In this document: positions 1 through 64,000 of the stretch, piece after piece | How the letters are laid out: every line of letters begins with the position of its first letter | Position numbering within the stretch: the stretch's first letter is position 1 | Source of the DNA: Leucoraja ocellata | Taxonomy: Eukaryota | DNA: 64,000 nt | NCBI GenBank assembly: GCA_036785375.1 | Contig: JAWMAR010000779.1 | Span: forward strand, 558,001 to 622,000 | Reading direction: 5' to 3' | The notes under the pieces: generated by a model | Seen by the model: only the letters and a program-made list of their open reading frames with translations | Databases searched by the model: none | Told to the model about the DNA's origin: nothing | Program-made: the position numbers and the translations under genes

Positions 1-2305
1 AACATTTTGGTCCACTGTTATTTCCTATCCATCTCAAACTTTCCTCAAATCCCTTGGTATCTTGTTTTTCAAAGCCTGTTCTTCCCACTTGTGAAATGGT
101 GGGTATGGGGCAGATCAGTCATACTGTACTTCAGTGAACAAGATATTTGGCCTTGCTGATGATACCTCCCTCACTTTGTGGAGGGAGAAGAAATTGTCAC
201 AATGCTGTGTTGGGCTTGATATTAGTTTACCATAACATGATACGTCAAATTAAATCCTTACAGAAGAAAGACGTTCTGTGGGACTTTGGATTACCTGCCT
301 CCAGAGATGGTTGAAGGACGGATGCATGATGAGCGAGTGGACTTGTGGTCTTTGGGCATTCTGTGTTATGAGTTCCTTGTAGGTCATCCTCCATTTGAAT
401 CTTCAACTCATAAGGATACATATAGAAAGATCTGTAAGGTGAGATGTTATACATAAAATTGTTGAGAAAAGTCAGTCATCTATGCCTTGCAGGCTACTTA
501 CAGGCATGCCTATGTCAGCAATATGTCTGGAGCACTGGCAATCTGTCCTCGACCTATTGTGGTTGAAATTGTAAAGGGATAGCTAATACTTGGATGCCAT
601 TAATAAGACCAAGTTGGTATTTCAACATATAATAAATGTATTCTAATATAAAATGTTTCTAGCTTTGTATTTGTATCCAAATTTCCAGTATCTGTAGTCT
701 ATAATTATTCATGCATGATAACTGAAAATGTTCAATATTGAAATTTATAGGTTGAAGTCCAGTTTCAACCGAGCATGTCAGAAGGTGCAAAGAGTCTAAT
801 CAGCCAATTACTTCGCCATGATCCAGTACTGAGACTTCCCCTCAAGGCTGTGATGGAACATCCATGGGTGAAATCTAATGCCTGCAGACTTCTTCCACCA
901 GAATGTACCAACAGTGAAAATTTACAACTACAGAGGTCCTGAGGATAGCCGACTTGTACTTTAAATGTATATTGAACGTGAACTTTGTAAATTATATGCT
1001 TTTCCTCCATCTGAACCAGTCTTCCTGCATGTTTTAGTCATTATTTGAACTGTATACACTGATATTTAGATTTGTCAGCAAATATATAATGCAAGTCATG
1101 TTTTCTACCCAGTTTTTCCACTTGCTTAAATATTAAAGTGACCTGCATCTGCATTTTGTTTAAACTACATGCCTGTATCATAACCCTTAAACAGTAATTC
1201 AGAACTACCTGGAGTTGACTGTTTGTAGCTAAAGCAATGAAAATGATGCTTTTTTAAAGTTTTTGCATTGATTTGAAAATAAATCTGTTGAATTCTAAAA
1301 CAGTTTATCATTTTGAAGAATTTGAGTATTTACACTTTAATGGCCTAAGGAAATTGATTCTACATCTACACTACAAAGGGGCCTATTCAGAAGCCTAATT
1401 TTAAGAGTTGGGTTCTGAAATATTGACCTGTGTGGCTTGTGAAATAGCAGAGAAGGTCTTTTAACTGTTCCTCCAGTGACAATTGTTTTCAGTCAGTTTA
1501 AATACGTGAAAATTGGGCTGTTAACATTTGCATGTCAAATATCAAAGCATAACAACACTCTTCAGCTGGTTTGAGCCTTGGCTGGAGTGTATTCTGCGAT
1601 TTGATGTCTATTTATCTCAGCTGTATATCCAGACATTTAATTTATTACAAAAATGGGCCAACGTATATTGTTTTTTTCCCCCCTCCAATATTTGTGAAAA
1701 CCCAAATTTAAAAAGCAGAATTTAACTTGTAGTTTGCACAAGGAAAGCAGCACCAAGAATCCAATGATACCTCTGACCTAGATCACAGTACTCAGTTGAA
1801 ACTGGATCTTCTAAAAAAAAAATGCTGAAGGAACCTAGTAGGTCAAACAGAATCCGTGGAAGGAAACAAACAGATGTTCCAGATCAGGACATTTCTTCAT
1901 AGCTAAACCTGTAATGCTTGTGAGGTGGCAGAAGTTCATGCTCAGGGGATGTAAGCTAGGTGATTGATTTTTCCAAAGTTACTACGTGCAAGTATGTCAA
2001 AGAAAGGTCTGAAGTTAAAATGTTTCATGTATCAGAGTAATATCACGTTTACTCCAGCAGCTTTTATTTTATTTAAACACTTTCTTCATAAAGACACCTT
2101 CAGTATAGTTAAATTGATTACATTTTAAGTCTGTAAACAGCAGAATTGTACATCCACACTTGAAGACACCGATAACTTGTGTCAGTAAGACGTGGCTCTT
2201 GTATCAAAGTGTCTGAGAAGCTTTGCATTAGGAGGCGTAGGCAGTTAAAACGTGGTTACACCACTGGACTAAATAAATACAGACATGCTATGATCTAGGG
2301 AAACA
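1..2305 (+). repeat. Segmental tandem duplication unit 1 (right end only)
   Basis: Matches 13531-15945 and 30712-33125, with a 102-bp deletion in intron 7. Confidence 0.95.
264..942 (+). CDS. AURKB: Aurora kinase B, tandem copy 1 (partial: last two coding exons; 5' part lies left of the window)
   Basis: AG/GT-bounded exons 264-438 (175 nt, [58 protein letters not shown]) and 751-942 (VEVQF...[14 protein letters not shown]...QRS*, TGA at 940-942). AATAAA at 1278-1283. Confidence 0.9.
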
Positions 2306-2309
2306 GCAT

Positions 2310-3905
2310 TTGCTGTTCTTCTGCACACTTCTCAGCTGATCAATATCCTGTTATTATTCTTGACTATTTACTGTCTACAATATCACTTATTTTAGCATCA
2401 TCTGCAAATTTACTAACCAGGCCTTGTACATTCTCATCCAAATCATTAATATAACTGACAAACAACAATGGGGCCAACACTGACCCCTGAGGTACACCAC
2501 TAGTCATGGGCCAAGTCTCAAGATGCTTTAACTGAGGAATGATGTAGGCTAGCAAGCAAAGAATTGATTGGAATTTTCAATAGGACATGCAGCAATTTTG
2601 GATGCACCTCAACTTCATGGATCTTCGAACACGAGAGACGTGTCTTGCTGATATCATGCCTAAGAGGTATATGGACCCAGCTGTCATCCACAATCAGTAC
2701 CCCGTTCCTGCCTTATCCCCATATCTTCTGATTCCGATTTTTTTTTAAGAGTCCTATCTAGCTCTTGAAAGCATCCAGAGAACCTGCCTCCACCGCCCTC
2801 CGAGGCAGAGAATTCCACAGACTCGCCACTCTCTGTGAGGAAAAAGTGTTTCCTCGTCTCCGTTCTAAATGGCTTACTCATTCTTAAACTGTGGCCCCTG
2901 GTTCTGGACTCCCCCAACATCAGGAGCATGTTTCCTGCCTCTAGTGTGTCCAAACCCTTAACAATCTTATATGTTTCAATGAGATATTCCTCTCATCCTT
3001 CTAAACTCCAGAGTATACAAGCCCAGCTGCTCCATTCTCTCAGCATATGACAGTCCCGCCATCCCGGGAATTAAACTTGTAAACCTACGCTGCACTCCCT
3101 CAATAGCAAGAATGTCTTTCCGCAAATTAGGCGACCAAAACAGCACACAATACTCCAGGTGTTGTCTCATTAGGCTCTGTACAACTGCAGAAGACCCTCT
3201 TTGCTCCAATATTCGATTCCTCTTGTTATAAAGTCCAACATGCCATTCGCTTTCTTCACTGCCTGCTGTACCTGCATGCTTACTTTCAGTCTGAAGAAGT
3301 GTTTCCGCCCGAAACGTTGCCTATTTCCTTCGCTCCATAGATGCTGCTGCTCCCGCTGAGTTTCTCCAGCATTTTTGTGTACCTTCGATTTTCCAGCATC
3401 TGCAGTTCCTTCTTAAATGCTTAATTTCATAGACTGATGAACAAGGACCCCCAGATCCCGTTGTACTTCCCCTTTTCCCAACTTGATGCAATTTAAATAG
3501 TGTTCTGTTTTTGCTACCAAAGCGGATAACCTCACATTTATCCGCGTTAAACTTAATCTGCCATGCATCTGCCCACTCCCCCAACCTGTCCAAGTCACCG
3601 TGCATTCTCATAGCATTTTCCTCACAGTTCACACTGCCACCCAATTTTGTGTCATCTGCAAATTTGCTAATGTTACTTTGAATCCCTTCATCCAAATCAT
3701 TGATGTATATTGTAAATAGCTGCGGTCCCTGCACCGAGCCTTGCGATACCCGACTAGTCACTGCCTGCCATTCCGAAGGGGACCCTTAAATCCCTACTCT
3801 ATGTTTCCTGTCTGCCAACCACTTCTTTATCCATGTCAGCACTCTACCCCCAATACCATGTGCCCTAATTTTGCCCCCTAATCTCCTGTGGGACCTTATC
3901 AAATG
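2310..3905 (-). mobile_element. Degenerate CR1 LINE fragments (RT C-terminus and 3' tail); duplicated at about 17840-19560
   Basis: Frameshifted RT motifs SGVPQGSVL, YINDLD, SKFADDTK, HLEYC..WSP, and a CR1 3' UTR. Confidence 0.9.
3289..3416 (+). mobile_element. 128-bp Penelope-derived short element with hammerhead-like core, nested in CR1 with a 13-bp TSD (copy at about 18947-19074)
   Basis: Starts GTCTGAAGAAG...CCCGAAACGTT. Flanked by ATGCTTACTTTCA (3276-3288) and ATGCTTAATTTCA (3417-3429). Confidence 0.75.
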
Positions 3906-4315
3906 CAATCTGACACTTTAATAGTCAACAGGTGCAAGGGGAAATTAACTTAGATTTCTGATAACATTGCTGTGCATGTGGATGAGAAATGGGAATGGTC
4001 AAGAACAGATGTTGTCTTGTGATGTGTGAGGAAGCATCTCTGATTGACGCCATCAACCAACAATATTATTATTGTAATATTGTCCAAATTATCATATTAT
4101 TGGCTCACAACCAGTTGATTCAAAACCACTGGATTATCTAGGTAGTAAATAGTAATGGAAACCGAGCTGAAAATTTGAGCCATGATAGAACATGCGCCAT
4201 GATCTTGATGAATTGAACGAAATGTGGAAACAACCGGTTAATGGAGAACAAAGTTACTCGAGGAGCTCCTGTCGTATCTTTGATGGAGACGCGGGAGCCC
4301 GAGGCGCGCCAGCTG

Positions 4316-4465
4316 ATTGGTGGCTTGGTCGCACACACGCACACACACGAGCCAATCGCCAACACGATCGGGTTATCCAATCGGATATGCCGTTACAATT
4401 GGCCAATGGCGGCGGCTTTTAGACTTTGTAGCGAGCCAATTAGGAGACGGCTGTCCGGGTTTGAA
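4316..4465 (+). promoter_or_regulatory. G2/M-type promoter of AURKB copy 2: clustered NF-Y CCAAT boxes plus CHR element
   Basis: ATTGG 4316, CCAAT 4352, CCAAT 4377, ATTGGCCAAT 4398-4407, CCAAT 4436, and TTTGAA 4460-4465 after a GC-rich CDE-like stretch. CpG-rich, TATA-less, about 150 nt before the ATG. Confidence 0.8.
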
Positions 4466-4617
4466 CTGAAGCGGGGCAACGGTCGGAGCTCGAGCGGTGG
4501 AAGAGGTGAGAGAGAGAGAGGGAGAGGGGGAGGGAGGGAGTTACCGATATATACATCGAGGTGCGCCACCTGCGGAGAGGAGCCGAGCCTGGAGCTTGGC
4601 GCTTCGCCCCGGAATCA

Positions 4618-7600
4618 ATGACCTCCAAGGAGAACCACGACCCGCAGGCACCGGGCCTCACTCAGGTGAGGGAGTGGGCCTTTACTGTGAGGGGAGGCGG
4701 GCTGGGAGCCGGGAGATGAATGGAGTGGGGTGCAGAGGAAGACTAGAGCACTGGCGAGCGGGTCGGGGAGTGAGACTGGTGGGGGGTGGGGGCAGTGAGT
4801 AAGGGGCTGGAGGATAGTGGGAGGTGGTGTGATGTGTGGACATTGGGATCGGTGTTCTTATGGAGCTACTTCATTAAGTTCGCTCTCCTCCCTTCCACAG
4901 ACACTGACTTCGATCAGGTTGGGTAGTCCAAAGTATTTGAAGAAACAGTTGAGCGGATCGTGCATTTCTGCATCGTCTTCCATATTGCCTTTGAGAAACA
5001 TGTCCAAAGCTTCTACTGTCGTACCACTGGCAACAGGTATGCAGTGTCAACATGGGAGAGCATGCTAAAGTGTGTGGGAGTTCTGATGATATTAGAAGCC
5101 ATGGGCCCTTTGTGGCACGTTTTTTCAACCTTGTTTTTCAACTTTCCATGCCTATATAAATCCTCAACAATCTCGTGGTCCTTGTTTGAATGAAATCAAT
5201 ATTAGTCAATTATATTATAATCTGGCCAATAATATCTCATAGAAAAGATGTCCAGCTGGAAAGGGTACAGATAAGATTTACGAGGATGTTGCCAGGACTA
5301 GAGGGTCTGAGCTATTGGGAGAGGTTGAGTAGGCTGGGACTCTATTCCTTATTTACTTCCCCCCCCCCCGTTTTTTCTAAAATAGCATGGTTACGCTTAA
5401 CTACGGTTCAATGCCGGAACCATACAGATTAGTGAATTGTTGCTATTAGGGCAGTGTTTTTATATTCCTGGTTCAAGTATTAATTGATTTTAGTGCACAA
5501 TTATTCCCAACAAAGCAAAAGTGCTGGAGAAACTCAGAGGGTGCCGCAGCATCTATGGAGCGAAGGAAATAGGCCACGTTTCGGGCCAAAACCATACTTC
5601 AGACTGATGCAGGGTGGGGGGGCGGGAAGAAGAAATGAAGAGGAGGAGTCAGAGGGCAGCAAGGGTTACCGGAAATTGGAGAAGTCAATTTTCAAGCCGC
5701 TGGGGCAATGTTCTACCCCCAGCGGCTTGAACATTGACTTCTCCAATTTCCGGTAGTCCTTGCTGTCTCCTCCCCTTCCCAGCTCTCCTTTTGGCTCCTC
5801 CTCTTCCTTTCTTCTTCCCGCTCCCCCGCATCAATTAAAGCTGATAAAGCTCGGGATCTCGTCACTGAAACATTTCAACCCAATCCACATCCTGGCATAT
5901 CTGCACCTTCTTCAGTTCCATCATGTTCTTCCAATAATATCGAGAACAGAATTGCATATAGTACTCCAATTATGGCCGAAGCCAAGTTTTATAAAGTCAT
6001 ACTGTGATCTTCATGTTCTTGTATTCCACGTCTTGGCCGATGAAGGCTTGCATAAAGTCATACAGCACGGAAGAAGGCCGTTCAGCCCAACTCATCCATG
6101 CCAAGATGTCCCATCCAATCTAGTCACCTGCGTTTGGCCACATCCCTCTAAACCTTTCCTATCCAAGTCCAAGTGTCTTTTAAATGTTATTGTACCTGCC
6201 TCAACTACCTCCCCTGCCAGCTTATTTCATATCTTCCTCCCCACCCACCCCATCCGAATGTAAAAAGTTGCTCCTTGGGTTTCAATGAAATCTTTCCCCT
6301 CACACCTTAAGCATGCACTGTGATTCCTTTACCCTGGGTACATGATTCTGTGCAATTAATAAATTCCAGTCATGATTTTGTACACCTCCATAAAATCACC
6401 CCTTAAGACTCCTGTGCTCCAAGAAACAAACTCCTAGCTTGCACAATCTCCCCTTATTGCTCAGTCCCTTGGGTGGCAACATCCTCGTCTTCTTGCACTC
6501 TTTCCATCTTATAGACATTCTTCCAAGAGTGGGGTGACAAAAACTGAACTCAATACTTCAAATGTGGCGCATCAGACTCCTGTATATCTATCTGTGCTTC
6601 CATGGCCTTGCATACTCTGCTCATCATACCATTCATGCCCATATCCTACTCTTATCCATACCTTGGAATGTAGGATGTTGAGGGCTGATCTTTGAGATTT
6701 ATAAAACCACGAGGGACATAGGGAGGATGAATGCACTCAGTCTTTTTCCCGGGGTTAGTGAGTCAAGAATTAGAGGGGATAGGTTTCAAGTGAGAGAGGA
6801 AAGATTTAATTGGAATCTGAGGGGCAGAATTTTTGAGACAGAGGGTGGTGAGTAGATGGATAAGCTACCAGAGGAAATAGTTGGACCAGGCACAATAACA
6901 ATTTTTTAAATACATTTGGGAGAGCACAAGGATAGGAAAGGTTTAGAGAAATATGGACCAAATGTGGCAACTGGAACTTGAGTAGGTGGTTGACATGGAT
7001 GAGCTGGAGTGAATGGGGTGGTCCATTGTCGTATTACTCGGTACAAAAAATACTTCTCAATCTGGAACACTGTTTATAGAATACAAGAACAAAATAATCT
7101 GATGCATGTCTTTACAATTTTTCTGTAGCTTTGGGATCGGGAGATCAGAACGTAGCAACAGCACCTGAAACCCAGCAGGTGGTGGTTAAGTAAGTATTAC
7201 AGTTAATCTTGTATTGAGGTGTGATCTCTCTGCTGGATCTGCACTTCTGAAAGCAGTTGAATTAGTGCTATGTAAATTGGTTTGTCCAAAGGACGTGAGG
7301 TCTTGCAAACTGAAGAAGGGTCTCAACCCATTGCTTCTCTCCAGAGATGCTGCTTGTCCCGCTGAGTTACTCCAGCAGTTTGTTGTTTACTGAGATATTG
7401 CAATTTGGAATACATCTCCTATTTTCTTCAATGTACTTATCAAGCTTTGCATAGTGTCTTTCTTCTTCAAAACCACAGGTGATCCGTCATTCTTGCCTTT
7501 CCAGCACATACCTATTGCCGCCAACCATCGCAACCCGTTTCATAGAAGCAATTTCAATAGTAATGCTGCAGTGTAATTCCTGTAGCCTGCAGGCTAAATT

Positions 7601-10600
7601 AGGGGTCTCCAAACTATGGCCCATGGGCCACATCCAGCCCGCAGCAAGCTCTTAACACATTCTGTGCGATGGGCTATAATAACAGGTTCTGTCGTAGCAC
7701 AGGAACATACACGTTAGTTTGCTCTAAACTTTAGAGATACAGCGCGGAAACAGGCCCTTCGTTCGCCCCCACCACCGCCACTAATACTATCCTACACACA
7801 CGCACATACACTAGGGACAATTATACCAGCCCAATTAATCCACAAATCTTCGGTGTATAACCAGCACATGTAGTTCCTTCCTATACAAACCTAGTGTGGG
7901 CGGTAACCGGAGCTCCCAGAGAAAATCCATGCAGGTCACGGGGAGAACGAACAAACTCCGTACAGACAGCGCCCGTATTCAGGAAAGAACCCGACACTCT
8001 GCCGCTATATGGCAGCAAATTAAGACTGCGTCACTGTGCCGCCCAATTATCTTGTACAACTGTAACACAGCTGTTTTTAAAATCCCTCCGATTTTTTTTT
8101 TTTTTTTTACAAAAGGCAGATTTCCCCCTACATTTTGTCTGAGGGGAAAAAAGGGGAAAAGATCAATTATTCACGGACCGATGACCTCGTATTTATTGGG
8201 CCAAAGGGTAAATTATGTTGGAGCAACCATTTGAAAGCTATCATATGGACATGCATTTATTGTAGGTTGGTGTATAAGTGGTGATGTTGTTGCAGATGAA
8301 TGTGTCAAGGCAGTGTTTGTCGAAGATGTTTGTCAGTCTTTACCCTACATATTAATGTGGGAATTTGGGTGCAGAGAAACTAAAATAAAAAGTCGATTGA
8401 AAATAACACGTATGGGAATCGAATCCCCATGGAATATACCACATGCTGAGCAATTTTGCATCAACCCATACAATGCTGTGCCTATACATTGAACTGATCG
8501 CACAGCCACTCGATGTAATATTCCGGATAGAAGTGTTAATTGCTGATGCGCATTCACTCTCACTTTCTTCTTCCACTTGACGGTCACCTAACTACAGAAT
8601 GACGTGCGCTCCATTAATAGGAAATGTCTAGATTGGATATTGTCTTCAGAGCCTTTTAAACATTTATATTTAGAGTAACCCAGGTAAGGCTGCTTCTCCC
8701 GCTTCCATTGGTCACTGTCTGATAGGGTGCCTCACTGCTTCCTCCATCGGGTTTGAATGGAGTTGCCGTGGGTGGGGAGAGAGAGGAGGGCCAGGGTGTT
8801 GGGAAGGCAGGGTTGAGCTGCAACAAACCCTCTCAGTGAGGAACCGGTAAGTGTGTGTGTGTGTATATATGTATATAAATAAATTCAACCGCCCTTTACT
8901 TTAAAGTTTAATCTTGGGTGATGGCTCCAACTATTTGTTTTGAATTTCTTCCATTTGTTTTGCTTACGGCAAGTTCCTTTTTGAGTTCATTAAATTTATA
9001 AAACTGACATTTCTTTATTTTTTCCTACCGCCCCGCAAAAATATATAATGTGGCCCTCGTGCTGAAAAGTTTGGAGGCCCCTGCGTTAAATTAAGGTGGT
9101 CCGTTAAATGTTGGGTGCATCTTTAACTGATCTATCTCCTCGGTTTGGCAGAAAATGTTAGAGGAATAGGATATTCTTTTCATTTTAAGTTTTGTGTGTA
9201 TTTGTGGACTACGCTTATTCCTTTTGCATCCAAATAAATTGTTTCTGGAATGTATTCGTACTTGCAAGTGAAGCTGCACCTGATCAGAATTCTCACTGGC
9301 TTCAACCGTAATGTAGATGCTTAGAAGGTACAGGCATTACCTATAGTTCCAGAGTCGTGCTGAATATGATGCCATTTCTGGTCTTCTCCTATGTACTAGT
9401 ATCCAACTGCATAATAAAGATTAAAATGGGATGAAAGTCCCCACATTCTGAGATTCCCAATCATGTGATGTATTTAAAGCAAATGCCTCTTGTTTTTATC
9501 TCTTCCTCCGTTTATTGTATTTTCTTATCTGAGTCAGTAAGTTTTTATTTTGGATTTACAAAGAAATATTTTAACTTTCAGAAATTGGTGTATTGACAAC
9601 TTTGACATCGGATGCCCTCTTGGGAAAGGAAAATTTGGGAATGTGTACTTGGCTCGTGATCGGGAATCAAGGTTTATTCTGGCACTGAAAGTGCTTTTCA
9701 AGTCCCAGCTTGAGAGCGAAAATGTTGAACATCAACTCCGAAGAGAGATTGAAATTCAATCTCATCTCAGGTAAATTGTCTTTTTTTTAATCCCTTCCCA
9801 TCTTTAGGCTTTCCTTACATCCAGATTTCTCAAGTGCGATTTGGAAATATTGGGTTAGCAGTTGGCGTTCAGACCCTCTGCTGTATTTTGCCATGCAATT
9901 AATTGTGAACTATTAACTCCATTTACCCACTCAGTTCCATTCCATGCCTCATAATTATTCAAAATCTGCTAATTCCATCCTCTGCTGGATGGAATTAGCA
10001 GATTTACTTGTTTGAACCTAAAATGTAAGGATTTGAACATTATTTCCAAAATGTACTTTTGAAAGCATTTGCAAATGAAGAGTAAAATGTCTTGGCATCA
10101 TTGGTGAATTTGAGACCCCTTGTTCTAGCTACATCTGGAAAAATAATTATTTGTGTATTTGTGTTTTTGAATTGTAGTACCAAAACTGGAAATAAATTGT
10201 TAGTTTTTGAATTTCTGTACACTGGATGTTTCATTGCCTTTGAAGATAAAACCTGTAAAACTGGCAAAGTTAATTGAGCCAAAATTATTACCTGCATCTG
10301 AAGAACAGTCCTGACCCAAAACATCACCTATCCTTGGTCTCCATAAATGTGGCCTGATCCACTGAGTTACTCTTTTTTTTTTTTTAAATCACCCGTCAAA
10401 TTGCTTACAGTGGGGATTTGTATTTGATCGATGGCGAACTGGCAAGTGAGTGTCCCCTGAAACAGGCCAGAGTTGATTGGTGGTTTTTAAATAGCAATCT
10501 AATGCGCTTTTCCTTAATTTCAGGCATCCAAATGTCCTACGGCTGTACAACTATTTCCATGATCGTAAAAAAATATACCTAATGTTGGAGTATGCTCCTG

Positions 10601-13600
10601 GAGGAGAGTTGTACAAAGCGCTGCAGAAATGTGGCTGCTTCAGTGAACAGAGGAGTGCCACGGTATGTGGGAATCAATAAACATTTATTTATGCAAACTA
10701 ACTGACCATCATTGGATGTTGTATTTGAACAGCTGAATTAACTGAAATTCATCCAGGAGGGCAATGCTTGCTGTATTTCCCGGCAATGAAGATGCTATTT
10801 TTTTACCCAAAAATAATTTACCTGCATCTTGGAGGCCGAAGGTTAGGTTGTTAGCCAAGAAAGATCGAGTTGGCTATCCCTCATTTCTGGAAGCTGATGG
10901 GAAGCAGCTGTAAAAGGACAGCACCGCTGGGGGGGGAGGGGAGTGGAGTGCTGTGGCGAGTGAGTGAGTTGCTGGCATGATTCCCGACTCCCTCCATCTC
11001 AACGGTCCTGCCCGTGCTGACCCGGGCCAGACTCCCCACATGCTGTGAAAGGAACTCTGAACCCAATGGGTCTATTGTCATTCAATAAGATCACAACTGA
11101 TTCTACTTGTCCAGGTGTGCTCCCGGTTTTCCCACCATCTCTCCATCTGCCGTCACCCTCCACTCCCCACCCATTCAGAATGGAGGAGTTCTGAAAGCCT
11201 TGGGCATATTGAATTGTTGCTTTATTTATTTATTTTTTTTGAGCATGAGAAATTCTATCTCCCACCAGCCTTTTTTCAAAATTTAGCAACTCAAAATGGG
11301 GGTGAGTCTTCATTGCCAGGAAATATGGTAATTGAATTCTTTAAACTCGTGTTTCTTATTTGTAATATCATTCCAATAATTCAGTTTCTTATGTTGTTAA
11401 TTTTTGGGTAAAATACCAATTCACATAGTAGAATATGGGAATGCTGGAATTTAAACTTCATAATTAAGCTCAATTGAATGTGCAAAAGTCTAATTAGTTG
11501 ATGAATCAATTATGTTTGTGACATTTGGAAGGGACTTGGAGGAACTCGTTTGTCTCGACACATGCATTGTCATACTCCATGGCCACAATGTACACCCTCC
11601 GCGCGTTGCTTCTGATATTTGTACACAATCCATTCCTTCAATCACTGTTATTTCCAATGTGATGACTGAATATTTGAGTGTTGCCTATCCTGGTCTATGT
11701 GGTGTTCTTAACATGTTTATCATTTTCAAAAAGTTGTTTTGCACAAATACCTTCAGGTGGCAGTGAAGTGATGCTCATTGTTTCCTTTATTCCAGTACAT
11801 TTTGGAGCTGGCAGATGCATTGCAATATTGTCATTCAAAGAAGGTAATTCATAGAGACATCAAACCAGAGAATCTGCTCCTGGGTCTTCGCGGGGAGCTG
11901 AAAATAGCTGACTTTGGTTGGTCTGTCCATGCTCCTTCATCAAGGTTTGTGGCGAGTCTCATTTGCTTTTTTTAAAAAAATATGATAAATCCCAAATTAT
12001 TTCCGTATTTGCTTTATTGAGTCAAAAACCATTACTGTTTTACCTCTAAATGGACATTAACTGGGGATGTAATAAAATCCTTTAAAATGGCCATTGGAAA
12101 TGTAAAATTCCACATATTAGTTTGGAGCCTGAACCCCTCTTGTCTGGTGAATTTACCATCTCCCAGTGAGAATACTCATTCAGAATACTGAATTGTCAAT
12201 TGAGAAGAAATTAGGGGATTTATTATGGGGAAAACCTAAGTTTCCAAATGCTAGCTTGTGACCATCTCCACCGATTGCTTATTATTGATTTAGCTCTTGA
12301 TTTAGCTCAGCTTGCCCGTTCTCACTCCTGAGTTTTACTTACATTTGGTTCCATCATGGTAAAATGGAAAGTTTATTTTTCTTAGGAGATTTTCCCTAGG
12401 TGGCATGGACTCGGTGAGCTGAGGCCTAGCTGGAGGAGTTTGGTGGGGATGACCGTATTGAATGCAGAGCTATAGTCAATGAAGAGCATTCTTACGTACG
12501 TGCCCTGTCTATCCAGGTGAGTCAGGACAGTGTGAAGAGCCAGAGAGATGGCATCCTCTGTCGATCTATTTGCCCTGTATGCAAATTGATGAGAATCCAG
12601 TGAAGGCAGGGATGCTGGATTTGATGTGGGAGAGGACCAGCCTTTCGAAGCACTTCATTGGTATTGGAGTTAGGGCAACCAGGTGGTAGTCATTCAGGTA
12701 CTTGGGGAGCGTTGCCAGAGATAGAGACACATTAAAGATTCTAGTGAATACCGCCGCCAGCTGTGCAGCACAGTCCTTTAGTGCCCTTCCCTGGACTCCC
12801 ATCTGGGCCTGCAGCCTTGCGTGGATTGATCGTATGCAGGGTGCACTGTACCTCCTGAGTGCTCAGTGTTAAGGCCTGTCCCTCCGCCATGGCCGGGGTT
12901 ATTCCACTCCTGGTGGTGTTGCCAGGTTCGAAGCGGGCAAAGAAGGTGTTTAGTACGTTGTAGTAAGTGATGTCCCTGACACCCTGCCACATGCTTCTGG
13001 TGTCCGTGGTATTGAAGTGGTCTTCCACCCTTTGCCTGTGGATGTCTTTGGCCTTTTTAATATCTTTGCTCAGGTTCGACCTGGCAGCACTGTAGGCAGA
13101 AGTGTCCCTGGATTTAAAGGCATTGTTGCGTGCCCTTAGCAGATTCTGAACCTCCTTGTTCATCCAGGGTTTTCGGTCTGAGAACATCTTTATTTGCTTG
13201 TCCACTGTGACAGTCTCCACACAGCAGTTGATGTAGGAGAGCACAGTGGATGTGTACTCCTCCAAGTCTACCTCTGTGGAAATTACTCCAAACTCACTTC
13301 TGTTGCTTAATAGTTCCTCACCTGCCTTATCTTTACAAAGTATAGCCTTTCCAATACATTACAATAATTGGATACTCGGTTGTAGGGGACTACGTCTATT
13401 ATCCATGTGCTCTGGTCTCTAGTAGCTTCTCTTCCAAAGAGTAACCTTCATCCTTCTGTTTAATTCCTTCCAGAACTTTTTTCCACTCATTCTGTGGCCT
13501 TCTGCTTTGCATGTTTTCTGAATTGTAATCAACATTTTGGTCCACTGTTATTTCCTATCCATCTCAAACTTTCCTCAAATCCCTTGGTATCTTGTTTTTC

Positions 13601-14574
13601 AAAGCCTGTTCTTCCCACTTGTGAAATGGTGGGTATGGGGCAGATCAGTCATACTGTACTTCAGTGAACAAGATATTTGGCCTTGCTGATGATACCTCCC
13701 TCACTTTGTGGAGGGAGAAGAAATTGTCACAATGCTGTGTTGGGCTTGATATTAGTTTACCATAACATGATACGTCAAATTAAATCCTTACAGAAGAAAG
13801 ACGTTCTGTGGGACTTTGGATTACCTGCCTCCAGAGATGGTTGAAGGACGAATGCATGATGAGCGAGTGGACTTGTGGTCTTTGGGCATTCTGTGTTATG
13901 AGTTCCTTGTAGGTCATCCTCCATTTGAATCTTCAACTCATAAGGATACATTTAGAAAGATCTGTAAGGTGAGATGTTATACATAAAATTGTTGAGAAAA
14001 GTCAGTCATCTATGCCTTGCAGGCTACTTACAGGCATGCCTATGTCAGCAATATGTCTGGAGCACTGGCAATCTGTCCTCGACCTATTGTGGTTGAAATT
14101 GTAAAGGGATAGCTAATACTTGGATGCCATTAATAAGACCAAGTTGGTATTTCAACATATAATAAATGTATTCTAATATAAATAGCAAATGCTGGAAACA
14201 CATTGCAGGCCAGACAGCATTTAAATTATTTTCGAGTCTTCAATTTGTAGTTTCTCTTTCCACAAATGTTACACGACTTGCTGAATGTTTCTAGCTTTGT
14301 ATTTGTATCCAAATTTCCAGTATCTGTAGTCTATAATTATTCATGCATGATAACTGAAAATGTTCAATATTGAAATTTATAGGTTGAAGTCCAGTTTCAA
14401 CCGAGCATGTCAGAAGGTGCAAAGAGTCTAATCAGCCAATTACTTCGCCATAATCCAGTACTGAGACTTCCCCTCAAGGCTGTGATGGAACATCCATGGG
14501 TGAAATCTAATGCCTGCAGACTTCTTCCACCAGAATGTACCAACAGTGAAAATTTACAACTACAGAGGTCCTGA
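4618..14574 (+). CDS. AURKB: Aurora kinase B, tandem copy 2 (complete, 8 coding exons, 362 aa)
   Basis: Exons 4618-4665 ([19 protein letters not shown] box), 4901-5036, 7129-7189, 9582-9770 ([16 protein letters not shown]), 10524-10662 ([18 protein letters not shown]), 11796-11944 ([13 protein letters not shown]), 13794-13968 (RRKTFCGT), 14383-14574. All introns are GT-AG with compatible phases; 1089 nt, no stop. Asn and Glu occupy the positions that separate Aurora B from A. AATAAA at 14910-14915. Confidence 0.93.
6050..7040. mobile_element. Old CR1 3' fragments in opposite orientations in AURKB intron 2 (copy at about 22155-23150)
   Basis: Degenerate CR1 3' coding/UTR sequence, minus strand about 6050-6620 and plus strand about 6670-7040. 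Boundaries are approximate. Confidence 0.6.
7600..9083. mobile_element. Non-autonomous hAT (Charlie-like) DNA transposon in AURKB intron 3
   Basis: TIRs TAGGGGTCTCCAAACT (7600-7615) and AGTTTGGAGGCCCCTG (9068-9083), subterminal GGCCC motifs, and degenerate 8-bp TSD GGCTAAAT/CGTTAAAT. Confidence 0.8.
7713..8044 (-). mobile_element. HE1-like tRNA-derived SINE nested in the hAT element (copy at about 23827-24158)
   Basis: Minus strand begins GGGCGGCACAGTG, has central TACGGAGTTTGTTCGTTCTCCCCGTGACC, and a LINE-like tail CCTGTTTCCGCGCTGTATCTCTAAA. Confidence 0.75.
12413..13278 (-). mobile_element. Rex1/Babar-type LINE fragment in AURKB copy 2 intron 6
   Basis: [46 protein letters not shown] motifs, frameshifted. 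Confidence 0.85.
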
Positions 14575-17500
14575 GGATAACCGACTTGTACTTTAAATGT
14601 ATATTGAACGTGAACTTTGTAAATTATATGCTTTTCCTCCATCTGAACCAGTCTTCCTGCATGTTTTAGTCATTATTTGAACTGTATACACTGATATTTA
14701 GATTTGTCAGCAAATATATAATGCAAGTCATGTTTTCTACCCAGTTTTTCCACTTGCTTAAATATTAAAGTGACCTGCATCTGCATTTTGTTTAAACTAC
14801 ATGCCTGTATCATAACCCTTAAACAGTAATTCAGAACTACCTGGAGTTGACTGTTTGTAGCTAAAGCAATGAAAATGATGCTTTTTTAAAGTTTTTGCAT
14901 TGATTTGCAAATAAATCTGTTGAATTCTAAAACAGTTTATCATTTTGAAGAATTTGAGTATTTACACTTTAATGGCCTAAGGAAATTGATTCTACATCTA
15001 CATCTACACTACAAAGGGGCCTATTCAGAAGCCTAATTTTAAGAGTTGGGTTCTGAAATATTGACCTGTGTGGCTTGTGAAATAGCAGAGAAGGTCTTTT
15101 AACTATTCCTCCAGTGACAATTGTTTTCAGTCAGTTTAAATACGTGAAAATTGGGCTGTTAACATTTGCATGTCAAATATTAAAGCATAACAACACTCTT
15201 CAGCTGGTTTGAGCCTTGGCTGGAGTGTATTCTGCGATTTGATGTCTATTTATCTCAGCTGTATATCCAGACATTTAATTTATTACAAAAATGGGCCAAC
15301 GTATATTGTTTTTTTCCCCCCTCCAATATTTGTGAAAACCCAAATTTAAAAAGCAGAATTTAACTTGTAGTTTGCACAAGGAAAGCAGCACCAAGAATCC
15401 AATGATACCTCTGACCTAGATCACAGTACTCAGTTGAAACTGGATCTTCTAAAAAAAAAAAAATGCTGAAGGAACCTAGTAGGTCAAACAGAATCCATGG
15501 AAGGAAACAAACAGATGTTCCAGATCAGGACATTTCTTCATAGCTAAACCTGTAATGCTTGTGAGGTGGCAGAAGTTCATGCTCGGGGGATGTAAGCTAG
15601 GTGATTGATTTTTCCAAAGTTACTACGTGCAAGTATGTCAAAGAAAGGTCTGAAGTTAAAATGTTTCATGTGTCAGAATAATATCACGTTTACTCCAGCA
15701 GCTTTTATTTTATTTAAACACTTTCTTCATAAAGACACCTTCAGTATAGTTAAATTGATTACATTTTAAGTCTGTAAACAGCAGAATTGTACATCCACAC
15801 TTGAAGACACCGATAACTTGTGTCAGTAAGACGTGGCTCTTGTATCAAAGTGTCTGAGAAGCTTTGCATTAGGAGGCGTAGGCAGTTAAAACGTGGTTAC
15901 ACCACTGGACTAAATAAATACAGACATGCTATGATCTAGGGAAACGGCACATGATAGTCCCAACAATGGACAAAGGAATATGGAAACGTATCACCTTTTT
16001 CCCTCTGCACTTTTGCACTGTACTTTATTACTGCCAGGATTTCATGTTGCTTAATCAGCCACAACTGATCAATGCTTTAAAGTCAATTCTGATAAGAGGA
16101 ACTATATATACATATAATTTTAAAACTGCAGACAATATCTTCTGGTTCAATTGGCCAGTCAGGTCATACATACCATATTTAGATCAGGGTTCAAATGGGA
16201 GTGCCCGAGGCATCCAATTTTATAATACTGTACTAGTTTTCTATTTAAAGCAAGTGCTGAGGGACACAGAGTAAGGAATCTAAATTTATGGTAAATTTGC
16301 TGTTTTAAGAGGCTTAAATGAAAAGTTCATGGATACATGTTAAAACAATGCATAATTATTTTCTTAAATGTTCATCTACAAATATTTTGGTAGAAATAGA
16401 ATGAGTTTTCAAAATGTCTGAAATTGCAAACCATTTAATTGGCTGATCTATTGTTCCCTTAATCCAAACCTCTCAACATGATTTAATGGAATTATGTGCA
16501 ACCTTACCTCTCTGCAATGACTGTGCTGGCATACACTGCTATTTGCTTACTGTCAGGGTCTTCAACAGATTACAATTCTAGAATGTCTCAGCCAAACACA
16601 ACAACCTCTGCACCATGTTTCAAACAGCTTTTTCCTGCTAGTGGCAAAAAGCCACCAAGTCTCCAAATGCTGCACAGTGCTAAAGGAAATAGTTCAGTAA
16701 CTTCTCATTGGGCTGAGTTTAAACTAAATGTTCTGGGAACAAAACTAATCCACAGACCAAGGCAACCAGTGACCAAGTGTAGGAATCCTTGTAGGAATCT
16801 TGGGTAATATTCAAATAATTGCTAAAAGATGTCAAATTATAAAAGAAATGTGCTTGGAAAATTGATATATGTGTGTGAGGACAATGACTATATAATCTTC
16901 AAGGTAGTCCAACATTTCTCAAATGAATACTCCACATCTCCAAGTTCCATTCTTCAAAAGGCAGTTACGAAAAGGCAAGAGAGATTTTATTATTAGTCAT
17001 CCCATTCGGAAACAGCTTCATACGTTTAGACACCAACAATATGAAGAACATAACCAACTGATTCCAATGCTAATTTTGGTTTTAATTGGTGATAATGAAT
17101 TTTTTAAATGTTCAGTTCAAAATGCATTATTTGGAAACCTGACCACTGTAGTTAGCTTTAATATGGATCAACTTTTATCTTCAGTTTAAAGGTGAATCAA
17201 CTGTTTCTTGCTTTTTTTTTTAAAGATAATGAACATTAGTTATATAGATTTTGTTCAACTGTCCCTTTCAATTAAACTTGTGGTGCAGCGAGTAACTCTA
17301 TATGCACTTCACAACTCACAAGAGCAATGCAAAACTTGCAGGGGATGCAAGTACAATAAATAATGATTTAACAGAAGCTGGATAATGGTGGCAAGGATTA
17401 GTAAGATCATAAATTTCCCAAATTCCAGCATCAGTACCATTAAAAGAAAGACCAATTAATTCCAAGCCTCACATTGGCCAAGGTTTATTTCTCCTTATGT

Positions 17501-17639
17501 AGGCAGTCTTTTTCACAACACACCTTAAATTTGTGCCTTGGATGTTCGCTGTGCTGTGAATGGAGACAACCACCAATGCAGTCCTCCAAGTGGAGCATCA
17601 CTGACATTGTGTTTAGGTGTAACATAGTGTTGCATGTTT

Positions 17640-17840
17640 TTTTGAGGTTAGAGGAGGTGGATATCAATCACTCTCGCTGAGAAGGGCTGATAGGGTCCAT
17701 GATGGATGTGAGGGAGGAAGTGTAGAAACGGGTATTCATTTTATTTTGAGTTTGGAGATGTGTCCCGACTCAATATTGACTATCCATGTCCTCCAGGGAG
17801 GCTACCTGGCCCGCTGGGTTACTCTAGCACTTTGTGTTTT
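17640..17840 (-). mobile_element. Degenerate Penelope-like remnant near the duplication junction
   Basis: Minus strand resembles the YTSSLTSI...TSSNL segment before the GIY-YIG domain, next to a short Penelope-type terminal repeat. Recognised from memory. Confidence 0.45.
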
Positions 17841-19973
17841 ACTCTCTGATACAATGTCCTAACTTCTATACTCAATCCCCTGACTGATGAAGGCCAGCGT
17901 TCATTGAGAATGTCCTACTTTGGTTTGACTTCCCAAAAAGCAACCTCATCATTTGAATCAAACTGCATTTGCTGTTCTTCTGCACACTTCTCAGCTGATC
18001 AATATCCTGTTATTATTCTTGACTATTTACTGTCTACAATATCACTTATTTTAGCATCATCTGCAAATTTACTAACCAGGCCTTGTACATTCTCATCCAA
18101 ATCATTAATATAACTGACAAACAACAATGGGGCCAACACTGACCCCTGAGGTACACCACTAGTCATGGGCCAAGTCTCAAGATGCTTTAACTGAGGAATG
18201 ATGTAGGCTAGCAAGCAAAGAATTGATTGGAATTTTCAATAGGACATGCAGCAATTTTGGATGCACCTCAACTTCATGGATCTTCGAACACGAGAGACGT
18301 GTCTTGCTGATATCATGCCTAAGAGGTATATGGACCCAGCTGTCATCCACAATCAGTACCCCGTTCCTGCCTTATCCCCATATCCCCTGATTCCGATTTT
18401 TTTTAAGAGCCCTATCTAGCTCTTGAAAGCATCCAGAGAACCTGCCTCCACCACCCTCCGAGGCAGAGAATTCCACAGACTCGCCACTCTCTGTGAGGAA
18501 AAAGTGTTTCCTCGTCTCCGTTCTAAATGGCTTACTCATTCTTAAACTGTGGACCCTGGTTCTGGACTCCCCCAACATCAGGAGCATGTTTCCTGCCTCT
18601 AGTGTGTCCAAACCCTTAACAATCTTATATGTTTCAATGAGATATTCCTCTCATCCTTCTAAACTCCAGAGTATACAAGCCCAGCTGCTCCATTCTCTCA
18701 GCATATGACAGTCCCGCCATCCCGGGAATTAAACTTGTAAACCTACGCTGCACTCCCTCAATAGCAAGAATGTCTTTCCGCAAATTAGGGGACCAAAACT
18801 GCACACAATACTCCAGGTGTGGTCTCATTAGGCTCTGTACAACTGCAGAAGACCCTCTTTGCTTCAATATTCGATTCCTCTTGTTATAAAGTCCAACATG
18901 CCATTCACTTTCTTCACTGCCTGCTGTACCTGCATGCTTACTTTCAGTCTGAAGAAGTGTTTCCGCCCGAAACGTTGCCTATTTCCTTCGCTCCATAGAT
19001 GCTGCCGCTCCCGCTGAGTTTCTCCAGCATTTTTGTGTACCTTCGATTTTCCAGCATCTGCAGTTCCTTCTTAAATGCTTAATTTCATAGACTGATGAAC
19101 AAGGACCCCCAGATCCCGTTGTACTTCCCCTTTTCCCAACTTGATGCAATTTAAATAGTGTTCTGTTTTTGCTACCAAAGCGGATAACCTCACATTTATC
19201 CGCGTTAAACTTAATCTGCCATGCATCTGCCCACTCCCCCAACCTGTCCAAGTCACCGTGCATTCTCATAGCATTTTCCTCACAGTTCACACTGCCACCC
19301 AATTTTGTGTCATCTGCAAATTTGCTAATGTTACTTTGAATCCCTTCATCCAAATCATTGATGTATATTGTAAATAGCTGCGGTCCCTGCACCGAGCCTT
19401 GCGATACCCGACTAGTCACTGCCTGCCATTCCGAAAGGGACCCTTAAATCCCTACTCTATGTTTCCTGTCTGCCAACCACTTCTTTATCCATGTCAGCAC
19501 TCTACCCCCAATACCATGTGCCCTAATTTTGCCCACTAATCTCCTGTGGGACCTTATCAAATGCAATCTGACACTTTAATAGTCAACAGGTGCAAGGGGA
19601 AATTAACTTAGATTTCTGATAACATTGCTGTGCATGTGGATGAGAAATGGGAATGGTCAAGAACAGATGTTGTCTTGTGATGTGTGAGGAAACATCTCTG
19701 ATTGACGCCATCAACCAACAATATTATTATTGTAATATTGTCCAAATTATCATATTATTGGCTCACAACCAGTTGATTCAAAACCACTGGATTATCTAGG
19801 TAGTAAATAGTAATGGAAACCGAGCTGAAAATTTGAGCCATGATAGAACATGCGCCATGATCTTGATGAATTGAACGAAATGTGGAAACAACCGGTTAAT
19901 GGAGACCAAAGTTACTCAAGGAGCTCCTGTCGTATCTTTGATGGAGACGCGGGAGCCCGAGGCGCGCCAGCTG

Positions 19974-20123
19974 ATTGGTGGCTTGGTCGCACACACGCAC
20001 ACACACGAGCCAATCGCCAACACGATCGGGTTATCCAATCGGATATGCCGTTACAATTGGCCAATGGCGGCGGCTTTTAGACTTTGTAGCGAACCAATTA
20101 GGAGACGGCTGTCCGGGTTTGAA
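19974..20123 (+). promoter_or_regulatory. G2/M-type promoter of AURKB copy 3: CCAAT boxes plus CHR element
   Basis: ATTGG 19974, CCAAT 20010, CCAAT 20035, ATTGGCCAAT 20056-20065, CCAAT 20094, TTTGAA 20118-20123. Confidence 0.8.
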
Positions 20124-20279
20124 CTGAAGCGGGGCAACGGTCGGAGCTCGAGCGGTGGAAGAGGTGAGAGAGAGAGAGAGGGGGAGGGAGGGAGTTACCG
20201 ATATATACATCGAGGTATCGAGGTGCGCCACCTGCGGAGAGGAGCCGAGCCTGGAGCTTGGCGCTTCGCCCCGGAATCA

Positions 20280-23200
20280 ATGTCCTCCAAGGAGAACCAC
20301 GACCCGCAGGCACCGGGCTTCACTCAGGTGAGGGAGTGGGCCTTTACTGTGAGGGGAGGCGGGCTGGGAGCCGGGAGATGAATGGAGTGGGGTGCAGAGG
20401 AAGACTAGAGCACTGGCGAGCGGGTCGGGGAGTGAGACTGGTGGGGGGGGGGGGGCAGTGAGTAAGGGGCTGGACAGTTCGCTCACCACCCTGCAGGAAC
20501 TATACAACAGGAGGTGCAAATCCAGAGCAACCAAAATCATGAGAGACCTCTTCCACCCCTGCAACGGACTGTTCCAGCCGCTACGGTCAGGCAAACGCCT
20601 CCGTTGCCATGCAGTGAGAACGGAGAGGTTGAGAAGGAGTTTCTTCCCAGAGGCAATTCGGACTGTAAACGCCTTTCTCACCAGGGACTAACTCTACAGA
20701 ACGTTTTTCTTCTATTATTTATTATGTAAAATAATATGTGTGTTATGATTGTGTTTATAATTTGTTTGGTTGTTTTGTTGTTCCGCGAGCATTGCCACTT
20801 CATTTCACTGCACATCTCGTATGTGTATGTGACAAATAAACTTGACTTGACTTGACTTGGAGGATAGTGGGAGGTGGTGTGATGTGTGGACATTGGGATC
20901 GGTGTTCTTCATTAAGTTCGCTCTCCTCCCTTCCACAGACACTGACTTCGATCAGGTTGGGTAGTCCAAAGTATTTGAAGAAACAGTTGAGCGGATCGTG
21001 CATTTCTGCATCGTCTTCCATATTGCCTTTGAGAAACATGTCCAAAGCTTCTACTGTCGTACCACTGGCAACAGGTATGCAGTGTCAACATGGGAGAGCA
21101 TGCTAAAGTGTGTGGGAGTTCTGATGATATTAGAAGCCATGGGCCCTTTGTGGCACGTTTTTTCAACCTTGTTTTTCAACTTTCCATGCCTATATAAATC
21201 CTCAACAATCTCGTGGTCCTTGTTTGAATGAAATCAATATTAGTCAATTATATTATAATCTGGCCAATAATATCTCATAGAAAAGATGTCCAGCTGGAAA
21301 GGGTACAGATAAGATTTACGAGGATGTTGCCAGGACTAGAGGGTCTGAGCTATTGGGAGAGGTTGAGTAGGCTGGGACTCTATTCCTTATTTACTTTCCC
21401 CCCCCCCCCGTTTTTTCTAAAATAGCATGGTTACTCTTAACTACGGTTCAATGCCGGAACCACATACAGATTAGTGAATTGTTGCTATTAGGGCAGTGTT
21501 TTTATATTCCTGGTTCAAGTATTAATTGATTTTAGTGCACAATTATTCCCAACAAAGCTGAATTGTGAATTAAAGCTGATGTTCAAGAAGGAACCGCAGA
21601 TGCTGGAAAATCGAAGGTAGACAAAAGTGCTGGAGAAACTCAGAGGGTGCTGCAGCATCTATGGAGCGAAGGAAATAGGCCACGTTTCGGGCCAAAACCA
21701 TACTTCAGACTGATGCAGGGTGGGGGGGCGGGAAGAAGAAATGAAGAGGAGGAGTCAGAGGGCAGCAAGGGTTACCGGAAATTGGAGAAGTCAATTTTCA
21801 AGCCGCTGGGGCAATGTTCTACCCCCAGCGGCTTGAACATTGACTTCTCCAATTTCCGGTAGTCCTTGCTGTCTCCTCCCCTTCCCAGCTCTCCTTCTGG
21901 CTCCTCCTCTTCCTTTCTTCTTCCCGCTCCCCCGCATCAATTAAAGCTGATAAAGCTCGGGATCTCGTCACTGAAACATTTCAACCCAATCCACATCCTG
22001 GCATATCTGCACCTTCTTCAGTTCCATCATGTTCTTCCAATAATATCGAGAACAGAATTGCATATAGTACTCCAATTATGGCCGAAGCCAAGTTTTATAA
22101 AGTCATACTGTGATCTTCATGTTCTTGTATTCCACGTCTTGGCCGATGAAGGCTTGCATAAAGTCATACAGCACGGAAGAAGGCCGTTCAGCCCAACTCA
22201 TCCATGCCAAGATGTCCCATCCAATCTAGTCACCTGCGTTTGGCCACATCCCTCTAAACCTTTCCTATCCAAGTCCAAGTGTCTTTTAAATGTTATTGTA
22301 CCTGCCTCAACTACCTCCACTGCCAGCTTATTTCATATCTTCCTCCCCACCCACCCCATCCGAATGTAAAAAGTTGCTCCTTGGGTTTCAATGAAATCTT
22401 TCCCCTCACACCTTAAGCATGCACTGTGATTCCTTTACCCTGGGTACATGATTCTGTGCATTCTGTGCAATTAATAAATTCCAGTCATGATTTTGTACAC
22501 CTCCATAAAATCACCCCTTAAGACTCCTGTGCTCCAAGAAACAAACTCCTAGCTTGCACAATCTCCCCTTATTGCTCAGTCCCTTGGGTGGCAACATCCT
22601 CGTCTTCTTGCACTCTTTCCATCTTATAGACATTCTTCCAAGAGTGGGGTGACAAAAACTGAACTCAATACTTCAAATGTGGCGCATCAGACTCCTGTAT
22701 ATCTATCTGTGCTTCCATGGCCTTGCATACTCTGCTCATCATACCATTCATGCCCATATCCTACTCTTATCCATACCTTGGAATGTAGGATGTTGAGGGC
22801 TGATCTTTGAGATTTATAAAACCACGAGGGACATAGGGAGGATGAATGCGCTCGGTCTTTTTCCCGGGGTTAGTGAGTCAAGAATTAGAGGGGATAGGTT
22901 TCAAGTGAGAGAGGAAAGATTTAATTGGAATCTGAGGGGCAGAATTTTTGAGACAGAGGGTGGTGAGTAGATGGATAAGCTACCAGAGGAAATAGTTGGA
23001 CCAGGCACAATAACAATGTTTTAAATACATTTGGGAAAGCACAAGGATAGGAAAGGTTTAGAGAAATATGGACCAAATGTGGCAACTGGAACTTGAGTAG
23101 GTGGTTGACATGGATGAGCTGGAGTGAATGGGGTGTTCCATTGTCGTATTACTCGGTACAAAAAAATACTTCTCAATCTGGAACACTGTTTATAGAACAC

Positions 23201-24958
23201 AAGAACAAAATAATCTGATGCATGTCTTTACAATTTTTCTGTAGCTTTGGGATCTGGAGATCAGAACGTAGCAACAGCACCTGAAACCCAGCAGCTGGTG
23301 GTTAAGTAAGTATTACAGTTAATCTTGTATTGAGGTGTGATCTCTGCTGGATCTGCACTTCTGAAAGCAGTTGAATTACTGCTATGTAAATTGGTTTGTC
23401 CAAAGGACGTGAGGTCTTGCAAACTGAAGAAGGGTCTCAACCCATTGCTTCTCTCCAGAGATGCTGCTTGTCCCGCTGAGTTACTCCAGCAGTTTGTCGT
23501 TTACTGAGATATTGCAATTTGGAATACATCTCCTATTTTCTTCAATGTACTTATCAAGCTTTGCATAGTGTCTTTCTTCTTCAAAACCACAGGTGATCCG
23601 TCATTCTTGCCTTTCCAGCACATACCTATTGCCGCCAACCATCGCAACCCGTTTCATAGAAGCAATTTCAATAGTAATGCTGCAGTGTAATTCCTGTAGC
23701 CTGCAGGCTAAATTAGGGGTCTCCAAACTATGGCCCGTGGGCCACATCCGGCCCGCAGCAAGCTCTTAACACATTCTGTGCGATGGGCTATAATAACAGG
23801 TTCTGTCGTAGCACAGGAACATACACGTTAGTTTGCTCTAAACTTTAGAGATACAGCGCGGAAACAGGCCCTTCGTTCGCCCCCACCACCGCCACTAATA
23901 CTATCCTACACACACGCACATACACTAGGGACAATTATACCAGCCCAACTAATCCACAAATCTTCGGTGTATAACCAGCACATGTAGTTCCTTCCTATAC
24001 AAACCTAGTGTGGGCGGCAACCGGAGCTCCCAGAGAAAATCCATGCAGGTCACGGGGAGAACGAACAAACTCCGTACAGACAGCGCCCGTATTCAGGAAA
24101 GAACCCGGCACTCTGCCGCTATATGGCAGCAAATTAAGACTGCGTCACTGTGCCGCCCAATTATCTTGTACAACTGTAACACAGCTGTTTTTAAAATCCC
24201 TCCGATTTTTTTTTTTTTACAAAAGGCAGATTTCCCCCTACATTTTGTCTGAGGGGAAAAAAGAGGAAAAGATCAATTATTCACGGACCGATGACCTCGT
24301 ATTTATTGGGCCAAAGGGTAAATTATGTTGGAGCAACCTGTTGAAAGCTATCATATGGACATGCATTTATTGTAGGTTGGTGTATAAGTGGTGATGTTGT
24401 TGCAGATGAATGTGTCAAGGCAGTGTTTGTCGAAGATGTTTGTCAGTCTTTACCCTACATATTAATGTGGGAATTTGGGTGCAGAGAAACTAAAATCAAA
24501 AGTCGATTGAAAATAACACGTATGGGAATCGAATCCCCATGGAATATACCACGTGCTGAGCAATTTTGCATCAACCCATACAATGCTGTGCCTATACATT
24601 GAACTGATCGCACAGCCACTCGATGTAATATTCCGGATAGAAGTGTTAATTGCTGATGCGCATTCACTCTCACTTTCTTCTTCCACTTGACGGTCACCTA
24701 ACTACAGAATGACGTGCGCTCCATTAATAGGAAATGTCTAGATTGGATATCGTCTTCAGAGCCTTTTAAACATTTATATTTAGAGTAACCCAGGTAAGGC
24801 TGCTTCTCCCGCTTCCATTGGTCACTGTCTGATAGGGTGCCTCACTGCTTCCTCCATCGGGTTTGAATGGAGTTGCCGTGGGTGGGGAGAGAGAGGAGGG
24901 CCAGGGTGTTGGGAAGGCAGGGTTGAGCTGCAACAAACCCTCTCAGTGAGGAACCGGT

Positions 24959-25005
<47 letters not shown>

Positions 25006-28000
25006 TATAAATAAATTCAACCGCCCTTTACTTTAAAGTTTAATCTTGGTTGATGGCTCCAACTATTTGTTTTGAATTTCTTCCATTTGTTTTGCTTACG
25101 GCAAGTTCCTTTTTGAGTTCATTAAATTTATAAAACTGACATTTCTTTATTTTTTCCTACCGCCCCGCAAAAATATATAATGTGGCCCTCGTGCTGAAAA
25201 GTTTGGAGGCCCCTGCGTTAAATTAAGGTGGTCCGTTAAATGTTGGGTGCATCTTTGACTGATCTATCTCCTCGGTTTGGCAGAAAATGTTAGAGGAATA
25301 GGATATTCTTTTCATTTTAAGTTTTGTGTGTATTTGTGGACTACGCTTATTCCTTTTGCATCCAAATAAATTGTTTCTGGAATGTATTCGTACTTGCAAG
25401 TGAAGCTGCACCTGATCAGAATTCTCACTGGCTTCAACCGTAATGTAGATGCTTAGAAGGTACAGGCATTACCTATAGTTCCAGAGTCGTGCTGAATATG
25501 ATGCCATTTCTGGTCTTCTCCTATGTACTAGTATCCAACTGCATAATAAAGATTAAAATGGGATGAAAGTCCCCACATTCTGAGATTCCCAATCATGTGA
25601 TGTATTTAAAGCAAATGCCTCTTGTTTTTATCTCTTCCTCCGTTTATTGTATTTTCTTATCTGAGTGTCAGTAAGTTTTTATTTTGGATTTACAAAGAAA
25701 TATTTTAACTTTCAGAAATTGGTGTATTGACAACTTTGACATCGGATGCCCTCTTGGGAAAGGAAAATTTGGGAATGTGTACTTGGCTCGTGATCGGGAA
25801 TCAAGGTTTATTCTGGCACTGAAAGTGCTTTTCAAGTCCCAGCTTGAGAGCGAAAATGTTGAACATCAACTCCGAAGAGAGATTGAAATTCAATCTCATC
25901 TCAGGTAAATTGTCTTTTTTTTAATCCCTTCCCATCTTTAGGCTTTCCTTACATCCAGATTTCTCAAGTGCGATTTGGAAATATTGGGTTAGCAATTGGC
26001 GTTCAGACCCTCTGCTGTATTTTGCCATGCAATTAATTGTGAACTATTAACTCCATTTACCCACTCAGTTCCATTCCATGCCTCATAATTATTCAAAATC
26101 TGCTAATTCCATCCTCTGCTGGATGGAATTAGCAGATTTACTTGTTTGAACCTAAAATGTAAGGATTTGAACATTATTTCCAAAATGTACTTTTGAAAGC
26201 ATTTGCAAATGAAGAGTAAAATGTCTTGGCATCATTGGTGAATTTGAGACCCCTTGTTCTAGCTACATCTGGAAAAATAATTATTTGTGTATTTGTGTTT
26301 TTGAATTGTAGTACCAAAACTGGAAATAAATTGTTAGTTTTTGAGTTTCTGTACACTGGATGTTTCATTGCCTTTGAAGATAAAACCTGTAAAACTGGCA
26401 AAGTTAATTGAGCCAAAATTATTACCTGCATCTGAAGAACAGTCCTGACCCAAAACATCACCTATCCTTGGTCTCCATAAATGTGGCCTGATCCACTGAG
26501 TTACTCTTTTTTTTTTTTAAATCACCCGTCAAATTGCTTACAGTGGGGATTTGTATTTGATCGATGGCGAACTGGCAAGTGAGTGTCTCCTGAAACAGGC
26601 CAGAGTTGATTGGTGGTTTTTAAATAGCAATCTAATGCGCTTTTCCTTAATTTCAGGCATCCAAATGTCCTACGGCTGTACAACTATTTCCATGATCGTA
26701 AAAAAATATACCTAATGTTGGAGTATGCTCCTGGAGGAGAGTTGTACAAAGCGCTGCAGAAATGTGGCTGCTTCAGTGAACAGAGGAGTGCCACGGTATG
26801 TGGGAATCAATAAACATTTATTTATGCAAACTAACTGACCATCATTGGATGTTGTATTTGAACAGCTGAATTAACTGAAATTCATCCAGGAGGGCAATGC
26901 TTGCTGTATTTCCCGGCAATGAAGATGCTATTTTTTTACCCAAAAATAATTTACCTGCATCTTGGAGGCCGAAGGTTAGGTTGTTAGCCAAGAAAGATCG
27001 AGTTGGCTATCCCTCATTTCTGGAAGCTGATGGGAAGCAGCTGTAAAAGGACAGCACCGCTGGGGGGGGAGGGGAGTGGAGTGCTGTGGCGAGTGAGTGA
27101 GTTGCTGGCATGATTCCCGACTCCCTCCATCTCAATGGTCCTGCCCGTGCTGACCCGGGCCAGACTCCCCACACGCTGTGAAAGGAACTCTGAACCCAAT
27201 GGGTCTATTGTCATTCAATAAGATCACAACTGATTCTACTTGTCCAGGTGTGCTCCCGGTTTTCCCACCATCTCTCCATCTGCCGTCACCCTCCACTCCC
27301 CACCCATTCAGAATGGAGGAGTTCTGAAAGCCTTGGGCATATTGAATTGTTACTTTATTTATTATTTTTTTTTGAGCATGAGAAATTCTATCTCCCACCA
27401 GCCTTTTTTCAAAATTTAGCAACTCAAAATGGGGGTGAGTCTTCATTGCCAGGAAATACGGTAATTGAATTCTTTAAACTCGCGTTTCTTATTTGTAATA
27501 TCATTCCAATAATTCAGTTTCTTATGTTGTTAATTTTTGGGTAAAATACCAATTCACATAGTAGAACATGGGAATGCTGGAATTTAAACTTCATAATTAA
27601 GCTCAATTGAATGTGCAAAAGTCTAATTAGTTGATGAATCAATTATGTTTGTGACATTTGGAAGGGACTTGGAGGAACTAGTTTGTCTCGACACATGCAT
27701 TGTCATACTCCATGGCCACAATGTACACCCTCCGCGCGTTGCTTCTGATATTTGTACACAATCCATTCCTTCAATCACTGTTATTTCCAATGTGATGACT
27801 GAATATTTGAGTGTTGCCTATCCTGGTCTATGTGGTGTTCTTAACATGTTTATCATTTTCAAAAAGTTGTTTTGCACAAATACCTTCAGGTGGCAGTGAA
27901 GTGATGCTCATTGTTTCCTTTATTCCAGTACATTTTGGAGCTGGCAGATGCATTGCAATATTGTCATTCAAAGAAGGTAATTCATAGAGACATCAAACCA

Positions 28001-31000
28001 GAGAATCTGCTCCTGGGTCTTCGCGGGGAGCTGAAAATAGCTGACTTTGGTTGGTCTGTCCATGCTCCTTCATCAAGGTTTGTGGCGAGTCTCATTTGCT
28101 TTTTTTAAAAAAATATGATATATCCCAAATTATTTCCGTATTTGCTTTATTGAGTCAAAAACCATTACTGTTTTACCTCTAAATGGACATTAACTGGGGA
28201 TGTAATAAAATCCTTTAAAATGGCCATTGGAAATGTAAAATTCCACATATTAGTTTGGAGCCTGAACCCCTCTTGTCTGGTGAATTTACCATCTCCCAGT
28301 GAGAATACTCATTCAGAATACTGAATTGTCAATTGAGAAGAAATTAGGGGATTTATTATGGGGAAAACCTAAGTTTCCAAATGCTAGCTTGTGACCATCT
28401 CCACCGATTGCTTATTATTGATTTAGCTCTTGATTTAGCTCAGCTTGCCCGTTCTCACTCCTGAGTTTTACTTACATTTGGTTCCATCATGGTAAAATGG
28501 AAAGTTTATTTTTCTTAGGAGATTTTCCCTAGGTGGCATGGACTCTAATCCTTGTTTGGCACTGTGTTAAACTTGTAACACTTCACCCATTTGTCAACTG
28601 CAATACTTGCAGCGACATCATTCTGCATCTTTTCTCTTAATAATAATAATAATAATATATTTTATTGTCATTGCACATCAGTGCAACGAGATTTGGTATG
28701 CAGCTTCTAACCGATGTCAGTCAATAAATAAATAGATATATAGATAAATAAACTGTGCGACGTGACCATCTGAGGGAGACAGTCCATGGGGGATGGGGGG
28801 GCACTCATTAGGGCCGGTTCAGAGCCGCTATAGCTCTGGGAATGAAGCTGTTTCTGAGTCTGGAGGTTCGGGCGTAGAAGGCCTTGTAATGTCTGCCGGA
28901 AGGAAGTAGTTCGAACAGTCCATTAAAAGGGTATGGGGAGTCTTTATGGATGCTGACGGCCTTCCTGAGGCACCGTGTGGTAGATGTCCTCCAAGGCTGG
29001 TAGCTGTGTCCCAATAATCCTCTGCGCTCTGTGGACGACGCGCTGAAGAGCTCTCCTCTCCACCTCCGTGCAGCTGAGACACCACACAGATGCCATACGT
29101 TAATATGCTCTCTGTGGTGCAGCGGTAGAAGGTTGTCAGCAGCTGTTGGGGCAGACCAGTCTTTTTTAATGTCCTTCTTGACCAGCGCAGCTGTGTTGGT
29201 GGACCATGTGAGGTCCTCTGAAATGTGAGTGCCCAGAAACCTAAAGCTGGGCACTCTCTCCACACTTTCCCCGTCGATGGAGATTGGGGCGTATTCTCCA
29301 TTATGGGACCTCCTGAAGTCAATAATCAGCTCCTTGGTCTTGGAGGTGTTTAGTGACAAGTTGTTACGTGCGCACCAGTCCGCCAGGTTCTGCACCTCCG
29401 CTCTGTATTTTGTTTCATCACCGTTGGTGATCAGCCCAATCACTGTTGTGTCGTCTGCAAACTTCACAATGGTGTTGGTGTCGAATGCAGGAACACAATC
29501 GTGAGTGAAGAGGGAGTAGAGCATGGGGCTTAGTACACAGCCCTGTGGTGTGCCAGTGCTCAGGGTGATAGTGGAGGACAGGTGCGGGGCCCAGTCTCAC
29601 TGCCTGCGGTCGCTCCGTCAGAAAGTTCAGGATCCAATCGCATATCGGTGAGCTGAGGCCTAGCTGGAGGAGTTTGGTGGGGATGACCGTATTGAATGCA
29701 GAGCTATAGTCAATGAAGAGCATTCTTACGTACGTGCCCTGTCTATCCAGGTGAGTCAGGACAGTGTGAAGAGCCAGAGAGATGGCATCCTCTGTCGATC
29801 TATTTGCCCTGTATGCAAATTGATGAGAATCCAGTGAAGGCAGGGATGCTGGATTTGATGTGGGAGAGGACCAGCCTTTCGAAGCACTTCATTGGTATTG
29901 GAGTTAGGGCAACCAGGTGGTAGTCATTCAGGTACTTGGGGAGCGTTGCCAGAGATAGAGACACATTAAAGATTCTAGTGAATACCGCCACCAGCTGTGC
30001 AGCACAGTCCTTTAGTGCCCTTCCCTGGACTCCCATCTGGGCCTGCAGCCTTGCGTGGATTGATCGTATGCAGGGTGCACTGTACCTCCTGAGTGCTCAG
30101 TGTTAAGGCCTGTCCCTCCGCCATGGCCGGGTAGTACGTTGTAGTAAGTGATGTCCCTGACACCCTGCCACATGCTTCTGGTGTCCGTGGTATTGAAGTG
30201 GTCTTCCACCCTTTGCCTGTGGATGTCTTTGGCCTTTTTAATATCTTTGCTCAGGTTCGACCTGGCAGCACTGTAGGCAGAAGTGTCCCTGGATTTAAAG
30301 GCATTGTTGCGTGCCCTTAGCAGATTCTGAACCTCCTTGTTCATCCAGGGTTTTCGGTCTGGGAACATCTTTATTTGCTTGTCCACTGTGACAGTCTCCA
30401 CACAGCAGTTGATGTAGGAGAGCACAGTGGATGTGTACTCCTCCAAGTCTACCTCTGTGGAAATTACTCCAAACTCACTTCTGTTGCTTAATAGTTCCTC
30501 GCCTGCCTTATCTTTACAAAGTATAGCCTTTCCAATACATTACAATAATTGGATACTCGGTTGTAGGGGACTACGTCTATTATCCATGTGCTCTGGTCTC
30601 TAGTAGCTTCTCTTCCAAAGAGTAACCTTCATCCTTCTGTTTAATTCCTTCCAGAACTTTTTTCCACTCATTCTGTGGCCTTCTGCTTTGCATGTTTTCT
30701 GAATTGTAATCAGCATTTTGGTCCACTGTTATTTCCTATCCATCTCAAACTTTCCTCAAATCCCTTGGTATCTTGTTTTTCAAAGCCTGTTCTTCCCACT
30801 TGTGAAATGGTGGGTATGGGGCAGATCAGTCATACTGTACTTCAGTGAACAAGATATTTGGCCTTGCTGATGATACCTCCCTCACTTTGTGGAGGGAGAA
30901 GAAATTGTCACAATGCTGTGTTGGGCTTGATATTAGTTTACCATAACATGATACGTCAAATTAAATCCTTACAGAAGAAAGACGTTCTGTGGGACTTTGG

Positions 31001-31755
31001 ATTACCTGCCTCCAGAGATGGTTGAAGGACGAATGCATGATGAGCGAGTGGACTTGTGGTCTTTGGGCATTCTGTGTTATGAGTTCCTTGTAGGTCATCC
31101 TCCATTTGAATCTTCAACTCATGAGGATACATATAGAAAGATCTGTAAGGTGAGATGTTATACATAAAATTGTTGAGAAAAGTCAGTCATCTATGCCTTG
31201 CAGGCTACTTACAGGCATGCCTATGTCAGCAATATGTCTGGAGCACTGGCAATCTGTCCTCGACCTATTGTGGTTGAAATTGTAAAGGGATAGCTAATAC
31301 TTGGATGCCATTAATAAGACCAAGTTGGTATTTCAACATATAATAAATGTATTCTAATATAAATAGCAAATGCTGGAAACACATTGCAGGCCAGACAGCA
31401 TTTAAATTATTTTCGAGTCTTCAATTTGTAGTTTCTCTTTCCACAAATGTTACACGACTTGCTGAATGTTTCTAGCTTTGTATTTGTATCCAAATTTCCA
31501 GTATCTGTAGTCTATAATTATTCATGCATGATAACTGAAAATGTTCAATATTGAAATTTATAGGTTGAAGTCCAGTTTCAACCGAGCATGTCAGAAGGTG
31601 CAAAGAGTCTAATCAGCCAATTACTTCGCCATAATCCAGTACTGAGACTTCCCCTCAAGGCTGTGATAGAACATCCATGGGTGAAATCTAATGCCTGCAG
31701 ACTTCTTCCACCAGAATGTACCAACAGTGAAAATTTACAACTACAGAGGTCCTGA
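20280..31755 (+). CDS. AURKB: Aurora kinase B, tandem copy 3 (complete, 8 coding exons, 362 aa; adjoins RABEP1)
   Basis: Exons 20280-20327 ([16 protein letters not shown]), 20939-21074, 23245-23305, 25716-25904, 26657-26795, 27929-28077, 30975-31149, 31564-31755. GT-AG introns and an open frame. AATAAA at 32091-32096. Confidence 0.93.
20475..20861 (+). mobile_element. Young 5'-truncated Rex1/Babar-type LINE insertion private to AURKB copy 3 intron 1
   Basis: Open C-terminal ORF ...[17 protein letters not shown]...[15 protein letters not shown], then AATAAA and a (CTTGA)n tail. TGGA lies on both sides; empty site at 4808-4811. Confidence 0.85.
21581..21938 (-). mobile_element. Penelope-derived element with internal inversion and a 13-bp TSD (left-truncated copy at about 5516-5832)
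   Basis: Flanked by perfect AATTAAAGCTGAT at 21568-21580 and 21939-21951. Same family sequence as 3289-3416 in reverse, plus a fold-back arm. Confidence 0.75.
23714..25215. mobile_element. Non-autonomous hAT (Charlie-like) transposon, unit-3 copy
   Basis: Same TIRs as 7600-9083. The internal (GT)n is longer. Confidence 0.8.
24961..24996 (+). repeat. (GT)n microsatellite, longer than its paralogue at 8851-8864
   Basis: About 18 units versus about 7 units. Confidence 0.9.
28640..30456 (-). mobile_element. Rex1/Babar-type LINE (5'-truncated, with 3' end) in AURKB copy 3 intron 6
   Basis: RT motifs including [25 protein letters not shown] and [14 protein letters not shown], followed by AATAAA and a (TTA)n tail at about 28640. 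Confidence 0.88.
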
Positions 31756-32864
31756 GGATAACCGACTTGTACTTTAAATGTATATTGAACGTGAACTTTG
31801 TAAATTATATGCTTTTCCTCCATCTGAACCAGTCTTCCTGCATGTTTTAGTCATTATTTGAACTGTATACACTGATATTTAGATTTGTCAGCAAATATAT
31901 AATGCAAGTCATGTTTTCTACCCAGTTTTTCCACTTGCTTAAATATTAAAGTGACCTGCATCTGCATTTTGTTTAAACTACATGCCTGTATCATAACCCT
32001 TAAACAGTAATTCAGAACTACCTGGAGTTGACTGTTTGTAGCTAAAGCAATGAAAATGATGCTTTTTTAAAGTTTTTGCATTGATTTGCAAATAAATCTG
32101 TTGAATTCTAAAACAGTTTATCATTTTGAAGAATTTGAGTATTTACACTTTAATGGCCTAAGGAAATTGATTCTACATCTACATCTACACTACAAAGGGG
32201 CCTATTCAGAAGCCTAATTTTAAGAGTTGGGTTCTGAAATATTGACCTGTGTGGCTTGTGAAATAGCAGAGAAGGTCTTTTAACTATTCCTCCAGTGACA
32301 ATTGTTTTCAGTCAGTTTAAATACGTGAAAATTGGGCTGTTAACATTTGCATGTCAAATATCAAAGCATAACAACACTCTTCAGCTGGTTTGAGCCTTGG
32401 CTGGAGTGTATTCTGCGATTTGATGTCTATTTATCTCAGCTGTATATCCAGACATTTAATTTATTACAAAAATGGGCCAACGTATATTGTTTTTTTCCCC
32501 CCTCCAATATTTGTGAAAACCCAAATTTAAAAAGCAGAATTTAACTTGTAGTTTGCACAAGGAAAGCAGCACCAAGAATCCAATGATACCTCTGACCTAG
32601 ATCACAGTACTCAGTTGAAACTGGATCTTCTAAAAAAAAAAAAATGCTGAAGGAACCTAGTAGGTCAAACAGAATCCGTGGAAGGAAACAAACAGATGTT
32701 CCAGATCACGACATTTCTTCATAGCTAAACCTGTAATGCTTGTGAGGTGGCAGAAGTTCATGCTCAGGGGATGTAAGCTAGGTGATTGATTTTTCCAAAG
32801 TTACTACGTGCAAGTATGTCAAAGAAAGGTCTGAAGTTAAAATGTTTCATGTGTCAGAATAATA

Positions 32865-35074
32865 TCACGTTTACTCCAGCAGCTTTTATTTTATTTAAAC
32901 ACTTTCTTCATAAAGACACCTTCAGTATAGTTAAATTGATTACATTTTAAGTCTGTAAACAGCAGAATTGTACATCCACACTTGAAGACACCGATAACTT
33001 GTGTCAGTAAGACGTGGCTCTTGTATCAAAGTGTCTGAGAAGCTTTGCATTAGGAGGCGTAGGCAGTTAAAACGTGGTTACACCACTGGACTAAATAAAT
33101 ACAGACATGCTATGATCTAGGGAAACGGCACATGATAGTCCCAACAATGGACAAAGGAATATGGAAACGTATCACCTTTTTCCCTCTGCACTTTTGCACT
33201 GTACTTTATTACTGCCAGGATTTCATGTTGCTTAATCAGCCACAACTGATCAATGCTTTAAAGTCAATTCTGATAAGAGGAACTATATATACATATAATT
33301 TTAAAACTGCAGACAATATCTTCTGGTTCAATTGGCCAGTCAGGTCATACATACCATATTTAGATCAGGGTTCAAATGGGAGTGCCCGAGGCATCCAATT
33401 TTATAATACTGTACTAGTTTTCTATTTAAAGCAAGTGCTGAGGGACACAGAGTAAGGAATCTAAATTTATGGTAAATTTGCTGTTTTAAGAGGCTTAAAT
33501 GAAAAGTTCATGGATACATGTTAAAACAATGCATAATTATTTTCTTAAATGTTCATCTACAAATATTTTGGTAGAAATAGAATGAGTTTTCAAAATGTCT
33601 GAAATTGCAAACCATTTAATTGGCTGATCTATTGTTCCCTTAATCCAAACCTCTCAACATGATTTAATGGAATTATGTGCAACCTTACCTCTCTGCAATG
33701 ACTGTGCTGGCATACACTGCTATTTGCTTACTGTCAGGGTCTTCAACAGATTACAATTCTAGAATGTCTCAGCCAAACACAACAACCTCTGCACCATGTT
33801 TCAAACAGCTTTTTCCTGCTAGTGGCAAAAAGCCACCAAGTCTCCAAATGCTGCACAGTGCTAAAGGAAATAGTTCAGTAACTTCTCATTGGGCTGAGTT
33901 TAAACTAAATGTTCTGGGAACAAAACTAATCCACAGACCAAGGCAACCAGTGACCAAGTGTAGGAATCCTTGTAGGAATCTTGGGTAATATTCAAATAAT
34001 TGCTAAAAGATGTCAAATTATAAAAGAAATGTGCTTGGAAAATTGATATATGTGTGTGAGGACAATGACTATATAATCTTCAAGGTAGTCCAACATTTCT
34101 CAAATGAATACTCCACATCTCCAAGTTCCATTCTTCAAAAGGCAGTTACGAAAAGGCAAGAGAGATTTTATTATTAGTCATCCCATTCGGAAACAGCTTC
34201 ATACGTTTAGACACCAACAATATGAAGAACATAACCAACTGATTCCAATGCTAATTTTGGTTTTAATTGGTGATAATGAATTTTTTAAATGTTCAGTTCA
34301 AAATGCATTATTTGGAAACCTGACCACTGTAGTTAGCTTTAATATGGATCAACTTTTATCTTCAGTTTAAAGGTGAATCAACTGTTTCTTGCTTTTTTTT
34401 TTAAGATAATGAACATTAGTTATATAGATTTTGTTCAACTGTCCCTTTCAATTAAACTTGTGGTGCAGCGAGTAACTCTATATGCACTTCACAACTCACA
34501 AGAGCAATGCAAAACTTGCAGGGGATGCAAGTACAATAAATAATGATTTAACAGAAGCTGGATAATGGTGGCAAGGATTAGTAAGATCATAAATTTCCCA
34601 AATTCCAGCATCAGTACCATTAAAAGAAAGACCAATTAAACAAATATGTTTACAATTTTGAGAATGAAAGAGTGAGCTAGACATTGAGGATGATGCTGTT
34701 TTAGTGTGCATGTACAAATGGATTCAACAATGGTTTTAAAAGCAGAGCAAGAGGTTAGATGTGTCAACTCCATCGACTGGGAATTCTTGTATCAATGATT
34801 TTTTTTTCAAAGTTTAAGCACAGCATACACTCGAGATCTCATTATATCTTAAATTTAAAATTTCAATAGTGTTCCCCTTTTGAATTTCACTTGAGTTGGG
34901 AAGCTCTAACTGCAGTCAAAGTCAATCTAGAAACATTTACACCTCAGTTACTGCACACTATTAATCCATGAACTCTGTTCCCTCAGAGTTAAATAAGAAT
35001 TAAAATGTTTCTACAAAGACAAATGTCTGGTCTAGTAAAAACTGTTGCAGCCTTGAAATCGCCAGGGTTTAATG
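32865..35074 (-). other. RABEP1: Probable RABEP1 3' UTR
   Basis: AT-rich stretch with no obvious interspersed repeats, running from the stop codon to tandem minus-strand AATAAA signals at 32885-32895. The 3' end is inferred. Confidence 0.6.
32885..32895 (-). terminator. Putative RABEP1 polyadenylation signal (tandem AATAAA); duplicated near 2063-2073 and 15704-15714
   Basis: + strand TTTATTTTATT equals two overlapping AATAAA on the - strand. Confidence 0.55.
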
Positions 35075-38000
35075 TCATGTCTCTGGAAGTTGATTAATAT
35101 CTGTCAGTTTCGTGTCATTCAAGATCGCACGAATATTCTCCAGGGTCTCTGCCTGACGAATCCGCTCCAACTGCACCTTTTGGGGGAAATCACAGGATTC
35201 ATTGCAGTTATTACTTTAATGATTTACACATTAAAAACACGCCTTGTTTTTCAATAGATACCTTTCAATGAGAGGACTCAGATTACTGACATCAAACTCC
35301 AACTTGCCAGTTAGCATCAATGGGGGGGGGGGGGGGGGGGGGGGGGGTAACAGCTCAATCCAGGATGTATATTTGTGCTAGTATTTCACAAGCATGGTTA
35401 TGATCTATATCCTACCTTTTGAATGGAACTCTCATATGCTAAGGATTTGTCACAGATCTTACAATCTACCTTATTGCTGCACTCGCACATCTAACCTGTA
35501 TTTACTCTATAGCTGTAACATTATGTTCTTCACTGTTTATTTTCTCTTTTGCACTACCTGGTGTACAGTATAATCTGCCTGGATAGTACACAAAACAAAG
35601 TTCTTGACTGGTAGATTTTACAATAATAGACCAATACCATCCCTCTCCCAGCTTTAAAAAAAAAACCTTTTGGTGAAAGTACGAGATTTTGCTGTATCAA
35701 ATAGACTGGTATCTCACCAAATGACTGCACTTCATATGAACAGATTATTCAACTGTGAATCAGCACTTCCAGTGAGGGTTGCTAAATAATGAATGATCTG
35801 GAATAGTGACAAGAAATTGTAGGTATCCCTCCGCCCATGCTAGTGGGACAAGCTGAGCCAACAGCAACAGCCAAACACCATTTTTACCTTTGAACTGTTC
35901 AGTTGGAGAGAAGAATCAAGTGGTTCCTTGGAGAAAAGCAGCAGCATGCATTCAAAGTAAAGGCAGGATAGGAGCTAAGTAAAATAGAGCCCTAGGAAAT
36001 AGTGAGCAACAAACCACTTGAAATATTAATTTAAGGCTGTGAAGATACCAGTGGAAAAGCCTACAAACAAATGCACTGGCAGTCGAAGAACATGCAAACT
36101 GAAACTTTGCAGAAAAGACCCGTGTCAGAAAGTACAAAGTAAAGCAAGCACCCATCAGTTGGCACTATCTTGCTCATAAATGAGTTGCCACGTTGAACTT
36201 TGGGCAGGAGAGGAGAATGTAACAGGTTTTGTGGCACACTGAGTAACCAGTAGAACATAGAAGAGTACACTACAGGAAAAGCCACAATATCTGTGCCAAA
36301 AATAACGGCAAGGTAAACTAATCTCATTTGCCTGCACATGAACCATATCCTTCTTCGATTGTATGCACATCCATATGCTTATCTAAAAGGCCACGATCGT
36401 TTCTGCCCCAACCATCACTCCTGGCAGTGGGTCCCAGACACCCACCTCGTGTAAACTTTGCCCCTCTCATCTTAAAACGAAGTTCTCTAGTCTTTGACAT
36501 TTTCACCCGGGGAAAAACGTTCTGTCTAAGCCTCTCATCATTTTATATACTTCCATCAGGTGTTCTAGAGAAATTAATCCAAGTTTATCCAACCTTTCCT
36601 TGTCACTAATACCCCCTAATCCAGACAATATTAAAACCAAAGAAATAAACACACTTAAAAATGTAAACTTAAATGCTATAGAAATCTCATACGGTCTTCA
36701 GAACCAGTTTAACACAACATGCAATGTTAGTGCAGCCTAGCACATTCATACTGCGCACTTAGTTATGAAAACTGATTCCTTACCTGCAAAGTTTGGGAGA
36801 GTTTAACAAAATCTCTCTGCACTTGTTCACTGACATCCAGTTCAGTTTGCAATCTCTGGCCTTTATTTTTCTCCTCGTACACCAGCTGTTCTAGATTGGT
36901 CTGAAACACAAGACAGAAGACCGGGTTTTAATTTTGGACCTCAAGCATTATTGCATCACATATTTTGGAGATACACTTGCTGGTAAGCTTTGGCTATCTG
37001 TAGCTTAAGAGACACATTGAATCGTATCAGTAACTCTTTCATTGCCAAATAAATTTAACATTAAATAAACACAAATAAAAGCAGCAAATCAACAGCAATG
37101 AAACCATTCTATATAATGCAAGATAATGAACATTATTTACCATGTGGATGAGGAAGCATGTGTAATATTTTCACAGAGCAGTTTTATTCCTTTTCCCTCT
37201 GCCTGAGAACTGAATGCTCATTCAGAGGGAAAGATTTAATAGGAACCTGAAGGGCAACATTTTCCACAGAAGTTGGTAGGTATATGGAACGTTGCGGCAG
37301 GTACTATAACAACATTTAAAAGACATTTGGACAAGTACATGGATAGGAAAAGTTCAGAGGGATATGGATCAAACATGCCATAGTAGGACTAGCATAAATG
37401 GGGCATCCTAGTCCATGGGCCAGTTGGGCCAAAGGGACTATTTCCGTGTTGTACGACTGTCTGTGATTTTAATTTGTGGATCATATTTTAAATATTGGAT
37501 TTTTGGGGGAAAATATCTAAAAATCAATCTGTGTCTGAATGTATTCAGTCGCTGGGTCCCATAGCCCTCTAGAGGATAACTCCAAAGATTCACTGCCTAA
37601 GGACGAAAGACATTTCTCCTCATCTCAGCCGTGATGGCCAATCTTTTACTTTGAGACTGTGACTGGTGACTCTATATGCTGCAGTTGGAGGAAACATTAT
37701 TCCTACAAAATTCCCTGTTTTTTTAGTAAGATGAACCCCTGTACCCTTCTTATAAACGCAAGTATTGCCTAATAATCTCTGCTGTGGAACATCACATCCC
37801 AGACATCACTGTTGCACAAACTCTATCACAGACAGGAAGCCACATAGCCAGATGCAGTCACATCAGGGTCCGTTATACTGCAGTCTTTCTTGCCCACAAA
37901 TCCTCTTGTTATAAATAACGTGCATTCCTAATTACTCCCAGTACATGTCTGTTACCTTTAAGCAGTTTGGTTACTGAGATACTCAATTCCCTCTGAACAT

Positions 38001-41000
38001 CAACACCTTTCAATCTTTCATTGCTTAAACAAAAACACCGCTGTTATACTGAATTCTACCAAAGTCCATGACCTCACATGATCTACAACATGTTCTACCA
38101 TCCTTATTCACATAGCTTGTCTATAATCCCTGAAGTTCCACAGCATTGGTAGTGACAAGTCTGTCACTGTATCACAGATAAAGATGGGTTGGGTTGGATG
38201 GGTTGGAGATGGGTCTGTAACTGTATAATACTGGGGTATAGTATTGGTGGGGACAAATCTATCACCAGATAACATTGCAGAGTACTGTCCTGGTGGGGAT
38301 GGGTCTATCACATTATAACACTGGGGCATAGTAGTGGAAGAGTCCCAAACCAAAATGTCTTCTGTCCATTTCCTTCCACATCTGTTGCCTGACCCGTTGA
38401 GTTTCTCCAGTCCAGTTTTTCAGTCTTTACGATCTTCACCATAGAGGACACAACAGAAAGTGTTTCCATGGGAGAGAGGGGGTAATGTAGTGCCTGAGGG
38501 CGATGTTAAATAATTCACTGGCCAGTTGGTATCTAACATGACATTAAAGGTCACAATGAAGTTGTACAGAGAATGTATTATGTTAACATAATTTTGGGAA
38601 CCTGTAAAAAGGTACCACTGTATTGTACTCACTTCTAATTAAAAAAAATGTAAAAGTCACATTGGCTGAGAGTGCTCAACAATGGTAGTTCATGAACAAC
38701 CAGAAAGTATGTCGTGTCTGGAAGTGTGTTAAGAAACCGTGCGGAAAATGGCTTAACATTTCATTTGACACCAGAAACTAAAAACCCATTTACAGTTGAA
38801 GAACACGGTGTAAAATAAGTGTTGTGCAACTGTATTTCCTGGCACAAAACTGTCATATTGTTGAAATATGTTTCCATGCAAAAGATCCACACTGATCATA
38901 TTCCCAATTACATTGTTTCTACAAGCACACTGCAGAGCATCTGAAGGAACTGGTAGGAAATAATTCACTGACACTCAGAGGCCATCCTAATTTTACAAGA
39001 ATACTGCTTTTCCCATACTGGAGATTAAATGAAGGATTAGATTAAACAGTAATGTCAATTCTGCTAGCTCACACAAATCTTCACTGTAAAATAACCTGCT
39101 GTCGGATGCAGAATACAGTCTTTGTCAGGTGCTGGAAGATTAAATTCAAGTTATCAAATTACAAAACTGAATGTGGAAGTTCAATTTTATTCCCATATAA
39201 AGTGCAAACTATTTTGCCAGGACACTGCGAAAAAATCCTTTCTCTTCGAGTGGTGCCGCAGATTGCTAGCGTGAGGGGCAGGTGGGATCTAGTTTATCAA
39301 CTCTTCCAAAAAAAAGGTCTCCAAATTACCCCACAACCCCGAGGTAAACACAGAATGTCTGCCATTAAAACTGTGTTCTTAGACAAAAATGAAATGATTC
39401 CAGCATCGGTATATATTTCAATCCAAAGAATCCTGATCCAAAATATCACCAATCCATGTCCAACAGTGATGCTGCCCGATCCGCTGAGTTACTCAAGCCC
39501 TTGGTGGTCTACACAAGATTCCAGCATCTGCAGTTTTTCGTGTCTCTAATACATATTTTAAGTTAATTGCAGTAGAATTGTAGAAGCGGATCCAGAAGTT
39601 ACCACTTGTGCCAGATTTATGGTTTAGCTGGCTGGTAAATTAAATAGATAATTAGATCCAGCTAAAACATCATGACGCAATGTAGGCAGATGGAGTATTT
39701 AGGCCAATGTAATCAGGGCTAATAATAAACATAAACCCATCTTGAAAAACCTACTGTATCTATCATGTGGCAACCTTGGAAGAATTGTATCCCACTGGTA
39801 GATAATTTCCAACTTTAAACCCCCTTGGGATTTTCCAAACTCACCTTAGCAGACCCCTCCTTCTTCACTTGTTCTTCTAACTTGTTCCTCACTTCTTCAA
39901 GTTCTTCCAGTTGTTTGGACTTCTCTTGCAATCTGGCTTCCAACTGGAAACAAATACATTTTTACAGTGGAGCTCAGAAGATTCTGAGCAAATTTCCTCC
40001 TGTACATTTAATTATTAAAGAGCTTGTGAACAAGTGAGAGAGAATAAGTATTTAATTTATACTCATGGGATGTGGGAGAGGAGGTATTGGGGAGCGGTGA
40101 CCACACTAAGCTGCCTCCTTGAATCATTGAATCCTTGAACCACATGTGTGTGTATTCATATTACTGGTAGGCAGTCCCATGGTTTTGATCCAACCTCCAC
40201 AATGAGGCAACAGTGATATATTTCTACGTCAGGATGTGACATGGGGAAGGAGCGGAAGCTGAGGATGAAAGATGGCAGGATCTTGCAGGTGGCATCTGGA
40301 TGGAATAAATCACAGGTTGGGAGAAGCCACTGCAGATGCTTTACTAGTTGGCTGGGGTTGACTGGAGAATACATTGAAAGGTATAAGATGGGCAGGCAAT
40401 TTTGGTCTTTTAAAAAAAATGCAAAAGTTGTGAAAAAAATCTTTCCTCCAGGCAAAAAAGCCACAAGAAAAATGGAAAGACGTTATGCTTATAGTTCAGT
40501 AGAGAAGAAAGGAAGAATCTTAAAAACTTATCAGAAACTCCAGTTGGCCTGGAGATTGAACCTGTTATAACTCAACATTTGATAAAGTCCCGCAAGGTAG
40601 TCTGAACCAGAAGATTAAGATGTATAGGTTTAAAAGTGACTTGGTCATAAGGATTCAGAACTGGTTTACTGATAGAAGTTGTAGTGTAATGTCAACACCC
40701 AGACCTGCCAGATATACTGCACAATGAAAGGTCTGGTAAGAATGAGCAATTTAGTATTTAATATTAGTCAAAAAAAAATCTTAATAGTTGATAAAACCTA
40801 ATGATCGGAACATTTACATCAGAGCTTTGAAAGATAAACTTTAGAGACAGTGGATGCCATGGTAGTCATCTTCCAAGGTTTTTTAGATTCTAGAATGGTT
40901 CCTGTGGATTGGAGGATAACAAACATGGCCCACTATTTGTGATAGGAAGAGAGGAAACAGCAACTGTTGGCCTGAATCTGAAATGGCAAACTGTAAAAAT

Positions 41001-44000
41001 GTATACTGTAAACAAGAAACCAGCTTGAAAAGAACAAAAGGACTAAGCAGAGTCAGCATAGATTTGTGGAAGCATTTGCTGGAATTCGGCAAGGATGCGA
41101 CTAGTCGTATAGAAAAGGAGAAACAGTGGAGGTGGTCTATTTATATTTTTAGAAGATATTTCCGAAGGTCCCGCAGAGGTGGTTGATTAAGGGTTGAGTA
41201 CAGAGAATGGGTATAATATCCCCACATCAATTGACAACTTGCTATTGAACAGAAAGCATAGATTGGGAATAAATAGATGATTCTTTGGTGGTTAGGCTGT
41301 GACAAGTAGGGTACTTTCAGGCTTGGGCCAAATGTTTCACAATCTAATTTAGCAAGTTTGCTGAGGGGGGTAAAACATCATACTTCCAAGTTTGTTGACA
41401 ACACTAAATTAGCTGGGAGGAGTATAAAGTATATGCGGTCTCGAAAATTGAGGAGGCGAGAACACAAAATATAATGTGAAAAATGTTAGGTTATCACCTT
41501 TGGTGCACAACAATAAAGCAGATTAATTGTTAAACAGTGTGAAATTGGGTAGTTGTGATGTTTGGGGAGCCAAGTGTGCTTGTACACAAGACCTTTTTCA
41601 GGCCAACATGCAGGTGCTCTGAGCAAAATGTTAAGGAGAGACGAGGAACTGCAATGTTATGTTCACTTTTATTACAAGAGGATTTGAATGCAAGAGTAAG
41701 GAAGTCGTATTTAAATTGTGCAAGGACTTGTGAGAGCACACTTGGGGTAATGTGAACAGTTTTGGGCTCCTTAACTCAGAACGGATGTACTTGCCATTGC
41801 GGGAGTACAGCGAAGATTCACTAAACTGGTTCCAGGGTGTAGGATTTGCCTTAAGAGGGGAAATCGAGTAGACTAGGCCTGTATTCTCTAAAGTTTAGAA
41901 GAATGAGAGGAGATACCATAAAAAATGTATACAACTCTTAAAGGCTTGACAGGCTAAATGCACAGAGGAAGTTTCTCCTGGCTGAGAACTCCAAGATCAG
42001 GAGACACCGCTTCAAAATAAGGGCCAGGCAGTTTGGACTGAGAAAGGAAGATATTTCTTCATTGTGAAGGTGGATCATTGGCATTCTCTATCCCGGAGGG
42101 CTGTGGAGCCTCTGTAGTTGCATTAATACAAAATATTAAATGATGGATTTCTGGACATTAAGTGAATCAATCGATTTGGGGATAATGCAAGAAAGTAGCA
42201 TTCAGATAGATGCCATAATCTTAATGAATAGCAGAGCAGATTCGAATGGCAAATACACATTCCTGCTCCAGTTTACCATTCTCTTAAGTAACAGCCGTGC
42301 CTTTTGGAGATGATTCACCATTTCCATCATTGTGGCCATGACATTCAAAGGGGAAAAGAGCATTTGCAGTAAGTTCAATTTGTAGTTTTGCATCCAGTGA
42401 GGTTTTCCAAGTATCACGCAGCATACGTGTACTGGGTGAAGAGATGAGGTTCAGGAATTTCATTTTATAAGTATTGATCCTGAACCATAAATGTAAAGAA
42501 TTCTATAGACTTTATTTGGACCTGTAAGATTCTACACTTTATGTAGTATACAATAAATCATAAAATCACTCCTAATACACTTGCCAAAGATAAAATCTTG
42601 CAAAACTAAAATATATCAGATTAGAGAATCACAATAAGTTCTTAATTTGTATTAAGCAACAGAAATGGAAACACAAACAGAAGGGGGAAGCTTTCATCTC
42701 ATCAAACCCCACCTATACACAAAGTTCCCACAACAATTTAAGTACAACAAAAGTAAAAATAAATCAGTACGGGGTGAGTACTGAAAAGTGGCACTGAACT
42801 AACAATTCACCAAGATCTTAATGAACGACAGCAGTGTGTGCAACCAAGGGGCTTACTATAGCTACCCTTTCTGGTGATCCTTGTAAGTGAATCTTGTACC
42901 CTTTAGCAACAGGGTAAATTGTCCATGTTTTTTCGTCTGAATCAATTATTTTTTATTCAGGATCTATTGCTCATCCCAAACTGCCTCAAGGTGGTGACGA
43001 TTCATCTTCTTGAACTGTTTTTCGAGGAGATGGTGTTGAGTAGGGAGTTTCAGGATTTAGATCCAACAATAATGAAAGACAAAGATAGTGCAGCTCAGGT
43101 TACAGTGGATTTTTGAGGGGAACCTCCTCCTCCCCCACGTGCTGTTGTTCCCCTGATCTACTGCCAGAGTCTTTCTTGGTGGTAATGGTTATGGAGTAAT
43201 TCCATGTACTGCCTCTGATTTTGATTATAATCCCCCACATAGAAACTCCAAGGTTTTTCCCTTCCTAACTCCAGTTCTTCTTAAAATCTTGTTAACTTTA
43301 ATCAAATTGCTGCATAATCTTCTAATTTCAAGGAACAACAATCTAAGTTGATGTCTTTACAATGTTAGAAAGTGTGTTTGCAGGTTTGCAAATTATATCA
43401 AAATTGGTGGAGTTGCCAACAGTGATAAGTAGATAAGAGTAGTAATTGCCTTCACCGCTTAGTTCATAGGTTCTAGGAACAGAATAAGGCCATTCGGCCC
43501 AACAAGTCTACCATTCAAGCATGGCTGATCTATCATTCCCCCACAACCCCATTCTCCTGGTTTCTCCCCATAACCCCCGACACTCGTACTAATCACGAAT
43601 CTGTCAATGACTTGAGTCATTGCGTGCAAGTCAGAAATTTATAGAATGTGTGTGCAGTGCTGGTTGCCTCATTACAAGATGGATGGAAGACTTGAGAGGG
43701 AGCAGAAGTTACCCGAAGCAAAATGATGCTTGGATTAGAGGGCGGTAATTATAAGGAGAGGTTGGGCAAACTTGGTATACATGCAGTAGCCAGAATCTTT
43801 TTCCTTGGATGGAAATGTCTAAAACTAGAGGACATAGCTTTACAGTGTGTTTGGAGGGAGGGGTGAGGGTGTTTAAAGGAGATGTGCAGGGCAGGTTTTT
43901 TTTAAAACACAGAGAATGATGGGTGCCTGGTAGACCTGCCGGGGGTGGTGGTGGTAGCAAGTACAATATTGGTGCTTAAGTTTTTTCAATAGGTACGTGG

Positions 44001-47000
44001 CTATGCTGGGAATGGATCATGTGCATTAAGATGCAATTAATCGCATCATGTTTGACACAGACGTTGTGGGCCAAAGGGCCTTTTCCTGTGATGTATTGTT
44101 CTATGTTGCAATACATCTCTTGGGAGACTAGGGGGGGGGGGGCAGTCATCCTACCAAATGGGCTGTTGTTATGCAAAGATCTCTAAATTGACCAACCAAA
44201 CAAGACCATTTTTTATACAATTTCACCTGACAGTTCCTCATCTGAATTTTGTAGCAAGCAAGATTACCAAAAAAACTCACCTGATCTTTATCCGCTTTCA
44301 CTCTCTCCAATTCCGTTTTCAAACTGGAAAAAGATGCTGAAAGAGAAAAGTAATAACTTTTTACATTGGTCATGATTTTGCACAATGGAATGCCACATTT
44401 TGCTCTGTGATGCTGAACAGCAGCCTACATTTCATGTGAAGCAGTGTGAACAGAATGCAAGACAATCCAACTGAATTGGTAGCTGAGATTTCTTTGGTTA
44501 ATCATATCTCAAGGAAAATGAGCAGCTACTGCCATTCAAATTCAGTAGCTTAACCTTCATTGGGCCCCTCAAGCACAATCCCAAGCCTGAAACTAGCACT
44601 GGGCTGCAATGAACCATGAAGAGGTCAGTTTAAAGAAAACTAAAATAGGCAACATCTGAAAAACACTGGCCCAAAAGGTGGTCGGTAAAATGGATTAAAA
44701 GGTATTTGGGATGTTTGCCTTTATCAGCTTATGCACAGACTACAAGAGTGGGGAGGTTATGCTGGAACTGCATACAACTCTAGCTGGGTCACAGCTCAAG
44801 TGCAGTGTACAGTTCGGGTTCCAGTAGGAACAAAGGGATTCACGGGAGAAGATGCAGGGGAGATTTACAAGGATGTTCAGCATATTGTAGCTATAACAAA
44901 AGATTGGATTAACTGGCGTTGTTTGCCTGGAACCGAGGCAGCTTGCGAATATTTACTTAGAGACGTACATGGTGGGCTTAGATTCTTCCTATTTGGTCTA
45001 TCCATTTTCTTATCAGAGGAATCAAAAATCAGATGCAGACATTTCAGAAATAAGTGACAGGAGTTTGGTTTTCACCATCTGAAAGGGAGGTGGAGACAGA
45101 TGCCCTAGCCACTTACAAAGAGTACTCAGTTGCATACTGAATATCTGAGACTTGCAAGGACTTGACTAGGAGATAGAAAGTGGGATTAAAATAGAACATT
45201 CCTTATTAGCCAGCAAGCACATTAGAGTGGCCGTCTTCTATCACAAATTTCCCATGACATTATCAAGGTTTACTTGATTTCAAACGTTCTGATGGTCTTA
45301 AATACAATCGTAATTCTCAACCACAACACGGCAGAAAATATCCTAATTCTAATAACCAGAAAAGTGGGCGCAGATACGTTAATTATAGTATAGAAAATGT
45401 AATAGTTCAGCCCGAGTCAGCATACATAAAAACCACTGTTAACCACAAGGTGACAAATCTGCCACAGATTACCAAGGAGGCATTAGGAAGAGGACAATAT
45501 TATCTAAGGATATATAAAGTCGTTTAGTAAAGGTAGCAGAACAGGTTCAGCCTCTGGGGATCTGGGGACAGTGGATACCTAGTTTTCCTTTTGATATAAC
45601 TAGGTCACTAATCACCTACACCCCATCACTGCTTACATACCGAAGGTAGAAGACACAGCTGTGAAATAAATGGTGACCTCAATCAGCTTAATGCAACAGT
45701 GATTGGTCAAATTGAGCTGATTCATTAATGAACTTCCTTCATTTGCGAAGGTCAAATGATTGCTGATAATTGCATTAGCATTGATAGGTGTCATTGTCGG
45801 CGTGGACGTGGTGGATCAAAAGGGTCTATTTCCGTGCTGCACAAATCTATGATTCAACTAGAAGTACACCTGACTGGTTGTACTTTATCAACTGTCTCAA
45901 AAACATCTTTCTTATACATGAAGGGGAAGCACATGTTGCACAGGAGGGCCAATATTTGAAACCAATCATTTCACACAATTTCACCTCTGAGATGATCCTT
46001 CTCTGCTCAAGAGGCTCCAATTGAGGTTCATTTTATCTACTGCACCAGTTGATCATTTCAAGGTACAATGGGGCAGCGCTGATGAAATCAGTATTACAAG
46101 CACTGCATTTCAATCAATCTGAAAAACATTCATGTCAGCATTTTTCACTCATGTTCCTGTTCACTCACCTGTTCCTGTCACTTTTAGTTTCTCGAGTATA
46201 CAAGAGCAATGTAGAACTTGTATTTTATCTTACCAGGTGACCTCACTCGCTTTCCTAGCTCCCATACAGACCCTCCCTCAGAGGTGCCCATGACATGCTC
46301 TGTCTGAACAAGGTCAAGCAGGGCATTAGAACAATGAGATAACAATTTTGTATTAGGGAGAGTACCCATTCAATGCCAGAATAACAAGTCCATTGATTTA
46401 AGCACCATGTCATTGTTGCAGTAAGACTATTTTAAGGGAAAGCACCACAAGTAGCCAAATGTTTGCTCCACCACATTGACTGAAAATTCATAACATTAAC
46501 AGCTTTTCAGGTGTGCGGTGGCAATATATGAAACAGAGGCTGCTATATCAGCGACTTCCCTGCTAATAATGTTAGTTACTAGGCATAAATGGAAACATGG
46601 AGTCCTTGTGCGTTAAAGATTTAAAGCAAAGCCAGAGCAAGTAAACTTAATATCTTAAACTTAAAATCATGCTGGTGAAAAGAGGGAAAGGGAAGCTAGA
46701 GAGGGGAAAAGAAACAGGAGAATGACCATTTACATTCTGAAGTAACTTAGTGGATCAGGCAACATCCTTGGAGGGACACAGAAGGTCTAACGTAATATAT
46801 CCCCTATCCATGTTCTCTAGGATGCTGCCTAACCCACCAAGTTACTCCTGCACTTTGTATTTTGATTGAATCTTGTGTTGCTTTGTGTCACTAACACAGT
46901 GGAGTAGTACAGTTTGACCAATAATTAACTCAAATTCTGGTGACTTTATAATGTAAAAACATTTTATCAGAACAAAGAGTTTCTTCATGAGATTAGCTCT

Positions 47001-50000
47001 ATACCAAGCAGGATGTACTGCACCTGACAAGTCAATGGCAGGTCGCCCAGCATTACCAAATCACAATCACTCACCCTTACAATAAGTTCCCATGTCAACA
47101 TCATTGGCAATGAAAGGACATTTGTCTAACTTTGCTCAATTAAAGCCAAATAGAAATCCTGCAAATCTACTCTCTACTATCTACCCCCAAAACCAGACAT
47201 TACTGTAAAATGCATTGAGGTATTTGATAGCAGCACAGCCAACAGAGAAGCCAAAGAATGAAACCTCAGACATACACCGCCAAGCTCTGCAACTTAGAAA
47301 CCATGACTCAAAATAGGTGCAGGGCCTGACTGTTGAATGGCCCAGGATCCCTATCAAATTTTTCCATTGTGTTTTACCATGGATAAAAATAAAATTGTGT
47401 TTTACCATGGATAAAAAAAAAATGCAATTACAGTGGGAAGAATAGCCTGAAAAGAAACGATATTTAGAGAAAAGATTTTCCAGCAGAATTAACAGAAGAT
47501 TAAGGCAAATAACAGCACCGAGCAGATTGACTTTTAAATTTAGATTCATCAATAATCAATTAAATGTTATATTTTAACATGTCAATAGTTCAATAGCCAA
47601 ATAGCCTTTATTGCACATGCACTTTGCTATTGATTCACAAAACGTCAAGCCTGCCAAAATGATGAATGAATTGAGATTGCATGGATGACTTGCAGGATCA
47701 TGCAGGTTGGTGTGTTTGAAGTTTAGGATGTTTAATAAAGCAGTTAAGATGAATCAATAAAAGATGAGAGAAAGGGGGGAGAACAGATGAGTTGCTTATT
47801 TGGTACAGGTTCCATGCTCTCTTCTATTTGGTTAATCCAGTCTCTCCTATTCCAAAGCTACTCCAGTAATCTATTTCACGAGGGTGAACAGAACAGTAGG
47901 ACCGTCACAGATTTTACAGACTATTTTGGTTAGTGAACTAGCTAAGCACATCTCCAGCAAGTGAGATTAGCTGAGATAGAGCAAACAGCAGTAATCATAA
48001 GCTTCATACCTTCCAAGATGTCTGGGAGTCAAGGAGTCAGTAACAAAAACAGATAAGGGAAAAATATTAGAAAGAAAAAGATAGTAACAAAGTAAGTAAA
48101 TTTAAACTAAAATTACATTTGGTTTTTAAAGAATCTTGTTTCTATCCAACCCATTTTCTTGTCTAAAAGTCTGTAGAATAACACTTCATTAATCATTTCT
48201 AACATCACGTGGACGTACGTGAAGAGCCTGGGTATTGTAGTAGTAGTCAAAATAGCAACAGCAATCCCCAGTCAGCATTGTACTTACTATAGCCTAGTTT
48301 GCTGTGCATGCTTGTTTGCACATGGCTCATGAAAACAACAGAAGAAATACCAGGCAAGATTTTGAGCACTGCAGTCCCAATTGGGAAGTGACAACTTATC
48401 AAGATCGAGTGTATCAGGGGAGAAAGTGATGTTGCAGGATTGTCCTTTGCAACTTTATTTATAGGGATTATACATCAAGTAACTGATAAAGCCCATAGGT
48501 CAAATGCAAATATAGCTGTTACATTGCCACGGGCATAGAAGATCCTTCCTAAACATAAGGATACCTCCAATAATTATTTTTGGACATTTTTTATCGATAT
48601 ATGGCACAATTTCTATTTCACTCACCAATCTCTTCCTTGCAATTATCAATTTCCAACTGCAAAGTTTCTTCAATATTCTCCTTCAGACACTGCTCTGCTT
48701 GTATCTGCTCCTTCAAGAAAAGGATTTCTGCCTTTAGTTTCTCTTCCAGATGATCGGCGGCTGTCCGTACACTGATTATGTTTTCACGATATTTCTGCAC
48801 AAGTTCATGTAATTCCTAAATCGAAGTAACAAAAAAACTTGAAGATAACACGATGCTTGTTATCAGTTATCTACATCAGTTACACTGAAGCAGAACGACT
48901 TCTCTGGAATAGACATTTGTAACTGAATATCATCCAATCCAATACAATGGGCAATTTGCTCCAAAAGTAGACACCTGCTTTCTCACAAAACTGGTAAGAT
49001 CCCAAAAACCACAATGTCTCCCATTATAAGAAACCCATCACAATTCCTGCATCAATCAAACAGCAATAGCTCAAGGTCAGAGGCAATAGTACAAGGAAGT
49101 ACGGATGTAAGAGCTTATGGGCAGAAGGTAGGAGAAAGGGGTTTGGAGGGAGAGATAGATCAGCCATGATGGGATGGCGGAGTAGGCTTGATGGCCCAAA
49201 TGGCCTAATTCTGCTCCTGTCGCTTATAATCTTATAAATATAGCCTGCAGGCCAGCATTGATATTAAATTTGTCTCAGCAATATCCGAGTAGAGTCATAA
49301 AGCTAGTCTGAGAGATTTAATTTCATTTACCTCCATAGTGGCTGGTGGAATGAAGTTCTCTTCCTGAAGAACAGAAGAATGCAAACTATGTTTCCCCTGA
49401 AGACTCTCATTTTCTTTCTGTAGCCTGGTCAACTCCTCGGATACTTGTTCCCGTGCCTGAATAAGCACCGCCTTTTGAAAAGGTGACAGGTTACAGACAA
49501 AACAAGTTCATTCTGTGATTGATCACCAGCTTTATGAATGATTCTTTAAAAATAAACACAAAAATTAAGTCTTCTTTAAATATATAGCTCAATTATCGGC
49601 ATTAGGGCTGCTATTAAACATAATTCTCACCTATTGACAAATAATTATGTACTTTCACAGATAATTTTATAAAATGTTATAATATCTTGATATCTCTTGC
49701 ATGGGAGGAAAACTAGTTATGAGAGCTCATTACACTATATTACTATTAACAGAGGTAACTTTCTGTGCTGGATAGTTAAGATCATGATACAAATGATTTC
49801 AGTCATATGATGCCTATATACTATTTTTGGAAAATAAACTGACCCAATAAAATCAATTTGAAAATCATTTACTCTCAGTGAAAGACAGTGCTTCGGAGTT
49901 ATGGATGCAGACAAAACAAATTTGCTCAATCTCATGCGACTAACCATTTGCTCCTGGGTGCTTCTTTTGGCTTGGGAAAACGACTGCTGCATATTAGTAA

Positions 50001-53000
50001 GCAAGCTCTCAGACTCCTGTGCTCGTTGCATCAGTTTAGCCACCTGGGAGAATTAAAGCACAATAAATGAGAAGTGCTGAACAAGATTTGAACTGCAATC
50101 AGACCTACTGCAATCAGGTCATTATTATTCTACTTATACACACACCTCAGTTTAAAAACATTCTAGATATATATTGCACATTTTTAAAATACTCAATTAC
50201 GTACATTTATAAAATGATCTGCAAATGCATTTCAATAGACAGAAGAACAGTAACAGTGCACAGGATTGTCAGGATGGCAAGAGCTAAATAATCTAGATTA
50301 ACCTATACATTCATATGATTTCTGTACTTCTGTGCATGTTTTGGCTCTATTGCGATAAGCAATCAACATATATTCTCTGTAACAAAAGGAGAATATTCCT
50401 TTGGATAGTCTATACACCTCAAGTTTATCACAGGAAACGCCGGTACACAAATCATGTGCAGTACAGGAACAGGCCCATCAGCCCACAAACTCAGTGCTGA
50501 CCAGGATACTAATATAAATTACACACCTGCCTGCACATGGTCGACAACCCTCCATTCCTTACCTGGTCATATACATGTCCAGAGGCCTCTTGAACATTGC
50601 TATAGTATTTGCTTCCTCCTTGGCGTTTGACATATCCATCTTGGGGGAAATCTATCATATCTGTGCCTCTCTTAATTGTATATATTGTCTCAGCCTATAG
50701 CACTCGAGAAAATAAGATTGACAATTGTTTCTCCAATGCTAATTTCTATAACATGAAATTTCTTAAGAACACAACTATCACTTTTTCTAAATGAACGTTA
50801 TTCATCTTCTTGATCAGCCTACCATAAAGGACCATGCATATAAAATAAAAGCATAAAGCATGTTAACTATCCCTAATAAGTCTATGCTTTTCCAAATGTG
50901 AGCAGATCCTAAGCCTAAGAATCTTCTTCAATTATATTCCTACAACTGATGATGTTCACAGACCTATACTTTCTTGGGTTGTTCCCATTGCCCCTCTAAT
51001 GTAAGGAAACTACAGTGGCTAATCTCCAGTCCTCTGGGAGCCCAACTGTGGCAAGAGGAAACAAAACTCTGTCATGACCACAGTGATCTCCTTTCTTAAT
51101 AACCCGAGATCCCCATCAGGCCCTGGGGACATCCACATTAATGTTCTTTAGGAGACCCAGTATTTCCTCCATCTTGATATCAGCATCTCATAGAATACCT
51201 GCACCCACCTCCCCGACTTAAAGTGGATCACTACTTTAATAGTGCATAAATTACAACGTCTAATTATGTGTTCGAAGCATCTGGAGTTAGACATGAACCC
51301 ACAACCTTTGGACTCGGACAATGAGACACAACATGCAATACAGTTGTAGGTATAATCTCAACTATGCCAAGTTAACCATACAATCAAGCTGCATGAAAAA
51401 AATCCTCTGCTGGTCCCCACATCCCCCGATGCCTTTTGTTGCTATTGAGGGAGTGCAGCATAGGTTTACAAGTTTAATTCCCGGGAAGGCGGGACTGTCA
51501 TATGCTAAGAGAATGTAGCAGCTGGGTGTGTATACTCTGGAATTTAGATGACGGGGATCTTATTGAAACATAAGATTAATAAGGGTTTGGATACACTAGA
51601 GGCATGTTCCCGATGTTGGGGGAGTCCAGAACCAGGGGCCACATTTTAAGAATAAGGAGTAAGCCATTTAGAACAGAGATGAGTAAACGCTTTTTCCACA
51701 CAGAGAGTTGCGAATGTGGAATTCTCTGCCTCCAATCGGCATTGGAGGCCGATTCTCTGGACACTTTCAAGAGAGAGCTAGATAGGGCTCTTAAAGATGG
51801 CATAGTCATGGGATATGGGGAGAAGGCAGGAACGGGGTACTGATTGGGGATGATCAGCCATGATTACATTGAATGGCGGTGCTGGCTCGAAGGGCCAAAT
51901 GGCCTACTCCTGCACCTATTGTCTATTGTAATTAAAAATGTGGACATGTCCTTTTAAAAAATATTGAGCGACTTTCCCCCTACAGCCCTCTGTGGTAGTG
52001 ACTTCCACAAGTTCATCATCCTCAGACACAACATTTTTCCTCATCTCAGTTGGAAATCTACCGACTCAAGTCAGCATGTTGTACGTTTCATTTTGATTCA
52101 TCTCATTCTAAATTCTTGAGTACAACAAAGTCAACTTTACCTCTTCTCATGTGGCAGTTCTCCCATTTAAATTATTCTGGTGAACATTCACTGCAATTCC
52201 TCTAAGGCATGTATATTCTTTCTTACATTCGTACATCATAAAAACAGTATAAAATCTCCAGGTGTGGTCTCACCAAAGTCCTGCATAATTGTAGCATCAT
52301 CCTTGACCATGTACTCAAATCTTCCTGCAGTGACTGCTATTCAACTATTTACCTTAAATGCTTATTCACCCATATGCTTACTTTCAGTAAATGGTGTACA
52401 AGGATAGCCAAGTTTCTTTGGACACCAACGGTCCCCAATCTAACGCTAATGATATAATACCGCCTTTCTGGTTCTCTTATCAAAGTAGATAAAATTATCC
52501 AAATGATACTGCATCTGCCATGGTTTTGTCTACTCGTTCCATCCAAGTCGGGTTTTCATCCCCTTCAGTTAAAAAAAAAAAAAAACAGCTAATCCCTGCT
52601 GCTGAAGTTTTATTTTCCATTTCTCTTGGCAGAAAAAAAAAGTGAAAAATAATAAGATATTAGCAGGGGGATTAGGCGGGAGATAAGGAAGCACTCACCA
52701 CAGCAAAAGGTTTTTGGATGTGCACTTGGAGGGATGTGGCCCTCAGCACTACATACCTATGCTGGAAGGTAGCATTAGGCTTTATGCTTAGTTTATAGAT
52801 AAAGCATGGAAACAGGCCCTTCCGCCTATGTGGCCATGCCAATATTCAATCAACTATCCACACTAGTTCTATGTTATCAGACTTCCTAACATTAGGGGCA
52901 ATTTTATAGATGCCCATTAACCTACAAATCTGCACGTCTTTGGGATGTGGAAGAAAACCAGAGCACCTGGAGAAACTCGGATAGTCATAAGGAAAACAAA

Positions 53001-56000
53001 CAAATTCCACACAGAGAGCAGCCGAGGTCTGGATCGAAACCAGGTATCTGGTGCTGTGGGACAGCCTCCCAACCAATTGTGCCACTGTGCTGCTTTTGAA
53101 TGAAGAGCAAAGACATCAGGCTGAAATTTGCATTTTTCTTCTACAATTCTCTCAGCCCTAGCAGAAGTATCCTTGGCCCAACCATCATCAACTGTTCCAT
53201 CAATTATCATAGGATATCATTGTGCACTGATGATTGGAGTAATAGCCAATGCTATTCACAGCTCCCCAAATAATGACACAGCCACAACATAATGAGATTA
53301 CATAACTAATTCAGAATCTGAGGCTAACACCTTGCCTCCCAATTTCACAAAATATTTCAGTCACCTACAAGATCAATATGTGATGATGAAACACTTGATG
53401 GAAAAGTGTGATGGAACATTTTTGTCTTGTCCAAATGCGAGCAGCCCCAAAATCCAGGGCAGAGCAGCCCATTTAAATGGCACCCTGTCCACCATCCTAA
53501 ACATTCACTCAACCCATGGCGCTTAATGGGCTATTGCATGTACCCATCTACTAGATGTACTGCAGCAACTCATCAAATTGTGGACATCTCCTATACTGCC
53601 TCTGATGTACTAGAAAAACACCACATTCAACAGTTCCTGGAACTTTCTTTTGCTAATTATTTGGTTCTGAGTATTTGTTAAGGTGATAGCCAAGTACCCA
53701 ACTAGATTGTACTTAACAATACAGCTTCCATACAACAAATCTTTTAAAATAGCCATAATTTAAAACTGTAAATCACCAGTTCAATATATAAATGCACCCA
53801 AGTACAGTGGTGCCTGGCTCGGCAATGATTCGTTATTGGCCGCCCGTTTGAAAACTAACAGATACTAATAGGCAGACACAAAATGCTGGAGTAACTCAGC
53901 AGGTCAAGCAGCATCTCTGGTGAGAAGGAATGGCCAACGTTTCAGGTCGAGACCCTTCTTCAGACTGATGTGAGGGGAGGGGGAGGGACAAAGATAGACA
54001 ATGTGTGCTGCCGTGCCATGAATTCCTTTCCTTTGGTGACATTCCCCCAGCAATGTATTAGCCACAGCTCAGTTATGGAGACGCTGCCCGAGAGGACAGG
54101 CGTTGGATGAGTATGGGTAAACAGTGCAGCCATGGTCTGCACAGTGAGTGCTGCCTTTACTGGGGATAGGCAGCAGCTCCTCTGTTGACAGAATACCTGG
54201 ATCCCAAAGGGTGTCTCTGCTTTGTTTGACTGCACAGCACTCATAGGCCATGGGATTATACAATGGCTGTAAGCTCAAACCATAGAGAAATCTCAAAATC
54301 TTGAAATCAGAGATGTTCACATTTAAAAAAAAAGGCAAAGCTTAGAAGCATACAGATGAACGGCGTACATGAATAAAGGTTTCAGCATGGTGGGCCAAAG
54401 GGCGCGTTATATTCAGTTCAACACTAGAACAGCTGCATAACAAAACAAGTCATGGGGGGGGAGACAGCAGCTTCGGTCAGAGGGAGTCTACTGGATCATG
54501 GCAGACTAACACTTGGTGCAGGTGCTGCCAGTTTCCAGATTGGCTTGAACTCATTGTGCTAAAATCCCAACATCTCAGTACTAAACAGCTCTCACAACTC
54601 ATCGTAGCCAACCACGCTAGCCTTTTCAGAAGCTTCTCAACACTGGCCGATTTATTGCTGGGGAGCACCCGTTTCCTATATATAATGCTGTAATGAACCC
54701 TTTCAGTACAGATTTCATTAGCACTCGCCCCTGGGAGTGCATCCAGTATGCTATGTGTGTATCGGTATTAGAAATGTTGTGGCCACAGCTACCTGGTTAC
54801 TTGTATCATCAGAGTTCTGTTTGACATAAACCTCCAACTCCTGCTTCTCCTTCATTGTTCTCTCCAGCTGTTCATTAGCTTGTCGTAGCATCACTTGTAG
54901 CTTCTTCACCTGCAGAATTATTAACCAGACAGATATATCAGAAGGACTCTAGAGTGTGGGAACAGCAAGAGCTGTTAACATTTTTAAGCACAATTTATGC
55001 TGAGGAACGAGGAGACAGTGCTGATCTAACAGAATTCAAATATTTGATATTTTCTACAGAAGCATCTTGTTTGGGTTTCTTTACTTGTATACCAGACGTC
55101 TGGACTAATGATCCAGATACAAGTTCCAAACCTGTTTATCGTTAACTGATCGAACTGGCATTAAAATTTGCTCTGCTCCATTATGTTTTTATGGGGAGAA
55201 AATCTATTCCCTTACCTCGTACAGCCAAAGTGCAACAATATTTTAAGCGATTTGGCCAACTCTTAAATGCCCTAATATGATGATGCAGTAACTCCAGAGT
55301 AGCCACTTGGCTATTGAATATTGGCTTTGCCAGCATTATCCACACATCTTTTTCAACTTAAAAAAAAATACTTTTAGAGATATGAAAACATGCAAAATAC
55401 ACACAAGAGAAATAGGCACAGAGTGATAACAAAAGCACACGAAGACGAGGAACATAAAGTACATAAAATACTCTTCAGTCTGTGGGCATTTACAACAATG
55501 CAACAGAAAGAATATGCATGAGTTACAAGCGAAGAATATGGAGACCGAGGGAAGTACAAAAAAATTAAATTAGATGCATAAATCCTCACTTTAAGGGGAA
55601 GAGGCAAATCAGTACATATGGAAGACAAGAAGTAGGATGGGCTAAAGCCCGTGTCAAGTAGAAGTACTGGCATTGATTGATCTATTGGACTATTTGTACG
55701 TCTTCCATGCAGTTCTGTTAACATATCTCACAACATGGTTACAGAACATGGAGCTTTCAAAACTTCCAGTAGCATGTCTGTGGAATTCTCTGCCTCAGAG
55801 GGCAGTGGAGGCAGGTTCTCTGGATGCTTTCAAGAGAGAGCTAGATAGGGCTATTAAATATAGCGGAGTCAGAGGATATGGGGAGAAGGCAGGAACGGGG
55901 TACTGATTGGGGATGATTAGACATGATCACATTGAATGGCGATGCTGGCTCGAAGGGCCAAATGGCCTTCTCCTGCACCCATTGTCTATTGAGCTTGCAA

Positions 56001-59000
56001 AGCAAAGCAAAGCAAAGCAAATTTCAACCCGACACTGATGTAGCAAACATGACATTCCTTCAACTTAGTATTGGAAACAATTTGAGCACTATGTCAAATC
56101 AAAAATAAAACAACGTGCTTTAGGAGGATATCCTGGTCATTCAAAAGATGTGCCAAAAACAAAATCCCATATGCACTGGATAAGCTACATTTTGTACTAG
56201 GACACAATGACCAAATTTACAACAGGTGAAGTAAAAGCACTCAGAATAAATGTGCATCGATCTTCCACCCAAATCAGAAAATACACCTACAACGTCCCAT
56301 TCCAATTAAGTTTAAGTGTATGATTAGATGTAATATTCGCCTGACTGAGCTCATCTTCTAGCCCACACAAAACCACAGTACACAGATTGGAAATCATAGC
56401 ACTATTTCTCTCTGGAAAGTGTTAGTTAATATGTGGAGCAGCTCCAGCATTTTCTATTTTCCTTTCAAAACTCAACGGTTACTTGTAGTTTCAAGATCAA
56501 AGCACTTCTGTAGCATCTGATCACCAAGATGTCAGAGAACTGCAGACAGCCATTGAAACTATAATCTTAAATAGTGAACTGTTTTGAAGTAATGTCTTTG
56601 CACCGTTAACCCAATGGTTTTAACCTGCGACAACATGACAGAGCTCACGTCTGTAGTCATGTTGAATTGCAGAGATAGAAAACAAAATCAAAGGAATAAG
56701 AAAATGCTTGAGAATAGCTGTTGAAGATACAATAGATTTACCAGAAAGGGAGCACATCTCAGGAACCAGGGAACAAAATGCAGCAAAACAACAAATTAGT
56801 TCTTGTTGGATGATCAGCCATGATCATATTGAATGGCGGTGCAGGCTCGAAGGGCCAAATGGCCTACTCCTGCACCTATTTTCTATGTTTCTATGTTAAT
56901 GCCATAGGTAAACTAGATTCATACAACTCTGCTGAGTTCCACAATGTCTATTTCTGGTGTCTTACACATCCCAAATCAAGTGTGCAGCCATTTAATCGTA
57001 ACGGCTTTGGATCTGAATGTCCTATTATTATCATCTTTTTTTTTCTACAAGATAGAAACATAGAAAATAGGTGCAGATGTAGGCCATTTGGCCCTTCGAG
57101 ACAGCACCACCATTCATAATGATCATGGCTGATCATGTAAAATCAGCACCCCGTTCTTGCTTTCTCCCCATATCCATTGATCACGTTAGCCTTAAAAGCT
57201 ATATCCAACTCTCTTGAAAACATCTAATGATTTGGCCTCCACTGCCTTCTGTGGCAGAGAATTCCACAGATTCACAACTCTCTAGGTGACTGGAACGCTT
57301 AGTCCGAAATAGCCTAATTCTTGAAGTCCTGAATGGCCTACCCCTTATTGTTAAGATGCACCTTAATCCCTCTTTCTAGAAATCTTGCAATTTTCCCTCT
57401 CTTGTATTTTGTTTAAAATCACTCAACCCATTTTAAAAAATGTCTTTATCATCTTTTCCTCTGTATTTCTTTTAGACCCAATTCATCCCACTTTCTTCCA
57501 TCATTCCCAGATGCTTTTTCCTTTTTCTTAAATTTTATTGATTAGTGATCAAACTTGATTGTCAGACAGTTTTGGTATCCCGTTGGCCTCGCCTCTCTAA
57601 TCAGCTGACAGTTCACCAATAAAACAGGCAAGGTAAAATACAATTCACTGCCAGATGGCCGTCAGGTAATTTCTTTACAGATATTTCACAGGTAGATTCA
57701 AGTGAAAAGTTGTCACCAAAAATGCAACTTTCTGGATAAAACACTAGGCCAAGGTAAAATCGACTAAATCTGATGGATGTGAAAGATTCCATGATATTTT
57801 CCTCAAAAGCAAGGAAATACCCATGCCAATATTTATTCTTCCACATTGCTGAAAAGATTATCTAGTCATTATCACATTGTTGGTTGTGTGCACATATATT
57901 GGTTACCAATTTCTTCAAGAAAATAAGTCTTTAGGAAATTAAGTATTAAAGCACTCAAATTCTTGACAATATTTTTTTTCTCTTTAAATAATTTAATCGT
58001 TTGTTATTTTTTTTTGTTATAAGGAGATGATGAGTTGACCAAGTGGCATACGATCAAACTTTAGAGCTGCATCTTAGTGAAGTTATGTGAAGATATTGTA
58101 TGTAATGTTGCAGACTTTCAATATTGAGAAATAATTTGGGAGAAATTAAATCAGGGATAGATTAAGCAAAACAATTGCAAGTCTAAAATAAAATAACACA
58201 CCCAAAGTTTTCTCAAAACAGAAAATACAAAATCACCAGGATTGATTCCCAAACTGCATGATAGTTTCAACTGTTAGCCCCAAGAAAGAATGTCCATTTA
58301 TTTCTGCATTATTAGAATCTTTTTTAATTAAGATTCCCATCTGAAATTAGCACCAAAGTATAGATTTTAGAATGTAAACATTTCCTTTTCAAATCACATA
58401 TGGTTAACTGAATTGTTCAGAAATAAATATCCTGAAATCTCACCTGATCCCGGGTCTCTGCTTCCTGCACTTGGATTCCTTGTAGTTGCTTCTCATAATT
58501 TGAACACATATCACAGCGACGGCCTAATTTGTTTCCAGCATTCTGCACCTGCAAGCAAATGCCACGCGATGAACACAACGGAGAACGGATAGCATGCAAA
58601 TATAGACATAACACAGAATAAAAATATTTCTATTTTGAAAAATTGATTCATCTTGGAGAAACTTCTTTTTTCCCCATCTGATCTTATATTAGATTAAGAA
58701 CCAGGAACACGAGAAGGCATTTGGCCCTCTGAGAATTTTCAACAAGATCGTGGCTGAACTTTCACCTCAACTGTTTTTCTTTTCCTGCACCATGCTCACA
58801 TTTCTCATGTCTTTCGATGGAACATGGAGAGAATAAAATGGTTAAATAGCATCAGCAAGCCTATTTACAATTGTAGCCAATAAACAGACATCTGTATTCT
58901 TGTACTCTAATCCTCTGGCAACATTCCAATGGTGTAGTTTAGAAAGGAGTTTGCAAGTTGTGCTCGCCCAGGATCTGCTTCTTGATGGGCGAGATCTTGG

Positions 59001-62000
59001 GTTTGATTGTATTTTCTGTTTTCTCGCATAATTATTTAATTGTTCACCAACATTCACGATCATACAAAAATCCAGTGAACACACACAGGATCATGTGAAC
59101 CAACATGAGGGCTAAACTTTGACTTCTTCCTAAGTAATCTAGTTTGCTGATCTATCTACCCATGAAGAAAGCTACACTGTTATGTTAACTACATTTTTTG
59201 CAAAGATACAAACTTAGTTTTGACAGCTCAGAACTGGTCATCCATGAAGTATCAGCAGAAATGTATACTATCACAACCTATAACCTAATATATCCCCAAC
59301 TCTTGGTGTAGTATCTGGCGTTACTCAAAAATAAGGTGGCAGCTGATGGAAAGGTGCAGCAAGGGCTACGTGCCCACTGAACTGAAGACAGCATACAATA
59401 AACAGTGCAAAGCAATCACACTGCAAATGGATCAGTCAATGCCAGTCAGTCCCATTATATCCAGTCATGAATGTTGGTGGACAATTAAATCGTTTTTGCG
59501 AGAAGGCAATTCCAAGATCCCGATCCACAATGGTGACAGTTGGGTCAAGCAAATGAATGCCAAAGATCAAGTTAAAGCATTTGCAACCAAAACCAATAGA
59601 AATGCTAAATGGTTAATTCATCTCTGCTTCCTACTGAAATCACCACCACCGCAGCCCAAGAACAAGGAGAAATAGATAGCACTGCATTTATTCCAGCTAT
59701 TCCAACAATACAATCAAACCCAAGATCTCTCCCATCAAGAAGCAGATCCAGGGTGAGTACAACTTGCAAGCTCCCTTCTAAACTACACACATGACCTGTA
59801 AATATATTGCTGTTCTTTCAAAACGGCTGGTTCAATATCTCCAAATTCCGTACTCAACAACACTGTCAGTAGATTCAGTATTTCACCTCCACCATATCAG
59901 GGCAAATTAGGGATTGGCAGTAAATGCTTGTCTTACCCGAGATACCTACATCCTAGCTTTATTGTAAACCTAGGCATTTTTTTAAATAGTTAAGACCAAG
60001 GAAATAAAGCAATATAACAGAGAACTTAAGACAGTTCACAATGAGATTGCAGACAGTGCACAGTGAAATTTTATCCACTTATCTTCTGAACTTTTGATAA
60101 CAGCACAACTACATGTTTGCATACAAGGTTCTCACCTCTTGTTGAAGTAAATTCCATTCTTTTTCACTGACCATTCTGTATCCACTAGGGGCACTATCCA
60201 CCACCTGTGTAAGACTTGACAAAAGGGATGCAGTCTCCTCTTGTTCTGGTGTGAGTGCTTTAATTGCTTTTTCTTGATCTTTGGTCAATATGAAGGAACC
60301 AGACATCTGGAAAGAGCCAACCGAAACCGTATCAAAATTCTCAGAAACAGAGTCTGCTCCAACCAAAGGTCCAAAGTCCGACTCATCCAGATTTCCTGCA
60401 GATTTTGCTTTATGTCCGTAGCCTAAACTCTTTGACTGCAAGGAACCAGAAGTACCCAGACTGTCAGTGGACTGCACCCTTCTTAAGCCCTCACGAAATA
60501 ACTCACTGTCTTGTTTAGCAGAAGGACCTGCAAGCGACGTCGACAGATCAGAATCCAAGGAGTGTACTGACCCGTGGATGCTATTTCCATAAAGCTAGAA
60601 AAAAGAAACAAAATTAATTTGAAAACATGTATATTTTAAAATCACACGTTTTATCCAAGTGAGATTAATGGCATATTTTACCTTTCCACTGTCAATTTGT
60701 GAATATCCATTTTAGGACAGGAAATAACGTATTTGCCATATTCAACATACAGGACACAGATGCTCCTAGACTTATGCTTCGACTTTACGATGGTGCAAAA
60801 GCGATACACATTCAATAGAAACCATACTTTGAATTTTGATCTTTTCCAGGGCTAGCGATATGTGGTACGATACTCTCTCGATCACGAGTGTAAACAACCA
60901 ATATTTTACAGTGTACTGTGCTGCCAGCGGGTTTTGGATACAGCATATTGTGTTTTGTGTTTTTGCATCCCATCATGTCTGCAAATATTTGGTAGGTTAG
61001 GTGTATTAAATGCATTTCAACTTGCGTTATTTTCGATTTACGATGGGTTTATCAGAACGTAACCCCATTGTAAATTGAGGAGCACATGTACTACTGTGGC
61101 TCAGTAGTAGCTCTCTTGACCTTGTTCTGTTGGAGGTCAAATTCCAATGAAAACAAATAGGTAATGATATTTCAATACACTTAATTGTGTACTTCAAGAG
61201 CATCTGAAAATAGGAATTGTACTTCAAGCCTGCTCAATTTGTAATAAAGGTTGCTGAACCTTTGAAACCTTTAATCCAGTACCTCAAGTCCACTATCCTT
61301 CAATTCCGTTGGTAACTAAAATCTATCAATCTCAGCCCCGAACATATCAAGCAGCTGAGCCTCACAGTCCTCTGGATTGGAACTTCTAAAAGGTTTACTT
61401 CTGAATAGGAAAGTTATCATCCCAGTCCAAAATGAGAGACCCTTCTCTGAAGATCATAGTCCTGATTCACTGTGCACTAATGCAGAATCAGTCTGACAGT
61501 AATTAACTTATTAATCCATAATTTCTATCTCAAAGGGATCACCTCACATTCTTCAACACCTGTTAGCATAGGCCAATTTTACTCGCTCTATTTTTATACA
61601 ACAACCCCATTAACCAAACAAATAAATATGACGTTATAAACAAAGTACTAAAAATACTCAGCTGGTCAGGCTACATTTTTGTAGAGGGAAAAATGTGGTC
61701 CGACCAGCTGAATATTTCTAGCTAATGGTTTTTATTTCAGATTTCCAACGTCTGCAACCATTTGATTCTTAATGGGCACAGTGCCATATTTTTGGATAAT
61801 ATATTAGCTCAAGGCCTTAAATTGGATAAGGTGATGAGTATTCTACTGCATATAACTATACAAGCCAGTTGCTACTATGTCTTTCACAGAGACCCCACCT
61901 ATTTCCTATACCAACACTCTCTTCCACTGTGCAGAACCTGCCCTCATCAACAATTTCTCTTTCGACTCCTCTCAATCTGAAGAAAGGTCCAGACCCAAAA

Positions 62001-63239
62001 CATCACCTATCCATTTTCTCCAGACGAATGCTGCCTGACCCACTGAGTTACTCCAGCATTTTATGTCTCCCTTTGCTATTATAAATCCTTTGTTAACTCA
62101 GTCTATTTGTCAATTTAAAGACTATGGCATATTGTTGTCTTGTGAGCAGCACGTGACCCCATTCTGTCCTCAGCAATCATCAATAGATGTCTTTCCACCT
62201 TAAGTTGATATGCAGCAATTAGAAAGAGTCTACAATCACAGTTTCACATCTTCTGCCCTATTTTAAGTCTGAGCTTGTCAGTAATACTCAACCACAAACA
62301 TAGCCAGTATCAGTTGATTTCTCTTGAGATAGCAAACTTCATTTTCTCACGTGTTGCACTCATTCTATCCATATGTTCTATCCCTCCAACATTAATAAGA
62401 ATTCCAATTATAATGGTCCAGATTGCACTGGGTTCTGCCTGCCATCTGAACTCATTGCCCATTCTGCCCACCCACATCAACCTGTCACAGGTGTGAAGAA
62501 TTGGCTAAACTGACCTCTACTTGAGAGCTTTTCCAAAACCTAGTGCATTGCAAATAGTAACTTGGCTTCAAACAACATATTCCAAGCCCTGCACCTGGAA
62601 CACCTTGATGACCTTTTGGCAGCCTCTGAACAGCGTGATTGATAGACTTTAAAACATCTCTGACTACGTAGACTTAAATTCAAAGATAATCAACATAGAA
62701 TACTTAAGGATAAATAGGAGATACTGAAAATTCATTAAAACATTAACTAATACTGGTTATATAAAAACATCACGTACTTGCCTTTTAACTTAGGATCAGC
62801 ACCCCAATTCAAATGAGCAGGCTTGAGCATCTAATGCTATCCCTGGCATTAATTGGACGGGCCAGATAAACATAGAACCAGGACCCTCTCCACAGGATGC
62901 CAGCGGCAAATCCAGCAGTGGAGCAAGAGGTCACATGCTTACATCAGTCAAGTCAACAGGGAGAATAGAGATTCAAGTTCTCTTTAGAACTGCAGGCTAA
63001 AGGCATGCATGATCTAGCCCAACTACTGGCAGCATTCTAGAACAACCTGGAAACTCCCAAAAATTAGACATTGTTGTAAATGTTCACGTTACAAAACCGA
63101 CCTCCTCATCAGGTAAAGTGTGGAGGGATTTGATAGGAGATTCCGCACGTGGCTGGGAGTTCATTATCGATATTTCTTCCTCAGTACCAGGCGATTTCTT
63201 CTCTTTCACTTTGCTGAGGTTCCTCTGTTCGTCTTCAGC
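35075..63239 (-). CDS. RABEP1: Rab GTPase-binding effector protein 1 (rabaptin-5), last 11 coding exons; 5' exons lie right of the window
   Basis: Minus-strand exons 63102-63239, 60136-60594 (QSTDSLGTSGSLQSK, DESDFGPLVGADSVSENFD with the FGPLV GAE-binding motif), 58444-58548 (RRCDMCSNYEKQLQ), 54793-54909, 49945-50043, 49331-49471, 48626-48815 (EEKLKAEILFLKEQIQAEQ), 44281-44336, 39845-39943, 36784-36900 (LDVSEQVQRDFVKLSQTLQ), 35075-35176 (VQLERIRQA...TDINQLPET*). All GT-AG with compatible phases. Confidence 0.95.
35322..35347 (+). repeat. Poly(G)26 tract
   Basis: Uninterrupted G run in the last RABEP1 intron. Confidence 0.9.
38150..38340. repeat. Degenerate minisatellite of about 40-bp period
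   Basis: Recurrent TCTGTCACTGTATAACACTGGGG..AGTA.TGGTGGGGA variants. Confidence 0.55.
40810..42260 (+). mobile_element. Old CR1 LINE fragment in a RABEP1 intron
   Basis: Degenerate RT region (VPVDWRITN, SKFVDNTKL) and CR1 3' UTR. Confidence 0.75.
43460..45250. mobile_element. Cluster of CR1 3' fragments flanking RABEP1 exon 44281-44336
   Basis: CR1 tail motifs at about 43460-43600 (-), 43630-44100 (+) and 44680-45250 (+). Boundaries are approximate. Confidence 0.55.
51440..51930 (+). mobile_element. CR1 LINE 3' end
   Basis: AIEGVQHRFTSLIPG, GESRTRGH, then tail ...CTACTCCTGCACCTATTGTCTATTG. Same family as 2686-3200. Confidence 0.85.
52790..53092 (-). mobile_element. HE1-like SINE
   Basis: Minus strand starts GCAGCACAGTGGCACA, with central GTGGAATTTG..TTCC and tail CCTGTTTCCATGCTTTATCT. 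Confidence 0.7.
53872..53970 (-). mobile_element. Penelope-derived short element with the best-preserved hammerhead-like core
   Basis: Minus strand CTGAAGA-AGGGTCTCGACCT-GAAACGTT followed by the family tail GCTGAGTTACTCCAGCATTTTGTGT. Confidence 0.65.
55775..57345. mobile_element. Three short CR1 3' ends (about 55775-55990 +, 56806-56897 +, 57050-57345 -)
   Basis: Shared tail GATCAGCCATGATCACATTGAATGGCGGTGCTGGCTCGAAGGGCC. Confidence 0.75.
60757..61088. mobile_element. Tc1/mariner pogo/Tigger-type MITE resembling MER47/Tigger5
   Basis: TIRs CAGATGCTCCTAGACTTA and TAAATTGAGGAGCACATG followed by TA. The internal sequence resembles my recollection of the MER47 consensus. Confidence 0.7.
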
Positions 63240-64000
63240 CTGAAATAGGGTTTCTTTTTTAAATATCAGAATACTTTTGCTCTCAGGATGTTTTTAACAA
63301 GATCCCACTAAGAACAATTTACATTTTCACATTATAACCTGCAAATAGTTTCTGTACAAACCTCATGAAAGTAGTAGCACAAGCAAAAAAATTGCACCTC
63401 CATATCTGCTATACTTATGAACTAATTAGATAGATATAAAAATACTACAAAAGCACTGCATGATGCCTCCTACATCAGGGAAGAGGGGAAATAACAGAGG
63501 CCCTGACCATAATCTTTGAAACGTCATTGTTTGAGATCCAGCCCAGTACAGTGGTGTCATTTTCAAACTTGTAAATGGAGTTTAAGCAGAATTTGGCTAC
63601 AGAGACACAAGGGTAAAAGGAAGTATAGGAAGGTGCTGAGAAGTGTGTTCAGAATTATCGTGCATCCACAATGATCGTGGTCTATGGGTCACAATGAGAA
63701 GGAATTCAGTTACAGAGAGGGGTGCTAACTATTCTGTCCAGGAGTTTAGAGATGATTTTGATTGGGATCATGATGTTGAAAATAAGCTATGTTGAAAAGA
63801 GCTAGTCAATATACGGGAGTCTGATATAGTGTCATTATCTAGATGTTCCAACAATGAATGTAGGGCCAGGGAGATGGCGTCAGCCATGGACCTGTTGTGA
63901 CAGGAGGCAATATGCAGTGGATCAAGACCATCTAGGTAGGAGGCTGGAGTTAATGCGCAACCTCACAAAGCACTGCATGATGTTGGAAGGATACCCACTG

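Follow-up and report, generated by a model that had tools for sequence, protein, structure and literature searches.

A probable young tandem amplification of Aurora kinase B in a Leucoraja-like skate

The window, the whole stretch of 64,000 bp analysed here, contains three head-to-tail Aurora kinase B (AURKB) units on the plus strand. Self-BLAST aligned the units with 97.6-99.7% identity, and exon 7 starts at 264, 13794 and 30975 in copies A, B and C, respectively, in agreement with the array and the offsets of 13530 and 17181 bp given in the original prediction. Copy A (1-2305, +) is partial, being truncated at the left end of the window: its exons 7 (264-438) and 8 (751-942) are open, an AATAAA hexamer lies at 1278, and the array leaves the left edge as proposed. 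This copy carries a private 102-bp deletion in intron 7 and a private residue, N323D. Self-BLAST delimits two complete units, copy B (2306-17459, +; 15,154 bp) and copy C (17460-34639, +; 17,180 bp). Since copy C continues uninterrupted into the 3' end of RABEP1, it probably occupies the ancestral position. The last two coding exons of RABEP1 lie at 35075-36900 on the minus strand, with the stop codon at 35075-35077, 436 bp from the end of the array, and the gene runs on rightwards; its penultimate exon matched Pfam Rab5-bind (E 2e-17) as well as PDB 1tu3, while the Pfam search with the last exon gave no meaningful match. Searches of the whole window for further genes in the unit returned no Rfam match at the gathering score and no tRNA.

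Both complete units encode an intact 362-aa protein in eight exons. The coding sequence of copy B spans 4618-14574 (+; exons 4618-4665, 4901-5036, 7129-7189, 9582-9770, 10524-10662, 11796-11944, 13794-13968 and 14383-14574), and that of copy C spans 20280-31755 (+; exons 20280-20327, 20939-21074, 23245-23305, 25716-25904, 26657-26795, 27929-28077, 30975-31149 and 31564-31755). All seven introns of each copy are GT-AG, each reading frame ends in a single terminal stop, and the G-loop, ALK, HRD, DFG and activation-loop threonine are intact in both, as is a KEN motif. Copy B has the private residue Y294F, and copy C has T2S, L14F, V79L and M334I. Each gene has a putative upstream promoter and is followed by AATAAA (14910 in B, 32091 in C), so that every element predicted for the two units was recovered, the polyadenylation signal being weak evidence by itself since the window contains 125 such hexamers.

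In a 40-row kinase tree built without any mammalian Aurora C row, the copies fall inside the Aurora-B/C clade (100/99), not with Aurora A, and group with Leucoraja (99/97), adjoining Leucoraja erinacea. The tree supports the proposed Aurora-B/C identity and, together with the closest records, the assignment to a cartilaginous fish, a Leucoraja-like skate; with the taxon sampling just given, it also agrees with an origin independent of mammalian Aurora C. The RefSeq protein of L. erinacea (XP_055513793.1, 362 aa) is 98-99% identical to the copies, with four differences from B and six from C, and it shares with them and with Xenopus Aurora B-A (PDB 4b8m) the clade, the catalytic motifs and LYNYF. 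This last motif lies at 152 in B and C, and LYGYF was found in 7 of 12 Aurora A rows, the pattern missing the other five. The N or G in LY(N/G)YF plays a role in the choice between INCENP and TPX2.

AURKB had been described as usually single-copy, and indeed 22 of the 23 chondrichthyan species surveyed have one listed Aurora-B/C gene, whereas this assembly shows three or more in tandem. A single gene is listed for each of L. erinacea, Amblyraja and Rhinoraja, and an N-terminal homology search (5 matches among 85 candidates) yielded no further skate paralogues. Among the members listed for ten more non-mammalian Aurora clusters (15 of 21 members for one of them), no species was clearly multi-locus. 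The literature searched, which included few subscription journals and no supplements, gave no earlier report of such an amplification, and PMC9605692 does not mention Aurora. The array is thus a known sort of event that we did not find in print for this gene in this group.

The two junctions, at the positions predicted, differ from each other. The B|C junction (17459/17460) is gap-free, and the sequence around it matches no repeat elsewhere in the window. The A|B junction (2305/2306) bears an exact 4-bp microhomology, AAAC, within 2301-2308, where both donors share 7 of 8 bases; among 200,000 random junctions, chance gave at least 4 bp with a frequency of 0.019 and 7/8 with a frequency of 0.003, microhomology being scored for this junction only. 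Removing 15946-17963 (2,018 bp) from the B|C junction region, with one substitution, gives the A|B junction. A limited test for a repeat-mediated origin found no repeat match of either flank elsewhere in the window. The first 505 bp of copy C (17460-17964) are unique to it and may be native upstream sequence or else an insertion at the junction. The tail of B (15586-17459) is the same as that of C (32767-34639) save one base in a T run, and contains an orphan duplicate of what is probably the distal 3' UTR of RABEP1. Over these last 1,874 bp, B and C show no substitutions where 10 were expected (permutation P = 0.0055).

We consider it probable, with some reserve, that the locus represents a real young tandem amplification of AURKB in a Leucoraja-like skate, with at least three copies on one chromosome. 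A non-homologous break may first have fused the 3' flank of RABEP1 with the upstream flank of AURKB, creating the B|C junction. Unequal crossing-over would next have expanded and partly homogenised the units, giving the identical 1.87-kb tail, and a microhomology-mediated event could have produced the second junction, either by deleting 2,018 bp across a junction or through a second nested duplication. A real duplication is supported by the three versions, the lack of an N gap, the A|B microhomology, an excess of nonsynonymous changes and a LINE fragment found in copy C only. The likeness to young tandem duplications and copy-number variants extends to identity above 99%, junction microhomology, a homogenised tract and relaxed coding constraint.

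The identical 1.87-kb tail could also be the place where the assembler switched haplotypes. The duplication would then be real and its count inflated, with two copies per haplotype (A-B and B'-C) and the switch inside B. The two different junctions, the substitution-free end of B and a divergence inside the allelic range all fit such a merger; yet the junctions are nested, and a single deletion at a microhomology turns one into the other. A homogenised tail is also expected after gene conversion or unequal crossover, and the array leaves the window leftwards, where more copies may lie. We regard this reading as unlikely but plausible. The original prediction held that three structurally distinct versions cannot all be alleles of one locus. 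The part that stands is that a diploid needs at least two loci; to read three copies per haplotype from the three versions would be an overstatement.

A wholly false duplication, in which assembly or gap filling made a tandem of alleles and of error-laden or mis-joined sequence from one gene per haplotype, appears improbable. In long-read assemblies, false duplications sit mostly on one and the same scaffold (PMC9516828), a close relative is highly heterozygous, relatives have one gene, and none of the retrieved records matches B or C exactly. However, both novel gap-free junctions would have to be chimeric, one of them with microhomology, and there are three distinct versions. At the level of reads, such heterotype duplications are marked by half depth, discordant reads and 1-copy k-mers; two marks visible in the sequence were compared with the window. 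False copies are mostly separated by gaps, although gapless joins by unsupported sequence are also reported (PMC9516828); the window has no N among its 64,000 bases, and gaps already filled would leave no trace. No third version, and a divergence no larger than that between alleles, would also be expected; the three versions present depart from this, while the copy divergence of 0.47%, against a heterozygosity of 1.56% in the little skate, L. erinacea (PMC10115646), agrees with it.

Because the divergence is below that heterozygosity, it can neither date the event nor rule out allelism. A young amplification, as originally proposed, remains the best reading of the locus, while the age cannot be taken from divergence: at the epaulette shark mutation rate of 7e-10 per generation (PMC10587355), it would correspond to ~3.4 million generations, only a ceiling given allelic variation and conversion. 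In the 2.3 kb compared, 7 substitutions are unique to A, 4 to B and 4 to C, plus one at the junction, so the versions are about equidistant. Transitions outnumber transversions 46:25 and there are no frameshifts between copies, a pattern unlike that of read errors.

The B and C coding sequences differ by 6 nonsynonymous and 1 synonymous changes, where neutrality predicts 3.6 and 1.4. The nonsynonymous excess, based on seven changes and an assumed background omega, has P = 0.007 at omega 0.2, 0.028 at 0.3, 0.11 at 0.5 and 0.36 at 1. Alleles of an essential gene present in one copy would hardly show such an excess, which further argues against a wholly false duplication. Whereas B and C are 6 residues apart, four little-skate-type records lie 0-1 from the L. 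erinacea reference. Six of the seven amino-acid variants are absent from all nine skate records, K291 alone recurring, and the copy-private residues occur in none of the retrieved records. The replacements are mild: H occupies positions 294 and 323 in Xenopus Aurora B, and I334 is usual in rays.

Skate AURKB evolves fast in any case, with 39 differences between Leucoraja and Rhinoraja, which tempers the nonsynonymous excess. Its long branches are one point in favour of an older array, common to skates or to Leucoraja, that was retained for extra dosage, homogenised by gene conversion and collapsed in references. All four combinations of K/R161 with K/E291 occur across the window copies and the little-skate-type records, as such an array would allow, but high heterozygosity also predicts shared variants. 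The little-skate assembly was consensus-polished and haplotig-purged and could have collapsed an array of 99.5% identity, yet L. erinacea, Amblyraja and Rhinoraja each list a single gene, and retention for dosage sits poorly with the loss of activity when Aurora B exceeds INCENP (PMC9606593). We give this older array little credence.

For the young amplification, the promoters suggest how the copies might behave. The putative promoter of B (4316-4465, +) combines a CpG island, six CCAAT/ATTGG boxes (4316-4440) and a CHR-type TTTGAA at 4460; that of C (19974-20123, +) also has six boxes, with TTTGAA at 20118. Six boxes within 125 bp have a Poisson probability of 1e-5 per 160-bp window, and no other place in the window is CpG-island-like and CCAAT-dense. 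Judged by the definition of the CHR element, a TTTGAA-type element of late-cell-cycle promoters (PMC4176359), both have the CHR/CCAAT layout of late-cell-cycle genes, of somatic G2/M type, around a predicted start site. With this layout, the KEN motif and the catalytic motifs kept in both copies, G2/M transcription in dividing cells, and competition for INCENP, would be expected.

Aurora B activity depends on INCENP and is lowered by overexpression of at least two-fold (PMC9606593); in the same work, cultured cells with a two-fold excess of the kinase have less Aurora B activity and less stable chromosomes unless INCENP increases too, in support of the dosage sensitivity claimed originally. 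Set against a simple forecast, the outcome hinges on INCENP co-expression (PMC12172992). As INCENP is needed for activity, extra copies would be of little functional use and perhaps slightly deleterious; they would be redundant, under relaxed selection and limited by INCENP supply. The array is most likely a copy-number variant or a young array on its way to silencing or loss. Young tandem duplications are common; this one differs from the usual kind in involving an essential, dosage-sensitive chromosomal passenger gene. If reads confirm it, the locus offers a natural test both of an animal's tolerance to extra dose of a chromosomal-passenger subunit and of the earliest step of what in mammals led to Aurora C, and with copy-specific SNPs both can be addressed directly in a species closely related to a laboratory model skate. 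If reads refute it, the locus becomes a cautionary case of false gene gain.

The original prediction also raised germline specialisation, which the sequence disfavours: the core promoters of B and C show one substitution over 317 aligned bases and two short indels, and the somatic G2/M-type layout is kept. Their 3' UTRs are likewise identical (0 substitutions in 361 bp), both copies have KEN, and the nonsynonymous share is compatible with neutrality (P = 0.36 at omega 1). Regulatory divergence of the kind sought in an Aurora C-like paralogue thus amounts to the two indels and one LINE-like 3' fragment (20471-20857, +; 387 bp), present in intron 1 of C only. This fragment lies in sense orientation 144 bp below the exon-1 donor, with TGGA flanks, a short-repeat tail and its own AATAAA at 20835. 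It has no Pfam match; its LINE identity comes from 45% identity over 53 residues to an RVT_1 retroelement part (28544-29644, -; 1,101 bp), which lies antisense in intron 6, retained in C and absent from B. Premature polyadenylation of C through the fragment's AATAAA is a weak lead, given how often this hexamer occurs in the introns here.

The fragment's position near the C promoter, and the four private residues of C, three of them in the N-terminal tail, are what an incipient germline paralogue convergent with mammalian Aurora C might show. There is precedent, since mammalian Aurora C arose by Aurora-BC duplication (PMC524484) and is under positive selection in rodents (PMC10292211). We nevertheless find such a paralogue very improbable. 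It is equally doubtful that the array is fixed and expressed with copy C drifting to germline use, in which case an Aurora C-like kinase would have arisen a second time in vertebrates and been caught at 99.5% identity. The same ancestral Aurora-BC gene was duplicated in mammals (PMC524484, PMC6146527), but mammalian AURKB and AURKC are old, lie on separate chromosomes and have a germline-restricted C, whereas the skate copies are tandem, 99.5% identical and driven by near-identical putative promoters. Were the germline reading true, the sawshark Pristiophorus japonicus might be a further case: its two full-length Aurora-BC proteins, known as models only (UniRef UPI00398F15D9 and UPI00398F7450), are 11 of 363 residues apart, sisters in the tree and independent of the skate array.

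Self-BLAST of the window resolved three head-to-tail Aurora B (AURKB) units on the + strand with 97.6-99.7% identity: copy A (1-2305), truncated by the window edge and holding exons 7-8 only, and the full units B (2306-17459) and C (17460-34639). Their exon 7 begins at 264, 13794 and 30975, respectively, which reproduces the stated offsets of 13530 and 17181 bp, and the exon models likewise confirmed the tandem units and the two complete open copies of the original prediction, with 8 coding exons and a 362-aa open frame in both B and C. In each of these copies all seven introns are GT-AG, the 5' leader lacks an upstream ATG, and the catalytic motifs and KEN motif are all intact; splice contexts are the same in both. 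The exon model, together with 19 codons upstream of the ATG, matches four Logan records (381-401 aa; contigs 1.5-1.7 kb), which we infer to be spliced transcripts. An 8-bp leader segment of C, missing in B, is common to the retrieved Aurora record P0015.

In a 40-row tree, B and C group with Leucoraja (support 99/97) within the vertebrate Aurora-B/C clade (100/99), separate from Aurora A, and are members of Aurora-B/C. Their closest named proteins come from Leucoraja erinacea, the little skate, whose sequence departs from B at 4 residues and from C at 6, and from Amblyraja radiata. This makes L. erinacea or a near relative in its genus the source of the window. Passages in PMC524484 and PMC6146527 describe one Aurora-BC in non-mammalian vertebrates and its duplication in mammals. 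The expected single-copy state was borne out by species listings, where collapsed or unannotated copies are invisible, with apparently one gene in 22 of 23 chondrichthyan species. The exception, Pristiophorus japonicus, has two full-length Aurora-BC proteins (P0007 and P0033) that are tree sisters 11/363 residues apart, possibly an independent elasmobranch duplication or a haplotig. Additionally, a Caretta caretta Aurora model (P0065) also bears PF14995 and is probably an annotation fusion with a neighbouring gene.

We then consider whether the duplication is real. False duplications are usually marked by half depth, gaps and discordant reads, and those joined by unsupported sequence are also described (PMC9516828). 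The window contains no N at all, and hence no assembly gap between copies, and a wholly false duplication appears quite improbable. There are two distinct junctions, A|B (2305/2306) being equivalent to the B|C region (17459/17460) minus 15946-17963. The A|B donors have AAAC exactly in common and share 7 of 8 bases, with one novel base at the join. Because such overlaps are rare in random junctions of these flanks (1.9% for 4 bp and 0.3% for 7/8; 200,000 trials), A|B suggests microhomology-mediated repair, a score that covers A|B, as scoring B|C requires the native left flank. The argument that three versions cannot all be alleles holds to the extent that a diploid animal must have two or more loci to carry them; it does not prove three per haplotype. 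It is very likely that at least one haplotype truly has more than one copy, and probable that one has three or more; merged haplotypes with two copies apiece are a rather unlikely alternative reading of the three versions.

Across 15,076 aligned columns, 71 substitutions separate B from C (0.47%; 46 transitions and 25 transversions). There are also 20 indels, of which five exceed 50 bp when the 505-bp start of C is counted. Since heterozygosity of the little skate is given as 1.56% (PMC10115646), the substitution divergence falls in the allelic range and the duplication is not datable from it. Within the 2.3 kb shared three ways, A has 7 unique substitutions (plus one at the junction), and B and C have 4 each. 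The final 1,874 bp of B and C show 0 substitutions with 10 expected (permutation P = 0.0055), a test presuming an even substitution rate, which alleles need not follow. The RVT_1 element in intron 6 lacks 1,101 bp in B. A 387-bp LINE-like 3' fragment (20471-20857, sense), found in intron 1 of C only, supplies the first sense AATAAA downstream of the C promoter (20835), which could dampen copy C, although this hexamer is common.

The array ends 436 bp past the stop of RABEP1, which lies on the opposite strand. Because the first opposite-strand AATAAA beyond this stop sits inside the unit (34167), the breakpoint is probably within the RABEP1 3' UTR; RABEP1 itself retains its own end. AURKB and RABEP1 are convergent genes with their 3' ends facing each other (33128-34639, 15947-17459), and the probable distal RABEP1 3' UTR has an orphan copy in B and is absent from A. 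The last RABEP1 intron contains a run of 26 G (35322-35347).

Both promoters carry six CCAAT/ATTGG boxes inside 125 bp with TTTGAA 20 bp downstream, and they are the only two CpG-island-like spots in the window. Genes of the late cell cycle, including Aurkb, have TTTGAA as their CHR element, usually with CCAAT boxes upstream (PMC4176359). Core promoters of B and C differ at 1/317 bases and their 3' UTRs at 0/361. The Aurora-B/C identity and single-copy norm of the original interpretation were supported. There is no sign of germline regulation: regulatory divergence, the one feature of an Aurora C-like germline paralogue assessed, is lacking, and an incipient paralogue of this kind is most unlikely.

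The reading we favour, at somewhat better than even, is one of redundant copies. A non-homologous join would have come first, then unequal crossover with partial homogenisation, and a second microhomology event, with B and C both presumably transcribed at G2/M. Aurora B requires INCENP. When Aurora B alone is in at least 2-fold excess, the amount of active kinase falls and mitosis becomes defective, and INCENP reverses these defects (PMC9606593); joint overexpression with INCENP instead raises activity (PMC12172992). Extra copies without extra INCENP would therefore be neutral to mildly harmful, a picture consistent with drift towards silencing or loss in the end.

Between the coding sequences of B and C there are 6 nonsynonymous changes and a single synonymous one (neutral expectation from the non-coding rate, 3.6 and 1.4), and copy A contributes one more of each. 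The probability of at least 6/7 nonsynonymous is 0.007, 0.028, 0.11 and 0.36 at an assumed background omega of 0.2, 0.3, 0.5 and 1. With a skate outgroup, private residues fall at 2, 14, 79 and 334 in C, 294 in B and 323 in A; these six occur in 0 of 9 skate records. K291 is also present in the retrieved record P0014. The changes are mild, as positions 294 and 323 are both H in Xenopus Aurora B and position 334 is I in rays, and the pattern fits relaxed constraint on redundant copies rather than positive selection. All four combinations of K/R161 with K/E291 occur among the window copies, P0001 and P0012-P0015, which implies that animals of the little-skate type have shared variation, recombination or an array that was collapsed. 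That the array is an older one of skates, collapsed in assemblies, is very unlikely.

Tandem duplication is a familiar type of event; the gene affected is unusual. Aurora C shows positive selection in rodents (PMC10292211), and a tunicate reportedly has two Auroras of its own (PMC10733467). In the mainly open-access main texts searched, no earlier description of tandemly arrayed AURKB in a cartilaginous fish was found.

AURKB has evolved more quickly in skates than in rays and sharks, with 39 differences between Leucoraja and Rhinoraja. R93C, before the glycine-rich loop, is found in all three skate genera (P0011, P0012, P0016; exon 9582-9770), and R344C in Leucoraja and Amblyraja (exon 14383-14574). 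In exon 3 (7129-7189), skates have QNV versus QRV in most shark and ray proteins fetched, at a site that we take to be possibly the A-box degron.
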